57,006 nt of DNA from Deferribacterales bacterium. GTDB taxonomy: Bacteria; Chrysiogenota; Deferribacteres; Deferribacterales; Geovibrionaceae. Below the pieces are notes generated by a model. The model did no database searches. It had not been told where the DNA came from and saw nothing but the letters and a program-made list of their open reading frames with translations. Of the stretch, positions 1-57,006 are shown piece by piece (positions within the stretch are counted from its first letter, which is position 1; each line of letters starts with the position of its first letter). The stretch is taken from assembly GCA_050251945.1 (NCBI GenBank), contig JBFWLW010000016.1:1-57006 (forward strand), written 5' to 3'. The translations under genes were made by a program, and so were the position numbers.

Positions 1-271
1 TCCGGTATTATAATGAAGAAAGACCACAGTGGACATTAAAAAAGATGACGCCGGCTGGATACCGACATCATCTTAATTCTTAGCCCGGGGCTTTTTTTAC
101 TGTCCGGAAAATGGGGGACAGTTCATTATCGGGGCTTTTTTTTGTCGCTTTTTATAAGCCCCGCTCTGCGGCGTAAGCCGTTCCTCGGAACTGCTCATAC
201 ACTTATGCGTATACTCGCGGTTTTTTCGTCACTTCTTACCGGCATAACTTATATCTGATTTGCGACGTTAT

Positions 272-379
272 CAGTCTCTGCGAACCGATGCAATCGGCGC
301 GGCAGTGAGGTCGTCACACATTCATTCTTTGCGAAGACATAGAGAAAACCCGTCTGCGAGCCTTTGGCGAAGCGGTCTG
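272..379. repeat. Degenerate CGTC-type REP element (family A)
   Basis: Contains GTCTCTGCGA, TTGCGAAGAC and CGTCTGCGAG...GAAGCGGTCT motifs shared with copies at 14647, 25940, 28230, 41824, 49500, 51792 and 56950. Confidence 0.6.
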
Positions 380-391
380 TGATTTATTCAT

Positions 392-421
392 AAAAAAAGG
401 CGCCCGTGAGAGCGCCCTTTT
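392..421 (-). terminator. Rho-independent terminator after amtB
   Basis: GGCGC/GCGCC stem flanked by an A7 run (U tract on minus) and TTTT. Confidence 0.7.
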
Positions 422-440
422 AGGAGTGATATAAAATCTC

Positions 441-1775
441 TTACTTGATGTAAGATTTTGAATATTCGGGGTATGCGTCGATACCGTGTTCGTGGAAGTC
501 GAGACCCTCAAGTTCTTCCTGTTCGGAAACTCTGACCTTAATAAAGATGTTTATGAGTTTGAACAGAACGAAGGATGTACCGAAGCCCCATACGAAAGCT
601 GCAGCGATACCGATAAGCTGAGGGATAATAACAGGCTCAAGAGCGTGTGTTTCAAAGTTATAGTTGAAAAGACCTGCTGCAAGAGTACCCCATGCGCCGT
701 TCATACCGTGAACAGAGATAGCGCCGACCGGATCGTCAATTTTGATCTTGTCGAAGAACTGTACGGACAGAACAACCAGAACACCTGCAACTGCACCTAT
801 GATGAGAGAGAATCCGGGGGTTACGTTCGCACAGCCGGCTGTGATACCGACAAGACCTGCAAGCGCACCGTTGAGTGCCATGCCTGCGTCATATTTTTTG
901 TAGATGAAACGAGTGTAGAAAAGTGCAGTAATAACGCCTGCTGCGGGAGCAAGTGTTGTGTTAACTGCGATAAGAGCCAGTGAAGTGTCGGCAGCAGTTT
1001 CAGAACCAACGTTGAAACCGTACCAGCCGAACCACAGAACAAACACACCGATAGTTGCCAGAGGGATGTTGTGTCCGGGGATAGCTCTCACTTTGCCGTC
1101 TTTTGTGAATTTACCGATACGGGGTCCGATAACTACAACACCCGCAAGAGCAGCCCAGCCGCCGATGGAGTGAACAACAGTAGAACCTGCGAAGTCGATG
1201 AATCCAAGTCCTTCAAGCCAGCCCTGTCCGTGGAAAAGTGAGCCCCATGCCCAGCTTCCGAAAACAGGATAGATAACTGCTGACATAATGAATGTGAATA
1301 CAAGATAAGCGGCGAAGTTAGCTCTTTCAGCAATAGCACCGGAAACGATTGTTGCCGCTGTTGCACAGAAAACCGTTTGGAACATCCAGAAAACAAGTGT
1401 CCAGTTGTCAACCATGTCCCAGTTGCTGATGAAGAAACCTTCTGTTCCGAAGAGACCGTTAGATGTTCCGAACATAAGAGCAAAGCCCACTGCCCAGAAA
1501 GCTATTGAACCGAACGCAAAGTCCATCAGGTTTTTCATGATGATGTTAACTGCGTTTTTAGCTCTGGTGAATCCTGTTTCAACCATTGCGAAACCAAGCT
1601 GCATAAAGAAGACCATGAAAGCTGCAATGAGTGTCCAGAGCCAGTCGGTATTTGCCTGTGTCGCCTTGACAGCCGCGTCAAGAGATTCGAGTGTAACAGG
1701 CTCCGCCGCCTCATCCGCAAAAGCGAATACGGCAAGACCCATTATTGTAAGAGTGAGAAGAATTTTTTTCAACAT
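441..1775 (-). CDS. amtB: Ammonium transporter
   Basis: FFMQLGFAMVE, DFAGSTVVH, WFGWYGFN and DDPVGAISVHG motifs; start moved to MLKKIL (ATG 1775, GGAGG upstream); follows glnK. Confidence 0.97.
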   Translation of the reverse strand: MLKKILLTLTIMGLAVFAFADEAAEPVTLESLDAAVKATQANTDWLWTLIAAFMVFFMQLGFAMVETGFTRAKNAVNIIMKNLMDFAFGSIAFWAVGFALMFGTSNGLFGTEGFFISNWDMVDNWTLVFWMFQTVFCATAATIVSGAIAERANFAAYLVFTFIMSAVIYPVFGSWAWGSLFHGQGWLEGLGFIDFAGSTVVHSIGGWAALAGVVVIGPRIGKFTKDGKVRAIPGHNIPLATIGVFVLWFGWYGFNVGSETAADTSLALIAVNTTLAPAAGVITALFYTRFIYKKYDAGMALNGALAGLVGITAGCANVTPGFSLIIGAVAGVLVVLSVQFFDKIKIDDPVGAISVHGMNGAWGTLAAGLFNYNFETHALEPVIIPQLIGIAAAFVWGFGTSFVLFKLINIFIKVRVSEQEELEGLDFHEHGIDAYPEYSKSYIK

Positions 1776-1791
1776 TTCAACCTCCCTGAAA

Positions 1792-2163
<372 letters not shown>

Positions 2164-2165
2164 TT

Positions 2166-2182
2166 ATCAAAACACGTGCCAA
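2166..2182 (-). promoter_or_regulatory. Putative sigma54 promoter of glnK-amtB
   Basis: Minus strand reads TTGGCACGTGTTTTGAT versus consensus TGGCACG-N4-TTGC(A/T); one mismatch in the -12 element. Confidence 0.65.
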
Positions 2183-2331
2183 TTTCTGAAAATGCACATT
2201 TTCATTGTATAGAGTGATAAAAGAGTTATATTGTGAAAAATACCAGATATGCTGTTTAAAAAAGATGCATCGGTGGTTAATTTTTCAGCAATTTTTCATA
2301 TAAAGTGGTATAGTCTAATATTGATATTATT

Positions 2332-4590
2332 TTGAGGGTTGAATTGAGCTCGGATTTTAAATTGTTCGATTTGTTGGCACATCCTATAGCCGTAACCGGT
2401 TCCGATTCGGAAATAGCATATTCCAACAAAGAGTTTAAAAGGCTTTATGCTGCAGGTAATTTTAGCAATTTCGGACGCGGGGACGATACAAGATCGTTAT
2501 TCTTCTGCACGGACAAGGGCGAAATAAAGTGCTATCTTGCGTCCGTTTCCCATGACGGTGCATACGATATCTGGTCATTTTCTGACGTAACTTCTCTGGT
2601 CAACCGTAAAATAATGGTTGAAACCGCCGCCATTGACGAATCAAAGATCACCGATGAAAACTTGAGAAAGGTCATTGAAAAGAATAAGAGGCTTACTGAC
2701 GTTCTTGAGGCGATGGAATCCGGAGTCATGGTGGAGGGCGAATCAGGCAGTCTTGTGCATCTCAACAACAGCTTTCTCAAAATGGTGTCTCCGCACTTTT
2801 CCGAGCCTTATTCCGATCCGGAAAATGCCGCTTTCTATCACAGACTGCTTGCTGATATGGATCTTTCCGGTATGTACCGCGAAAAAACGGACTTTATACT
2901 TAAAGAAAAACAGGACAGAAGCTATTCCGACGAGTTCACCTCAAAGGACGGTCGTACTTTTGCCCGCATCCATGTGCCTTTGTATATGGACGGCAAACCG
3001 AAAGGACATCTCTGGCGGTTCCGCGATATATCAGTGAAAAAGCAGATGGAAGCGTTTAAAAACGAGCTTGAGGCTATGATAACAGCCATTGAATCAAGCG
3101 TTATGGTGGGGCTTTATCTCGACTATGAAGGGTTCCGATTTGCCAATGAAGGTCTTCTGCATATTCTGGGCGTTGGCAGGGAAGACGTGCTTAAACACGG
3201 AATATCCTATTATCTGGGCGACAGGGTATACGATACCGGCGACCCTGGTGACCATATAATAGCCTACTATTCACCGAAGGGACGCAGAATAAGTGTTCAT
3301 GTTATTTCCGACACAATGAAGATAGCCGGAAAAACAGCGGAAATAATCAGCGTTATAGATATCACAGACAAGGTTCAGCTTCAGAGCAGTCTGAAAAAGA
3401 ACGAGGCGAAGTTCCGCAGTTTCTTTGCCGATAACACGGCTGTGATGCTGGTTTTTGAACCCGACACTATGGCTCTTGTGGATGCGAACAGGGCGGCGTC
3501 AGAATATTACGGATGCTCCATCGAACAGCTTAAACTGAAAAAGATGTGCGACCTGACTGTGCATACAAGCCACGGCGACTGCCTGACCCTTGTGGGGAAC
3601 ATACTTGAAAGCAGGCGCGGGGCGAAAATACCTGTACAGCAGTATACGGCGGGCGGAGCGGTGCGCGATGTGGAGCTTCTGATAACACCCGTGGAGATAG
3701 ACAGCACTGTCTATATGTTCATCATTGTTGAGGACGTTTCACAGCGGTTAAAATATCAGCGCGAACTGGAAGATATCAACAAAAACCTTAAATATATAGT
3801 TGAGGATGAGATAGCAAAACGGCGCAGGAACGAAGAACTTCTGATGGAGAAGATGCGTCTGGCGGAGATAGGCGAGATGATAGGCAGTATAGCCCACCAG
3901 TGGCGGCAGCCGCTGAATACGCTCGCCATTCTTATTCAGGATATTCAGGATGCAAGGGAGTTCGGAGAGCTTACGGGAGATTATATCCGCGACGTGGTGG
4001 CAAACTCCATGCAGCAGATAGATTACATGTCCAAAACTGTGGATGATTTCCGCGATTTCTTCAAACCGTCCAAAACCAAAGAGGTGTTCGACGTTAAGCG
4101 TTCCGTGGAACAGGTGCTTTCAATCGTGCGCGCTCAGCTTATTAACAACAGCATCACCTGCACTGTCGCCTGCCAGTGCGAGAATTCCGGTCAGTCTATA
4201 ATGGATTACGAAAAACTGACGTACTGCGCCGACCACGATATGAGAGTAAAAGGATATCCCAACGAGTTCAAACAGGTGCTTCTGAACCTTATATCAAACT
4301 CCAAGGACGCCATTACCGGAAGACAGGAACGCAGGATAGATATCAGCATCAAACGCTATGGAGAGAAGATACGGCTTGATGTTGAGGATACAGGCGGCGG
4401 AATTTCCTCCGAAATACTCGACAGGATTTTCGATCCGTATTTTACAACGAAAGGCAGTACGGGCGGAACGGGTATCGGTCTTTATATGTCGAAAGGAATA
4501 ATAGAATCCAACATGAACGGCAGCCTCGCCGTTGAGAATACGGATAAAGGCTGCCGTTTCAGCATATTGATGGACAGATTTATTGATTAG
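2332..4590 (+). CDS. Multi-PAS sensor histidine kinase
   Basis: IAHQWRQPL H-box, NLISNSKDA N-box, DTGGGI, FDPYFTTK and GTGIGLY; N-terminal PAS domains; TTG start uncertain. Confidence 0.92.
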   Translation: MRVELSSDFKLFDLLAHPIAVTGSDSEIAYSNKEFKRLYAAGNFSNFGRGDDTRSLFFCTDKGEIKCYLASVSHDGAYDIWSFSDVTSLVNRKIMVETAAIDESKITDENLRKVIEKNKRLTDVLEAMESGVMVEGESGSLVHLNNSFLKMVSPHFSEPYSDPENAAFYHRLLADMDLSGMYREKTDFILKEKQDRSYSDEFTSKDGRTFARIHVPLYMDGKPKGHLWRFRDISVKKQMEAFKNELEAMITAIESSVMVGLYLDYEGFRFANEGLLHILGVGREDVLKHGISYYLGDRVYDTGDPGDHIIAYYSPKGRRISVHVISDTMKIAGKTAEIISVIDITDKVQLQSSLKKNEAKFRSFFADNTAVMLVFEPDTMALVDANRAASEYYGCSIEQLKLKKMCDLTVHTSHGDCLTLVGNILESRRGAKIPVQQYTAGGAVRDVELLITPVEIDSTVYMFIIVEDVSQRLKYQRELEDINKNLKYIVEDEIAKRRRNEELLMEKMRLAEIGEMIGSIAHQWRQPLNTLAILIQDIQDAREFGELTGDYIRDVVANSMQQIDYMSKTVDDFRDFFKPSKTKEVFDVKRSVEQVLSIVRAQLINNSITCTVACQCENSGQSIMDYEKLTYCADHDMRVKGYPNEFKQVLLNLISNSKDAITGRQERRIDISIKRYGEKIRLDVEDTGGGISSEILDRIFDPYFTTKGSTGGTGIGLYMSKGIIESNMNGSLAVENTDKGCRFSILMDRFID

Positions 4591-4808
4591 AGTATCTCGT
4601 CAACTCTGTCGTGGACTCTCGCTATGTCCGCGTGCAGCAGCTCATGGCGGTGTTTGCATTCATTCTTTGCAACGTAGTCCCTCGCAAGTATGACATTGGT
4701 CTTTTCCTGTCCCCTTCTCAGCTCGTTTATCGTGCGCCATATGGGCAGAAGAACCATTGCCGAAAGCCCGCCGAGATTCTGTATTATGTCTGATATGTCC
4801 ATTATCAT
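4587..4808 (-). CDS. Small membrane/coiled-coil phage protein (possibly holin-associated)
   Basis: Hydrophobic N-terminus (LGGLSAMVLLPIW) followed by a coiled coil; ATGA overlap with the upstream gene; last gene of the operon. Confidence 0.6.
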   Translation of the reverse strand: MIMDISDIIQNLGGLSAMVLLPIWRTINELRRGQEKTNVILARDYVAKNECKHRHELLHADIARVHDRVDEIL

Positions 4809-5080
4809 GCGAACACCCCGAATTTTTCAGGTTTTTTAACTTCGCTGTTTTTGCCTGTGCTGTCTGTATCTGTGTACGTCGGCGGATAGATGCGGTCGTA
4901 TATAGCCTTCTTTTCTTCGTCAGCGAAGACTTCTTCATAAGTGCCCAACACTGTTACGCCCTCCGGTTCTGCCTCGCACCTGCAAAGGCACATTCTATCC
5001 GAGCCGCCGGTCTGAGGCGGTGTCACTGTCAATCCTTCAATCTGTTCGTCTGTCTGATATATAATAATGATGTCCGTCAT
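4805..5080 (-). CDS. Hypothetical phage protein (fibre-associated or chaperone-like)
   Basis: 91-aa acidic ORF, ATGA-coupled to the fibre gene. Confidence 0.65.
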   Translation of the reverse strand: MTDIIIIYQTDEQIEGLTVTPPQTGGSDRMCLCRCEAEPEGVTVLGTYEEVFADEEKKAIYDRIYPPTYTDTDSTGKNSEVKKPEKFGVFA

Positions 5081-6510
5081 GCCGCATTTACCTCCTCTTC
5101 TGTCAGCGCGCGATCATATATACACAGGTTTGATATGGTGCCGTTAAGGAATCGCGTTCCAAAAGCTGATCCGATATATATAACCGACGTATACTCATAC
5201 GGGTTCGCATCATTTTTGCTGTCTTTGCGTAAACCGTCTATATAGAAAACTGTTTCGGCTCCGGTATACACGGCACTGTATCTGTGCCTTAAGAGAGTGT
5301 TAATTCCAGATAATGCAGAATACGATGCACCGCCTTTTGCCCCTTGAGAGAAAAATCCTCCACCGTAGAAACCAATCCCATGTCTCGTATAAATGGTGTC
5401 CCCCCCAAGCGCTATCCTGTCTGTGGCAGCCGATGGTTCCCATAACAGCTTTATATCCATCACATAAGCATGCCCTGTTGACTGTTGAAGCTTAACCATA
5501 TTATCAGCGAGAGGAAACGAACAGTTATCAGCCGCTCTTGTTGCCGCCGCCGTTGTTGCCGGTATGTATGATGTTGCGAACGGCATGGCTTCAAGCTGTG
5601 CGCCGAAGATGTAAAGTCCGGATGCTCCGTCGCCTGCGTATGATACAACTGAATTCGATTGAGCCAAAACTAATGATGGCTTGCCTGTGGTTGTGGCTCC
5701 TGCGGTTACGCTTATAGAGCATCTGTACCATCCGTCTGCTATTGGCTTTATTTTAGCGGTTATCCCCGTTCCTGTTGAAACGACTGTTCCTGCTGATAAA
5801 TCAAAATGTCCGTATCTGCCGCTTGTTATGCTTGAGGGAAAATATAATCTGAATTGGTCGCGTTCTGCTTTTTTTGCAAAAACCGACAAGGCGTATATGG
5901 TACCAGCGGTAAACGATATGCTGACGCTTTCGACATAGTGCGATACGGTGCTTGTGTCCTCAGTCAGTTTATCCGCCAGATTGGTTCCGTATGGGTCAGT
6001 GACGACGGTTGTATTTGCAGTTACAGCAGACCCCGATTTCACCCACACCGCGTTATCGAACTGTTCCGAATAGGTGAGCAGATTCGTCGAAGCTCCCTCG
6101 ATGAGCAGCCCGTCGGCTGTGAAGCGCGGTGTGTCGGCGGCGGCGGTTTTAAGCACTCCGTATCTGTCAGTGTATGTTGCTGTAGATGCCCTTGTGAAAG
6201 TGCAGATGCTTTGCCCCTGCGAAGTCAGCAGGTTCTTTTTCAGCGGCAGATGTAATAATGGCGCGGAAAGATTGCCTATTATTCCTGACATTGCTGACTT
6301 TGTCATTTTTGCAGAAAGCTGGGTATCGGTCTGCGTTTTTGTGTAAAAATCGTCCTCCAAACCCTCGATACGTACCTTTAGTGCGGGATCTCCCGATTCG
6401 TCCAGAACCATGTTCAGAACTTCGCCCTCTGTCTTGTGGATACCTCTGAGAACGGCATCCGAACTGTCAAAAACATCGTTCAGAATCTCTTTTACGGTCT
6501 TATAGCTCAT
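5077..6510 (-). CDS. Phage head-spike/fibre protein with C-terminal LamG/ConA-like domain
   Basis: TFTRASTATY...PRF...GLLIEGASTNLL and GAQLEA...ATSYIP.T...TRAAD motifs typical of phage spike/fibre proteins; C-terminal IYIGS...NGTISNLCIYDRALT is LamG-like; GGAGG RBS. Confidence 0.75.
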   Translation of the reverse strand: MSYKTVKEILNDVFDSSDAVLRGIHKTEGEVLNMVLDESGDPALKVRIEGLEDDFYTKTQTDTQLSAKMTKSAMSGIIGNLSAPLLHLPLKKNLLTSQGQSICTFTRASTATYTDRYGVLKTAAADTPRFTADGLLIEGASTNLLTYSEQFDNAVWVKSGSAVTANTTVVTDPYGTNLADKLTEDTSTVSHYVESVSISFTAGTIYALSVFAKKAERDQFRLYFPSSITSGRYGHFDLSAGTVVSTGTGITAKIKPIADGWYRCSISVTAGATTTGKPSLVLAQSNSVVSYAGDGASGLYIFGAQLEAMPFATSYIPATTAAATRAADNCSFPLADNMVKLQQSTGHAYVMDIKLLWEPSAATDRIALGGDTIYTRHGIGFYGGGFFSQGAKGGASYSALSGINTLLRHRYSAVYTGAETVFYIDGLRKDSKNDANPYEYTSVIYIGSAFGTRFLNGTISNLCIYDRALTEEEVNAA

Positions 6511-6522
6511 GTCTCCTCCTGT

Positions 6523-7596
6523 TTATCGTTTCTTTTTATAAATATTTCCGTCAGGCGATACATACAGTCCGGCGGCGAGTTCAATATTCCCGTTTTCGTC
6601 GCAGTTGTAATCTGAAACAGATGTACCGTATCCGTCCGGCGCCCACGATTGAATGAATCTGCCGTATTTAAGGTATTCTCCCTGAGACACAGTGTTCACT
6701 CCGGAATCTGCCGTGAAAGGATTCACCGCGCAAGTGTAGAACCCGCTTATGAAAAAACCTGTATCGGCTGTGTCCTCGCAGTAGAAGCCTGTTGTGTCGT
6801 ACCCGATACATTCACCGTAAACCGGAGAAGACGCTCCCGTGATAAGGGCGTATGCGCTCGCTATCTTTTCGTGTATGCCCAGTGACGAATAGAGATAGAA
6901 GTCAAAATCCACTCTGCCGGATGTCTGAGGCTTCCAGTCGGTGAAGGTGTTTACCTGATAGATCATGAACGCGGCTCCGCTTATCGGGTCAACGTGGGCT
7001 GTTATCACGTTTGAACGCGTGCCGTTGAAAACGCCGGATGTTGTCTCCTCGTTGTATGTTTCATAGATGAACTCGCTGCCGAAATAGTAGCGCGTCAGGC
7101 GGGTGTAGACGTTTGTTGTCTGATGCACCTGAAGGGAGTATATCTTCCCGTTTGTGTCGTCGGGCGCAGGCTGGTTGATGTACGTTGGCGTGCTTACCGC
7201 ACACGTCTTTTTTTTCATCGCTTCATATGCCGTGTTGAAAGCCGCTTTGGGCGAGCGGACAAATTCAGTTCTGTGCAAAAGCCCCGACGACAGGATGAAG
7301 TTATCTGTTTCATAGGCTTCCGCAGGCATCGGGACGAAAGGCCAGAGCCTGTCTTTAAATCCGGTTATGTGGGACGGCACACCCTTATATTGTCTGACGA
7401 CAACTGGATCGTTGACTGAGAAGGCGTATGATTCAGGTCTTGCTTCCACAGATTCGTATTCTATGGGCAGACCGCCGTATACTGCGTTATCCACCGTCAC
7501 TTCCACCGTGTTTGCGGAATGATTTGTTTTTGTTACGCGCCCCTCGGCGTAAGAGATGTTTTCTGTGGGGTCAAGGGCGTTCTGAGAGTAGATCAT
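6523..7596 (-). CDS. Putative phage tail-tip protein
   Basis: 357 aa, beta-rich, with an OB-fold-like N-terminus (GRVT...TVEV...AFSVNDPVVV); coupled within the operon. Confidence 0.6.
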   Translation of the reverse strand: MIYSQNALDPTENISYAEGRVTKTNHSANTVEVTVDNAVYGGLPIEYESVEARPESYAFSVNDPVVVRQYKGVPSHITGFKDRLWPFVPMPAEAYETDNFILSSGLLHRTEFVRSPKAAFNTAYEAMKKKTCAVSTPTYINQPAPDDTNGKIYSLQVHQTTNVYTRLTRYYFGSEFIYETYNEETTSGVFNGTRSNVITAHVDPISGAAFMIYQVNTFTDWKPQTSGRVDFDFYLYSSLGIHEKIASAYALITGASSPVYGECIGYDTTGFYCEDTADTGFFISGFYTCAVNPFTADSGVNTVSQGEYLKYGRFIQSWAPDGYGTSVSDYNCDENGNIELAAGLYVSPDGNIYKKKR

Positions 7597-8570
7597 ACAG
7601 CCACCTGATAGAACATTTCAGAAATTATAAAATCTCCTGATTCGGAAAGAGTTTTTTTGACATTGCCGTCAGATATGTCCGTGTCGGGCAGAAGCGGCAG
7701 ATCAAGATTCTTTGCAATTGCCACGAAACTGCCCACTGCAAGTCTGCATGGTGAGACTGATTTTAACCAGCAGCGTTCGCCGTGATATTCTACACACCAG
7801 CGGAGTTCCTTTTCGTAGAGCCATTCGTCTTTCAGGCTGTGTCCTATTCCCCCTTTTACAGGGAAATATTCGTAGGTATACCCCTTGTCCGGATCGTTTT
7901 TGTCGTTGTACACTTTGCGGCGCACGGTCACACCGCATCCGAGCAGAAGCGCTCCGGTGAAAATATCTGTCTGAAAGCTGTAGGAACCCAGATAGTATTC
8001 TTCCGGCAGATCGTACATCCTGAAAAAAACGGAGACAGTGCGTCCGGGAACCAGAAGTGTGTTTGAAAGAGATGTTGAAAGCGGAATGCACCCGTCAACG
8101 TTGTGGGTGTATTCGGGGAATGTTGAAGTTATCCAGCCTATGTGATTTATTCCGGTTTCGCTGAAACCTGCGGAACTGTAATATGAAACGAAAGCCGTCA
8201 CGCCGCATGTATTTATCACCGGAAGATACGCCGTGATGAAGTCGCCCGCACGCTCCCATGGCGATGTGGTGTCTGCATCCGTATAGTCTGCACAGGGCAG
8301 TGTGAACTCTTTTTCTGTTTTGTCCGTTGGGAGCAGGAACAGATTCACGACGTATTCGCCGCTGTCCTCTTCAATCAGATAAACGTTGACTGAAACGGTC
8401 TCAAATCCGTATGAAAGCCAGCCGGCCACTGGCGGTTCGTCTGTGATGACCGACGTTGTGACATAGGTGGAAACGCACTTGTCCGGATAACACATGCCCG
8501 ACGGGGTGTATTCCGACGGACACAGCCAGACGCCCACGGATGAGTATTCCTCGGTGACGTAGCGTGCCAT
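7593..8570 (-). CDS. Hypothetical phage structural protein
   Basis: 325-aa ORF with overlapping start/stop at both ends. Confidence 0.6.
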   Translation of the reverse strand: MARYVTEEYSSVGVWLCPSEYTPSGMCYPDKCVSTYVTTSVITDEPPVAGWLSYGFETVSVNVYLIEEDSGEYVVNLFLLPTDKTEKEFTLPCADYTDADTTSPWERAGDFITAYLPVINTCGVTAFVSYYSSAGFSETGINHIGWITSTFPEYTHNVDGCIPLSTSLSNTLLVPGRTVSVFFRMYDLPEEYYLGSYSFQTDIFTGALLLGCGVTVRRKVYNDKNDPDKGYTYEYFPVKGGIGHSLKDEWLYEKELRWCVEYHGERCWLKSVSPCRLAVGSFVAIAKNLDLPLLPDTDISDGNVKKTLSESGDFIISEMFYQVAV

Positions 8571-9289
8571 CAGGACACCGTGAACGTATCGTTGCAGATG
8601 TTGTCCGCATCCGTATTTTTATAGCCGTCTTTTTCAACGAGGAGACTGTATGTTCCGCTTTTCATGCTTCCCAGACGCACCCTGCCTTCGCTGTCGCTCT
8701 TTCCGGCATACTTTCCGTTCAGATAGACGTGGGCATCTTTGAGCTTTTTCTTTGTGCATGCGTCCCGAACAGTGAGTATGACCGTTCTGTTGTAGGTTCC
8801 AGTCAGGTCATCCGTGAAGTCCAGTGCATAGATTCCGCTGCGTCCGTCCTTTTCTGCGGATACAAGGCAGAAGACTGAACTGCCGCACGTAACGTCGACT
8901 ATATCGTAAACTGTCTCGTATTCTATTCTCAGAACTGCGGTGGCGTTTTCAGGAAGTATCACTGCGCTTTCCGAAAATACCGGATTGCCCGCCTGCCCGC
9001 CCTGCCAAACGGCGGATATCACCGTGTCCACGGGGAAAGAGGCGGAAGCCTTTTTGCTGTCTTTAAATATTATAAACTCGGTAACGGTCTGTCTGTAATT
9101 CGTGCCGTAAAATGAGGCGCTTCCGTATGTAGCTTTAAGCGTCGGGTTAAGCCCGCCGGGGTAAAGCTTCAGCCTAGCCGTTGTACCTGCCGCAAAGACG
9201 GTGGTGCCGTTGTTCTCTTCCGGTTCGAGAACGAAGCGGAAAATGTCGCTGTCGGATGTTTTTTTGAATGTCAGACTGGTGTCAGCCAT
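8570..9289 (-). CDS. Phage structural protein with C-terminal carboxypeptidase-regulatory/PEGA-like domain
   Basis: C-terminus VRDACTKKKLKDAHVYLNG...GTYSLLVEKDGY; N-terminal domain paralogous to the two upstream genes. Confidence 0.65.
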   Translation of the reverse strand: MADTSLTFKKTSDSDIFRFVLEPEENNGTTVFAAGTTARLKLYPGGLNPTLKATYGSASFYGTNYRQTVTEFIIFKDSKKASASFPVDTVISAVWQGGQAGNPVFSESAVILPENATAVLRIEYETVYDIVDVTCGSSVFCLVSAEKDGRSGIYALDFTDDLTGTYNRTVILTVRDACTKKKLKDAHVYLNGKYAGKSDSEGRVRLGSMKSGTYSLLVEKDGYKNTDADNICNDTFTVS

Positions 9290-9785
9290 TTAAAGCCTCC
9301 GCATAGACGATCACGGGATAGCTGTCTCTGTCCTTTGCCGTGAGGGTTATGCCATAAAGTGCGTATGACGTGCGGTAGCTTACAAGCGCCGCCGAGAACA
9401 ACCCCTGTGAGGGTTTTGGCTCAACTGCACACTGCACCGAGTAGACCCCTTTGCGTGTAACAGCACCCAGACTGCCGCCCATCCATTCATAACTGCTGAC
9501 TGATGTTACGGGTTTGTCCGTGTCCGCAGATGATGAATCCAGAAAGACGGCAGTCTCATCCTCAACGTCTTCCGTACATACACCCATTGATGTCAGCGTG
9601 CCGTCGGATGCGAAAACTGCCAGTTTATCGGGGTGTTCAGCATAAACCCTGAAATACGCGGTTTCCCCGTATGCGAATGAAGTTTTGGTCTTTCCGTACT
9701 CGTCGGTATTTCTGTCAGCATCCTGCGTTATCAGTATTTTTGAGCCTTTGGATGATGTCACGAAACTTATGGTTGCGTCGGTCAT
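9282..9785 (-). CDS. Phage structural protein (paralogous beta domain)
   Basis: Start moved to MTDATISF (ATG 9785, ATGA overlap, GAGG RBS). Confidence 0.65.
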   Translation of the reverse strand: MTDATISFVTSSKGSKILITQDADRNTDEYGKTKTSFAYGETAYFRVYAEHPDKLAVFASDGTLTSMGVCTEDVEDETAVFLDSSSADTDKPVTSVSSYEWMGGSLGAVTRKGVYSVQCAVEPKPSQGLFSAALVSYRTSYALYGITLTAKDRDSYPVIVYAEALNG

Positions 9786-11413
9786 GGCTGTACCTCGATT
9801 ATATTTTTCACCCTGAGCGGACTGCCGGATATTTTTATTACTGCCGAGGTAACCCTGCCGGAACCGAATCTGCTTCTGAGTTTCAGTCCCGCTGCCGCGG
9901 TCAGTTCGTTCATGTGTGTTGTTTCCAGTGTTATTCTGTTTGTTGTGTCTGCCAGATTCATCGCCAGACGGAGAGCCGAAACCCTGTCGCACAGGGCAGG
10001 GGCGCTTTTGGTGAGCGAACCTTCACCGTCTCTGAAAATGAGTGTCACGCTGCTGTCGGTCACAGCAGTGACATATTTTTTTGTCTCCGCCGTTTCCGTG
10101 ATGGCGTAGAGGTCATAGACAGCCGTATAAGTAATGGTTCTGTATCCGTTCAGACCGCCGCTTGTCACACAGGTGCCGTCATATCCGATGCCGGCGGTTA
10201 TGACCGACCTTGCGGGGACGGAAAGAGTTCCTTCTCCGTCTGTAAAAAGCACGTCCTCGGTGATGGTCTCCGCTGTGTTGCGGCGTAAGATGGTGAGATT
10301 CTCCGAATCGCTTGTCAGTCTGGCGTTTCCGCTGTGATAAAGCCTTATCGCCGCCGCTTCGCCCGTATCGGTTTCGGAAGGGGCCGCAACATGCACATGA
10401 TTTGATGTATATGCTCCGTAATTTACTGTGATAGTTTTATATTTGTGTTCATCTTTTTCAAATGTACGCGAAAACACGCCGTCCGGAACAAGCCTGATAT
10501 CGGAACCGCCGTCGGTGACTGCTATGTACCCGTCGGGCAGAAGGCGCACCGAAAGACCCGCATTGTCCGCCAGATATTGCGCCAGAGACATATGGGTGAA
10601 CGAGCCTTTGAAGGTGGTTACGAAATCACGTGCCGCCCATATTATCCTGTCTGAAAGTTCCGCCGCCGCTTCCGACGCTTTTTTGCCCGTGATTTCCGCA
10701 TAAAAACTGCCTTCAGGCTCAGGCATCAAACCTGTCAGCACCGTGCTTTTGTCCGATGCCGACACGGAACTGATGCCGAATGTGAAACTTTCCCCGTTTA
10801 TTTCAGCCGTTATGCTTTTCGCGCTTTTCAGCATAGTGCCGAAAGCCGCCTTTACAGACGGAACGCCGAAGAGCGAAATGCTCAGTTCTGTCAGATGCTT
10901 CGTGAAGTCTCTGCCGTCGATGAAAACGGTGAACGTATCTGCGGACACAAAGCCTGCCGCCGAAGGAACTGAAACGGCAAAACTGCCGCTCAGACCTGCG
11001 GGATACATCGGAATTTCGATGCCGGCAAAACTGCTGTATCCGAAATCGCCCAGAGTGTTGGATAAAGAAATATCGGTGTTCAGATGTTGCCCTGTCACGG
11101 ATGGAACTGTCAGGAGACCGTCAGCAGACAGGCTGTTTAAAAGCTCTGTCCCCGCCGCATAGTCGTTCATCGCAGACAGAGAGCTGACCGCTTCGCACGA
11201 TCCGAAGGACGCGGCTGTCATCTCCGCAGTGAGCGTCAGCTCTGCGGAACACGCCAGTGATGTTGATAAAACGTTGGAACCGTCTGTGGAAACCGCTGTC
11301 ATTGAATATGTTCCTCCTGATATGATGAAAGGCGCAGTCAGACCGGACGTGCCGTTTTTTGCGTCTGCCGGCACAAACCCCGCCGCTGTGAAATCTCCGG
11401 CGCAAGTGTCCAT
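9782..11413 (-). CDS. Putative tail hub/baseplate-like protein
   Basis: 543 aa; VFIDGRDFT...LSI and YLADNAGLSVRLLPDGYIAV resemble hub (gp27/gp44-like) segments; position in the operon. Confidence 0.55.
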   Translation of the reverse strand: MDTCAGDFTAAGFVPADAKNGTSGLTAPFIISGGTYSMTAVSTDGSNVLSTSLACSAELTLTAEMTAASFGSCEAVSSLSAMNDYAAGTELLNSLSADGLLTVPSVTGQHLNTDISLSNTLGDFGYSSFAGIEIPMYPAGLSGSFAVSVPSAAGFVSADTFTVFIDGRDFTKHLTELSISLFGVPSVKAAFGTMLKSAKSITAEINGESFTFGISSVSASDKSTVLTGLMPEPEGSFYAEITGKKASEAAAELSDRIIWAARDFVTTFKGSFTHMSLAQYLADNAGLSVRLLPDGYIAVTDGGSDIRLVPDGVFSRTFEKDEHKYKTITVNYGAYTSNHVHVAAPSETDTGEAAAIRLYHSGNARLTSDSENLTILRRNTAETITEDVLFTDGEGTLSVPARSVITAGIGYDGTCVTSGGLNGYRTITYTAVYDLYAITETAETKKYVTAVTDSSVTLIFRDGEGSLTKSAPALCDRVSALRLAMNLADTTNRITLETTHMNELTAAAGLKLRSRFGSGRVTSAVIKISGSPLRVKNIIEVQP

Positions 11414-11414
11414 G

Positions 11415-12602
11415 CTATGCCGTCCTGTACCATTTTGAGCCGTTTGACACGAACGTACGAAGGTCGCCTTCCGCTTCCAGCATTATTTCAGTCGTTTCTA
11501 TATCTCCGATCATCACGGGATTCTGGTTAGTGTCCGTCCTGATAACTGTTACTGACTGCCCTTCGTGTTCCGATGCACTGCCCATTCCGACGTATGCGTA
11601 ACCCTCCGAAGCGTCGGCGAAAACGTATGATATGTCTTTGGGCAGGCTGTAATATCCGCTTATTGAAGCCGTTCCGCCCGTTCCGGATGATCCGCCGCTT
11701 TCCGGCGTGAGATTTACAATGCCGCCGAAAGCTGTCTGCATGAACCAGAAGGCGTCCCCCTCCTTTTTCAGTTCGGTGAGCAGATTATTCGACGTGTCGT
11801 AAATGAAAACGGAATTGTCAGTTTCGTCAGTTTTTATAACAGGGACGGGTATATTGGTCATGGCGCTGTTTTGCTGTATGTACAGATACAAAGGAGATTC
11901 CGACGCATCGGCGTACACAGCGGAGCCGTAGGAAAAGACAGGTCCGCTGGTTTTGAACGTCTGGAATGAGTGCGGCGAGAAAATTCCTGTTCCGATGATG
12001 CGCCATATCCCGCCGATGACAGCCAGTTTCACCGTGCATGCGGAACCCAGTGTGGTCTCGGTAATGCCGTTCAGACCTATAACGTCCCCTTCGGCAGCTA
12101 TTATCACCGCATATTGCGAAGGCTCTGTTCCGCTGTTGATGATGGTAAGAACGTCGCCGCTGTAAAGCGCGGCATCAGGAAGCACACAGCTTATGCTTTG
12201 GTTTGTTTCACTGAAAGAGATCGCGACGGTGCAGTCGAACGGGTCTAAAACAGTTCCCGAATCAGTTACGACCTTGAAGGCTCTTGCGGATGCAAAGGTG
12301 TTAAGCATCTGTGCCGTGACAACGTTGGCTATCAGACTTCCGGTGTTCCAGTCCTTTGCCTGAGTGCTTTCCCTGCCGCGCCCGGCAGTTATGCCGCTTT
12401 CGGTTTTCTGCGCCAGAACTATTTCCCTGTTCGGGTCGTCCGCAGGGGACGCAAAGCCGTTCTCCCATATAACGGCGGTGAAACTGCCGTCCGGAAACAG
12501 TTCCGCATTCTGAACGGTCAGTTCCGTGCCTTCGGCGTGCAGATAAGCGGAAAGCTGTGAGCGTGCAAAGTTGGCGAACCTGTTCATCAGTCTATCTGCC
12601 AT
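11415..12602 (-). CDS. Phage tail/fibre protein with three internal repeats
   Basis: N-terminal EIV...GRGRESTQAKDWNTGS..ANVVTA phage tail motif; repeats (V)YADASE...PVIKTDETDNSV and VFADASEG...VIRTDTNQNPV. Confidence 0.65.
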   Translation of the reverse strand: MADRLMNRFANFARSQLSAYLHAEGTELTVQNAELFPDGSFTAVIWENGFASPADDPNREIVLAQKTESGITAGRGRESTQAKDWNTGSLIANVVTAQMLNTFASARAFKVVTDSGTVLDPFDCTVAISFSETNQSISCVLPDAALYSGDVLTIINSGTEPSQYAVIIAAEGDVIGLNGITETTLGSACTVKLAVIGGIWRIIGTGIFSPHSFQTFKTSGPVFSYGSAVYADASESPLYLYIQQNSAMTNIPVPVIKTDETDNSVFIYDTSNNLLTELKKEGDAFWFMQTAFGGIVNLTPESGGSSGTGGTASISGYYSLPKDISYVFADASEGYAYVGMGSASEHEGQSVTVIRTDTNQNPVMIGDIETTEIMLEAEGDLRTFVSNGSKWYRTA

Positions 12603-13537
12603 TCGAGGGTTATTCTGTTATCGGGTTCGTGGGGGCATCCGGCAGGTACGACCTCTTTCAGCCAGAAACCTTTTGCAGACGGCAGGGTGACGAGCGTAAG
12701 GCTGTTTCCGGCTTCAAATGCACCTGACCATGCTTCCGCCGGAATGGTGAAATAGGGTTTTCCGGTTTTTGAGTTCAGCGGGGCATACTGCGCGGTGGAC
12801 TGACCGGAAGGCAGAGTGCCTGCGTAAAGCCCTGTCGCAGAAAAAGATATGGACGATGTGAACGTCAGCGAAAAGGTGTCGTATTCCGTGCCGCCGTTTG
12901 CAAGCACCACAAGCTCATGATCGAAAGCCCCCGTGAGACTGTTCAGTGATGCGCTTTCAAGGACAGGTTCGAGATCGCCCAGTTCAAGCATCACCCCCGC
13001 ATATGCCGCGTTCGCCTCAAACGAATGGGGAAGCTGACCGACAAGCGATACGGTGGCGGTGTTTACGTTTCTGGAAACCGAAGCTACGCGCATGTTGCAC
13101 GATTTTTCATCATCCCTGATGAGCAGAAGCGCGCCTTCGGGGATGCTGTAATCCGAAGATTTGAACAGCAGAGTGATGCTTTCATCTCCCGCCGTGGCGC
13201 TCTGAGTGAGTTTTCCGCACCCCGTCCATTCGTCGGGCAGTTCAGCCTGAGTGTCCGCCATGTCCGCCTGTGCAATGTAAAATCTGTCCTGACCGTTTCC
13301 GGGAGTGCCGATGCACACACATGCGGAATACGCCGTCTCACCGTTCACGTTTGAGTTTGCTATGAACGCTTTGCGGTATCTGGTCACTCCCGTTTCCCTC
13401 TCCGCAGAGGTTACACGGGGAAAAAGGTTGAATTTCACGCCTGAAACCACGGTGGAGGCAAGGTTCGCTCTGCCGCCGTTATCGTCGGTGTCGGTGATGT
13501 TTACGCTTCTTATTATGCTGATGTCGCTCTGATTCAT
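12587..13537 (-). CDS. Phage tail-tip protein (type found in transposable siphophages)
   Basis: N-terminal SDI...DNGGR...VVSGVKFNLFPRVTSAERETGVTRYRKAF motif recognised from Mu-like siphovirus tail genes. Confidence 0.65.
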   Translation of the reverse strand: MNQSDISIIRSVNITDTDDNGGRANLASTVVSGVKFNLFPRVTSAERETGVTRYRKAFIANSNVNGETAYSACVCIGTPGNGQDRFYIAQADMADTQAELPDEWTGCGKLTQSATAGDESITLLFKSSDYSIPEGALLLIRDDEKSCNMRVASVSRNVNTATVSLVGQLPHSFEANAAYAGVMLELGDLEPVLESASLNSLTGAFDHELVVLANGGTEYDTFSLTFTSSISFSATGLYAGTLPSGQSTAQYAPLNSKTGKPYFTIPAEAWSGAFEAGNSLTLVTLPSAKGFWLKEVVPAGCPHEPDNRITLEWQID

Positions 13538-13538
13538 T

Positions 13539-13907
13539 CTAAACCTCCGAAAGCCTTATTGTGCCGCTGTATACGTCGGCATCCGACTGAACCTGTCTGG
13601 CGTTCAGCGGCTTAAGCTGAACCGCACTGCTGTCGCTTACGAAAACAACCTCCATCTGCCTGCCGTTTATATCTGCGTGAACTGCCGCCGCCGCCGATGC
13701 CACGCGACAGAGGGATAGAACGTCTTCCCGTTTCATGCCGCTCTCTGTGGCGGGGATATATATTTCGATACTGTTGTAAGGTTTGCCCGCGTATACTATT
13801 TCCGCACCTGAAAGGTCGGTTTCGGTGCCGGTCTGTGGCAGTCCGTATGCCGTTTCGTTTGTCCACACCGCCGTTTCCGGCAGTGTTATTCCTGCTATGG
13901 TTATCAT
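13539..13907 (-). CDS. Phage tail protein (distal-tail-like)
   Basis: Start MITIAGITLPETAVWTNE...LSGAEIV...YSGTIRLSEV; this type normally follows the tape measure gene. Confidence 0.6.
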   Translation of the reverse strand: MITIAGITLPETAVWTNETAYGLPQTGTETDLSGAEIVYAGKPYNSIEIYIPATESGMKREDVLSLCRVASAAAAVHADINGRQMEVVFVSDSSAVQLKPLNARQVQSDADVYSGTIRLSEV

Positions 13908-13909
13908 TT

Positions 13910-14263
13910 TCAGCACCTGTATCCGCACTCGATGACAAAGGTCATGGTGCGTGTGTCGGTTGTTTGTATACTGCTTGAAAGGCTGATCGGGCGTGTAGCA
14001 CCGAGTGCATTGACCGCTGTGTGGAAGGGCGACATATCCGCCCTGCCCACAGAGAGCAGGCGAACGTATATTTTCAGATTATGCTGTGTCACCTGCACTC
14101 CGTTGTCGCTGACGGTTTCAAATCCGGCGTAGGCAACCGCCGCCAGCGGTTCCTTTCCCGTCATCACCTCTGTACTGCCGTCTTTCAGCAGGACACGGGT
14201 AAAAACTCTGCACTCCTCAAGCACCTGCACTGTGTCAAGGGTCAGCTGATCCGCCGTCCTCAT
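13910..14263 (-). CDS. Putative head-tail completion protein (Mu gp37-like position)
   Basis: Start MRTADQ at 14263 overlaps the upstream stop (ATGA); assignment by position only. Confidence 0.55.
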   Translation of the reverse strand: MRTADQLTLDTVQVLEECRVFTRVLLKDGSTEVMTGKEPLAAVAYAGFETVSDNGVQVTQHNLKIYVRLLSVGRADMSPFHTAVNALGATRPISLSSSIQTTDTRTMTFVIECGYRC

Positions 14264-14631
14264 CTGTATCCCTGCCAGTTGCCCCGTCCCGCCTGCGTGT
14301 ATGCCGCCGCCTGCTTCGGAATTTCGCCAGTGGACGACGTTACGGGTGCCAGCGGCGCAAGAAGCTGTGCAGTTTCGGTTTTGTACTGTTCCGCCGTTGT
14401 CCATTCGGCGGCGTAGATGTAAAGTTCCGCCAGAGTGCGCTTTTTCACCGCGAGGCGCAGAACTGCGTCCGATTCGTCATATTCCAGACCGTAGCTGTCC
14501 GCCACCGCCTGAACGTATATGCGGGCATTCTCCAGCGCTTCTTCCGCTACGGAATCGTCACCCTGACATACGGCAAGGTAGTCGTCGTCGCGCATGAGTT
14601 CCTGTATCTCTTCAATGTCGATGAGTTCCAT
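14260..14631 (-). CDS. Mu gp36/DUF1320-like head-tail adaptor
   Basis: Helical acidic protein after the capsid gene (AEEALENARIYV...VLRLAV...LAELY...EQYKTET); GGAG RBS before ATG 14631. Confidence 0.65.
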   Translation of the reverse strand: MELIDIEEIQELMRDDDYLAVCQGDDSVAEEALENARIYVQAVADSYGLEYDESDAVLRLAVKKRTLAELYIYAAEWTTAEQYKTETAQLLAPLAPVTSSTGEIPKQAAAYTQAGRGNWQGYR

Positions 14632-14646
14632 ATTAAGCTCCATAAT

Positions 14647-14723
14647 GAGATCGCGTCGTTGCTGCGCGCCTTGCGAAGACGACAAACGTCTCTGCAAGGA
14701 ACAACGTGACGACGCAGTCTCAT
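14647..14723. repeat. CGTC-type REP pair (family A) inside the phage operon
   Basis: GAGATCGCGTCG...TTGCGAAGAC-spacer-CGTCTCTGCAAGG...GCAGTCTC inverted pair. Confidence 0.85.
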
Positions 14724-14731
14724 GTTTAATT

Positions 14732-14757
14732 TCCAGGGCGGGGCAGAACCCCGCCTG
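14732..14757 (-). terminator. Hairpin downstream of the capsid gene
   Basis: GGCGGGG-loop-CCCCGCC stem immediately after the capsid stop; no strong U tract. Confidence 0.45.
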
Positions 14758-14763
14758 TATTCT

Positions 14764-15747
14764 TTAAAGCACTGTCGCCCAGCAGATACCTTTTGTGAAA
14801 GGCACTGGCAGAGGCTTGCTCTCCGCGATTATCTCTATGCTGGAAGAACGGGCATCGCGCACCTGCTTAACAAAGAAGGGCATAGCCGTAAGGTTGCTGT
14901 CCAGATCGTCAATGACGCTGTAAACCAGCTCAAACGGGGCATCCGCGGCGAATGCCATGAGCTTGCCGCTGTCAACCACCTTCACCTGAGACCCCGTGGC
15001 AAGGTCTGTGTATGAGCTGTTCATAAGCTCAACGCGAAATCCGGCTATGTTGATTGTCTTGGAATCTATTACAGCCGTGAGGGATGTGTTCCCGATGTCC
15101 TGAACCACCTTTGCCAGCGCCATGAACGCGCTCTGACCTGCCCAGAAACGGATGTCGGAACCGTAATGGCTGTTGTTCTGAATCTGAGCTTCCATGCCGA
15201 TGAGGTCGGCGAGGATATCGTCGAGGCTGATTGAGGACTGGTTCCATGTTTCTTCGGGAGTGTGTGAAAGCGTGGTGCCGAATTCAACTCCGTATGTGGC
15301 AAGTCCGCCGTCCATGTGCATGGGATATGCGATATTTCCTTTAAGTGACTGCGCCGCCATCGCTTCGGTGGATGCTCTGACGATCCTGCGCAGGCGGTCT
15401 ATCTTATTGTTCACAAGGAGCTGGATGCCTGATTCGTCAAGGAGTTTGAGGTTGTTCACATCCACGCCGTTGAGCCTTTCGGAAGGGCGGAAGGGCTGGG
15501 GTTCGATATGGGTTATGCTTCCGTTCTCTTCGTAAACGGGGACGGGGTCGCCGCCTCTGCGTGTTACGGCTATGTTTGTCACCGGCTGCTGCAGATCGGT
15601 TACGGAAACTGTGGGCAGCGGGTGATTGCGTCTTTTCGCTTCGGGGTATACGTTGTCCATTACGGGGGATTTAAGCTCCGGCATGGACGTGAGCGAGCGG
15701 ACTATGGAGTCCGTTGTAAAGTATTTACCGAGATCAAGCTGTATCAT
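14764..15747 (-). CDS. Major capsid protein (lambda gpE-like)
   Basis: 327 aa; RRIVRASTEAMAAQSLKG and IIAESKPLPVP C-terminal motif of Phage_cap_E-type capsids; follows decoration and protease genes. Confidence 0.85.
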   Translation of the reverse strand: MIQLDLGKYFTTDSIVRSLTSMPELKSPVMDNVYPEAKRRNHPLPTVSVTDLQQPVTNIAVTRRGGDPVPVYEENGSITHIEPQPFRPSERLNGVDVNNLKLLDESGIQLLVNNKIDRLRRIVRASTEAMAAQSLKGNIAYPMHMDGGLATYGVEFGTTLSHTPEETWNQSSISLDDILADLIGMEAQIQNNSHYGSDIRFWAGQSAFMALAKVVQDIGNTSLTAVIDSKTINIAGFRVELMNSSYTDLATGSQVKVVDSGKLMAFAADAPFELVYSVIDDLDSNLTAMPFFVKQVRDARSSSIEIIAESKPLPVPFTKGICWATVL

Positions 15748-15756
15748 ATTAACTCC

Positions 15757-16119
15757 TTAAAATACCCAGATGGGTGCGTTTGTTTCAAGGGACGCAACGT
15801 GCGCCGCGGAAGATGCGGAACCTTTGGTCAGAAGGCTCTTTTTCATCACTGTGCCGTGAACGGCGACGCTTCCTGCCGTGTCTTTTGATGTGTCGATGTC
15901 CTCCGTGCAAACGCCTACGGGCGTATTTGTGCTGTCGGAAGCCGCCGGGTCAAAGCTGACCGCCTTGCCGGATGCGTCAAGGGCGATTATCTCGCCCGCC
16001 TGAACGGTGCCTGCGCCTGATGCAAACTCCATGATGCGGATCACGGCGGGATGTCTGCCGTCTGTTACCGTTTTTCCCGTGATGGTCTGTGTTCCCACCA
16101 CTCCGTTAACTGTTGCCAT
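15757..16119 (-). CDS. Head decoration protein (gpD-like)
   Basis: 120 aa; GTVQAGEII...PVGVCTEDIDTS...VAVHGTV; directly upstream of the capsid gene. Confidence 0.8.
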   Translation of the reverse strand: MATVNGVVGTQTITGKTVTDGRHPAVIRIMEFASGAGTVQAGEIIALDASGKAVSFDPAASDSTNTPVGVCTEDIDTSKDTAGSVAVHGTVMKKSLLTKGSASSAAHVASLETNAPIWVF

Positions 16120-16129
16120 TCGTTCCTCC

Positions 16130-16816
16130 TTATATTTTCGAGAATATTGATGCTGCGGGAGCCTTTTCGGGTCTTAACCCGTGTGTTCCCTGTGAAACGG
16201 GGTTCTTTACCCTGCCGAATATCTCTGCAAGGGTATCTGATGCCTGAACGGCGGGCATTTCGCGTTCAAGCCTGTCTGCGAAGCTGATGAGCGCCTGATA
16301 TGCACCGGAGGGGAGTTTACCCGCCGCCGCCTCTTTCAGTCTGTTCAGCTTATGTTCGAGATTCTGGGTTTTGAGCTTTGAAAACTCACTCATTTCGCTG
16401 TCGGAAAAGACAAACCCGCAATTCAGCGGTGAAAAAGTGATTATCTTTGTCCTGTCGCCCATGCTGATTATCTTCAGGTCTTTGATCATGGGCGGGACAG
16501 CGCCGAGGAACGCAACGTGGTGCAAATACAGGCTGTCGTCCTCTCTGCGTGCCGCGCCGATGCTCCAGTTCTTGTATCTGCCCTCGGCAAACGCCTCCGC
16601 CAGCTCCGTGCCAAGCTCTATCTCGCCCAGAAGCACAGCCTCGTCAGCAGATACCTCCACAGCCGTTACCCAGCCGTATGCGGGCATGGAATCGTCAGAT
16701 TCGTGCCCGATGGTCACAGGTACCTGCGACGTAAAATTTTCAGCCATGCTGAGAATATCTTCGGGTGTTATCACAACACCGTTGTGGTTTCCCGCTCTGG
16801 CAAGTTCCAGTTTCAT
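16130..16816 (-). CDS. Mu-like prohead protease/scaffold (gpI-like)
   Basis: ITPEDILSMAENF...PVTIGH...PAYGWV...GRYKNWS...YLHHVAFLGAVPPMIKDL; GGAGG RBS. Confidence 0.85.
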   Translation of the reverse strand: MKLELARAGNHNGVVITPEDILSMAENFTSQVPVTIGHESDDSMPAYGWVTAVEVSADEAVLLGEIELGTELAEAFAEGRYKNWSIGAARREDDSLYLHHVAFLGAVPPMIKDLKIISMGDRTKIITFSPLNCGFVFSDSEMSEFSKLKTQNLEHKLNRLKEAAAGKLPSGAYQALISFADRLEREMPAVQASDTLAEIFGRVKNPVSQGTHGLRPEKAPAASIFSKI

Positions 16817-16850
16817 ATTCCGCCTCCTTCTCTTTTCGGATTGGCAAATA

Positions 16851-16902
16851 ATACAGGAATTGTTTGTGATATATGTTTAAAAATGACAAATAAAATTTGT
16901 AA
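16851..16902. promoter_or_regulatory. Two ACA-N9-TGT operator-like palindromes upstream of the structural operon
   Basis: ATACA-ggaattgtt-TGTGA (16851-16869) and TGACA-aataaaatt-TGTAA (16884-16902); same motif as at 20795-20883. Confidence 0.7.
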
Positions 16903-16967
16903 TAATTCCTCTTTTAATATATTTGAATAGAGGCTATCCTTTAGAAAAAGCGAAGGGAGATGTACTG

Positions 16968-17927
16968 ATGCTTAAAAAGGCTCTGCTGCTGATATCCGTG
17001 CTGATACTGACCGCCTGTGCCGCCGACAATTCCGCCGTCTATCTTGATACCGCGGCGCAGCTTAAAAACATGCAGGATGCCGGTTCGGCTGTAAAAAAAT
17101 ATGAATCAACCGTTAGAAAGAGCGTCCATTCACACTATTATTACGAAGGACTGGGCGACATATATTATGCGTACGGCGAGTACGGAAACGCAGTGAACCA
17201 GTACACCAGTTCACTGAGGAACAAGGGCGCTTCCGCTGTCCATATCAAACGGGGGGATGCATACGTTAAGCTGGGGTTCTACCCTGACGCCGCGTATGAT
17301 TTCTCATCCGCAATAGACTACGGCGGAGAGAACGCTTATATCGCTTATGCAAAGCGGGCGAAGGTATACATTGAACTTGGAAAATACAAGGAAGCTCTGA
17401 AAGATATTGAAAAGGCCCGGAAGCATACGGAGGTTTCCGCCGATATGGACAGAGCGCTGGCGGAGATATATTACAAGACCGCCGACTACAACACTGCAAA
17501 GGTGTACGCTCAACGGGCTATATCCGCAATACCTGACGATGCGGGACTGTATTATCTGAGGGCAAAGCTGTTTTACAAAACGAAGGATGCCAATCAGGCA
17601 ATAGCCGACTATGAAAAGACTGTCGCCCTTAAACCGGACTTTTCGGACGCGAAGAGGGAGCTTGCCATGGTTTATGCGACATGTCCCGTTTCGATATACA
17701 GAAACGGTGAAAAAGCACTTAAGCTGGCTTCTGAACTTTACGATGCACAGGCATCGTCCGATAATGTGCTTGTCCTTGCGGCGGCATATGCGGAAAACGG
17801 GGATTTTGACAAAGCGGCGGAACTTCTTAAAAATGCAGCGGATAAAGAAAAGGATTTTGTTAAGCAGGACGATATGCGTGTGTATCTGCAGGCATATGAA
17901 GAAAAGAGAACCATAAATAGCTGGTAA
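16968..17927 (+). CDS. TPR-repeat lipoprotein
   Basis: Signal peptide with lipobox LTAC; multiple TPR units; start moved to MLKKALL with GGGAG RBS. Confidence 0.85.
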   Translation: MLKKALLLISVLILTACAADNSAVYLDTAAQLKNMQDAGSAVKKYESTVRKSVHSHYYYEGLGDIYYAYGEYGNAVNQYTSSLRNKGASAVHIKRGDAYVKLGFYPDAAYDFSSAIDYGGENAYIAYAKRAKVYIELGKYKEALKDIEKARKHTEVSADMDRALAEIYYKTADYNTAKVYAQRAISAIPDDAGLYYLRAKLFYKTKDANQAIADYEKTVALKPDFSDAKRELAMVYATCPVSIYRNGEKALKLASELYDAQASSDNVLVLAAAYAENGDFDKAAELLKNAADKEKDFVKQDDMRVYLQAYEEKRTINSW

Positions 17928-18067
17928 ATAAAGCATGGGGCGTACCAGTGGAGTGTGCGCCCCGCTGTTTGAAAAATGGGCAATGTAAAATAATTTTACT
18001 CATTTAAGGATGGTCAAAAAACTGTCACTCCGTTCAGAAACTACCCTGACAAAGGATTCATATAAAT

Positions 18068-18241
18068 CTTTCAACAGATATTCAACAATTTTGTTGATAA
18101 AAAAAAGCTTGACAGCATAAACCCTTAAAATTCGGGGGATTCTCTTGATTGTGTTCAATATCAGTTATTTGTGGAATTCTGTGGAATTCATGCTGATAAA
18201 TCACGGGTTTCTAACATTAAATTTTCAACAGGTTTTCCACA
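18068..18241. promoter_or_regulatory. Cluster of DnaA-box-like 9-mers
   Basis: One perfect TTTTCCACA (18233) plus seven imperfect variants (about 1-3 mismatches) at 10-13 bp spacing. Confidence 0.5.
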
Positions 18242-20396
18242 TCTTTGATGCAGGCTCCAGCACACCCCCGTATTCATCGTAATGCATTATTATTTCATCG
18301 AACAGATTTTCCCTTTCATGAGTGAAAGATAGAACGACTGAGTATCTTATTTCCGAATTATCCGCACAGAAGTCCCGTTTAGACGGTGTTATCCTGAGAA
18401 CCAGCTCTCCGGGCAGTGCGGCTCCTTTCAGCTTTGTTTCGTAAAGCTTAACAGGGTTCCATTTAAACATCTCCCTGTTCACTTCTTTCTCTTCTGTGCT
18501 TTTTTGCAGAGCCAGCAGATCTTTAGAAGTCAGTATCGCCTTCCATGAACCCCTTTTGTAATAGCCGAGGGAAAGTTCCAGATTTGTGCAGCAGTAATAA
18601 TGAGGAAAATTCAGGTCTGTTCTCGTCTTATAGACAAGGGTCATTTCAATTCTTCCGGCGTTCTTTCCGCACATGGGAGCGGGTACCGGGATTCCGTTCA
18701 CCTCTGTAATACCGCCCTGCCGCACAACGCCTTCATGCAGGTATACAGCGCTGGACGTTATCTCTTCAAAATTTTCATTAGCCTCTGTGATGATGCCGTA
18801 ACCGGTATAAAGATCGGGCGGACGGCGGGAGTGCAGGCGGGTGTAGTGCAATAGCATTGCCTTTGTCATATCAGGGCTTTGAAATACATGTGAATATCTG
18901 TGGAAAATCTTTGCGGCAAGTGCGGTGACCATGGGCACTGCGTGGGATGTTCCGGAATCTTCGGCAAGTTCGTTCCGCGTACCGATGGAGAATACCCCCA
19001 CGGGATAAAGCCTTCCCATCCGTTTTTCGTGTGAACCGCCGTATGCGCACACCTCCGGTTTCACAAACCCGGCGGACGAGGGACCTCTGCGTGTGAAGAG
19101 GGAAGGGGAGTGGTGCGGCTGTACGTTTGTGTCTCTGTGGGTGACGGAACCGACGGTTACGGAATGTACGCTTTCCGCCGGCGAGGTTATCCGGTTGTCG
19201 GACGGGTGTTCTTCCGAAAGTCCGCGCAGTTTTTCATAGTTGCCGCCGGAGATGATGAACAGAACGTCGTAGCGCTCCTGTAATGAGTCAAGAACATGCG
19301 CAGCCGCTGAAAAACAGTTTGGGTCTGCCTGCGTATCCGAGCCCAGTGATATGTTATACACTTTGATTATTTTGTGGTATGTCCGCAGCGTCGCTTCAAG
19401 CCTCTGCTGGAACTCTGCCAGTCCGATGCTTCCCCCCGCCGGAAGTATTTCTGCGTTCAGATAGACGATGCCGCCGAAGCTTTCACCGTCGTTAAGAAGC
19501 CGACCTGTGACGAAAGTACCGTGTTTGGGGTCTTTTTCCGATTCGGTGCAGAAACTTAAGGTATCCATTTCCCATTCGCGCAGATATGAGGAGGGGGATA
19601 TGCCGGAATCCACAATGGCGGCTCTGGGGTATATCTTTTCCGTGTCGCGCATCTGCACACATTCCAGCGGCAGATCGCCATGCCGCACATAATCCTCTTT
19701 CAAAACCAGACAGGAGGCGGGAGACACGGAACGCACAAGACTGTGGGTGGCAATGGTATCCAGTTTAGCCTTTATGTCGGGGATATGCGCCTGAATTATT
19801 CGGTAACCGCCTATTCTTATTATTTTTGAACGATCCGCCGATGCTTCGTTTTTCAGAAAACCAAGAAGGTTTTCTTCGCCCTCGCCGGGGAGAGTGTGGA
19901 TGTATATGCTTTCGTCGGAACTCATTTCCGCAAGCCCTGTTTCAAAAGGATTGCTGAGCGAAATCTTCTCATGAGGCATGAAGGTGTGCATTGTCTCTAT
20001 GTGACTGAAAGAAGCCATAAAGTCCTTTCCGCCGCCGTTAATTACATGGGTGTTCAGTTTTGCCAGCGCCTCTTCGCCGTTTATGCCGAAAACAAGGTCG
20101 GACAGTGAAAGGCTGGCGACCGGTCTGATGCCGGTTGCGGAGAGAAAGTGATACCGGAGTGATTTTGAGAATGAACCCTGTCTGAGGGTCATGATATTGT
20201 ACACAGGCAGAAAGCGGTTGTACTCGAATCTTTTGTAAAATCCGAATCCTGATGCGAGGGAGCGGGCGATGTACTCTCTGTCCGGAAGTCCGCGGCAGGA
20301 CGTTCGCGGTGACCCGCCTCTGACTTTTCTGGGGTTAGGTCTGTGCATGGATCTGGAAAAACGCAGGATGAACGGACAACAGCCGCTGACTGTCAT
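18225..20396 (-). CDS. S8 subtilisin-like serine protease (IetS/Y4bN-like cytoplasmic type)
   Basis: Catalytic D (IVDSGI), H (KHGTFV), oxyanion N (SGGNY) and S (SGTSHAVP); no signal peptide; GGAGG RBS. Confidence 0.88.
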   Translation of the reverse strand: MTVSGCCPFILRFSRSMHRPNPRKVRGGSPRTSCRGLPDREYIARSLASGFGFYKRFEYNRFLPVYNIMTLRQGSFSKSLRYHFLSATGIRPVASLSLSDLVFGINGEEALAKLNTHVINGGGKDFMASFSHIETMHTFMPHEKISLSNPFETGLAEMSSDESIYIHTLPGEGEENLLGFLKNEASADRSKIIRIGGYRIIQAHIPDIKAKLDTIATHSLVRSVSPASCLVLKEDYVRHGDLPLECVQMRDTEKIYPRAAIVDSGISPSSYLREWEMDTLSFCTESEKDPKHGTFVTGRLLNDGESFGGIVYLNAEILPAGGSIGLAEFQQRLEATLRTYHKIIKVYNISLGSDTQADPNCFSAAAHVLDSLQERYDVLFIISGGNYEKLRGLSEEHPSDNRITSPAESVHSVTVGSVTHRDTNVQPHHSPSLFTRRGPSSAGFVKPEVCAYGGSHEKRMGRLYPVGVFSIGTRNELAEDSGTSHAVPMVTALAAKIFHRYSHVFQSPDMTKAMLLHYTRLHSRRPPDLYTGYGIITEANENFEEITSSAVYLHEGVVRQGGITEVNGIPVPAPMCGKNAGRIEMTLVYKTRTDLNFPHYYCCTNLELSLGYYKRGSWKAILTSKDLLALQKSTEEKEVNREMFKWNPVKLYETKLKGAALPGELVLRITPSKRDFCADNSEIRYSVVLSFTHERENLFDEIIMHYDEYGGVLEPASKMWKTC

Positions 20397-20425
20397 AGGG
20401 CCTGTACCTCCCCGTAAAAGACCGG

Positions 20426-20785
20426 TCAGCTTGAAAATTCTTTCAGTAATGCTCTGATGACCGTTTCGATGAATCTTATTTTGTCAAAATCAAGATCAGA
20501 GATATCGTCCAGAAGCTCATGCCATCCGGCGGGGATATCCGGTCCCTGTGCGCTGTTTGCGTGGAGTGCGGCGGTTTTGTAATAGGACAGAGGATGTTCG
20601 TTAAAAAAATATCGGATGTCAATGTTGTATCTCTTTGCTATGACGGCAAGTTTTGCCGCATCAATGTTGCCCGTACATTCGTAGTGGCTTACAACCTGCT
20701 GGGTGACGTTGAGAAGACCTCCCAGCTCTTTCTGATTTATTTTCAGTTCCTTACGAAGTTCTTTCAGTTTATCGCCTATATTCAT
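20426..20785 (-). CDS. XRE-family HTH repressor (CI-like, no S24 domain)
   Basis: IGDKLKELRKELKINQKELGGLLNVTQQVVSHYE; 119 aa. Confidence 0.9.
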   Translation of the reverse strand: MNIGDKLKELRKELKINQKELGGLLNVTQQVVSHYECTGNIDAAKLAVIAKRYNIDIRYFFNEHPLSYYKTAALHANSAQGPDIPAGWHELLDDISDLDFDKIRFIETVIRALLKEFSS

Positions 20786-20794
20786 ATTTCACTT

Positions 20795-20883
20795 ATACAG
20801 ATTATTTGTGTCATGTTCAAACAGAAAATATTTGTTGAAAAATACAGCCATATTGTGTATAAAGATACAAATTATATATGTTT
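20795..20883. promoter_or_regulatory. Four-operator divergent switch with rightward sigma70 promoter
   Basis: AWACA-N9-TGT sites at 20795, 20819, 20842 and 20865; TTGAAA(20835)-N17-TATAAA(20858). Confidence 0.8.
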
Positions 20884-20894
20884 CGGAGGTTGGT

Positions 20895-21146
20895 ATGGCG
20901 GCACCTTTAAAAGTATGGGAAGAGGAGAGCATCACAAAGCAGATGGCGAAAGTGGTGTCGAGGAACCTGACGATATATCAGGTGGCAAAGATGCTTCAGG
21001 TCAGTCATATAACGGTGAGGCGCTGGATAAAAGAAGCTAAGCTCATAGCATGGAACACAAATCTTGAAGGGCATGGGAGATGGCGTGTACCGAAGGAGAG
21101 CCTTGAGGAATTTTTACAGTCCAGAAACTGTATGAACATAGATTAA
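20895..21146 (+). CDS. Excisionase-like HTH_17 DNA-binding protein
   Basis: LTIYQVAKMLQVSHITVRRWIKEAKL...GRWRVPKESLEEF; GGAGG RBS before ATG 20895. Confidence 0.85.
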   Translation: MAAPLKVWEEESITKQMAKVVSRNLTIYQVAKMLQVSHITVRRWIKEAKLIAWNTNLEGHGRWRVPKESLEEFLQSRNCMNID

Positions 21147-21147
21147 A

Positions 21148-21181
21148 AGATCGCGTCGTCGCTGCACTCCTCGCGAAGACG
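21148..21181. repeat. Half CGTC-type REP (family A)
   Basis: AGATCGCGTCGTCGCTGCACTCCTCGCGAAGACG. Confidence 0.75.
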
Positions 21182-21196
21182 AAACACTTTATGGGG

Positions 21197-21510
21197 AGCG
21201 CTGCGAAAAAGTGGCAGGTATGTCGCTTTTGAGTGTCAAAGGCACAGGAAGTGCCTCATGAAGTATACATTTTGCGGTTCAGCGCAAAAGAGATGCGCAA
21301 TGTGAGCGTAATTCGGGCTTTGCCTGAATGAAGCGCTGCGAAAAAGTGGCAGGTATGTCACTTTTGAGTGCCAAGGGCGCAGGAAGTGCCTCATGAAGTA
21401 TATATTTTGCGGTTCAGCGCAAAAGAGATGCGCAATGTGAGCGTAATTCGGGCTTTGCCTGAATGAAGCGCTGCGAAAAAGTGACATGGATGTCACTTTT
21501 GAGTGTCAAA
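21197..21510 (+). repeat. Tandem 135-bp structured repeat (family B), 2.3 copies
   Basis: GCGCTGCGAAAAAGTG recurs at 21198, 21333 and 21468; units are near identical. Confidence 0.92.
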
Positions 21511-22491
21511 TAGTGCTTCCACGAAATCATTAGCGTCAAAGGGTTTCAGGTCGTCGATACCCTCGCCGAAACCTATGAATTTCACAGGCACCTTGAGTTC
21601 GTCAACGATGCCGATGATTGCGCCGCCTTTTGCAGTTCCGTCGAGTTTTGTGATAACTATGCCGGTAAGTCCGACGTCTTCATGAAATTTGAGCGCCTGA
21701 GAAAGCGAGTTCTGTCCGCTGGTTGCATCCAGAACAAGCAGTACCTCGTGGGGTGCGTCCGGAAGTTCCTTTTTTGCCACACGGACTATCTTTTCAAGCT
21801 CTTTCATAAGGTTGACTTTTGTTTGCAGTCTGCCTGCCGTGTCGCATATGAGAACGTCAAAATTCTTTGCCTTGCAGGACTGGATGGCATCGAAGATAAC
21901 AGCGGCGCTGTCGCTTCCTGCGGACTGTTTCACGACAGGTACGTCAACCCTGTCCGCCCATACGCAGAGCTGGTCTATTGCCGCAGCGCGGAAAGTGTCT
22001 CCTGCCGCCAGACATGTTTTAAGTCCCTGCTCTTTGAACATTTTTGCCATTTTGGCGATGCTTGTGGTTTTGCCCGAGCCGTTCACGCCGACAACTATCA
22101 TAACGTAGGGTCTGTCGTTTGTCTGTACGAGGCTGTTATCTATATTCAGTATATTGAATATTTGTTCTTTGAGTGCGTTTTTAAGGTCTTCCGGATTTTT
22201 GAGAGTTTTTCTGTCCACCTGCCCGCGGACGGAATCTATTATTTTCATCGTGGTTTCCACGCCGATGTCGGAGGTTATGAACAGCTCCTCAAGCTCTTCG
22301 AGAAGATCGTCGTCTATCTCTTTCCTGCCCAGAAAGATATTTTCCATGCCGCCGACGAGTTTGCCTGATGTTTTTGAGAGTCCCTGTTTAAGCTTCTGAA
22401 AAAAACCTGCGGAGGATTCCGGGAGTTCCTGTTCCTGCTGGATTTCAGGTTCTGTTTTTTCCGGTTTTTTGAATATGCTGAAAAATCCCAT
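21493..22491 (-). CDS. ftsY: SRP receptor GTPase
   Basis: GVNGSGKTT, GDTFRAAA, DTAGRLQ and TKLDGTAKGG. Confidence 0.98.
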   Translation of the reverse strand: MGFFSIFKKPEKTEPEIQQEQELPESSAGFFQKLKQGLSKTSGKLVGGMENIFLGRKEIDDDLLEELEELFITSDIGVETTMKIIDSVRGQVDRKTLKNPEDLKNALKEQIFNILNIDNSLVQTNDRPYVMIVVGVNGSGKTTSIAKMAKMFKEQGLKTCLAAGDTFRAAAIDQLCVWADRVDVPVVKQSAGSDSAAVIFDAIQSCKAKNFDVLICDTAGRLQTKVNLMKELEKIVRVAKKELPDAPHEVLLVLDATSGQNSLSQALKFHEDVGLTGIVITKLDGTAKGGAIIGIVDELKVPVKFIGFGEGIDDLKPFDANDFVEALFDTQK

Positions 22492-22554
22492 GATGCCTCC
22501 AAGTCTTAAAACGGGGTATTATAAGCAGAAAGACAGATTAATACAAAGGAAAAA

Positions 22555-23580
22555 TCATTTTCTGACGCAAGGGAAGTGCTTTTCAAGTTCCTCGCGTTCG
22601 CCGGGGTCGAAGCCGAATACGCGTCTCCATACGCTTTCATGTTCCATGCAGAAGTAGATGAACACATTTTTCCAGTGTTTTCTGACCTCTTTAACGAAGA
22701 AATCCAGCATGTGAACCCGCTGCGATTTGAAATACCGCATTTTTCCGTCAAGCGATTTGACATAACTGCTTTGCAGAAGAAGCGAGCTTTCAAATTTATT
22801 GCGCACTATGTCCAGAAGCTCGGGCATGAACCTGAAAGTCGATACGCTTATGTAGTTTACGGATGATTCAGGTACAGAACTGCACATCTTTTCGATGACC
22901 TCTGCATAGTCCTTTTCAAAAGTTTCCGAGTAGATCAGCGGGTCGAAATGAAACCCGATGCCAAGCCCGTGGGCGGCACATTCTTTTGCGGCGTTCAGTC
23001 TGTCGCGTATTTTTGCCGTACCGTGTTCCTCTGCCTCCATAATGCTCTGAGGGTTCATGCTCCATGACACCATGAGGTTTTTCGGATTACAATTCAGCAG
23101 GTTGCCAACATTTGCGGATTTTGTCTTGAACTCAAAAAGAATATTGTCCGACCTGTTTATTATGTCTGCGATATAGCCGCTGAAATTGAATATGTGGTCA
23201 AGTGCCAGACTGTCTGTGAGTTCGCCTGTTCCGAGCCTGAAAAACTTATTCTTAGGCATTTTTTCAATTTCGCGTCTGACGTTTTCAAAGTCTGAATAGA
23301 CCTTAATATATTCGTGGTTAAGGTAGCTTTGCAGGATGCAGTAGGTGCAGTCGAAAGGGCATCCTTCGGATATGTCCGTTACATAGTAGTCACAGCATCT
23401 GTATATCTTTGTTGCCGGACAGCGGTGGACGAAGGTGTTGTGTTCCTCCGCAATATAGATGCTGGTCTTTTCGTCTGGAACTTCCGATACGCCGTCAACA
23501 AGCGTAACCTCACGGTCTTTCATGACAGTGCGGGCGGGGACGCTGTTCACAGCTTTTCTGTCAAGATATATTCTGCTCAT
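22555..23580 (-). CDS. Spore photoproduct lyase-family radical SAM protein
   Basis: GCPFDCTYCILQ, GTGELTDSL, FEFKTKS, HFDPLI and YFCME. Confidence 0.85.
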   Translation of the reverse strand: MSRIYLDRKAVNSVPARTVMKDREVTLVDGVSEVPDEKTSIYIAEEHNTFVHRCPATKIYRCCDYYVTDISEGCPFDCTYCILQSYLNHEYIKVYSDFENVRREIEKMPKNKFFRLGTGELTDSLALDHIFNFSGYIADIINRSDNILFEFKTKSANVGNLLNCNPKNLMVSWSMNPQSIMEAEEHGTAKIRDRLNAAKECAAHGLGIGFHFDPLIYSETFEKDYAEVIEKMCSSVPESSVNYISVSTFRFMPELLDIVRNKFESSLLLQSSYVKSLDGKMRYFKSQRVHMLDFFVKEVRKHWKNVFIYFCMEHESVWRRVFGFDPGEREELEKHFPCVRK

Positions 23581-24361
23581 CCAGAAACCCGTAAATTTTT
23601 TGAATCTCCGACATCTTCGATTCGGCTGAGGTTATTTTGTTACAAAACTCCTCTGCCGATTCTGCTGTGAAAGAGAAGGTCAGCTTTCCCGTTTCAAAAT
23701 TATCCTGAGAAGTGATGTTCAGCGGCAGTTCTTTCGTAAGAGCAGCGAATTCAGTCATGAATTCCTGACGCGCAGGGTCTTTTTTTGCCGAGAGGTTTTT
23801 CAGTACGTCCCCGTTAAGGTCTTCAGGGCGTATTTTCGGCATCATATCAAACAATATATTTACCAGATTTCTGAAATCTCCCACCGACAGATCTTTTGAT
23901 GTGAGAGTGTCCTCAATATATGTTTTACAGATATCATTAAGCTTGTTGAATACCGCCAGAGTTTTCAGCGGAATATCTTTTGAGGCGAGATATTTTTTCA
24001 GCGGTTCAGGGTAGGATGCAACGGCTTCCAAGGTCTGAAAATTCTGCCGTCCTTTTATATTATACTGCCGGAAAACGTTCAGCGACGTATGGCTTATGTT
24101 CATCTTTGTGCATATACAGGAAATGTTTGCAAGCTCAACTATGCTTATTTTGCCGTGTATGGAAATTGACAGATCCAGCGCCTCTGCTATTGAGGGAACG
24201 TCCACTGCATAGTAGTTTTCCGCTTCCGCAAAGCCGCTGATAAAAAAGTAATCGCCGTTTATATCGGCAACGGCTGGCGGAAAAACGGACACCGCAGTTC
24301 TCTGGTCGATCCAGTTGAGTTCATAAGATGGTGATATTCCGGTTATCAGTTTGCCTTTCAT
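23561..24361 (-). CDS. Hypothetical protein (coupled to the SPL-like gene)
   Basis: 266-aa ORF overlapping the SPL start by 20 nt. Confidence 0.75.
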   Translation of the reverse strand: MKGKLITGISPSYELNWIDQRTAVSVFPPAVADINGDYFFISGFAEAENYYAVDVPSIAEALDLSISIHGKISIVELANISCICTKMNISHTSLNVFRQYNIKGRQNFQTLEAVASYPEPLKKYLASKDIPLKTLAVFNKLNDICKTYIEDTLTSKDLSVGDFRNLVNILFDMMPKIRPEDLNGDVLKNLSAKKDPARQEFMTEFAALTKELPLNITSQDNFETGKLTFSFTAESAEEFCNKITSAESKMSEIQKIYGFLDEQNIS

Positions 24362-24407
24362 AGGGGCAGAGTATATGGCATTAGCGGCGGGATGTAAAAC
24401 AGATTGT

Positions 24408-25340
24408 TCAGTCTGCGTAGCTGTCCAGCATAAGCCTGACTCTGCGCGCCATCTCCTGACGCACTTCGGCAGGTTCGAGGCATTGGCATTTCTCGCCCAG
24501 CGCGAATATCATTCCGTATCCGAAGTCGTCGGGGAAGAAAGGAAAGCTTACGATATAGTTTCCGTCTCCGCAGGGTTCGATATGTCTGCTTTCGCAGATA
24601 TCCATAACGCGGTTGAGCGTGGATTCATGCACCAGAAGTTTGATTCGGGTGAACGCTTTATCCATACTGTCGCAGAAATTGTTTATGGTTTCAGGAACGC
24701 TCCGCAGAGTGAACTGTTCTTCTTCCAACAGCAGTTCGGACATGCGAGTAAGTTTGAACAGTCTGAAATCCTGCCGTTCCAGACAGAAACAGTGAACGTA
24801 CCAGAATCCCGCCTTAAGCACCAGCCTGTATGGTTCCACCCTGCGCGTGCTTCTGCCTCCAGTGCGGTCTGAATATTGAAACGACAGCATACGGTGTGTC
24901 AGAACTGCCGACCGCACCGTGTCCAGAAAACTCATTGAGCTTTCACTGGAAACCCACGGGCGCGGGTCGATGGTTATTTGTCCCGCTCTGAATTCTATCT
25001 CGTTCGCCTGTTCCGCGGGAACAAGGCTCTTTATCTTCGCCAGAGTATTCACTATTTCGTTTTCGGTGATATTGCCGGGGATACTTCCAAGCCCCATCAG
25101 AAGGGTGGTGATGTCTGAAACGGTGAATATTCTCTTGCTGACCTTATACTCTTCCATGATGCTAAATCCGCCGCTGACCCCCGGTGCGGATACGATGGGG
25201 ATGCCGGCTGTGTTGATGGTGTCAATGTCCCGGTAAATAGTGCGCAGGGATACCTCGAACATTTCCGAGAGAGTTTTTGCGCTGACTTTTCTGCGCTCCA
25301 GCATCAGCATTATTATTGATATCAGCCTGTCTATCTTCAT
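24408..25340 (-). CDS. YafY-family HTH-WYL transcriptional regulator
   Basis: KIDRL..I...FEVSLRTIYRDI HTH; RRVEPYRL...WYV..FC..RQDFRLFKLTRM WYL domain. Confidence 0.93.
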   Translation of the reverse strand: MKIDRLISIIMLMLERRKVSAKTLSEMFEVSLRTIYRDIDTINTAGIPIVSAPGVSGGFSIMEEYKVSKRIFTVSDITTLLMGLGSIPGNITENEIVNTLAKIKSLVPAEQANEIEFRAGQITIDPRPWVSSESSMSFLDTVRSAVLTHRMLSFQYSDRTGGRSTRRVEPYRLVLKAGFWYVHCFCLERQDFRLFKLTRMSELLLEEEQFTLRSVPETINNFCDSMDKAFTRIKLLVHESTLNRVMDICESRHIEPCGDGNYIVSFPFFPDDFGYGMIFALGEKCQCLEPAEVRQEMARRVRLMLDSYAD

Positions 25341-25392
25341 GAGAAGATGTTAGCCCGCCGAAGAAACAGTGTCAAATTTCATTTTTCAATTG

Positions 25393-25410
25393 TTGCCATA
25401 CAGGTGTCAA
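25393..25410. promoter_or_regulatory. Putative WYL-regulator site
   Basis: Imperfect palindrome TTGCCA-N6-TGTCAA in the divergent intergenic region. Confidence 0.45.
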
Positions 25411-25458
25411 AATCATCTGATAAAGTTCTCTATCAATGATTCAGGAGGTTCCTTTTTT

Positions 25459-25881
25459 ATGGAAAAATATGCAGACTACAGCAGAGTTTTGAACAGTTCA
25501 AAAGTTTTAGCGCTCGCCACTTCAGTAGACAATGTTCCTAACGTGAGATTGCTTTCTTATGTCCACGACTTGAGCAGACCGGGCGTTATCTATTTCGCAA
25601 CGGAAAACCACAGCAGGAAGGTTGAGGAGTTCTGGGAAAACAGCAAAGTCGCTGTTACGACCATCCCTTCTGACGGCGTTTCTCATATCCGTTCCGTCGG
25701 TTCAACAGTATCAAAGAGTAAATTCACCATTCAGGATATGAGCGCAAAGTTTGCCGCGGCGCATGAGGGGTACGACAAAATAATAGAGGCGATGGGTGAT
25801 GTTCTGGAGGTTTATGAGATTTCCATGCAAGATTGTGTTGTTGTAACGGGGATGGATCAGTTTGAAACTGTTTCATTTTAA
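25459..25881 (+). CDS. Pyridoxamine 5'-phosphate oxidase-like (FMN-binding) protein
   Basis: ALATSVDNVPNVR...IYFAT...SRKVEE...NSKV; start MEKYA with GGAGG RBS. Confidence 0.8.
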   Translation: MEKYADYSRVLNSSKVLALATSVDNVPNVRLLSYVHDLSRPGVIYFATENHSRKVEEFWENSKVAVTTIPSDGVSHIRSVGSTVSKSKFTIQDMSAKFAAAHEGYDKIIEAMGDVLEVYEISMQDCVVVTGMDQFETVSF

Positions 25882-25911
25882 TATCTGAAGAGGTCTCCTC
25901 CGGGAGCCATC

Positions 25912-26079
25912 CAAACTGATGACAAAATCAGTAAAATGCGAGATCGCGTCGTCGCATGCACTCCTCGCGAAGACAAAAAAACGTCTCTGCGAGGAGTTTG
26001 CGACACTAGCCGCAGGTTGAACGAGCGGCTTGCCGTGAGCTAAAGCAGTCTCATTGTTTTAAAAGTTTGTCAACAACCT
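25912..26079. mobile_element. MITE-like element (TIR ACTGATGACAAA / TTTGTCAACAACCT) enclosing a REP pair
   Basis: Same termini as 49471-49705 and 56910-57006. Confidence 0.7.
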
Positions 26080-26298
26080 TATTATTATATCTATTTTCTG
26101 CACGACAAAATAACGGCATCTGCACCCGAAAATAACGATGATAAAGAGCCCGTATTTTCTGCCAAAAGCGATAAATGAGTAAAATTTTTTTACATGTGGT
26201 TAGGCACATAATTTCTTCATATCCGAATACGCATACACATCAGTCTCTTAAGCTCTGAAACCCTTTAGTGATGCTATTTTGAGCAGTTTCAATATCCC

Positions 26299-26377
26299 TT
26301 GACTAGCGAAATATAATTTGTTAACTTTGGCATAAATTGTACGATAATGTCATCAATAGGTATAAATTGGCATAAAA
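26299..26377 (+). promoter_or_regulatory. dcw promoter and five 10-bp-periodic repeats (putative MraZ boxes)
   Basis: TTGACT-N17-TAACTT, then TGGCATAAAT/TGTACGATAA/TGTCATCAAT/AGGTATAAAT/TGGCATAAAA. Confidence 0.65.
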
Positions 26378-26824
26378 ATGGCAGGAAGTTTTAGAGGGCA
26401 GTACCAACATAAAATCAGTGACACCGGACGTATCTCGGTTCCTTCAAAGTTCCGCGAGATACTGAAGGTCAAATATGGCAGTGACGAGCTTACACTGTTG
26501 TCCATGGGAGACCATCTGAGACTGTATCCTTCTGCCGAATGGGACAGAGAGGAAGCCCGGTTGGAGTCCGAATCCACCGACAACGACGAGTTTCAGGAGT
26601 TTCTGAGATACCTGTATTCCGAGATGGACGAGGTTGCCATTGACGGAAACGGGCGCATACAGATCACTTCCGAAGTGAGACAGCGTAACGGTATCCAAGG
26701 CGAATGTATCGTAAACGGTTTCAGAAACCATTTCGAGATTTGGCCTGCCGTTGTCTGGGGCGAAAAAGCCTCAGAGGAGAGAAAGGACGAACTCTTCAAA
26801 AAGTTCGCTTCCAGAATACGATAA
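26378..26824 (+). CDS. mraZ: Division/cell-wall cluster repressor
   Basis: FRGQYQHKISDTGRISVPSKFR...IDGNGRI...FEIW; first gene of the dcw cluster. Confidence 0.93.
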   Translation: MAGSFRGQYQHKISDTGRISVPSKFREILKVKYGSDELTLLSMGDHLRLYPSAEWDREEARLESESTDNDEFQEFLRYLYSEMDEVAIDGNGRIQITSEVRQRNGIQGECIVNGFRNHFEIWPAVVWGEKASEERKDELFKKFASRIR

Positions 26825-26861
26825 GGGCAGGTCGGCCCGCCTTATAATAAGGAGCGGAGAA

Positions 26862-27086
26862 ATGCAAGTATTTTCCTGGCTGACCCAACTGATGAACAAC
26901 CGCACGGATCTTTCGATGTTCGACAGGCACAATCGAGGCATTGAAGACATTGCGGCGCAGTGCAGAGAATTTATGCAAAAAGGCAGTTTTGTCGAGCTTG
27001 ATTTCGGCAGAACGCAAAGGGCGGTAATAGGAAATGAAGCACGTACCGGTAATGGTAAGGGAGGTGCTCAGGTATCTGCCGGTTGA
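26862..27086 (+). CDS. Small hypothetical protein between mraZ and rsmH
   Basis: AAGGAG RBS, ATG 26862, 74 aa; overlaps the rsmH start. Confidence 0.45.
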   Translation: MQVFSWLTQLMNNRTDLSMFDRHNRGIEDIAAQCREFMQKGSFVELDFGRTQRAVIGNEARTGNGKGGAQVSAG

Positions 27087-27960
27087 TCCGGACGGAATAA
27101 CTCTGGATATGACGGGCGGAGGCGGCGGACACTCGGCGGCCATGCTGAAGGAGATATCGGAGAAGGGACGGCTTATCGTTCTGGACCGTGACCCCGACGC
27201 AGTGGTGAGGCTGAAGGAACGCTTTGCGGAGCATAACAACGTTACCGTTGTTCATTCCAACTTTTCCGACTTCGATCAGGTTCTCGATGAACTGGACATT
27301 AAAGCTGTGTCTTCTGTTCTGGCGGATTTCGGCGTGTCGCTGTTTCATATTAAAACGGCGGAACGCGGATTTTCATTCCGCAGTCAGGGACCGCTGGACA
27401 TGCGTATGAACCCCGCGGACAGGCTTACTGCCGCCGAGGTGGTCAACAGCTATTCCAGAGAGACCCTCGCAAATCTTATCAGGAAGTACGGCGAAGACGA
27501 TTTCGCGTGGAACATTGCAACCGCTATTGTTGCGGCAAGAGCAATCAAAAGAATAGAGACGACAGTGCAGTTGGCGGACATTATAGCTTCCGCTGTTCCG
27601 AAAAAAGCTCAGAAACCCGGTATCCATCCGGCAACGAAGAGCTTTCAGGCACTGCGCATTTATGTGAACGGAGAGCTTGACGCTATCGAAAAGATGCTTG
27701 GCAAGCTTGAAAAATATATGTTGAAGGGCGGCAGGGCTGCCTTTATTTCGTTTCATTCTCTGGAAGACAGACTTGTCAAAGACTATTTCCGCGAGTTTGA
27801 AAAGGAATGTATATGCCCTCCCGGGATGCCAGTATGCACATGCGGAAAGGTACGCACCTTCCGCCAGATAACCCGCAAACCTCTTACGGCAAAAGAGGAC
27901 GAGGTTGAGATGAATCCCCTTTCGCGAAGCGCTAAGATGCGCGTCGCCGAAAGAGTTTAA
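27034..27960 (+). CDS. rsmH: 16S rRNA C1402 N4-methyltransferase
   Basis: HVPVM, GGGGHS, GPLDMRM, HPATKSFQALRI, ISFHSLEDR and NPLSRSAKMR. Confidence 0.98.
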   Translation: MKHVPVMVREVLRYLPVDPDGITLDMTGGGGGHSAAMLKEISEKGRLIVLDRDPDAVVRLKERFAEHNNVTVVHSNFSDFDQVLDELDIKAVSSVLADFGVSLFHIKTAERGFSFRSQGPLDMRMNPADRLTAAEVVNSYSRETLANLIRKYGEDDFAWNIATAIVAARAIKRIETTVQLADIIASAVPKKAQKPGIHPATKSFQALRIYVNGELDAIEKMLGKLEKYMLKGGRAAFISFHSLEDRLVKDYFREFEKECICPPGMPVCTCGKVRTFRQITRKPLTAKEDEVEMNPLSRSAKMRVAERV

Positions 27961-28207
27961 AGGCACAGGATGTGCCTCACGGAGAACAATTTTGGTGGAT
28001 TGTCAGCAAAATTGTTTGGAGTGTGAGCAAAGTAGAGGCTTAGCCTCACTTTGCGTTGCGAAAAAACAACAGGACGTTGTTTTTGAGTGGAAAATCGGGA
28101 TGAATCCTCTTTCGCGAAGCGCTAAGATGCGCGTCGCCGAAAGAGTTTAAAGGCACAGGACGTGCCTCACGGAGACCAATTTTGGCGGATTGTCCGCAAA
28201 ATTGTTT
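27909..28207 (+). repeat. 109-bp direct repeat (rsmH 3' end plus family B element)
   Basis: 27909-28017 is repeated at 28099-28207 with few mismatches. Confidence 0.92.
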
Positions 28208-28229
28208 TTGAGAGAAAAATTAGATTTTT

Positions 28230-28303
28230 TCGTCACGCTGTTCCTTGCGAAGACATGTATCTGTCTCTGCGAGAAAGCCAAATGGCTGACGAAGCAGTCT
28301 CAT
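28230..28303. repeat. CGTC-type REP pair (family A)
   Basis: TTGCGAAGAC...GTCTCTGCGAG...GAAGCAGTCTC. Confidence 0.75.
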
Positions 28304-28322
28304 TAAAGATAAGGAGACGGAT

Positions 28323-28628
28323 ATGAAAGCGCAAACCATGACGGCAAACCCTGCTGAGACCATTTCAAGAGTGAGATTAAGCACCCTTATACTGGGCGCT
28401 GTTATGATGCTCCTTTTGTTTTCAATTGTTTATGTACGCCAGATGTGCATCCGCGCAGGTTACGACATAAGCAGTATGACACAGAAGATAGAGCAGACCG
28501 AGATAGACTATACATCTCTGCTTTCAAAAAAGTCCGACGCGTACGATGCGGAAAATCTTTATAAAAAAGCGAAGGATATGGGGCTTATGATGCCTGACGT
28601 AAGAAGAACCTATTATGTTAAAAACTGA
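28323..28628 (+). CDS. ftsL: Cell division protein FtsL-like
   Basis: One TM segment, coiled coil, AKDMGLMMP C-terminus; lies between rsmH and ftsI. Confidence 0.8.
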   Translation: MKAQTMTANPAETISRVRLSTLILGAVMMLLLFSIVYVRQMCIRAGYDISSMTQKIEQTEIDYTSLLSKKSDAYDAENLYKKAKDMGLMMPDVRRTYYVKN

Positions 28629-30306
28629 GAACGGAAGACTGACATTCTTTTCGTGGCTCGCCATCTTTTTCTTTTGCCTTGTTGGTGCAAAGGTGGCTTA
28701 TCTCCAGACAGCGCAGAACGATTTTTACATGGATAAAGCTGTCAGACAGTCGAAAGGCGTGATGAAAAGCACAAAGGGAAGAGGACTTATTTTGGATGCG
28801 AACGGCAGCCCCCTCGCACTGAACAAAAAGTCCGCTTCCCTTTATGTTTTTCCTGAAGAACTGAAAAACCGTCAGGCGTTTATAGACCAGCTTCGCCGCG
28901 ACGGCATCAGGCTTTCGGCTGATAAAAGACGCAGAATAATCAATAAAAAGGGCTTCACATGGATAGCCAGAAATATTGAGGTTGCACAGGCAAAGAAAAT
29001 TCAGGAGGAGATACCCGAAATCGAGTATGTCCTTGAAGAACAGAGGTTCTATCCCGAACGCAAACTTGCCGCATCCATTATAGGTTTCACCGGAACGGAC
29101 AACGAAGGGCTTAACGGTGTTGAATACCGTTACAACGACGTGCTTGAAGGGAGCGAATTCCAGCTTCTTGCGATGCGCGACAACAAGGGAAAAAGGATAA
29201 TCTTTGAAGATCCGCAGAAGAAAAAAGATGTGGATACAGTAATTTATCTGACTATAGACGAATACCTACAGGGTCTATCGGAAGAGATCCTTCGGCAGGG
29301 CACGGCACAGTTCATGGCCGATAAAGGCATGGCCATTGCCATGGACGTGCAGACAGGGGAAATAATTTTTGCCGCGTCCTCCGGAGGATTTGATCCAAAC
29401 GATTTCAGGAAGTATTCCCAGAAAGAGTGGAAAAACGATTCTGCAAGCTTCCTTTACGAACCCGGTTCAATATTTAAACCGGTGCTTTTTTCCCTGCTTC
29501 TGGACAGGCACCATCTGAACACGAACATAGCGATAGACTGTGAAAACGGCGTCTATAACGTGTACGGACACAACATTAAGGACGTCTCCCCAAACGGGAT
29601 GCTGACAGTGGAACAGGTGCTTATTAAGTCCAGCAACATCGGAATGGTTAAGCTTTCCGACAGGGTTACTAAAAAGGAGTTTCACGACTATATAAAGTCT
29701 CTGGGATTCGGTGACAGAACCGGCATATCGGGCATGATAGAAGAAGAGGGGCTTGTGCGCGGATACAGACGCTGGTCGGGTCTCAGTAAACCGTCAATTT
29801 CAATCGGTCAGGAGATACTTGTCACCCCTTTGCAGATGGTACGTTTTTACAGCGCAATAGCTAACGGCGGACATCTTCTTAATCCTAAGGTAGTAAAGAA
29901 GATAGTGAAGGGTGAGGACACCTATACGCCCAAAAATAAAGATGAACAGGTTTTTTCGCAGGAAACGGCGAAACGTTTGCAGGTACTCTTGAAAAAAGTG
30001 GTAAAGGACGGCACCGGAAAGAACGCCTATTCGGATTTCGTTGAAATAGGCGGAAAAACGGGTACCGGACAGAGGATAGATAAGGAAACAGGCACATACA
30101 GCAAAACGGGTTACGTTGCAAGTTTTGCAGGCGTTTTCCCTGCTGACAATCCCAGAATAGCCATGGTTGTCGTTTACAAGGAACCCAAAAGTTCTATCTA
30201 CGGCGGAACCACAGCCGCAAGAACTTTCAAAACCCTCGCGGAACAGATATCCATGCACATGGGGCTTAAAAGGAGCTACGTATATGAAAGTGTCCCAACT
30301 TCTTGA
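28615..30306 (+). CDS. ftsI: Penicillin-binding protein 3
   Basis: RGLILD, YEPGSIFK (SxxK), SSN and KTGT motifs. Confidence 0.95.
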   Translation: MLKTENGRLTFFSWLAIFFFCLVGAKVAYLQTAQNDFYMDKAVRQSKGVMKSTKGRGLILDANGSPLALNKKSASLYVFPEELKNRQAFIDQLRRDGIRLSADKRRRIINKKGFTWIARNIEVAQAKKIQEEIPEIEYVLEEQRFYPERKLAASIIGFTGTDNEGLNGVEYRYNDVLEGSEFQLLAMRDNKGKRIIFEDPQKKKDVDTVIYLTIDEYLQGLSEEILRQGTAQFMADKGMAIAMDVQTGEIIFAASSGGFDPNDFRKYSQKEWKNDSASFLYEPGSIFKPVLFSLLLDRHHLNTNIAIDCENGVYNVYGHNIKDVSPNGMLTVEQVLIKSSNIGMVKLSDRVTKKEFHDYIKSLGFGDRTGISGMIEEEGLVRGYRRWSGLSKPSISIGQEILVTPLQMVRFYSAIANGGHLLNPKVVKKIVKGEDTYTPKNKDEQVFSQETAKRLQVLLKKVVKDGTGKNAYSDFVEIGGKTGTGQRIDKETGTYSKTGYVASFAGVFPADNPRIAMVVVYKEPKSSIYGGTTAARTFKTLAEQISMHMGLKRSYVYESVPTS

Positions 30307-31732
30307 CGGACTTGATATTAAGGGGTTTGATCTGGATGTTGACTTTGAAGCGGATATCAAAGATATCAGCTTTGACAACAGAGACACAAAGAGAAAGTGT
30401 CCTTTCTTCGCATTCAAGGGGACACATTTCGATTCTCACTCCTTTGCCAGAGAAGCGTATGAAACTAAAAAAGCTCCTTTTGTGGTTGCCGAGCGCCCCA
30501 TTGAAGGCGTCCCCACCGTTGTGGTGGAGGACGGACGTAAAGCCATCGCCCTTGCATGCCGCAATCTTTTCGGCAGACCCGACGAGGATATGGTCAAGGT
30601 CGGCGTAACAGGTACCAACGGAAAAACGACAACTACATATATTATAGAATCAATCATGAAAGAGGCGGGGATGAAGCCTGTGCGCATAGGTACGACAGGT
30701 GTTGCATACGGCGATACGTCGTTCGATCTGGATTCCACCACCCCCTCTCCGTATGAATATTACAAAGCTGTGCGAAAAGCGGCAGATGCCGGTTGCAATG
30801 CGATGGTGATGGAGGTATCATCCCACGCTCTTGACCAGCACAGAGTATACGGCACCGTCTTTGATGTCGCCGCCTTTACAAATCTGACAGGCGATCACCT
30901 CGACTATCACAAGACCATGGACGAGTATTTCAATGCTAAGAAAAAACTCTTCACCCCGACTTATTCAAAGGTCGGCGTTATAAACGTTGATCACGATTTC
31001 GGCAAAAGGCTCGCGAAAGAGAGTGAGGTCGATAAAGTCACTTTCGGCGTAAGCCCGAAGACCGACATCGGGGCGGAAGAGATATGGTTCGGGCTGGACG
31101 GCATCAAAGCGAAGCTTATATGCCCCGCCGGAAAGATAAATATAGATTCCCACCTTGTGGGACTGCACAATCTTGAGAACCTGCTGGCTGCGGCATCCGC
31201 CTGCATAATGCTCGGTATAGATTCCGGGCATATCAGAGAGGGCATTGCCAAGATGAAGAATGTGCCGGGCAGGCTTGAGAAATTTAAGAAACAAAACGGC
31301 GCATTCATCTTTGTGGATTATGCCCACACGGACGACGCGCTTATAAACGTTCTTTCATCTCTGGGTAATTTCAGAGAGAACAGGATAATAACCGTTTTCG
31401 GCTGCGGCGGAGACCGTGACAGAACAAAACGCCCCAGAATGGCGAAAGCGGCGGAGAAAAATTCCGACGTGGTGATACTCACGAGCGACAATCCCAGAAC
31501 CGAGGATCCCAAACAGATATTCGGGGATATCCTCACAGGTTTTGAGGATGCGGAAAACGTTATACTGACACCCGACAGACGCCACGCCATCCAGCAGGCG
31601 GTGGGCATGGCGCAGGACAAGGATATTGTTCTGATAGCCGGCAAGGGACACGAAGATTACATGATAATCGGCAAAGATAAGATACATTTCGACGACAGGG
31701 AAGAGGTAAGAAAATGTCTGGAGGCGCTGTGA
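30284..31732 (+). CDS. murE: UDP-MurNAc-tripeptide synthetase (meso-DAP)
   Basis: GVTGTNGKTT, MEVSSHAL, DYAHT, DNPR and AGKGHEDY; start MKVSQLL. Confidence 0.97.
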   Translation: MKVSQLLDGLDIKGFDLDVDFEADIKDISFDNRDTKRKCPFFAFKGTHFDSHSFAREAYETKKAPFVVAERPIEGVPTVVVEDGRKAIALACRNLFGRPDEDMVKVGVTGTNGKTTTTYIIESIMKEAGMKPVRIGTTGVAYGDTSFDLDSTTPSPYEYYKAVRKAADAGCNAMVMEVSSHALDQHRVYGTVFDVAAFTNLTGDHLDYHKTMDEYFNAKKKLFTPTYSKVGVINVDHDFGKRLAKESEVDKVTFGVSPKTDIGAEEIWFGLDGIKAKLICPAGKINIDSHLVGLHNLENLLAAASACIMLGIDSGHIREGIAKMKNVPGRLEKFKKQNGAFIFVDYAHTDDALINVLSSLGNFRENRIITVFGCGGDRDRTKRPRMAKAAEKNSDVVILTSDNPRTEDPKQIFGDILTGFEDAENVILTPDRRHAIQQAVGMAQDKDIVLIAGKGHEDYMIIGKDKIHFDDREEVRKCLEAL

Positions 31733-33090
31733 TGCACGTTACACAGGCAATCAATGCAATGGGCGGTGTTCTTCGGTCTGCAATATCCGCAGACAGCGAG
31801 ATAACTGATTTTGTCATCGACAGCAGAAAGGTTTCCGCCGGAAGCTGTTTCGTCGCCTTCCGCGGTGAGAACACCGACGGCAATCTCTATGCTCAGCAGG
31901 CGGTGGACAGCGGAGCGGTTCTCGTTATCCTTGAGGATGAGGAGACGTTCAATAAAATGTCGGGCAACCGGGTGCTTGTTAAAAGCAGCATCGACGCCCT
32001 TAAAACCATCGGCACATCCAACCTGTCCAAATTCAAAGGAATCAAGGTTGCAGTGACCGGAAGCGTCGGCAAGACCACCACAAAGGAGCTTATCTCCTGT
32101 GTACTCGGTGCGAAAAAGAAAGTTTATACGGCATACGGAAACTATAACAACGAACTTGGTGTTGCCATATGCGCGGCGAATATGAAGAACAGAAGCGGCT
32201 TTGCCGTTTTTGAGATGGGAACGAACAATACAGGGGAGATATCCGCGCTGTCAAAATATATAAAACCTGATATCGCAGTGGTTACGCTTATCGGTCATGC
32301 GCACATCGGCAGATTCGGAAACTTGGAGGGACTGGCTGCGGAAAAGCTGTCTATCACAGACGGTATGTCTCCGGAAGGAACCCTCTGGGTGCATGATTCA
32401 TGCAGGCGCTTCATAGGCGAACGCGAGCTTTCAAAGGTCAACGTACGCTACTTCGGAACCGACATGGCGTCACACGTTATCATGGGCGACATGAACAGAA
32501 CCGCTAACGGTGATTTTTATTTTACGGCAGTCATGCGCAATACGCCTTACTGCTTTAAACTGAACCATATATACAGCCACTTCGTACAGAACAGCCTTGC
32601 CGCCATCGGCATCGGCATGACATGCGGGCTTTCATACACAGACGTTATGAAGGGAATCAGGAACTTCCAGCCTGAAAACGGCAGGGGGCGGATAACCGCT
32701 TACAGCGAATACAAAGTTATCGACGATACATACAACGCCGGATTTGAATCCGTCATGAGCGCCATGAACAATCTGGCGGAGATACCCGCATCGCCCAAAA
32801 CCGCTGTGATAGGCGAAATGGGCGAGATCGAGGGTTACGAGGAGATGCTTTATCACAAACTGATGAAGCGCGCCAAAGAGCTTAAGGATGTTAATTTCAT
32901 ATTCGTGGGCAAAAGCTTTTTAAAGTTTGAGTGCGCAGAGAACGTTAAGGTTATAGCCGAAAAAGAGGAAGCCATGAAACAGGTGGCTGCTGTTGAAGGC
33001 GGTACCTTTCTGTTCAAAGCGAGCCGCGCCCGCAGGTTTGAAGATTTCATAAATTATCTTCAGAAGGAGAAAGAGCAGCGTGCTGTATAA
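31732..33090 (+). CDS. murF: UDP-MurNAc-tripeptide--D-Ala-D-Ala ligase
   Basis: VTGSVGKTTTK, NYNNELG, DDTYNA and KASRA. Confidence 0.95.
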   Translation: MHVTQAINAMGGVLRSAISADSEITDFVIDSRKVSAGSCFVAFRGENTDGNLYAQQAVDSGAVLVILEDEETFNKMSGNRVLVKSSIDALKTIGTSNLSKFKGIKVAVTGSVGKTTTKELISCVLGAKKKVYTAYGNYNNELGVAICAANMKNRSGFAVFEMGTNNTGEISALSKYIKPDIAVVTLIGHAHIGRFGNLEGLAAEKLSITDGMSPEGTLWVHDSCRRFIGERELSKVNVRYFGTDMASHVIMGDMNRTANGDFYFTAVMRNTPYCFKLNHIYSHFVQNSLAAIGIGMTCGLSYTDVMKGIRNFQPENGRGRITAYSEYKVIDDTYNAGFESVMSAMNNLAEIPASPKTAVIGEMGEIEGYEEMLYHKLMKRAKELKDVNFIFVGKSFLKFECAENVKVIAEKEEAMKQVAAVEGGTFLFKASRARRFEDFINYLQKEKEQRAV

Positions 33091-34165
33091 CCTTTTAGTT
33101 CCGCTTTCGGAATATTTAAGTTTTCTTAACGTATTCAGGTATATTACCTTCAGAACGGCGTATGCTGCCATTACCGCTCTGGTCATCACACTTGTGTTTG
33201 GTCCCTACGTTATCCGCAAACTGAAAGAGATGTCTTTCAGCATGAAATCAAAAGGATACGAACCGGAACGCCACAAAGTTAAAGAGGGAACCCCCACAAT
33301 GGGCGGCGTAATGATAGTCGGTTCCGCCGCTGTCTCCACACTGCTTTGGGCTGACCTGCGTAACCCTTACGTCTGGATAGTTCTTCTGCTTTTCATCGGA
33401 TACGGGCTTATCGGCTTTGTTGACGACTATAAAAAGACGATACTGAAAAATCCGGAGGGAATATCTCCCCGCCAGAAATCCGGCGGACAGCTTCTTTTCG
33501 CTGTGATTGCAACCCTTCTGATTCTTTATGTGGATAAATCCGGTGTCTCAACGAAACTTGCGATGCCTTTCTTCAAGAAGTTTGTAATAGATATGGGCTA
33601 TTTCTATGCCCTGCTTGCGATTTTTATCATGATAGGTACGTCGAACGCGGTGAACCTTACCGATGGTCTGGACGGACTTGCTATCACTCCCAGCATAATC
33701 GCTTTCGGAACAATAGGTTTCATGGCGTATCTCACAGGTAACTTCAAATTCGCCAGCTATCTGAATATTATCTACGTTCAGGGTGCGGGCGAGGTTGCTG
33801 TCTTTTGCGGAGCGATGGTGGGTGCGGGTCTCGGATTTTTATGGTTCAATGCGCATCCTGCCAGCGTTTTTATGGGCGACGTTGGTTCGCTGTCCATAGG
33901 CGGCGCGCTTGCCGGCGTTGCCGTTATTGCCAAACACGAGATAGTTCTTGCGGTTGTCGGCGGCATTTTTGTTATGGAGACACTTTCAGTTATCCTGCAG
34001 GTGGGCTACTTCAAAATGACAAAGGGCAAACGAATGTTCCGCATGGCGCCTATACATCATCACTTTGAGCTTGCCGGATGGAGCGAAACGAAGATAACCA
34101 TTCGTTTCTGGATCATATCCTTCATTCTGGCGCTCATAGCGCTGTCTACGCTGAAACTGAGGTAA
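33080..34165 (+). CDS. mraY: Phospho-MurNAc-pentapeptide transferase
   Basis: GTPTMGG, NAVNLTDGLDGL, FMGDVGS and MAPIHHHFEL. Confidence 0.98.
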   Translation: MLYNLLVPLSEYLSFLNVFRYITFRTAYAAITALVITLVFGPYVIRKLKEMSFSMKSKGYEPERHKVKEGTPTMGGVMIVGSAAVSTLLWADLRNPYVWIVLLLFIGYGLIGFVDDYKKTILKNPEGISPRQKSGGQLLFAVIATLLILYVDKSGVSTKLAMPFFKKFVIDMGYFYALLAIFIMIGTSNAVNLTDGLDGLAITPSIIAFGTIGFMAYLTGNFKFASYLNIIYVQGAGEVAVFCGAMVGAGLGFLWFNAHPASVFMGDVGSLSIGGALAGVAVIAKHEIVLAVVGGIFVMETLSVILQVGYFKMTKGKRMFRMAPIHHHFELAGWSETKITIRFWIISFILALIALSTLKLR

Positions 34166-34170
34166 TGTAG

Positions 34171-35430
34171 ATGAAAGCTGCAATCTTAGGATACGGAAAA
34201 AGCGGCAAAGCGGCCGAAGCACTGCTTAAACTGGACGGATACACAGATATCACCGTTTTTGACGACGGTGATAACTCGTTTAAAAATATACGTGAGTTCA
34301 CTGATACTTACGACCTTGTTGCCGTAAGCCCCGGGGTTAATCTGCGCAATTACCCTAACGCGCCGAAGAAATTCACCAGCGAGATAGAACTTGCGCAGAA
34401 ACATAAACCGGTCTGCGCAAAGGTTATAGGGATAACAGGTACGAACGGTAAATCCACCGTTACTGCTCTCACTGCACAGGTGCTGACGAAAGCCGGAATC
34501 CGCTCCGAGGCGTGCGGAAACATAGGACTTACATACGGCGAGTGTGTTCTGGGTGAACATATGGACTGTTACGTGGTGGAACTCTCAAGTTTTCAGACAG
34601 GGATGCTCCGCGAGTTTGAAGCCGATTGCGCAATAGTCACCAACCTTGCGGAAGACCATATGGACAGATACCGCGATATGGACGACTACGCTGACGACAA
34701 GATGAATCTGGTGAAATACATCAAGGACGGCGGCAGACTGATCATCGAAGACGAGCCGTATCTTGTTAAAAAGACCTCTTTCTATAAGGGGGAAACGGTC
34801 AGAATAGATCCGAAACTGAAAAGTTGTCCAAAACTAGACGGAACAAAGTTGGATTTCGGAAGATTTTTTGCAGATATCAGCAAATTCCCGCTGAACGGCG
34901 GACATAATATAATGAACCTTTCATACGCTCTGCTGGCGGCGGATGCACTGTGCGGGTTCAAGGGCGACGTGACACATCTGGTGGAAGGACTTAAAGGACT
35001 GCCGCACAGATGCGAATACGTTGACACCGTAAACGGTGTTGAGTGGATAAACGATTCAAAAGGAACAAACCTGCACAGCACGCTTACGGCGCTGAAAGGT
35101 TTTGATAAAGGCGTCAACGTCATTTTGGGCGGAAAGGACAAGAACGGGGATTTCTCAGTTCTTGTTGATGTACTTAATGAAAAAGCCTCACTTGTCGTCG
35201 CATACGGCAAGGCGGGCGAAAAGATAGAGAACACTCTGAAAGACAGGGTCAAAGTGCCTGTCGTCAGAGTTAAGGATATGGTTGAGGCGGTTGACGTATG
35301 CTTTAAGCACGCAAAAGCGGGCGAAAAAGTGGTTCTGTCTCCCGCATGTGCCAGCTTCGACCTCTACAGAGGGTTCGAGCATCGGGGCGAACATTTCTGC
35401 GAGCTTGTGAAAGCTCTTAAAAAAGGGTGA
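34171..35430 (+). CDS. murD: UDP-MurNAc-L-Ala--D-Glu ligase
   Basis: GITGTNGKST, ELSSFQ, NDSKGTN and SPACASFD. Confidence 0.97.
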   Translation: MKAAILGYGKSGKAAEALLKLDGYTDITVFDDGDNSFKNIREFTDTYDLVAVSPGVNLRNYPNAPKKFTSEIELAQKHKPVCAKVIGITGTNGKSTVTALTAQVLTKAGIRSEACGNIGLTYGECVLGEHMDCYVVELSSFQTGMLREFEADCAIVTNLAEDHMDRYRDMDDYADDKMNLVKYIKDGGRLIIEDEPYLVKKTSFYKGETVRIDPKLKSCPKLDGTKLDFGRFFADISKFPLNGGHNIMNLSYALLAADALCGFKGDVTHLVEGLKGLPHRCEYVDTVNGVEWINDSKGTNLHSTLTALKGFDKGVNVILGGKDKNGDFSVLVDVLNEKASLVVAYGKAGEKIENTLKDRVKVPVVRVKDMVEAVDVCFKHAKAGEKVVLSPACASFDLYRGFEHRGEHFCELVKALKKG

Positions 35431-35431
35431 T

Positions 35432-36526
35432 ATGCACGATTTACAGGACAACAGACTTAAAATTCTGATCATCACCGCTGTTCTGGTGGCTTTGGGGCTG
35501 ATATTCCTGCTGTCTGCGGGCAGTATGCAGGCGATGTCGCTCGGGCGTCAGGAGCTGTATTTCTTCCAGAAACAGCTTATCAGTGTCCTTGTCGGTGCGT
35601 TCATAATGTACTCCGCATATAAGGTGCCCCTTGATACATGGCGCAGATTTGTGCCTATCTTCTATTTCGGAACGCTGATACTGCTGGTGGCGGTCTTTTT
35701 TTACAGACCCATCAACGGTGCGCACCGCTGGGTGATTCTGCCCGGATTCAGCTTACAGCCGTCGGAGCTTGCAAAGTTCACGGTTATTCTGTATCTGGCG
35801 CACTACCTTGAAAAAAAAGAGGACAGGCTTAAAGATTTCTCAAAAGGATTTTTACCGGCTTCCATCATGCTCGGTATGATGGGCGCTTTGATACTTATGG
35901 AGCCTGACTTCGGAACGACCTTCCTGCTTATAACCGTTCTGCTCGCCATGTTCATCATCGGAGGGGCAAGCGTACTGCATATCGGCGGCATGCTCGGATT
36001 CATCTCCCCCATACTTATTGCGGGCATGATGATGGGCTATCGCAAGGCAAGGCTTCTGAACTTCCTCGATCCATGGCAGGACAGCCACGGCGTGGGATAC
36101 CAGCTCATCCAGTCGCTTATTGCCGTCGGCAGCGGCGGGCTGTGGGGCAAAGGCATCGGCAACTCCACCCAGAAACTCTATTTCCTGCCGGAAGCCCACA
36201 CCGACTTCATCTATGCCATCATAGCTGAAGAAACGGGGCTTTGGGGTTCGTTCGGGATAATGATACTGTTTATCCTTCTGTTTTACGTGATCATAAAGGT
36301 TGCAAAAGCGCATGATGATAAATTCAAGAGGCTGCTCACGTTCGGGCTGGCGTACTGCATGATAATTCAGGCGATACTCCATGTCGGCGTGGTTTCAGGC
36401 GCTCTGCCCACAAAAGGTATCGGTCTGCCTTACATGAGCTATGGCGGTTCGAGTATGATATTTACGATGTTCATGACAGGGATTCTTCTGCGCAGTGCCG
36501 AAGAGGCACAGGTGAAGAAGTCATGA
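35432..36526 (+). CDS. ftsW: SEDS peptidoglycan polymerase
   Basis: NGAHRW, QPSELAK, LPEAHTDF and SYGGSS. Confidence 0.96.
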   Translation: MHDLQDNRLKILIITAVLVALGLIFLLSAGSMQAMSLGRQELYFFQKQLISVLVGAFIMYSAYKVPLDTWRRFVPIFYFGTLILLVAVFFYRPINGAHRWVILPGFSLQPSELAKFTVILYLAHYLEKKEDRLKDFSKGFLPASIMLGMMGALILMEPDFGTTFLLITVLLAMFIIGGASVLHIGGMLGFISPILIAGMMMGYRKARLLNFLDPWQDSHGVGYQLIQSLIAVGSGGLWGKGIGNSTQKLYFLPEAHTDFIYAIIAEETGLWGSFGIMILFILLFYVIIKVAKAHDDKFKRLLTFGLAYCMIIQAILHVGVVSGALPTKGIGLPYMSYGGSSMIFTMFMTGILLRSAEEAQVKKS

Positions 36527-37569
36527 AAGAACGTCTTATAATAGCCGGCGGCGGAACCGGCGGACATCTTTACCCTGGTATTGCCGTTGCGCAGTATCTT
36601 AAGGACAAAAACGTCGAATGTTTTTTTATCGTTTCCGACCGCGGACTCGAACGCAAGGTTCTTACAGAGCTTGGATACAGGTTCTATGAACAGAAACAGA
36701 CGCCGCTGAAAGGCGTAAACGTGTTTACCAGAATACGTTCTCTGTTCAGACTGCTGAAAGAGATAAGCGTCTGTTACACACTTGTGCGCAGGCACGACAC
36801 GGTTCTTATGACAGGCGGTTTCGCATCGGCGGCGGCAGGTATTATCGCCGTTATGAAGGGACTCAAGCTTTACATGCACGAGCAGAACAGTGTGATGGGG
36901 CTTACAAACAGAATATTTGCCGGATGCTGCGACAGAGTTTTTCTGTCCTTTCCGGAAACCATAAACGCGGCGGGCAATACAATTGTCACAGGCAACCCCG
37001 TACGCGAGGAATTTAAAAATATAAAGCCCGCCGAAAAGAGCGGGAAACGCATACTGGTGATGGGTGGTTCGCAGGGATCCAGACTGGTGAACATACTGGT
37101 CTCAAACTCGGCTCCAATACTTGTGGACAGAGGATATACCATCGTCCACCAGACAGGCGGGAAACTGTATGACGAGACTGTTGAAAAATATAATGTGAAA
37201 GGGCTTCTGGACAGCGGAAAAGTCACTGTCTGCGGATACATAGACAACGTTGCGGAGGCACTTGAGAACTGTGACATAGTTATAGCCCGAAGCGGTTCCG
37301 GTACCGTTTTCGAGGTCACAAACGCAGGACGCTACGCAATTTACATACCGTTTGCAAAGGCTGCGGACAATCATCAATACTTTAACGCTCTGTTTGCAGA
37401 AAAGCAGAAAGGCGCGAAAGTTGTTACCGAAGAATACGCAAATGTAGAAAAAATTATAGAAGCCATTATAGATTATGAAGAAAACAGCGATTTATATATA
37501 GAGTCGCTTAGAAATATGAAAAAATACGAAAGTGCTGCTCTTATATCAGGGGGAATGAACATTGGATAA
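36523..37569 (+). CDS. murG: Lipid II GlcNAc transferase
   Basis: GGGTGGHLYP, HEQN, TGNPVR, GGSQG and HQYFNA. Confidence 0.97.
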   Translation: MKERLIIAGGGTGGHLYPGIAVAQYLKDKNVECFFIVSDRGLERKVLTELGYRFYEQKQTPLKGVNVFTRIRSLFRLLKEISVCYTLVRRHDTVLMTGGFASAAAGIIAVMKGLKLYMHEQNSVMGLTNRIFAGCCDRVFLSFPETINAAGNTIVTGNPVREEFKNIKPAEKSGKRILVMGGSQGSRLVNILVSNSAPILVDRGYTIVHQTGGKLYDETVEKYNVKGLLDSGKVTVCGYIDNVAEALENCDIVIARSGSGTVFEVTNAGRYAIYIPFAKAADNHQYFNALFAEKQKGAKVVTEEYANVEKIIEAIIDYEENSDLYIESLRNMKKYESAALISGGMNIG

Positions 37570-38959
37570 GGTGTTCGGTTCGGTCAAAAACATTCATTTT
37601 GTGGGTATCGGCGGGATAGGTATGAGCGGGATCGCAGAGGTTCTGCATAACATGGGGTTCGGCGTAAGCGGCTCCGACCTGTCAGAAGGCGGTAACGTTA
37701 AAAGATTGCAGAACATGGGAATAGATGTGCGCACGGGGCACAGATATGAATATGCGGAGAATGCGGACGTTGTCGTTTATACCTCCGCGGTTAAAGAGAC
37801 CAACCCTGAGCTTGTCTGCGCTAAGGACAGGTTCATCCCGGTCATAAAGCGCGGAGAGATGCTGGCGGAACTTATGCGCCTGAAATTTTCCGTCGCCGTT
37901 GCTGGAAGCCACGGCAAGACTACCACAACTTCTATGGTTGCGGAAATTCTGAACGAAGCTAAACTCGACCCGACAATAGTTGTGGGCGGTATCCTCAACA
38001 CACGCGACACAAACGCGTCACTTGGCAAGGGTAACGTAATAGTCGCCGAAGCTGACGAATCCGACAGAAGTTTCCTGATGATGTCGCCCAGTGTGGCGCT
38101 CATTACAAATATAGATTATGAACATCCGGACACATACCATGATATTGATGACGTTAAACAGACTTTCATAGATTTCGCCTCAAGGGTTCCGTTCTACGGA
38201 AGCGTTGTTCTCTGTCTGGAAGACATGAATACAGCGGACATAATTCCGCACATCGGCAGAAAGTTTATGACGTACGGCTTTAAGGCTCAGGCTGACGTTC
38301 ACGCGGTAAACGTTGAGCAGAAGGGATTCGGAATGCACTTCGACGTTGTTATAAAAGGCGAGAAGATGGGCAAGATAAGGCTCGGATTCCCCGGCGAACA
38401 TAACGTTCTGAACTCTCTGGGTGCAATAGCGGTTGCGCAGGAGTTCAACATACCGTTCAGGACGGTTAAACGCGCCCTTGAAAAATTCAAAGGCGTACAG
38501 AGAAGGCTGACAGCAAGATACGACGACGGCTCATGCATCGTTATGGACGACTACGGTCACCACCCCACTGAGATAAAGACGACACTGCGTGCGGTGCGCG
38601 GAGCATACGGCGACAAAAAGATAATCGCCATTTTCCAGCCCCACAGATACACCAGAACGCAGGCGCTTATAAAAGATTTCGCAATGGCGTTCTTTGATGT
38701 GGACATGCTGTTCATAGCTGACATATATGCCGCCAGCGAAGACAAAATTGAGGGTGTGGATTCCGAGACCCTCGTGCGCGAAATAAAAAGAAGAGGATTC
38801 AAAAACGTAAACTATATAGGTTCCTTTGACGAGGTCTATGACTACCTTGAAGACGAAGGATGCGACAACACCGTGATAATCACGCAGGGCGCAGGAAACG
38901 TAACCAAGTTCTCATTTGATCTTGCCGAAAAGGTGAGGGAAAAACGTGAAGGAAAATAA
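37562..38959 (+). CDS. murC: UDP-MurNAc--L-Ala ligase
   Basis: GIGGIGMSG, GSHGKTTT, EADESD, DDYGHHPTE and FQPHRYTR. Confidence 0.98.
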   Translation: MDKVFGSVKNIHFVGIGGIGMSGIAEVLHNMGFGVSGSDLSEGGNVKRLQNMGIDVRTGHRYEYAENADVVVYTSAVKETNPELVCAKDRFIPVIKRGEMLAELMRLKFSVAVAGSHGKTTTTSMVAEILNEAKLDPTIVVGGILNTRDTNASLGKGNVIVAEADESDRSFLMMSPSVALITNIDYEHPDTYHDIDDVKQTFIDFASRVPFYGSVVLCLEDMNTADIIPHIGRKFMTYGFKAQADVHAVNVEQKGFGMHFDVVIKGEKMGKIRLGFPGEHNVLNSLGAIAVAQEFNIPFRTVKRALEKFKGVQRRLTARYDDGSCIVMDDYGHHPTEIKTTLRAVRGAYGDKKIIAIFQPHRYTRTQALIKDFAMAFFDVDMLFIADIYAASEDKIEGVDSETLVREIKRRGFKNVNYIGSFDEVYDYLEDEGCDNTVIITQGAGNVTKFSFDLAEKVREKREGK

Positions 38960-39830
38960 GGTAGCCGTACTTTACGGCGGGATGTCTGCTGAAAGAGAAG
39001 TTTCACTGCGCAGCGGTAAGGCGGCGTATGACGCGCTTGTTCGTCTGGGATATGACACGGCGCTTATAGATATGGACAAAGACGTTGCGTTCAAACTCCG
39101 TGAGGCTGGCGCGAAAGTGTGTTTCATCGCTCTTCACGGAACCTATGGCGAGGACGGACGTATTCAGGGAATGCTGGACATCATGGGGCTTCCCTATACA
39201 GGTTCGGATTTCGAGGCGAATATGGTCGCCTTCGACAAGCTCATGACCAAGGAGCAGTTCGTTAAGAACAACGTACCCACTCCGGCATATAAGGTGCCGG
39301 CAGATAAAAAGATGCCCTTTAAAAAGTGCGTGGTGAAACCCTGCCGTCAGGGTTCTTCCGTGGGCATACATATAGTTGATAATGAGGCTGACTACGCTGC
39401 GGCTCTTGAGGATGCGGCGAAATATGACAGCAAGCTGATGGTTGAAGAGTGCATTGAGGGAAAGGAGCTGACAATCTCTATCCTCGACGGCGAAGCGCTC
39501 CCCATCATATGGATACGCCCGAAAAAAGGTGTTTACGATTATGAATCGAAATATACCAAAGGCATGACGGAATATGTCTTTGAAACCGAACTGACCGATG
39601 AACAGTATGAATATGTGCAGAAAGTCGCTCTGGATGCGTTCAACGCGGCAGGGTGTTCAGGATACGGCAGGGTTGACGCCATTTTTGACGGAAAAGAGAG
39701 CTACGTTCTCGAAGTCAACACGCTGCCGGGGATGACCGAAACAAGTCTGCTGCCGAAGGCCGCCGGAAAAGCCGGGATGACCTTTGACCAGATGGTTGAA
39801 AAGATGCTCGCAGGAGCGTTGAAAAAGTGA
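38946..39830 (+). CDS. ddl: D-Ala--D-Ala ligase
   Basis: GGMSAEREVS, HGTYGEDG, GSSVG, YDYESKY and EVNTLPGMT. Confidence 0.97.
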   Translation: MKENKVAVLYGGMSAEREVSLRSGKAAYDALVRLGYDTALIDMDKDVAFKLREAGAKVCFIALHGTYGEDGRIQGMLDIMGLPYTGSDFEANMVAFDKLMTKEQFVKNNVPTPAYKVPADKKMPFKKCVVKPCRQGSSVGIHIVDNEADYAAALEDAAKYDSKLMVEECIEGKELTISILDGEALPIIWIRPKKGVYDYESKYTKGMTEYVFETELTDEQYEYVQKVALDAFNAAGCSGYGRVDAIFDGKESYVLEVNTLPGMTETSLLPKAAGKAGMTFDQMVEKMLAGALKK

Positions 39831-39888
39831 CCGAGACAATGACGATTGCCAATACCCAAGGATGGGATTGCTTGAACGGAGCTAAGTG

Positions 39889-40572
39889 ATGGCAAAAAAG
39901 AAAGGAATCGGACGTTTTATTTTTGTGTCTCTTCTTGCGCTGGGAACAGTCGGTGCTGTCGGCGTCGGCATAAAGAAGGGAGCGGATTCTTTCACCGAGA
40001 GCGGATATTTCAAGGTGAAGAGCGTCAATGTCAAAGGACTGATAAAAGCTGATAACAAAAAGGTCGAAACCATGGTGAAAAGCATGGTGGGGCAGAGCAT
40101 CTTTGATGTTAAGCCGGAGACCATAAACTATAACGGGGATTCGTGGGTGGAGCGTATGGAAATACGCAAGGTGTTCCCCGACAGGCTGGATGTGGTTGTT
40201 TTTGAAAAGCGTCCCGTGTTCAAGCTTCAATACACCAGAGGATGCTTTACGGCTACCTCCACCGGACTTATGATTAAGGATACATGCGAAGGCGTCAGGA
40301 TAAAGATGGACCAGAAGGTGAAGGAAGACGACTTCAAGGAGTTCATCAAAATGTATGAAACCGCGGCGGTGCTTAAGGACAAAAACATAAATCTTAAGCA
40401 GTTTTATTTCACAATGGTGGAAAACGGCGTGGAACTGCGGGCTTCATACGATCAGGCGGGTTTTGAAAAGATGTACGCAGCTTATCAGGACATCATCAGG
40501 AAACGCTATAAAGAGATCGAATACGTTGATATGAGGATTCCTGACAAGATATTCGTGAAAGGGGTGATGTAA
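39889..40572 (+). CDS. ftsQ: Cell division protein FtsQ/DivIB
   Basis: TM segment, POTRA-like WVERMEIRKVFPDRL and C-terminal YVDMR; position in the cluster. Confidence 0.85.
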   Translation: MAKKKGIGRFIFVSLLALGTVGAVGVGIKKGADSFTESGYFKVKSVNVKGLIKADNKKVETMVKSMVGQSIFDVKPETINYNGDSWVERMEIRKVFPDRLDVVVFEKRPVFKLQYTRGCFTATSTGLMIKDTCEGVRIKMDQKVKEDDFKEFIKMYETAAVLKDKNINLKQFYFTMVENGVELRASYDQAGFEKMYAAYQDIIRKRYKEIEYVDMRIPDKIFVKGVM

Positions 40573-41816
40573 TGGTACAGGATAATATCTATGTCGGGCT
40601 TGACTTCGGCACAACGAAAATATGCGTTGTTGTTGCAAGTCAGAACAGCGACGGCAGCATTGACATAATAGGTCTGGGCAAAGCGCCCAGCGACGGCATC
40701 AGACGCGGCGTGGTGGTCAATATTGATTCCACTGTGCAAAGCATTCGCGATGCCATCACAGAGGCCGAAAGGATGTCCGGCGTGCAGATCAAAGCTGTTA
40801 CTGCCGGCATAGCGGGCGGACATATAAAAAGCTTTAACCAGAGGGGAACTATTGCCGTTAAAGGCGGGCGTGAAATAACTCAGAAAGACGTTGAAAGGGT
40901 TATCGAAACTGCCGCCGCCACGAACATCACCGTGGGCAACGAGATTCTGGCAATTCTGCCCCAGCAGTTCATTCTGGACGGGCAGAGCGAGATAAAAGAC
41001 CCTGTCGGGATGAGCGGCGTTCGTCTGGAAGCTGACGTACACATAATAACAGGCGCAGTGTCAAGCGCCCAGAACATAATCAGAAGCTGTGAAAAGGCGG
41101 GAATAATCGTTAACGATATCGTTCTTGAACAGCTTGCATCTTCCGAATCAGTTCTCAGCGAAGACGAGAAAGAGATAGGCGTTTGTCTTATCGACGGCGG
41201 CGGCGGCACCAGCGACATGGCTGTTTTCAAACAGGGCGCAGTGTTCCATACCGCGGCGCTTCTCATCGGCGGACGCAACTTTACGAAAGATCTTGCGATA
41301 GGGCTTAACACCCCTGAATCCGAGGCTGAAAAACTGAAAATTAAGAACGGATGCGTGTGGATGCCCCTCGTTGAAGAGGATGAGCGAATTGAGGTTCCCA
41401 CTGTCGGCGGCAGACCCCCCAGACTGGTGAGCAAGGCGACAGTTACACAGATACTTCAGGCGAGAGCGGAAGAGGTTTTCCAGATTTTCAAGGGCGAACT
41501 GCAATATAAAGGACTGCTCGACCATCTGGGAGCAGGAGTCGTTATTACGGGCGGGCTTTCAAACCACGAGGGTATTGATATGCTTGCGGGCGAGATACTC
41601 GGCGTTCCGGTACGAGTGGGCAGACCCCATAACGTCGGCGGTCTGAGCGATTATGTGCATGACCCTAAATACGCAACAGGCGTAGGTCTCGCACTTTGTG
41701 CGGCAAAAAAAGGCAAATCATCCGGTGCAAGACTGTCTTCTTCGTCCGACAGTGATGAAAAGCAGTTCTCTAACGTTCTCGGCAGGATGAAAAGCTGGTT
41801 TTCCGAGTTCTTTTAA
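40572..41816 (+). CDS. ftsA: Cell division protein FtsA
   Basis: GLDFGTTK, GIRRGVVVNI, DGGGGTSD and ITGG. Confidence 0.98.
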   Translation: MVQDNIYVGLDFGTTKICVVVASQNSDGSIDIIGLGKAPSDGIRRGVVVNIDSTVQSIRDAITEAERMSGVQIKAVTAGIAGGHIKSFNQRGTIAVKGGREITQKDVERVIETAAATNITVGNEILAILPQQFILDGQSEIKDPVGMSGVRLEADVHIITGAVSSAQNIIRSCEKAGIIVNDIVLEQLASSESVLSEDEKEIGVCLIDGGGGTSDMAVFKQGAVFHTAALLIGGRNFTKDLAIGLNTPESEAEKLKIKNGCVWMPLVEEDERIEVPTVGGRPPRLVSKATVTQILQARAEEVFQIFKGELQYKGLLDHLGAGVVITGGLSNHEGIDMLAGEILGVPVRVGRPHNVGGLSDYVHDPKYATGVGLALCAAKKGKSSGARLSSSSDSDEKQFSNVLGRMKSWFSEFF

Positions 41817-41823
41817 GAGAAAT

Positions 41824-41896
41824 AGATCGCTTCGGGCAAAAGCCCTCGCGAAGACAAAGGCACGTCTCTGCGAGGAGCGCAGCGACGCGGCAGTCT
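41824..41896. repeat. CGTC-type REP pair (family A) between ftsA and ftsZ
   Basis: AGATCGCTTCG...CTCGCGAAGAC...CGTCTCTGCGAGGAGCGCAGCGACGCGGCAGTCT. Confidence 0.85.
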
Positions 41897-42013
41897 AAAA
41901 CGGTTGATGGAGAATAGAAGAAAATCCCCCTTATATAAAGAGGGAGCAGAGGATTTGAATAGGTCTTTATATAGCTTTAAGGATATTTTTCGAGCTTTAC
42001 AAGGAGGTTTAAG

Positions 42014-43156
42014 ATGGACAAATTACAATTCGACTTTGCGCCGCTGCCTCAGAATGCAGTAATCAAAGTTGTAGGGGTTGGCGGAGCAGGCGGAAATGCT
42101 GTCAACAACATGATCAGAGCAGGGATAGCTGACGTTGAGTTTATCGCTGCTAACACGGATGCACAGGCACTTGCATCCAACCTTGCACCCAATAAAATTC
42201 AGCTCGGCACTACGATCACACGAGGACTTGGTGCGGGCGGTGTTCCCGAAGTCGGTAAAAAATCGGCTATCGAGGACATGGAAGCTATCGAACAGCACCT
42301 GCGCGGAGCCGATATGGTATTCGTAACAGCAGGTATGGGCGGCGGCACCGGCACTGGTGCGGCTCCCGTTATAGCAAGCATTGCAAAAGATCTCGGCGCT
42401 CTCACAGTTGCCGTCGTTTCAAAACCCTTCGCTTTTGAAGGAAGAAAAAGAAACGATAACGCTGAGCAGGGACTTAAATTTCTGAAAGACCATGTGGACA
42501 CCTATATCGTTGTTCACAATGATAAAATAATGGATCAGTGCAAAGAGAACACTCTGTTTGAGGAAGCGTTCAAGATGGCAGACGACGTTCTGCGTCAGGG
42601 CGTTCAGGGTATCAGCGATGCCATCAACTCAAACGGCGTGGTCAACGTGGACTTCGCGGATATCCGTACCATTATGAGCAGCAAAGGCATGGCTCTTATG
42701 GGTATCGGTACCGCAGAGGGCGAGAACAGAGACCTTCTCGCTGCGGAAAAAGCACTCAGCTCTCCGCTTATCACAGATGTTTCCATCGCGGGCGCGGATG
42801 CTCTGCTGCTTAACATCACTTGCGGCACAGATTTCCGTATGTTCGAGATGGACAGAATCGCCACCAAAATTTATGAAGCGGCAGGCGATGAAGCAAACAT
42901 ATTTAAAGGCGTAGTGATCAACCCCGACATCACAAACGGCGAACTGAGAGTTACGGTCGTTGCTACAGGTCTGGGTAAATCACGCGAAAAAAAGCCGGTA
43001 GACCTTGAAAGCTTCGCCGAGAAAACAAAGGTCGGCAAAGAGATCAAAATGACACTCGGCACAATCAGAAAAACAGACCACAGGTTAAAAACGCTGACTG
43101 ATTTCAATGAAGAGGAGTCCGAACTCCCCGCATATCTTAGAAATCAGGCAGACTGA
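42014..43156 (+). CDS. ftsZ: Cell division GTPase
   Basis: [24 protein letters not shown] and C-terminal ELPAYLR. Confidence 0.99.
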
Positions 43157-43167
43157 GATAGATTGAG

Positions 43168-44214
43168 GTGCGTATACTAAACGTAATCAACGTACGGTGG
43201 TATAACGCAACCGCCTGGTATGCCGTGTCTTTGTCGTCGGCTCTTAAGTGCAAAGGGCACGATGTCGCTGTTTGCGGACTGCCGGGCTCACCTCCTGTCC
43301 TTAAAGCTCGTGATGCCGGTCTCGAAACTTTCGAGGCCGGCATTAACACATCAAACCCGTTAAAGGTGCTTGCCGCCATGGGTGCGATGGACAGGATACT
43401 CATGTCTTATCGGCCGGATATCATCATAGCAAACCGCGGCGAGTTCTTCGGCTATCTGGCATGGAAACGCATCTCCAGACAAAATTTCAATCTTGTGCGC
43501 GTGCGCGGGGATATACGCCCGCCCAGAAACGGATTCTTTAACCGTATTATGCACAACAGATGCACCGACGCCATAATCTGTTCCGGTGAGTTCATCGCTG
43601 AAAGCTACAGAAAAAATCTCAAAACCCCCGATTCGGCACTTAATGTCGTATACGGTGGTGTCGATACCAAAAAATTCAAAAAGAGCGAGTTTGCGCGGAT
43701 AAAAGTACGCGACGAGTTCGGCTTTTCTCTGGACGACCACGTTGTGGGCATAGTCGGCAGGTTCGACCCTGTGAAGGGACACGGAAACCTCATAAAAGCA
43801 GTCGGCAAAGTATATCGTGAGGGAAGGCGGAACATCAGGCTGGTCATAGCGGGATTCGATGCCGTAAGCCAAACCGAAAGTATAAAAAAGATGATATACG
43901 ACAATGGTATTGAAGATATAACAATTATCACGGGGTTCCGTGAGGATATTGCGGACATATACAACAGTTTTGATGTGTGCGTTGTGTCTTCTCTGGGTTC
44001 CGAGGCGATATGCCGTGTGGGCATGGAGGCGATGGCATGCGGAGTGCCGCTCATCACCAGCGACACCGGCGTGCTTCCGGAGATATCAAAGAACGTCTAT
44101 CCTAAAAACGACTGGGAGAAGCTGTCGGAACTGCTGACAGATTACGACCCGTCGGTCACAGTCTATTCACTTGACGATTTCGCGTCAGCTTTCCAAAAAA
44201 TCATGCGGATGTGA
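43168..44214 (+). CDS. GT4-family glycosyltransferase
   Basis: VGRFDPVKGH, GFREDI and SEAICRVGMEAMACGVP. Confidence 0.9.
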   Translation: MRILNVINVRWYNATAWYAVSLSSALKCKGHDVAVCGLPGSPPVLKARDAGLETFEAGINTSNPLKVLAAMGAMDRILMSYRPDIIIANRGEFFGYLAWKRISRQNFNLVRVRGDIRPPRNGFFNRIMHNRCTDAIICSGEFIAESYRKNLKTPDSALNVVYGGVDTKKFKKSEFARIKVRDEFGFSLDDHVVGIVGRFDPVKGHGNLIKAVGKVYREGRRNIRLVIAGFDAVSQTESIKKMIYDNGIEDITIITGFREDIADIYNSFDVCVVSSLGSEAICRVGMEAMACGVPLITSDTGVLPEISKNVYPKNDWEKLSELLTDYDPSVTVYSLDDFASAFQKIMRM

Positions 44215-44215
44215 A

Positions 44216-44242
44216 AAGCCCCGCATGGCAGTGCGGGGCTTT
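44216..44242. terminator. Terminator hairpin at the end of the dcw cluster
   Basis: AAGCCCCGCA-TGGCAG-TGCGGGGCTT. Confidence 0.7.
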
Positions 44243-44282
44243 CAGGCTAAAAGAAGAGTTACGAGGTACGAAATGATCAGAG

Positions 44283-44499
44283 TATGTATATCAAAAATGA
44301 CGTCGTGTCATTTTTGATTTAACGCCGAACACAGGCAAAGCCTGCGACGGCTCACACTACGCTTGGTTACAGCGGTAAAACCGCATGACCCGCTCCGTGA
44401 AGGCACGTCCTGTGCCTTGGTATGTATATCAAAAATGACGTCGTGTCATTTTTGATTAACGCCGAACACAGGCAAAGCCTGCGACGGCTCACACTACGC
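44283..44499 (-). repeat. Family B structured repeat, ~1.6 copies (137-bp period)
   Basis: 44283-44362 is repeated at 44420-44499; minus strand has the GGCACAGGACGTGCC...TGTGAG...GGCTTTGCCT...AAAAATGAC-GTCATTTTT architecture. Confidence 0.88.
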
Positions 44500-44507
44500 C
44501 TGTTATA

Positions 44508-45608
44508 TCAGCCGAAACAGAGCAGGTCTGTTCCGAGTTTGTATTCCTTGTTATCGTCGGTTGCTAATATCTTCATATCCGTCAGTTTTTTAAGGTCACG
44601 TCTGGCTGTCTGCTCGTTCTTGCCTGAGTAAAGCAGAGAGAACGGAAGATTCGTCTGAATGGAAGCCAGAGTAATCGCACAGTCCCTGTCCATCATAAGT
44701 ATGACAAGATCAAGCTGGCGCTGGTTCAGATCGCCGTCCTCTTTAAGTATATTGAGATATTCGCGCATGGTCAGGTCGTAAAGGTAGCCGTAAACTGTGT
44801 CTTTCAACCCGTCCAGTGAAGCATTAACAGCCTCAAGAACGAGCCTGATAAAATGAGTTATGTCTTTCTTGGCTCTTTTGGACGCTGAAAATATATTGAA
44901 ATATTCTTCTGATTTCGCGTGATAGCGGACACTGAGCGATTTTGCAGTGAGACGCATGTCAGCGTGTGAAAGGATGTAGGTTTCCAGAAGCCTTGCGGTG
45001 CGTCCGTTCGCTGAGAAGAAAGGGTGTATGCCTGTGAGCTTTGCGTGTGCGGCGGCGGCGCGGACATATGGTGACGCAGACATCATTACGGGGTGGTTGA
45101 TGAACTCAATGAACTCCGTCATCTGTGCATCAATATCCGCCGATTTTCTGCTTCCCGCCTTTGCAGGTTTGTCGCGGTATTGCCCGGGTGTTGAACCTGC
45201 GGTGTCGATACCTATGGTAAGGTTTTTGTGCAGTTCCTTAACAATCTCCTGTGTGATAACGGGAGTCGACCCGTCCGGTACTATCTCGTCAAGCAGTTTG
45301 TATGCTCTTATGAGGTTTTTTATCTCTTTAACGTTATTTGCTGTTGATGTTTTAGATGCGGTTTGTGAGTAGATAGAGGCTATTTCTTCTTTAGAAAGTG
45401 TGTTTCCATCCAGTGCGGCAGTGGCAAAAATGGAAGAAACGGCAATTTCAGTCTCCATTTCCATTGCCTGATTTGGCAGCAGCGGTATATCGCTTATGGT
45501 TCCGTTTAGAACAGATGCCCTTGTAAGTAAATCACTTAGCTGATTCTCATCAAAAATATCCGTCGTAGAAAAACCGTCTGCAATAACCAATTGCTTTTTA
45601 TATATCAT
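44508..45608 (-). CDS. Fic-domain protein with C-terminal HTH
   Basis: HPFFSANGRTAR Fic motif variant; PGQYR; TARRDLKKL HTH. Confidence 0.9.
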   Translation of the reverse strand: MIYKKQLVIADGFSTTDIFDENQLSDLLTRASVLNGTISDIPLLPNQAMEMETEIAVSSIFATAALDGNTLSKEEIASIYSQTASKTSTANNVKEIKNLIRAYKLLDEIVPDGSTPVITQEIVKELHKNLTIGIDTAGSTPGQYRDKPAKAGSRKSADIDAQMTEFIEFINHPVMMSASPYVRAAAAHAKLTGIHPFFSANGRTARLLETYILSHADMRLTAKSLSVRYHAKSEEYFNIFSASKRAKKDITHFIRLVLEAVNASLDGLKDTVYGYLYDLTMREYLNILKEDGDLNQRQLDLVILMMDRDCAITLASIQTNLPFSLLYSGKNEQTARRDLKKLTDMKILATDDNKEYKLGTDLLCFG

Positions 45609-45834
45609 AACACCCTCTTTAAAATTAAAAATGTAATATTTTTAATTCCTATCTACAATTATTTATATACCATAATGCCTATTTAATGTAAAGAAAAAAG
45701 TAATATAAAATGTAAAGAAAAATGTAAAATAGCCGATAATATATTAAGATTATATATTGCTGATAATGCGGGATAAAATTTCAAAGGTTAATTTGAGATG
45801 TGCGATTTTAATTAGAAAAATCAGATAATGAGAT

Positions 45835-45864
45835 AAAAAAAAGAGGGCTGAAATGTCAGCCCTC
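45835..45864 (-). terminator. Terminator after pncB
   Basis: GAGGGCTGA/TCAGCCCTC stem with an A-run (U tract on minus). Confidence 0.7.
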
Positions 45865-45902
45865 GTGGAAATTCATGAAATCCGGTAGTGTCCGACCGGA
45901 TA

Positions 45903-47363
45903 TTATAGATCCTGCATATATTCGCTGATCATATCAGCTTTCACCTTTTTGAGCCTGTCCGAAATGCTCACCTTGTAAACGTGCGGGTTTAGCAGGCGTT
46001 TGAATGTGTCGTGCAGGGAATTCATCTCTGTCTTGGCACGACCTCTTATTTCACGCAGTTCAGACTGTGGGATGATTTTTTTGCCGTTTTCCATGACCTT
46101 CTCAAGCAGAAGCTTTGCATCGGCGTATTCGTCCAGAGTTATGAAAGAATACTCAATGGACGGGTGGTTCAGCCGCAAAGGTTTCTTTTCGGCGACTGTT
46201 TTCAAAATTTCATCTGTTTCATCCTCGAAAAGCACCATGTCGGCAAGCATCATTCCGTTTTTGTCATAGAAACGGAGGATGTTCTTTATGCCGGGGTTTG
46301 ACATCTTTTCGGGGTTATTGGTCAGTTTTATTGCAGGAGAAAAAGAACCGTCGTCAGCCTCTTTCGCTGTGAGCTTGTACACTCCTGTTAGCGAAGGGTC
46401 TTTGTCTGCGGTCACAAGCCTTGTTCCTACTCCGTAAGCATCCACTCTGGCGCCCTCGAATGCCATCTGTTCAATGACCCATTCGTCCAGATCGTTTGAT
46501 GCGACAATTTTTGCTTCCTGCAATCCGTTTTCAGCAAAAACTCTTTTCGCTTCACGGCTCAGAAAGCTCAAATCCCCGCTGTCAAGGCGTATGCCGTAAC
46601 CTTTGCAGCCTTTTGCCTTAAGTTTTTTAAATACTTTTACAGCGTTCATCACGCCTGATTTCAGCGTGTCGTACGTATCTGCAAGAAGAATACAATTGTT
46701 CGGGTACATCTCTGCAAATGCCTCAAATGCTTCAAGTTCCGTATCAAAGCTCATTATCCAGCTATGTGCCATGGTACCGCTGACCGGTATGTCATATATT
46801 TTGCCCGCCAGAACGTTTGATGTGGCGCCTGCACCGCCTATGTATGATGCTCTTGCCGCAGACATGGCGCCGTCGGGACCCTGCGCGCGCCTCAGTCCGA
46901 ATTCCATAACGGCGGAAGCACCGGCGGCCCTGCATATTCTGGCTGATTTGGTCGCTATGCTGGTTTGAAAATTCACAAAGTTGAGGAGGATCGGCTCGAT
47001 AAGCTGGGCTTCGAGCAGAGTCCCTTTAACTCTGACAAGCGGTTCATTCGGAAAAACGACAGTGCCTTCCTTGACGGCATATATTTCGCCTTTGAAACGG
47101 AAATTACTGAGGTAGTCCAGAAATTCCTTAGAAAAGCAGTTCAGGCTTTTCAGGTAGCCGATATCGTCTGCCGAAAAAGTGAAATTCTCAATTGCGTTGA
47201 GCATGGGTTCGAGTCCGGCGAAAACAGCGTAGCCGCCGCCAAAAGGCTGTCTGCGGAAGAACATGTCAAAAACGGAAAGCCTGTCCGGATTTTGCGAAAA
47301 GAATCCCTGCATCATGGTGAGTTCGTAAAAATCTGTCAGAAGAGCTGAGTAATTGCATTTCAT
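45903..47363 (-). CDS. pncB: Nicotinate phosphoribosyltransferase
   Basis: LTDFYELTM, EFGLRRAQG, GTMAHSW, IRLDSGD and GVYKL. Confidence 0.96.
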   Translation of the reverse strand: MKCNYSALLTDFYELTMMQGFFSQNPDRLSVFDMFFRRQPFGGGYAVFAGLEPMLNAIENFTFSADDIGYLKSLNCFSKEFLDYLSNFRFKGEIYAVKEGTVVFPNEPLVRVKGTLLEAQLIEPILLNFVNFQTSIATKSARICRAAGASAVMEFGLRRAQGPDGAMSAARASYIGGAGATSNVLAGKIYDIPVSGTMAHSWIMSFDTELEAFEAFAEMYPNNCILLADTYDTLKSGVMNAVKVFKKLKAKGCKGYGIRLDSGDLSFLSREAKRVFAENGLQEAKIVASNDLDEWVIEQMAFEGARVDAYGVGTRLVTADKDPSLTGVYKLTAKEADDGSFSPAIKLTNNPEKMSNPGIKNILRFYDKNGMMLADMVLFEDETDEILKTVAEKKPLRLNHPSIEYSFITLDEYADAKLLLEKVMENGKKIIPQSELREIRGRAKTEMNSLHDTFKRLLNPHVYKVSISDRLKKVKADMISEYMQDL

Positions 47364-47992
47364 TTCAGTATATCCTCCGAAGAGATTATCCTTATGCCTT
47401 TTGCTTTCATGGCTTCAATCGCATCTTTGACACTGCCTTCCGGAAAGTCTACGCCTCTGCATGCGTCTGCGGCGACGTATACCTCGAATCCGGCGGCAAG
47501 TGCGTCCTCTGCGGTGTATCTTACACAGTAATCAGTCGCAAGTCCCGTTATGAAGACTTTCTTAATGCTTTTGTTTTCCAGATAGCCTTTCAGTCCCGTC
47601 TCTGTCTTCCTGTCATTTTCCGTGAACGCGGAATATGAATCTATTTCGGGATTGCTGCCTTTTCTGATTACGACTGAAAAAAGGTCGGTTGTCAGGTCGG
47701 GGTGAAAATCTGCTCCGGATGTTCCCTGAACGCAGTGGTCAGGCCACATGACCTGCTCGGTTCCGTTCAGGTTTATTGTCCGGTAAACTTCTGCACCTTC
47801 GTTGTTAGATGCGAAAGATCTGTGGTTTGCCGGATGCCAGTCCTGCGTTCCGACAACCGTGTCAAAACAGTCCATCAGTTTGTTAATGACGGAAACAACC
47901 TCGTCGCCGTTTCTGACGGCAAGTCCGCCGCCGGGGCAGAAGTCGTTTTGGACATCAACAACTATCAAAGCGGCATCTTTTCCTGTTGTCAT
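47360..47992 (-). CDS. pncA: Nicotinamidase
   Basis: VDVQNDFCPGG, TQDWHP, WPDHCVQ and GLATDYCV; start MTTGK. Confidence 0.96.
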   Translation of the reverse strand: MTTGKDAALIVVDVQNDFCPGGGLAVRNGDEVVSVINKLMDCFDTVVGTQDWHPANHRSFASNNEGAEVYRTINLNGTEQVMWPDHCVQGTSGADFHPDLTTDLFSVVIRKGSNPEIDSYSAFTENDRKTETGLKGYLENKSIKKVFITGLATDYCVRYTAEDALAAGFEVYVAADACRGVDFPEGSVKDAIEAMKAKGIRIISSEDILK

Positions 47993-48227
47993 GCTGCACC
48001 TTCCTGTGCTGAGTATTTGTGAACTGATTGTAATTATGGTATCAAAAATGAAAGGAAGCAAGACTGTCGTGCCGTATATTGTAAATAAAGGTTTGTTTTT
48101 TAAATATCAAAAGTATCTGTATGTTTGTCCGGCAGATATAAATTTGACCGGAACTCCTTTGAAAGTCAGCGGGGTGAATTGAAACATGGTTCTTAATGCG
48201 GTATAATTCGTTAAACACTGCCGGAGG

Positions 48228-49448
48228 ATGACAATGTCGGAATGGCTTGCCAAAAATGACCCCCATATGGAAAACCTCAGGCTCTACTGCAAGGGTGTTC
48301 TTGAAGACGAAGACCTTGGCGCACTTTATGCCGAATATGAAGACGATATAAAATCCGTTCAGTACGACGAGGTCATGGCTCTTGTCCACTGGATGGTATC
48401 CTGTGGCGATTATGACATGGAAACTATTAAGGATGCGCTGAACAGAATTATAAACATCTTTTCAAGTCAGCTGGACAAGGACGTTTTCAATCTATGCAGG
48501 CATGTGCCACAGTTCATTTCCATTCTGTCTGATGAAAATAGTGCCGTAATTGAACACATGGATTCTATAAAGGAACTGCTGAAATCTTTCAGCAAGGCAC
48601 CGGAAGGTTCCGCAGAATCTGACGGGTGCAAACGTGAGCTCATTGGGAAACTGGAAGAGCTTACAGAGATAGACAAGCATTACATAAAGAAGGAGAACAT
48701 CCTTTTTCCGTATGTTGAGAAATACATTCCGGAATACAGATGCATAGGTGTGATGTGGTCGATGCATGACGACGTGCGTCAGGGTATAAAGTTGCTTGCA
48801 GGTATCCTTTCGGAATCGTCTATGGACAGTATAAAATTCAACCGCACTGTGGGCAGGCTGTTTTTTGATATATACGGGCTTATCTTCAGAGAAGATTACA
48901 TACTGCTGCCCATGGCGGCACAGAAGATACCGGAGGACGTTTTCGCGGAGATAGTGTCGCAGTGTCCTGAAATCGGTTACTCGTTCATAAAAACTCCGGA
49001 AATCAAAGCCGCTTTGAAAAAAGGAGCAGCCATTCCCGATGGAACTATAGATCTTGAAACGGGAAGCTTATCCGCAAACGAGCTTATAACTATGCTGAAC
49101 ACACTGCCGGTAGACATTACCTATGTGGATGCCGACGACAGGGTTCGATATTTCTCATCTCCCAATGATCGAATCTTTCCGCGTTCAAAAGCTATCATCG
49201 GACGCACAGTTCAGAACTGCCATCCGCCGGAGAGCGTGCATATAGTGAACGATGTTGTGGAGCGTCTTAAATCCGGCAAAAAGAACGTTGAGAGCTTCTG
49301 GATTCAGATGGGCGGCAAATTCATCCTCATTCAATATTTTGCGCTCAGAGACAAAGACGGGAAATATATAGGTACAATCGAGGTCAGTCAGGATGTGACC
49401 GGAATACGCGAGCTTTCCGGCGAAAAAAGACTTCTGGACTTTCAGTGA
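48228..49448 (+). CDS. DUF438-type hemerythrin + PAS domain protein
   Basis: HYIKKENILFP, VMWSMHDD, LPVDITYVD and GRTVQNCHPP. Confidence 0.88.
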   Translation: MTMSEWLAKNDPHMENLRLYCKGVLEDEDLGALYAEYEDDIKSVQYDEVMALVHWMVSCGDYDMETIKDALNRIINIFSSQLDKDVFNLCRHVPQFISILSDENSAVIEHMDSIKELLKSFSKAPEGSAESDGCKRELIGKLEELTEIDKHYIKKENILFPYVEKYIPEYRCIGVMWSMHDDVRQGIKLLAGILSESSMDSIKFNRTVGRLFFDIYGLIFREDYILLPMAAQKIPEDVFAEIVSQCPEIGYSFIKTPEIKAALKKGAAIPDGTIDLETGSLSANELITMLNTLPVDITYVDADDRVRYFSSPNDRIFPRSKAIIGRTVQNCHPPESVHIVNDVVERLKSGKKNVESFWIQMGGKFILIQYFALRDKDGKYIGTIEVSQDVTGIRELSGEKRLLDFQ

Positions 49449-49470
49449 TATAGGCGGCTTTGAAAGCCGC

Positions 49471-49705
49471 CTCAGACTGATGACAAAGTCAGTAAATGCG
49501 GGATCGCGTCGTCGATTTATTCGATAAATAGTTTAAAGTGGACTCATTTCAGCAAGCTCGGTACAGAAACATTTGCAAAAATAGGCAAATGTTTTCAGCC
49601 TTCGGCTAGTGCTCCTCGCGAAGACAGAAAAACGTCTCTGCGAGGGTTTTAACCCGAAGCAGTCTAATGTGAGTCTGTGTAAATTTAGTTTGTCAACAAC
49701 CTGAG
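49471..49705. mobile_element. MITE-like element with a duplicated terminator target
   Basis: TIR CTCAGACTGATGACAAA / TTTGTCAACAACCTGAG; flanks 49452-49472 and 49704-49724 are 19/21 identical. Confidence 0.8.
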
Positions 49706-49800
49706 CCGGCTTTGAAACCCGCCTTTTTTGTCAGAAATAATTGAAAATTTATGCTTGATTATCTGGTGAATATAAATATAATAAGCTTCCTGAAAATTCG

Positions 49801-49873
<73 letters not shown>

Positions 49874-49948
49874 TTATATCTGGAAGGGAACTTGTTGAAA
49901 CACCACAGGTTCCCTTTTATTCCGTTTTTGGATGTTAAAAATTTCATA

Positions 49949-50021
49949 GGGGTATTAGCTTAGTTGGTAGAGCGGCTGACTCTTAATCAGTAGGTCGTAG
50001 GTTCGAATCCTACATACCCCA
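49949..50021 (+). tRNA. tRNA-Lys(CTT)
   Basis: GGGGTAT/ATACCCC acceptor stem, loop CTCTTAA, GGTTCGAATCC; CCA not encoded. Confidence 0.97.
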
Positions 50022-50034
50022 TAAATAACTGAAA

Positions 50035-50064
50035 TGGCTCGGAGAAATCCGGGCTATTTTTTTT
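50035..50064 (+). terminator. Terminator after the tRNAs
   Basis: GGCTCGGA-GAAA-TCCGGGCT followed by a T-run. Confidence 0.7.
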
Positions 50065-50155
50065 ATCGCCAATATAATTTTATATTTTTAGGAATAATGT
50101 TGATTTTTAAGTTGATATATGTAATTCTGTCGTAAATTTATTCAGCAGGGTAGTT

Positions 50156-51190
50156 ATGAAAACTTCATCAAAGCTGTCTTTTACCGACAGAAATCTTACG
50201 CTTATAATAGTTGTTGCAATGCTTGCCGGAGTTGCGACGGGTTATTTCATCAGCGGAATAGAGAATATAATAAACGCTTTCAATGTGGGCACAACGAACG
50301 TGCCGATTGCCGCCGGACTTATCATAATGATGTATCCGCCGTTTGCAAAGGTGCATTACGAAGACCTGCCGGATGTCTTTCGCAATGTCCGCGTGCTTCT
50401 GGTTTCGCTGGTGCAGAACTGGATCATCGGTCCGTTTCTTATGTTTTTCCTTGCCGTCATTTTCTTACCTGACAAGCCGGATTATATGGCGGGGCTTATC
50501 CTCATCGGTCTTGCAAGATGCATAGCGATGGTCATCGTCTGGAATGAGCTTGCGGAGGGAAGCGCAGAGTATGCCGCCGGGCTTGTAGCTTTCAACTCAA
50601 TATTTCAGGTGTTTTTCTACAGCGTTTTCGCATGGTTCTTTATGACTGTCCTGCCGCCTTTTTTCGGGCTGCGCGGTACATATGTGGATATATCCGTCAA
50701 AGAGATTGCCGTCAGCGTGTTCATATATCTCGGCATACCGTTCATCGCGGGGTTCATAACGCGCCTGATAGGCATAAAGATTATAGGAAAAGATGCTTAC
50801 TACAGCCGTTTTGTTCCGAAAGTGGGTAAACTGACGCTCATTGCTCTTCTTTTTACAATTTTTGTGATGTTCAGTCTTAAGGGTAAGATGATTGTGCAGA
50901 TACCTTACGATGTGTTCAGGATAGCCGTTCCGCTCTGCATTTATTTTGCTGTTATGTTTGTTGTTTCGTTTTATATGGGCAAAAAAACAGGCGCTGGATA
51001 TAAGGTGACGACCACTCTCGCTTTTACAGCCGCCAGCAATAACTTTGAACTTGCCATAGCGGTGGCTATAGCTGTTTTCGGGATAAATTCAGGTGCCGCG
51101 TTTGCGGCGGTCATAGGTCCTCTGGTGGAAGTTCCGGTTATGCTTGCCCTTGTTAATGCCGCTTTCTATTTCAGAAAGCGCATGTTCTGA
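50156..51190 (+). CDS. acr3: ACR3-family arsenite efflux transporter
   Basis: [28 protein letters not shown] and GPLVEVP. Confidence 0.96.
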
Positions 51191-51251
51191 CATATGGATA
51201 ATAACCGTATAACAATTCTGTTTTATATTCATAAAATGATGGAGGTGTTTT

Positions 51252-51677
51252 ATGGCTAAAAAAATTCTCTTTGTATGTGTTCATAACAGCGCAAGAAGCC
51301 AGATGGCTGAAGCCTATCTTAATGCTTATTCACTGGGCAGATTTGAAGCGGAGAGCGCAGGACTTGAGCCCGGAGAGCTTAACCCCTATGTTGTAAAAGT
51401 CATGGCGGAGGAAGGAATTGATATTTCAGGCAATTCCACAAAGAGCGTATTCGATTTTTTTAAGCAGGGTAAACTATTTAACTATGTAATAACTGTGTGC
51501 GATGCGGAGGCGTCGGAAAGATGTCCGATATTTCCGGGTATAACGGCACGGGTACACTGGAGCTTTCCTGACCCTTCAACAGCGGCAGGGAGCGAAGAGG
51601 AAAAACTTGCTTATGTGCGCGAGATAAGAGACATGGTAAAGCAGCAGATAATTAAATTTCTTGACGAAGTAAATTGA
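51252..51677 (+). CDS. arsC: Thioredoxin-dependent arsenate reductase (LMW-PTP fold)
   Basis: [23 protein letters not shown] and HWSFPDP. Confidence 0.93.
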
Positions 51678-51791
51678 ACATAAAAAGCTGAGAGCTATGC
51701 AAATATGTAAGGTATGATACTTGAAATAAATACCGCAGGAGCGTATCCCATAATTGATAACGCATCTTATGAATAAGTATCAAAATCAATT

Positions 51792-51968
51792 GAGATCGCT
51801 TCGTCGCTGCTATTCGACAATTAGTTAAAAATGGACTCATTTCAGCAAGCTCGGTACAGAAACATTTGCAAAAATAGGCAAATGTTTTCAGCCTTCGGCT
51901 GATGCTTCTCGCGAAGACGTTTATTTCTACCCGTCTCTGCGAACCCTGCAGGGGTGAAGCAGTCTCAT
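51792..51968. repeat. CGTC-type REP pair with a nested ~90-bp insert
   Basis: Family A ends; 51832-51900 is identical to 49539-49607. Confidence 0.88.
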
Positions 51969-52054
51969 TCTTATAATACGCGATATTATTTATGAGATGT
52001 GCGCTATGGGCAAAAAAGATGACGCCGATTGAATATCCGCGTCATCTTAATATT

Positions 52055-52507
52055 TTACAGAGCTTTTTGCGGACGGATGGTCAGAACGGGGCAGGGCGCG
52101 TTTTTGACCACGCCTTCGGCTGTGCTTCCGAATATGAAATGTTCAAAACCCTGCCGTCCGTGGGTTCCCATAACTATCATTGATGCGTCAAGCTCTTTTG
52201 CTTTCTCAACTATCCTTTCGTGGGGAACACCGACTGCGGTTATTCCGGTGATATCCGGGAATTCGTCTCTGTGCTTTTCGCAGAAATCAGCGGTGAGTTT
52301 CGCCGCCGCTTCGTCAATCTGCCTGTCTGTGTCCTCAAAGGAGATGTGCGGAACATAATAATCACGCAGATCAGTCTGGCGGTGGATAACGTGAATGACG
52401 GTTATCTCTGCGTCGAAAGCGCGTGCCATTGAGGCGGCGTATTCAAACGTATAGTCGGAACCTTCCGATATATCCAGTGCGAACAGTATCTTTTTTATAT
52501 CTTTCAT
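52055..52507 (-). CDS. Universal stress protein
   Basis: KKILFALD, GVPHERI, VMGTHGRQG..FGSTAE and APCPVL. Confidence 0.95.
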   Translation of the reverse strand: MKDIKKILFALDISEGSDYTFEYAASMARAFDAEITVIHVIHRQTDLRDYYVPHISFEDTDRQIDEAAAKLTADFCEKHRDEFPDITGITAVGVPHERIVEKAKELDASMIVMGTHGRQGFEHFIFGSTAEGVVKNAPCPVLTIRPQKAL

Positions 52508-52521
52508 GATGAACCCCCTTA

Positions 52522-53466
52522 TTAGCTTATCCAGCCGCTCATGATGGCGAAACTGCTTGAAACGGAAACGACTATCCAGAGCAGAACGCCCTGCGCAAGC
52601 GGTCTTATACCCGTTCTGCCCAGAACCTCCCTTGTCAGCCCGCTTCCTATGAGAAACAGGGTAACCACAAGGCTCTGTTTTGCTATTGCGTTAAGTGGAT
52701 TCCAGACCATATCAAGCTGCGGCAGAGACGTTTTTATCACTGCGGCAAGGATGAAACCGAGGATGAACAGGGGAAATTTGACTTTCCCTTCGGATTTGCT
52801 GACCCATGCGGCAATGAGAGCCGCAGGCATAATCCAGAGCGCTCTTGTGAGTTTCACCGTGGTTCCCACCGCCAGTGCCACGCTTCCGTATGCTGCCGCC
52901 GCACCCACAACACTGCTTGTGTCGTGTATGGCGAGTGCAGACCACAGACCGAACTGGCGCTGTGCCATGCCCAGCAGATGACCTATGGGCGGAAACAGGA
53001 TGAGCGCCACTGAATTCAGTGTGAAGACCGTCGCCAGCGCCACGCCTATTTCTTCGGATTCCGCCTTAATTACGGGAGCCATGGCGGCGATTGCACTGCC
53101 GCCGCAAATGGCTGACCCGAAGCTGATAAGTGTTGACGTGCGCTGGGGAATTTTGAACGCTTTGCCGAGCAGAAGTCCCACCGCCATTGAGAACGTTATG
53201 CTTATGGCAGTGTAAACGAATGCGTCCTTGCCTGTTTTAAGCAGTTCCGGCAGATTCATGCCGAAACCCAAACCGACGACAGAAGCCTGAAGCAGTCGTC
53301 TGCTCCACACAGATGTTGCTTTGCTCCAGGGATTGCCGAAGATGATGCCGAAGCCTATTCCCGCCGTGAGTGCCATCGGTGCGCTGACCATGGGCAGACA
53401 GCAGCAGATTAGCAGAAGCCAGAATAAGATCATTAATCCATGATTGTTGTTCATGCCAAACTCCAT
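52522..53466 (-). CDS. YeiH-family putative sulfate exporter
   Basis: AICGGSAIAA, IHDTSSVVG and VKLTRALW; divergent from a LysR gene. Confidence 0.9.
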   Translation of the reverse strand: MEFGMNNNHGLMILFWLLLICCCLPMVSAPMALTAGIGFGIIFGNPWSKATSVWSRRLLQASVVGLGFGMNLPELLKTGKDAFVYTAISITFSMAVGLLLGKAFKIPQRTSTLISFGSAICGGSAIAAMAPVIKAESEEIGVALATVFTLNSVALILFPPIGHLLGMAQRQFGLWSALAIHDTSSVVGAAAAYGSVALAVGTTVKLTRALWIMPAALIAAWVSKSEGKVKFPLFILGFILAAVIKTSLPQLDMVWNPLNAIAKQSLVVTLFLIGSGLTREVLGRTGIRPLAQGVLLWIVVSVSSSFAIMSGWIS

Positions 53467-53563
53467 CGTTTTATATTTGTTGCTTTATAATATGATTTTT
53501 TGTATATAAATAAAAATTCAAAATATTTAGTATTATATTCAGTTTTACTTATAAGAGGTCGGG

Positions 53564-54460
53564 ATGAATATAACTTTGCGGCAGCTTGAGATATTTGAAA
53601 AGGTGGCAGTGAGCCAGCATGTAACTAAGGCGAGTGAACAGCTTTTCCTCAGCCAGTCTGCTGTCAGCATGGCTATAGCGGATATGGAGAGGATAACGGG
53701 AGCGCCACTTTTCGAGCGCAGAGGGAGGAGACTTCTTCTGAACGACAGGGGCAGGGAGATTTTGCCGGAAGTTCAGGAAGTTCTGAAAAAGGTTGATATG
53801 ATAGAGCAGTTTCTTAACGAGTCAGTCGGGGAACCCTTGGGAACTCTTAAAGTCGGAGCGAGTACGACGATAGGCAACTATCTGCTTCCGAAAATAGTTG
53901 GCGAGTTTTCGCGGCAGTATCCCCGTGCGAAAATTCTGCTTTACGTGGCGAACACTCAGCAGATAGAGGAAGCTGTGCAGAGCGGAGAATATGACCTCGG
54001 TCTCATCGAGGGACCTTCGCACAATACCGCCCTGACCGCGACCCCGTGGCGTGATGATGAGCTTGTTGTTATAACAGGGAGAGATCATTCGTTTGCCGCT
54101 GACGGCACAGCAAATGCGGAGATGCTTTCCGGTGCCGACTGGATAATAAGGGAGAAGGGATCAGGTACGCGCGAAATTTTTGAGAGTGCCATGGCGGCGC
54201 AGGGAATCGGATACGGCGTATCAATGGAGCTTGGTCATACGGAGGCGATAAAGAAGGCTGTGGAAGAGGGACTTGGAATCGGGTGCCTGTCCAGAATGGC
54301 TGTTCAGCGGGAACTGGACAACGGGTGGCTCACAGAGGTGAAGACAGAGCTTGACCTCAGGCGCACTCTGTTCATTGTGACGGGTGAGGCAGGTTACAGA
54401 ACCCGCCTTTTCAGGGCATATCTGGAACTGTTGGAAAGAATTGATATCGGCGGTGAATAG
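53564..54460 (+). CDS. LysR-family regulator (YeiE/CysL-like)
   Basis: TLRQLEIF...SQSAVS, GASTTIGNY and REKGSGTR. Confidence 0.94.
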   Translation: MNITLRQLEIFEKVAVSQHVTKASEQLFLSQSAVSMAIADMERITGAPLFERRGRRLLLNDRGREILPEVQEVLKKVDMIEQFLNESVGEPLGTLKVGASTTIGNYLLPKIVGEFSRQYPRAKILLYVANTQQIEEAVQSGEYDLGLIEGPSHNTALTATPWRDDELVVITGRDHSFAADGTANAEMLSGADWIIREKGSGTREIFESAMAAQGIGYGVSMELGHTEAIKKAVEEGLGIGCLSRMAVQRELDNGWLTEVKTELDLRRTLFIVTGEAGYRTRLFRAYLELLERIDIGGE

Positions 54461-54463
54461 CTT

Positions 54464-55489
54464 TTATATTCTTGCGAATTCAGCGCCGTTTCCGCCGCGT
54501 CTTTTAACTTTATAAATGCCGTCGTCCGCCTTTTTGATTATTTTTTTCATCTGTTCAGACAAAATCTCTCCGTCTGTGACCGTAGCCGAAACAGCAGAGA
54601 TACTTAACGTGGTGCCGTGGCGTTCGGACGTCATATATACTTCCTGAAGTCTCGTTACAACCCTTTCCGCTGCGGAGAGTTCTGTCGTGGGCAGAATGAT
54701 TCCGAACTCGTCACCGCCGAAACGAAAAGGCACGTCCCGTCCGTTTCTTATCACCTCTGTCATTATAAGCGCAAGCTGTTTCAGAACTCTGTCGCCTGTG
54801 TCGTGTCCGTACGTGTCGTTAACCTGTTTGAATTTGTCACAGTCAACCATGATAAGCGTCAGAGGTGTGCCGCTCCGGTATGCGTTTTCTGTTTCAACCT
54901 GAAAAACGGTATCAAAATACCTTCTGTTGAAAAGTCCTGTAAGTCCGTCGCGCTCCGCCAGTTTTTTCATCATGTTCGCTTCCGAACGGGTCTCTTTCAG
55001 GTTGTATATGAGCATATTGTTCTGTCCGCGTATTACCCTCGCCAGAGATTCGAGACTGCGCAGAACCTGAATGAGATAATTCTCCTCGTCCTTCTGCATG
55101 GGCAGGTCGAAATGGGTGTCATAGTAGCCGTCCTTGATGCGTTCTGCGAACTCGTTTATTTTGAGCAGGTTATTTTTGAAAAGCAGATATTCCAGAAGAG
55201 TGGTTATCGAACGCGCAGACAGCAGCATGAAAAGCGGTATAAGAATCAGTCCGTTGTTTCCGGGTTTCAGTATATGGTGCTCGTAAAGCAGGATTATCAG
55301 CATCATGGGGATTATCCCCAGACACAGAAGGACAAGAAAAAGGTGCTGCCTTATCTTGAAGTTAACCTGTATTTTGGCAGATTGCTCAACTGTTTTCATA
55401 GAACTCTCCATACCTTCCGCTCTGGTCTGTTTCGACCGAAGGCAGGCGAATCCATGTTTTTGTGAGTTTAATACTTCTGTGGTTTCCAA
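54464..55489 (-). CDS. Membrane diguanylate cyclase (2 TM, HAMP-like, GGDEF)
   Basis: DGLTGLFNRR, DKFKQVNDTYGH and RFGGDEF; start uncertain. Confidence 0.9.
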   Translation of the reverse strand: METTEVLNSQKHGFACLRSKQTRAEGMESSMKTVEQSAKIQVNFKIRQHLFLVLLCLGIIPMMLIILLYEHHILKPGNNGLILIPLFMLLSARSITTLLEYLLFKNNLLKINEFAERIKDGYYDTHFDLPMQKDEENYLIQVLRSLESLARVIRGQNNMLIYNLKETRSEANMMKKLAERDGLTGLFNRRYFDTVFQVETENAYRSGTPLTLIMVDCDKFKQVNDTYGHDTGDRVLKQLALIMTEVIRNGRDVPFRFGGDEFGIILPTTELSAAERVVTRLQEVYMTSERHGTTLSISAVSATVTDGEILSEQMKKIIKKADDGIYKVKRRGGNGAEFARI

Positions 55490-55517
55490 AAAACAGCCCC
55501 GTTGAATTAAATAAATA

Positions 55518-55536
55518 GATAATGATAATCATTATC
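55518..55536. promoter_or_regulatory. Fur box
   Basis: GATAATGATAATCATTATC, a 19/19 match to the classical Fur consensus; TTGACA on minus at 55557-55552. Confidence 0.88.
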
Positions 55537-55846
55537 AGAAAAATGTCCCGATGTCAATGTTAAATGTTCCGTTTTTTGATACTGCAGACAGTGAAAGCTT
55601 CATGCCGGAATTTGCCGCAGGCACTGACGGTATGGATTTTCTATTTTCAAAATACGGCGACAGCGACCGGACACTGCGATTCTTTTGAAGTGAAGATTAC
55701 TTACCGCTTACGGAACGCTTTTCTGCGGATCAACATAGATATTTGATGAGCATTTGTGATTTATTCTATGGCAATAAGGCTATTTTGATCCCATATTATT
55801 TGTAACCTGCTTAAACTATAGTTTAAAAATAGTACGGAGGACAAAG

Positions 55847-56887
55847 ATGAAAGCACTTGTTTATCTGGGACCCGGTAAAAAAGCTGTTGAAGAGCGGTCT
55901 ATACCGGAAATAATTGCGCCGGGCGATGCTGTTGTCAGGGTTCTTAAAACCACTATATGCGGCACTGATCTCCATATTCTGAAGGGTGACGTAGCCACTT
56001 GCGCCCCGGGCAGGGTTCTGGGGCATGAAGGCGTAGGTATCGTGGAAAAGGTCGGTGCGGCAGTTTCAAACTTTAAAAAGGGCGACCATGTGCTTATCTC
56101 ATGCATTTCCGCATGCGGCATATGCGAATACTGCCGCCGCGGTATGTTCTCTCATTGCGAAACAGGGGGCTGGATACTGGGCAACACAATAGACGGTACG
56201 CAGGCTGAATATGTGAGGATACCTCACGCATCGACCAGCCTTTACCATATCCCCGCCGGAGCAGACGAAGAGGCGCTGGTGATGTTAAGTGATATCCTGC
56301 CGACAGGGTTCGAGTGCGGGGTGCTTAACGGAGGGGTCTCCCCCGGATCCACTGTCGCTATAGTCGGTGCCGGTCCTGTGGGTATGGCGACGCTGCTCAC
56401 TGCACAGTTTTATTCGCCAGCCAGACTTATCATGATTGATCTGGACGCGAACCGTCTTGAGGCGGCGAAAAATTTTGGCGCCACGGATATTGTCAACGCA
56501 GGTGAATGTGATCCAGTTGCAAGGGTTAAGGAGCTTACGGGCGGGAAGGGTGTTGACACCGCCATTGAAGCGGTGGGCGTTCCGTCCACGTTTGTCACAT
56601 GTCAGCGGATAGTGGCCGCAGGCGGCACCATAGCGAATGTCGGAGTGCATGGGGTGAAGGCTGATTTACACCTTGAAGACCTTTGGTCACATAACATAAC
56701 AATAACCACGAGACTGGTTGATACTGTCACGACACCGATGCTTTTAAAAACGGTTCAGGCGGACAAAATAAAACCTGAACTGCTGATCACGCACAGATTC
56801 AAAATGTCGCAGATAACAGAGGCGTATGAAGTGTTTGCCAAGGCAGCGGACACAAAAGCGCTGAAGGTCATAATAGAGGCAGATTAA
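55847..56887 (+). CDS. Zinc-dependent alcohol dehydrogenase family protein
   Basis: ICGTDLH, GHEGVG, CGICEYC..C and GAGPVG. Confidence 0.95.
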   Translation: MKALVYLGPGKKAVEERSIPEIIAPGDAVVRVLKTTICGTDLHILKGDVATCAPGRVLGHEGVGIVEKVGAAVSNFKKGDHVLISCISACGICEYCRRGMFSHCETGGWILGNTIDGTQAEYVRIPHASTSLYHIPAGADEEALVMLSDILPTGFECGVLNGGVSPGSTVAIVGAGPVGMATLLTAQFYSPARLIMIDLDANRLEAAKNFGATDIVNAGECDPVARVKELTGGKGVDTAIEAVGVPSTFVTCQRIVAAGGTIANVGVHGVKADLHLEDLWSHNITITTRLVDTVTTPMLLKTVQADKIKPELLITHRFKMSQITEAYEVFAKAADTKALKVIIEAD

Positions 56888-56909
56888 TATGAGGGGAGCC
56901 TGTGCTCCC

Positions 56910-57006
56910 CTCAGGTTGTTGACAAACTAAAGTTACACAGCCTCACATTAGACTGCTTCGGGTTAAAACCCTCGCAGAGACGTTTTTTTGTCTTCGCGAG
57001 GAGCAC
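56910..57006. mobile_element. MITE-like element (inverted copy of 49471-49705, truncated by the window end)
   Basis: CTCAGGTTGTTGACAAA directly after hairpin GAGGGGAGC-CTGT-GCTCCCCTC; near-identical reverse complement of 49610-49705. Confidence 0.8.

Follow-up and report, generated by a model that had tools for sequence, protein, structure and literature searches.

The window analysed here, 57,006 nucleotides of a contig of a Deferribacterales genome (GCA_050251945.1, JBFWLW010000016.1), contains an operon of phage head and tail-tip genes, and the question raised by this locus is whether it is the remnant of a prophage, an empty capsid or a particle that the host maintains. The operon comprises 16 minus-strand ORFs, from position 16816 down to 4587, all open and with one stop each. 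The intergenic gaps measure −16 to +12 bp with a single exception of 132 bp; a REP-like repeat lies inside this longer gap. A preliminary description made from the sequence of the window had counted 15 structural genes, one too few, but its statement that they are intact and tightly coupled agrees with the open frames and small gaps. It had also noted the lack of any recognisable terminase, portal, tail tube or sheath, tape measure, endolysin, integrase or replication gene, and a scan of 20–21 window proteins accordingly gave no match to any of these families. We compared the locus across 16 genomes of one Deferribacterales family, which belong to four genera (g1 to g4) and include that of the window (G000); the operon is single-copy and syntenic in all of them, and a TPR lipoprotein-like gene (16923..17927, plus strand) is divergent from it in each.

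The operon opens with recognizable head genes. The prohead maturation protease (16130..16816, minus strand, as are all genes of the operon) is Mu gpI-like, matches phrog_976 (E 3.8e-22) and occurs in 16/16 genomes; its His and Ser motifs are conserved in the orthologues and, at 228 aa, it falls short of the 293 aa of its paralogues in related prophages. It is followed by a lambda gpD-like head decoration protein (15757..16119; HDPD E 1.9e-7, phrog_49) and by the major capsid protein of the gpE type (14764..15747; Phage_cap_E E 3.5e-52), in agreement with the labels these three genes had received before. Capsid orthologues, 62–98% identical, are present in 15/15 family relatives and in 0/25 other genomes, and the capsid had no match in a phage collection. 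The next gene, 3′ of the capsid, is o4 (14260..14631, 123 aa; 16/16 genomes), probably the head-tail adaptor, as judged from its conservation and its place at the gp36 position. It matched no family, and a profile comparison with the gp36 of prophage L130 (record title Candidatus Desulfofervidaceae) was negative (probability 0.2%), so that these comparisons do not confirm its former designation as gp36-like. From the fold of its predicted structure (pLDDT 87), o5 (13910..14263, 117 aa) is a tail terminator of the lambda gpU and Mu terminator type, the model aligning with the Mu terminator 9khy (VIA Z 12.6, rmsd 2.8, 113 aligned) and with gpU (Foldseek E 3.8e-5). An Atlas search for o5 placed terminator families below 0.9, and its profile did not match that of the L130 gene occupying the gp37 position (1.9%).

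Further downstream, family matches bear out the earlier tail-type gene calls. The first of these genes, o6 (13539..13907, 122 aa; phrog_4408), probably encodes a Dit-like distal-tail ring protein, to judge by position and size; in both phage AS1 and L130 its homologues come after the tape measure gene, and its Atlas search returned unnamed viral clusters only. A complex of three o5 and three o6 chains was predicted with a score of 0.45 (best control 0.18), which has to be read against a calibration, differing from this job, where 18/157 solved complexes and both passing mismatches (2/215) score ≤0.60. Agreement between runs covers at least 92% of contacts and the partner pLDDT is at least 77, yet we give the putative contact little weight, as the likeness of neck rings to solved structures may explain the score. 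The conserved tail-tip protein o7 (12587..13537; phrog_6128/9261) is homologous to the 'tail fiber' genes of AS1 and to one L130 gene. Its profile matched in 16 of the 63 genomes of the order, all inside one family, and found nothing in the 47 others; a second match in five genomes is a flagellar hook protein and hence no particle locus.

Next in the operon are the tail-fibre-like o8 (11415..12602; phrog_6427, and phrog_8469 tail fiber at its N-terminus) and o9 (9782..11413), in which residues ~155–543 match the baseplate hub fold of T4 gp27, Mu gp44 and VgrG-N (Foldseek E 1.8e-12; VIA Z 15–16.5, rmsd ~4.5, 250–270 aligned). The tail-tip proteins o10 (9282..9785; phrog_24905) and o11 (8570..9289) are paralogues with homologues in L130, the latter having family matches to a C-terminal PEGA/CarboxypepD_reg-like domain, and the further tail-tip protein o12 (7593..8570) has its L130 homologue at the same position (E 1.7e-27). 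We take o13 (6523..7596; L130 homologue E 3.9e-18) to be a possible central spike from resemblance. The label of spike given before had no PDB match to sustain it, alignment-based searches of PDB sequences for o5, o6, o13 and o7, and one with TerL, having returned nothing useful; both this label and that of o4 go back to position and resemblance. The receptor-binding or fibre protein o14 (5077..6510; phrog_5939 tail protein, Laminin_G_3) combines a conserved N-terminal anchor of ~50 aa with an exchangeable C-terminal part, LamG in the window copy, and its distant orthologues align over the first 45–52 aa only. Its small variable partner o15 (4805..5080; blastp matches in 3/15 relatives) is possibly a fibre chaperone. 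The last gene, o16 (4587..4808, 73 aa; phrog_12220, of unknown function), has an N-terminal hydrophobic helix, is present in 11/11 genomes of g1 and g4 (dN/dS 0.01–0.17) and may be a holin or lysis accessory.

Prophage L130 reveals which tail parts are missing. Its block o6-o7-o9-o10-o11-o12-o13 is homologous and has an identical gene order, and it has in addition a tube, a chaperone and a 756-aa tape measure. In comparison, chaperone and tape measure are absent from 16/16 operons and the tube from 15, that of G007 keeping it, whereas terminator and baseplate hub are retained. When all six frames of G000 were searched for the tube (profile of two sequences) and for the chaperone and tape measure of L130, no orphan tube or tape measure came up, the only match being a weak one in a prophage on contig C12. 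Pfam PF10145 exceeded its cut-off in G000 only in the same prophage and PF20155 did so nowhere, most of the weak matches checked carry a chemoreceptor motif, and gpG and gpF had no match in G000. Outside G000 such absences are soft, since family searches missed rpoC in 4/16 genomes. G000 contains two unrelated prophages with tails of their own (C4 ~71–115 kb; C12 ~3–43 kb), which we rejected as the source of the missing parts.

A GTA with a normal tail, its tube and tape measure encoded at a further, too diverged locus or borrowed from helper prophages, would fit the scattering of the other functions, the fast divergence of tape measures, the tube of G007, the missed rpoC genes and the two tailed prophages of G000. 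We nevertheless consider it very unlikely, given the outcome of the G000 searches and the fact that no further promoter comes close in score to the three described below.

To what extent does the operon resemble a prophage? Mu-like prophages in G001 and G009 have capsid paralogues of 33–38%, and their proteins match only the protease, decoration, capsid and portal of the system in G000; their terminases do not match that of the system. L130 and, for the tail tip, phage AS1 exemplify Mu-like temperate phages with a non-contractile tail. The system differs from these phages in lacking transposase, gpF, gpG, chaperone and tape measure and in being split and fixed in the chromosome. An intact Mu-like prophage was rejected, as transposase, replication and complete morphogenesis genes do not occur in one block.

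The preliminary description had proposed to examine synteny in related genera, dN/dS and the species tree, and all three point to vertical inheritance under constraint. Across the genes of the system dN/dS is 0.01–0.34, with tip genes at ≤0.34; in eight genome pairs it is 0.04–0.08 for TerL, 0.03–0.07 for the portal, 0.01–0.07 for the capsid and 0.19–0.27 for the hub, compared to 0.03–0.06 for the housekeeping reference ftsY. Trees of the head, packaging and tail-tip genes share 8, 7 and 8 of 9 splits with rpoBC (12 genomes), conflicts being confined to nodes with ≤71% support in one of the two trees, and the 11 sampled cluster heads group in a single clade that excludes the two prophages. Searches of viral contigs yielded two loci, one copy of the chromosomal cluster and one isolated o7 homologue. 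Lesions occur in three of the 16 genomes, all from g4 (three of its four genomes): in G011, o11 is interrupted by a transposase-sized insertion and o14 is absent; G013 has in-frame stops in TerL and in the S8 protease of the switch; G015 has no o8 and a stop in o12, which may reflect assembly error, since its amtB is also split. These lesions, and the Mu-like capsid paralogues in G001 and G009, speak for a decaying or recently inserted prophage remnant, and purifying selection by itself is compatible with a prophage origin. However, a single copy in every genome of four genera, trees that follow rpoBC, a cluster clade separate from the prophages, dN/dS far below 1 and a promoter shared by separated loci largely refute this explanation and leave it with next to no probability.

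Packaging genes exist outside the window. A TerS-TerL-portal module (G000 C4:279714-282731) lies among host genes, and such a set is found among host genes outside the head operon in 16/16 genomes. The portal belongs to the Portal_Mu family and has an orthologue in 15/15 family relatives. TerL has its Walker A, Walker B and first nuclease motifs in 15/16 genomes, and its nearest relatives (42–50%) are from phages of Staphylococcus, Bacillus, Listeria and Faecalibacterium. Residues ~7–80 of TerS give matches to PHROGs of TerS and of DNA-binding proteins (E 1e-4 to 0.02), and this HTH-like N-terminal segment is retained in 16/16 genomes. PMC11841831 gives the lack of a DNA-binding domain as a common trait of known GTA TerS proteins; judged by sequence, the Deferribacterales TerS appears to depart from it, and packaging may thus be site-biased. 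Lysis genes are likewise dispersed: a lysozyme with a holin-like ORF (G000 C1:111270-111908) sits among host genes, an orphan lysozyme, mostly with the holin-like ORF, occurs in 11/11 genomes of g1 and g4 and, complementarily, an endolysin lies inside the head operon in 5/5 genomes of g2 and g3. The neighbours of both loci are host genes, with no replication or integration genes.

These modules bear on the second possibility raised in the preliminary description, a tail-less capsid compartment devoid of DNA. The absence of packaging genes from the window had favoured it, but TerS, TerL and portal are conserved and promoter-linked, and the terminator and hub folds are present; only a slim chance remains for it.

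The regulatory genes correspond closely to what had been described, namely a CI/Cro-like divergent pair whose repressor shares an operon with an S8 protease and whose operator motif recurs at the capsid operon. An XRE-family repressor (20426..20785, minus strand; HTH_3, phrog_8/4/3) is divergent from an HTH_17 protein of the Xis/MerR type (83 aa, 20895..21146, plus strand, 20895 being the real start; E 1.3e-12), and 29 bp downstream of the repressor gene, in line with it, starts an S8 subtilase of the IetS family (18225..20396, minus strand; Peptidase_S8; PADLOC IetS E 2.9e-92). All three occur in 16/16 genomes, the S8 catalytic His motif is present in 11/11 copies checked, and the switch adjoins the head operon in 11/16 genomes only. 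No IetA ATPase adjoins the S8 gene, whose neighbours are the XRE and TPR genes, so the locus does not qualify as IetAS. Four ACA-N9-TGT operator-like palindromes, 23–24 bp apart, lie between the divergent regulators (20797..20881), and two more precede the capsid operon (16853-16867, inside the promoter spacer, and 16886-16900). The motif lies between the regulator pair in 15/16 genomes and at least once at the head promoter in 13/16, the exceptions being three g4 genomes. The bare motif by itself is frequent, with 708 occurrences across the genome, but clusters of three or more sites lying within 45 bp of one another are confined to the switch. With a matrix built on 33 switch sites taken from 10 further genomes, window switch sites rank 1, 2 and 10 in 3.07 Mb, and the capsid-operon sites 19 and 24.

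The motif had also been expected before orphan loci, where it proved absent (0/16 terS leaders); a different one is found there. The head operon is preceded by a putative promoter (16848..16880, minus strand) made up of TTAAACATAT (16871-16880), 17 bp and a −10-like box (16848-16853), and the motif TTAAACATAT-N17-TAnnnT recurs before terS (C4:279678) and the lysozyme gene (C1:111149). The head, packaging and lysis units share it in the 11 g1 and g4 genomes, as the top-ranked sites genome-wide. A matrix trained on the capsid promoters of six distant genomes only ranked the terS promoter 1st of 6,146,488 positions, and one from 22 sites of eight other genomes scored terS at 31.0, capsid at 26.6 and lysozyme at 26.6 bits, with the next site at 19.4 and thus no fourth promoter near them. 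In G006 the promoter pattern gives exactly three matches, the three loci. The g3 pattern, derived from its own sites, shows genome-wide rarity only, and it found no true site in G007. HTH_17 is a candidate activator of the three promoters.

Taken together, these results lead us to conclude that this is probably a domesticated, phage-derived, GTA-like particle system, fixed in the family ancestor and split over up to four loci: the head/neck/tail-tip operon, TerS-TerL-portal, lysozyme with holin-like ORF, and the XRE-S8/HTH_17 switch. The gene set amounts to ~19 kb and displays features of the GTA class, with phage-derived capsid, packaging and tail genes at several separate loci, no replication or integration genes there, vertical inheritance and purifying selection. 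Of the two readings in the preliminary description, the host-maintained, split-locus particle is thus the one that stands, supported by synteny, selection, rpoBC-congruent trees and the orphan loci for terminase/portal and lysis. We consider it likely, going by its genes, that the particle is formed and filled with DNA, and lean slightly towards gene transfer as its role.

In the mechanism we envisage, XRE bound to ACA-N9-TGT sites would repress both HTH_17 and the head promoter. Some trigger, possibly, though this is speculative, XRE cleavage by the IetS-like protease, would let HTH_17 activate the three promoters, which would be silent without an activator because 20 bp separate TAAACA from the −10 box. 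With no phage replicon remaining, it would be host DNA that the terminase packs into the capsid, and adaptor and terminator would be capped by a stub of distal-tail ring, hub and fibres. After cell lysis the particle would bind kin through the exchangeable o14 tip. RcGTA DNA is taken up through ComEC; a ComEC family gene is present here, and uptake in the recipient could take the same route. A bolder version, possible but rather doubtful, is that of a GTA of independent origin, without precedent in Deferribacterota: a long-tailed phage would have acquired a stub tail through clean deletions that removed tape measure, chaperone and tube, the terminator ring docking directly on the distal-tail ring, and a subtilase of an anti-phage toxin-antitoxin family would cleave XRE and free a MerR-like activator of long-spacer promoters; the one genus with tube and no tape measure would be an intermediate.

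The same DNA-packing particle might instead serve as a decoy, a PBSX-like killer or a means of DNA release by lysis of a subpopulation, possibly against phages via the IetS-like protease. Siphophages deliver their DNA by means of tube, tape measure and gpG, all missing here; S8 comes from a defence-system family, and the tip protein o14 has been swapped between lineages. Yet terminase and portal, dispensable for a particle that only kills or acts as a decoy, are constrained like housekeeping genes, the three promoter-linked units hold no toxin-like cargo gene and, according to PMC12946183, FpGTA packs host DNA without visible tails; we therefore judge a role other than transfer to be unlikely.

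If the GTA-like reading is correct, a whole predicted kit of head, packaging, tip, lysis and switch is at hand in one case, with a promoter motif linking the dispersed loci and a candidate activator in HTH_17. It raises the structural question of how DNA is delivered through a terminator and gp27-type hub without tube or tape measure, and offers a natural series from intact prophage over a tube without tape measure to no tube. The family includes named genera and is thus testable where cultures exist. To our knowledge, few GTAs are known outside Alphaproteobacteria, and we found no description of this particle lineage in the literature consulted. According to the review PMC11841831, GTAs escape detection by homology because of their several origins and scattering.

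With RcGTA and CcGTA, as portrayed in PMC11841831 and PMC11150451, the system shares a core head-tail cluster with scattered accessory loci, vertical inheritance, the absence of replication genes and a lysis module; the dedicated regulators that coordinate separated loci there may have counterparts in the switch genes. It differs from RcGTA in its separate ancestry (gpE-type capsid, gpD decoration, Portal_Mu and a TerL near the phages named above), in missing the tube (15/16) and tape measure, in a TerS that keeps its HTH-like end and in the switch of XRE, IetS-like protease and HTH_17. We take the RcGTA capsid and portal families to be other than Phage_cap_E and Portal_Mu. Membership in the RcGTA family was rejected: RcGTA chains match at fold level only and rank behind the Mu chains (Z 10.4 at 14% identity; Z 7.8), and tube, chaperone and tape measure are absent from the operon. 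FpGTA of Faecalibacterium prausnitzii, as described in PMC12946183, likewise has at least two distant operons, is near-ubiquitous in its taxon and lies outside Alphaproteobacteria; it is podovirus-like, with a TerS devoid of a DNA-binding domain and particles without identifiable tails. The Deferribacterales system differs from it in encoding components of a long tail (terminator, gp27-type hub) from which the shaft has been deleted, and in residing in a Gram-negative phylum. A parallel in missing tube and tail parts, head and portal under purifying selection and tail genes less constrained than head genes is offered by the reduced GTA clusters of Rickettsiales/Holosporaceae endosymbionts (PMC9254644), which are RcGTA homologues in reduced symbiont genomes. 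In contrast, the hosts of the Deferribacterales system have genomes of 2.6–3.2 Mb and combine a ten-gene tail tip, constrained at dN/dS ≤0.34, with lysis genes and a switch.

The genes described here point to a real system, GTA-like and domesticated, that is split over separate loci and would have a stub tail. Its head, neck and tail-tip operon comprises 16 open, tightly coupled minus-strand genes spanning positions 16816 to 4587 of the window, contig C16 of the 3.07-Mb G000 genome; the preliminary description had recognized them as intact and coupled, with a count of 15. Family scans identify the first three as a Mu gpI-like protease, a gpD-like decoration protein and a gpE-type capsid, and several of the ORFs that follow (o4 to o16) as tail-type. 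The scans gave no match to packaging, tube, tape-measure, lysis, integration or replication families in the window, in agreement with the initial view that it has no recognisable terminase, portal, tube, tape measure, endolysin, integrase or replication gene. Structure prediction gave o5 a tail-terminator fold (Z 12.6, rmsd 2.8 over 113 residues against the Mu terminator) and residues about 155-543 of o9 a gp27/gp44 baseplate-hub fold (Z about 16). From their positions, we infer o4, o6 and o13 to be a putative adaptor, Dit and spike; direct tests were negative for o4 and o13, whose earlier labels, gp36-like and spike, are based on position and resemblance.

The last tip gene, at the o14 position, retains an N-terminal anchor of 45-52 aa, with a C-terminal part that is swapped between lineages (downstream ends of L025-L033); one relative (G015) has several additional related genes downstream of it. 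An isolated o7 homologue lies amid non-structural genes of a 62-kb viral contig (L132:10004-10687). In genera g2 and g3, the 943-aa flagellar hook protein has an internal domain with homology to the o7 C-terminal domain (E 1e-18 to 1e-22; L202:8027-10855, L203-L206; G010, G007, G008, G014, G012), and that of G000, the genome of the window, had no match to the o7 profile. REP-like inverted repeats of one family occur between capsid and o4 (about 14650-14725) and at about 21150-21190, and also adjoin the packaging and lysozyme modules on contigs C4 and C1.

Each of the 15 family relatives, which with G000 represent four genera (g1-g4), has one capsid orthologue (62-98% identity); outside the family, 25 genomes of the order had none. 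The o7 profile, run against 63 genomes of the order, matches 16, every one inside the family. Of the HK/TPR/ftsY surroundings proposed for a synteny check, the TPR gene is constant: it stands divergent from the syntenic operon in 16/16 genomes, although the other flanks change by genus, with HK/glnK/amtB and ftsY adjoining in g1, partly in g4, and not in g2 and g3. This lipoprotein-like gene (window 16923-17927) may belong to the particle system.

A dN/dS near 1 had been named as speaking against a maintained particle; over eight genome pairs (Nei-Gojobori, some pairs saturated), the values for all particle genes are 0.01-0.34, with 0.04-0.08 for TerL, 0.03-0.07 for the portal, 0.01-0.07 for the capsid, 0.19-0.27 for the hub and 0.04-0.10 for the lysozyme (four pairs), compared to 0.03-0.06 for ftsY. 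The suggested congruence with the species tree is likewise borne out: in the 12 genomes for which an rpoC locus was returned, the head, packaging and tail-tip trees have 8, 7 and 8 of nine splits in common with the rpoBC tree, and each conflict falls on a weak node. Full Mu-like prophages in two relatives (G001:C10, L034+L051; G009:C1, L052+L035), with capsid paralogues at 33-38%, serve as outgroups. In the tree with prophage outgroup, the 11 sampled genomes form one clade, divided into (g1,g4) and (g2,g3). Three of the four g4 genomes have lesions, so the system may be weakening in this genus.

A three-gene TerS-TerL-portal module, surrounded by host genes at C4:279714-282731 in G000, is found in all 16 genomes. 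The preliminary description had suggested searching for orphan terminase and portal genes preceded by ACA-N9-TGT; the genes exist, and the motif precedes terS in none of the 16. The portal has a single orthologue (55-93%) in all 15 relatives, with prophage paralogues set apart at 25-32%. The distance from module to capsid is about 13 kb in g4, about 36 kb in g2 and, for three genomes of g3, about 28-29 kb; in g1 the two are on different contigs. Walker A, Walker B and the first nuclease motif of TerL are intact in 15 of 16 genomes. The closest phage relatives of TerL (42-50%) are phages of Staphylococcus, Bacillus, Listeria and Faecalibacterium, and it had no match among the terminases of the G001 and G009 Mu-like prophages. 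The portal has 366 aa and the protease 228 aa, where the prophage paralogues have about 500 and 293 aa; the shorter lengths may indicate a smaller head.

The o6-o7-o9-o10-o11-o12-o13 block is also found in L130, an intact Mu-like prophage of another taxon, with a tube (phrog_807), a chaperone and a 756-aa tape measure upstream. Chaperone and tape measure are in none of the 16 operons, and the tube is in that of G007, directly after the terminator, and absent from the other 15; this distribution of the tube requires two losses or one regain on the rooted tree. In G000, six-frame and Pfam searches confined tube- and tape-measure-like sequence to two unrelated prophages, and this genome yielded no homologue of gpF or gpG; outside G000 the absence of tube and tape measure is softer, because the search approach missed rpoC in 4 of 16 genomes. 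The two G000 prophages are separate and look complete (C4 about 71,500-115,000; C12 about 3,000-43,500): one has a lambda-like tail and the other a contractile one, and both encode a tape measure of their own.

A phage lysozyme (phrog_7; G000 C1:111270) is present in 11/11 g1/g4 genomes in varying surroundings, and a 59-aa holin-like ORF follows it in ten. Its orthologue is absent in the five g2/g3 genomes, where the sole match (G014) is near a prophage portal; these five have an endolysin (phrog_894) within the operon, which the 11 g1/g4 operons lack. In the 5' leader of the lysozyme lies a branched hairpin (G000 C1:111187-111272; L134:1418-1503), conserved in orthologous leaders, which closes just upstream of the ribosome site. 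Eight leaders gave fold z-scores of -1.3 to -6.1, and three loci had no Rfam match. The hairpin might delay lysis; in G006 there is too little leader to contain it.

Upstream of the protease gene and terS, all 11 g1/g4 genomes have TTAAACATAT (at most one mismatch), usually 17 bp before a -10-like box. In non-circular tests of a common promoter, a matrix from capsid promoters alone (six distant genomes) puts the terS promoter of G000 at the top of 6,146,488 positions, and with a matrix from terS promoters alone the capsid promoter comes fourth. The lysozyme was discovered through this motif, as third in the motif search, and ranks 21-40 in the cross-tests; all 11 lysozyme leaders have the motif (at most two mismatches), which is missing in two of three non-orthologous lysozyme loci and weak in the third. 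A matrix of 22 sites from eight other genomes gives terS, capsid and lysozyme as the three best sites in G000, the next being 7 bits lower. The three exact matches in G006 are the three particle loci; unrelated additional matches occur in G001 (2/4) and G011 (3/6). In g3, a different common motif stands at equal distance from the -10 box. A 47-aa ORF with the regulon promoter in two g4 genomes (L176:1561-1701 in G011; L167 in G009), presumably ribbon-helix-helix-like, is a possible extra regulator; it was not found in G000. A separate second signal, ACA-N9-TGT, lies between the divergent regulators XRE and HTH_17 in 15 of 16 genomes and, as described earlier for the window, recurs at the head promoter, in 13 of 16.

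This switch had been placed about 4 kb from the capsid operon; the XRE-S8/HTH_17 block adjoins the operon in 11 genomes and is separate yet intact in the other five. HTH_17 has a weak MerR match (E 0.005), and S8 is an IetS-family subtilase without neighbouring IetA. Two tandem copies of an about 130-bp unit lie between HTH_17 and ftsY (window about 21195-21500).

Directly established are the parts list, co-inheritance and common motifs, from which we infer the working of the system. XRE would repress HTH_17 and the head promoter, whose spacer contains one candidate operator, and HTH_17 would activate the head, terS and lysozyme promoters. In all three, TAAACA is 20 bp from the -10 box, a distance resembling the long promoter spacers that MerR-type activators use. 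Speculatively, in analogy to protease/repressor pairs, S8 might cleave XRE. The terminase would fill the heads with host DNA, and with this only, as there is no replicon at the loci; the distal-tail ring (o6) would cap the terminator (o5), and cell lysis would free the particles. A complex prediction supports this capping weakly (0.45 against 0.18 for the best control, a score range in which 18 of the 157 solved complexes fall, together with both of the mismatches that passed). ComEC is present, though it is a common gene, occurring in 10 of 14 control genomes. A particle with no tube, tape measure or gpG has no evident route for DNA exit, which keeps a role other than gene transfer in play as a rival reading.

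Searches of the literature on GTAs, prophages and capsids with the genus and phylum names, in a collection with few subscription papers, yielded no description of the GTA-like system; the words phage, prophage and gene transfer do not occur in a Denitrovibrio genome paper (PMC3035293). Passages of PMC11841831 describe the TerS of known GTAs as having no DNA-binding domain, whereas the TerS found here retains an HTH-like N-terminus. The concept of a tube-less or tail-less GTA is not new, since such sets are described in passages on endosymbiont RcGTA homologues (PMC9254644) and FpGTA (PMC12946183); what appear to be new are the phage ancestry, host phylum, switch and regulon of the system.

Follow-up and report, generated by a model that had tools for sequence, protein, structure and literature searches.

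A predicted XRE/HTH_17 switch and operators in a capsid-operon leader of a candidate gene transfer agent lineage in Deferribacterales

Few lineages of gene transfer agents (GTAs) have been shown experimentally, and the switches that turn them on took years to find. The PBSX element of Bacillus subtilis is a non-replicating, vertically kept phage remnant that occupies one contiguous locus, builds a contractile tail and encodes a phage sigma factor. The cascade of phage Mu is not known to include repressor operators at late promoters. In Caulobacter crescentus, RogA and the XRE protein CdxB repress gafYZ, and GafYZ activate the GTA cluster (PMC9632790, PMC13236601, PMC11150451), while the GTA of Rhodobacter capsulatus (RcGTA) is described as a multilocus ‘genome’ (PMC5026251). 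The late promoters of Mu (Plys, PI, PP and Pmom) possess a -10 but no -35 element, with the site of the activator C centred at -43.5 (PMC2582627), the 434 repressor binds 14-bp operators with an uncontacted centre (PMC1636474), and PBSX is an Xre-controlled defective prophage (PMC8987985).

The window analysed here is a stretch of 57,006 nucleotides (positions 1 to 57,006 of contig JBFWLW010000016.1) from the genome of a Deferribacterales bacterium (GCA_050251945.1; G000 in our set), which was compared within a family of 16 genomes in four genera, g1 and g4 comprising 11 genomes and g2 and g3 five. A 12-kb minus-strand operon encoding a head protease, a decoration protein, the capsid and tail-tip/fibre ORFs is headed by the capsid leader (Table 1, with homologues in the Mu-like Ralstonia siphophage RS138). 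Both ACA-N9-TGT sites that an earlier note on this DNA had claimed in the leader are present, as are all four matching sites that it had placed at 20795-20883, in a switch between the genes of an XRE and an HTH_17 protein. Switch sites 1 and 3 each lie at -26 to -12 of their own promoters, and the array is conserved throughout the family (three sites being used in G007). As in operators of the XRE/cI type, palindromic half-sites are conserved around a variable centre, the sites are repeated at the repressor's own promoter, and they overlap core elements of the (predicted) target promoter.

Table 1. Predicted features of the window around the capsid-operon leader and the switch.
Feature	Position	Strand	Remarks
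Predicted proximal operator	16851..16869, core 16853-16867		ATACAGGAATTGTTTGTGA; ACA-N9-TGT; -26..-12 of capsid-operon promoter, touching -10; register of switch sites 1 and 3
Predicted distal operator	16884..16902, core 16886-16900		TGACAAATAAAATTTGTAA; ACA-N9-TGT; -59..-45 of capsid promoter; 33 bp from proximal
Predicted late (capsid) promoter	16848..16880	-	box TTAAACATAT 16880-16871, 17-bp spacer, -10 TATTAT 16853-16848
Divergent promoter and TPR lipoprotein gene	16912..17927	+	promoter 16912-16940; ATG about 16968
Switch	20792..20883		four predicted operators (ACA at 20797, 20821, 20844, 20867), spacing 24/23/23 bp, overlying two divergent sigma70 promoters
P_xre, predicted sigma70 promoter	20820-20792		TTGAAC-17-TATAAG
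P_hth17, predicted sigma70 promoter	20835-20863		TTGAAA-17-TATAAA
XRE repressor, 119 aa	20426..20785	-	helix residues Q29, Q30, S33, E36 invariant
HTH_17 (Xis/BldC-like), 83 aa, candidate late activator	20895..21146	+	
IetS-like S8 peptidase, directly behind xre	18225..20396	-	D/H/S motifs intact
Head maturation protease, first operon gene	16130..16816	-	phrog_976, E 3.8e-22
Head decoration protein	15757..16119	-	PF02924
Major capsid protein	14764..15747	-	PF03864; one orthologue in 16/16 genomes, 62-98% identity
Two small ORFs, putative head-tail adaptor and tail terminator	13910..14643	-	position, synteny with RS138; no convincing family match
Tail-tube-fold (distal-tail-like) protein, 121 aa	13539..13928	-	RS138 gp47 homologue, E 6e-16
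Tail-tip protein, 316 aa	12587..13537	-	homologue of N-/C-terminal parts of RS138 gp48, E 4e-37
Rest of structural operon	4587..12602	-	tail-tip/fibre-like ORFs, 73-aa terminal ORF
Spike/lectin-domain fibre	5077-6510	-	NF048003 above cut-off

The bare ACA-N9-TGT motif is common, with 708 matches in the 3.07-Mb genome, 78 of them intergenic by crude gene calls, and the 6-bp core is not enriched genome-wide, its count falling within the range for spacers of 3-15. Within the window 23 matches stand against 12.65 expected, and among the 11 core pairs in the genome that lie no more than 60 bp apart, four are at the switch and the capsid leader. When a symmetrised 19-bp profile built from 47 distinct switch sites of the 16 family genomes is used, the intergenic region of the capsid leader ranks first among 2674 upstream windows (where it is listed twice, once for each flanking gene, and from which the switch genes are missing, as the crude gene caller overlooked them) and also first among the 488 AT-rich windows counted, and its score is attained by none of 1000 shuffles. 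The earlier note had itself raised the prospect that the motif is as frequent as chance would have it; this applies to the bare core but not to the full profile, which lies far above chance. A leave-genus-out profile of 28 sites, taken solely from the XRE switches of the other three genera, yields seven pairs in the window's genome, five at the switch, one in the capsid leader and one at G000:C1:630726, so that paired sites occur at just three loci, of which the last is poorly conserved; single sites scoring at least 10 by this profile number 98 genome-wide. The two leader sites are very probably true operators, and their binder is most likely XRE.

The third cluster, near G000:C1:630.7 kb, was rejected as a regulon member, since sites are found in only two of 10 orthologous leaders. 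The region (G000:C1:630580-630810, L158/L159), between a flavodoxin-like gene and a divergent gene, combines operator-like sites, seen only in G000 and G002, with a TTAAACATAT box in one intergenic region. A hand-written IUPAC pattern for paired operators proved too strict, missing the window's own pair and matching two of the 16 genomes, and was replaced by the profile.

Across the family, exact ACA-N9-TGT sites occur in 13 of the 16 capsid leaders, in two copies in nine of them, and the same 13 carry the profile signal, at most one of 200 shuffles reaching the score in each case. The signal is kept in all five g2/g3 genomes despite an unlinked xre, which lies about 70-80 kb from the capsid leader in four and on another contig in one; the contention of the earlier note that the two loci form one system is thereby supported. 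The proximal site takes different registers among lineages, starting at -26, -35 or -37 (-35..-21 or -37..-23 in g2, g3, G001 and G003), and the inter-site spacing is 31-33 bp in 11 of the 13 genomes with signal and 41 and 43 in the other two, a shifting register with kept spacing being what would be expected from turnover of a cooperative pair. The distal site of G010 is weak (2.9 bits), the pair of G007 is modest, and several genomes retain the TG-T beside the -10, part of the proximal site, without its ACA. Capsid operators are lacking in three of the four g4 genomes (G009, G013 and G011, where 27, 53 and 94 of 200 shuffles reach the score), and these capsid promoters still carry the late box described below, which suggests that a direct lock on the operon is dispensable. 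At the terS promoters the exact motif is found in one of 16 (best profile score 9.4, all 16 below 10), and at the lysin promoters in none of 11 (scores at most 5.4).

The remark in the earlier note that no good sigma70 -35 accompanies the TATTAT of the capsid leader is accurate: the hexamer 17 bp before it is ACATAT, and a sigma70 consensus scan detects no minus-strand promoter in the leader. The -35 is replaced by the box TTAAACATAT at -39 to -30, the shared element being TTAAACATAT-N17-TAnnnT. An identical box with a 17-bp spacer and TATAAT precedes terS-terL-portal (G000:C4:279678), and the same architecture is present at the promoter of a lysozyme gene followed by a 59-aa ORF (G000:C1:111149), a locus found blind in a box scan allowing one mismatch, which returned eight places. 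In the 11 g1/g4 genomes every capsid, terS and lysin promoter carries the box, with no more than two mismatches and a spacing of 17 or 18 bp. A strict pattern, derived from two of its own three matches in G000, gives 36 matches in these genomes, 25 on the three element promoters, versus nine for a reversed control, and two unrelated matches in g2/g3. As its count of three in G000 is no higher than with other spacers (0-4), it is the placement and not the number that constitutes evidence. A variant box in g3 (YACAY-N4-TAACAA-N19-TAnnnT, derived from its own capsid and terS promoter matches) has eight matches in four genomes, all on capsid and terS promoters, and none in G007. A lysozyme orthologue is found in all 11 g1/g4 genomes; in G010, a 59-aa homologue and a different, endolysin-like ORF (so called by position) lie inside the structural operon, so that no third promoter is needed. 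Ten non-element box matches, when inspected, revealed no recurrent phage gene, save two orthologous LacI-like leaders, and no Mor/C gene was found in G000.

The lysozyme 5' leader (G000:C1:111188-111270, L075/L079; orthologues L080-L089) can form a branched hairpin with ATGAAGA/TCTTCAT-like arms, which in 10 of the 11 genomes extends from the predicted +1 to a point shortly ahead of the ribosome-binding site, with z from -1.4 to -4.8 versus mononucleotide shuffles and no Rfam match. It may act as a timer for lysis.

Turning to the proteins of the switch, the XRE recognition-helix motif QQ..S..E is present in 16 of 16 genomes. The Gln-Gln recognition helix of the 434 repressor reads ACA half-sites, a point which our searches did not confirm; the similarity of XRE to that repressor amounts to only E 0.1, and a domain search detected no S24 autocleavage domain in XRE. 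The xre ATG lies 5-6 bases past its -10 in all 11 g1/g4 genomes, and the mRNA is probably leaderless, as is the repressor mRNA from lambda PRM. The helix of HTH_17 is QVSHITVRRWIK in 11/11 g1/g4 genomes and QVNPLTVKRWIW in 5/5 g2/g3 genomes, and these two types parallel the two box types, while operator and XRE helix are nearly fixed; the covariation of box and HTH_17 represents one phylogenetic split (g1+g4 versus g2+g3) and is not independent evidence. HTH_17 exceeds the cut-off of the excisionase-like model TIGR01764 and is weakly BldC-like (E 0.016), its 25.5 bits placing it outside the BldC family as delimited by the NCBIfam HTH_BldC cut-off of 77 bits. BldC binds direct repeats head-to-tail (PMC5859096), and a second box copy, spaced by 10 bp, in some late promoters is in line with such binding. 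The region between hth17 and ftsY contains a 135-bp direct repeat in about 2.3 copies with 96% identity and internal palindromes (window 21197-21500).

The S8 peptidase gene follows xre in 16/16 loci and is under purifying selection (dN/dS about 0.1), its catalytic motifs being matched by a strict pattern in nine of 13 loci. The protein is IetS-like (PADLOC E 3e-92) but under the NF042956 (IteS) cut-off, and no IetA-like ATPase neighbours it in G000, G007 or G010; an IetS-like protein without adjacent IetA does not amount to an IetAS defence system. That it takes part in induction or lysis is speculative; the suggestion draws on the Caulobacter GTA, whose LypABC proteases are defence-derived (PMC13236601).

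These elements can be assembled into a circuit in which XRE dimers would bind the four switch sites, shutting the sigma70 promoter of hth17 and tuning their own, probably leaderless, promoter. On induction, possibly and quite speculatively via the adjacent IetS-like protease, HTH_17 would be made and, as its covariation with the box suggests, would bind TTAAACATAT and activate three late promoters together, those of the head/tail-tip operon, of terS-terL-portal and of lysozyme with the 59-aa ORF. In most lineages XRE would also hold the two head-operon operators, three helical turns apart, one of them over the spacer/-10 or over the box itself. With XRE operators on a head promoter driven by HTH_17, the largest operon would require both the loss of XRE and the gain of HTH_17. 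The chances are somewhat better than even, in our judgement, that a coherent feed-forward circuit of this kind controls a domesticated, multilocus phage-derived particle. Direct control of the structural operon by XRE or its divergent partner, as put forward in the earlier note, stands in so far as the sites look like true operators in a switch-like register; the choice between the two proteins divides, the operator tilting towards XRE and the late box towards HTH_17.

Several other explanations have to be weighed against this circuit. That the leader sites match by chance in AT-rich DNA, or come about as a by-product of the promoter, would agree with the common, unenriched bare motif, with the 98 single sites and with the similar, scarcely conserved cluster at 630.7 kb, but is made very improbable by the first rank in both sets of windows, by the conservation with turnover and kept spacing in 13/16 genomes and by the absence from the sister promoters. 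We also regard it as quite improbable that the sites mainly serve the divergent TPR lipoprotein gene and not the capsid operon. All four genera keep this gene next to the protease gene and in divergent orientation to it, and the distal site, equally close to the TPR and the capsid promoter, ends 11 bp before the TPR -35 in the window and 10-14 bp before it in g1 and G015; however, in every genome having it the proximal site overlaps the capsid spacer/-10 or the box, and its distance to the TPR -35, upstream of which it lies, exceeds 40 bp. Operators are often common to the divergent pairs of phage switches, and a Cro-like HTH_17, or both proteins, could bind ACA-N9-TGT and leave the late box to another factor. 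This is quite unlikely, as the palindromic operator is constant across genera that differ in the HTH_17 helix but share that of XRE, and as BldC-like proteins bind direct repeats (PMC5859096).

Were XRE alone to gate the structural operon, its promoter firing once XRE is gone, the early/late cascade would collapse into one step, as the earlier note had inferred; the proximal operator is in a repressing position, a usable -10 is conserved in the capsid promoter of 16/16 genomes, and TAAACA could serve as a -35 with a 20-bp spacer. Yet the canonical -35 position holds ACATAT, the packaging and lysis promoters are essentially operator-free and nevertheless share the activator-type box with the capsid promoter, and in three g4 genomes the capsid promoter has the box but lacks operators. 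One-step control is thus unlikely; as read from the sequence the cascade is not collapsed but would run in two tiers, with the capsid operon locked directly in addition. Alternatively, with XRE operators that are real, a host activator or alternative sigma factor may read the late box, since G000 encodes several sigma-4-domain proteins (nine matches) and GTAs are usually wired into host regulators, e.g. IHF (PMC11150451). Reading by a host factor is rather unlikely given the sigma70-like -10 of the late promoters, the confinement of conserved matches to element loci and the way in which box type follows HTH_17 helix type. The feed-forward circuit of XRE and HTH_17 remains our preferred reading.

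As to the particle that this circuit may control, the phage-derived head, portal, terminase and lysis genes are intact, as in GTAs. The 12-kb structural operon contains no portal or terminase; terS, terL and Portal_Mu form a three-gene island among host genes on another contig (G000:C4:279732-282731). The genes directly before gp47 in RS138 are those of the major tail protein, chaperone and tape measure, whereas the gap between the capsid gene and that of the 316-aa protein is here only 1.1-1.8 kb in 11/11 loci. The tail tube and tape measure of RS138 have no match in G000, and no separate locus for either was found; PF10145 is above cut-off in six of the 16 genomes, but in none of them at an element locus, and four of the 16, G000 not included, have Mu F. 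The short gap and the lack of RS138 tube and tape-measure matches lead us to predict a shaftless particle. What counts against a DNA-delivering, GTA-like reading is that no gene for a tail tube, a tape measure or Mu F/pilot could be linked to the element, several of whose ORFs carry no assignment. The best match of the 121-aa ORF to a tail-tube-like fold has E 1.6e-3, and for the 316-aa protein, fold searches yielded PDB matches at domain level only (best Z 8.4), besides two full-length viral matches. Judging from the gene content, the most likely product would be a particle of the GTA type that packages DNA but does not replicate, descends from a Mu-like siphophage and has no tail shaft.

Conservation of the fibre protein across genera is limited to roughly its first 50 residues, the remainder being swapped (e.g. 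for a repeat protein in G010), which is typical of receptor-binding modules. The C-terminal domain of the 316-aa tail-tip protein also matches FlgL/FlgK folds and, in G010 (L175:5027-7858) and other g2/g3 genomes, an insert in a 943-aa protein that from its ends and neighbours looks like a flagellar hook protein. A short palindromic repeat (CTCGCGAAGAC/CTCGCAGAGAC-like) recurs in intergenic gaps, including one inside the structural operon (window 14640-14760), with similar text at 21146-21185 and at G000:C4:279530-279600.

The capsid, terL, XRE and tail-tip genes are each present in 16/16 family genomes. No capsid match was obtained in 25 genomes of sister families or among GenBank phages, and the tail-tip profile found none in 52 other genomes of the phylum. 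Named records with the capsid gene belong to Seleniivibrio, Denitrovibrio and Deferribacterales, tail-tip homologues come from Geovibrio and Limisalsivibrio, and the single IMG/VR contig matched by the capsid is the same element. Capsid and terL have dN/dS values of 0.01-0.06 (eight pairs each), and 14 element and flank genes compared with three relatives range from 0.02 to 0.24 (two values undefined). With one gene of the host cell-division cluster as marker, the host topology is not rejected for capsid (AU p 0.19) or terL (p 0.083), which share 10/13 and 9/13 splits with the marker, a pattern of vertical inheritance under purifying selection as in GTAs. In G013 (L064, L103) both terL and the host marker gene contain internal stops, which are probably assembly errors.

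No replication, integration or transposition genes are found among the ORFs at element loci. In G000, two related prophage transposases have no tblastn match and Mor/C and gpF are lacking; together with the split loci, this sets the element apart from an active Mu-like prophage. We take it to be domesticated and not a recent prophage. The Portal_Mu and phrog_976 matches point to Mu-like ancestry rather than to the alphaproteobacterial RcGTA/CcGTA lineage. Two prophages unrelated to the element, having terminase or tail genes of their own, are located at G000:C4:71000-107000 and G000:C12:3000-43500, and Mu-like prophages with distantly related capsids (34-38%), distinct from the element, in G001 and G009. 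The element is a candidate for a new GTA lineage in Deferribacterales, of which we found no description in the open-access literature, although supplementary tables of GTA or prophage surveys might list it. A more far-reaching proposal, which we hold to be possible but doubtful, is that of an independently evolved Deferribacterota GTA from a Mu-like siphophage, with a shaftless particle of head, neck and tail tip that has neither tube nor tape measure, three or four dispersed loci under a lambda-style XRE/Xis-like switch, HTH_17 in place of Mu C as late activator, a capsid operon double-locked by the repressor and an orphan IetS protease recruited from defence as inducer.

What is offered is thus a candidate GTA lineage in an unrelated phylum whose regulatory code, consisting of an operator, an activator box, two proteins and three target promoters, is readable from sequence. 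If the particle truly is without a tail shaft, it would represent an unusual design for DNA delivery or a repurposed capsid. The family moreover records the fragmentation stage by stage: loci are clustered in g4 but dispersed in g1, g2 and g3, and promoters were gained when loci split.

Among the systems described, PBSX is similar in having an Xre repressor (PMC8987985) over a non-replicating, vertically kept phage remnant, while the present element is spread over three or four loci with no sheath or tube recognised. The lambdoid cI/cro switch likewise sets multiple palindromic operators, whose centres are variable and AT-rich, over divergent promoters; compared with the 14-bp operators of 434 (PMC1636474), the operator here is of 15 bp, the partner is Xis/BldC-like and not Cro, and no S24 domain is detected. 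The late promoters of Mu share the -10 without a -35 and an activator-type site over the -35 position (PMC2582627). From Mu and RS138 are also known the promoter before the head protease gene and Portal_Mu, and from RS138 the order protease-decoration-capsid-adaptor followed by distal tail and tail tip. Unlike in Mu and RS138, there is no Mor/C, no Mu F in G000 and no match to the transposases of related prophages, and the tail-tube/chaperone/tape-measure block of RS138, roughly 6 kb, is missing. In RcGTA (PMC5026251), too, structural, accessory and lysis genes lie at several separate loci and are maintained by selection acting on the host, and the NF048003 match here is to a spike-fibre domain like that of RcGTA; by comparison, the packaging genes of the present element form a separate locus, and no tail tube or tape measure is recognised. 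The regulation would work like that of a GTA, and would be comparable to that of the Caulobacter GTA (PMC9632790, PMC13236601, PMC11150451). That GTA belongs to another phylum and ancestry, the element described here having a Mu-like portal and protease; in the circuit proposed here, repressor and activator are arranged as a divergent switch in lambda style, the head operon would be the second module under repression, the activator site stands in place of the -35 and not, with IHF, near -120, and no GafZ-like antiterminator was seen on inspection. In both, a helix-turn-helix repressor on palindromic repeats silences (or here, would silence) a small activator of a domesticated phage cluster and of accessory loci, the circuit has a defence-like protease module linked to it, and CdxB represses the activator together with a second module, just as we propose for XRE.
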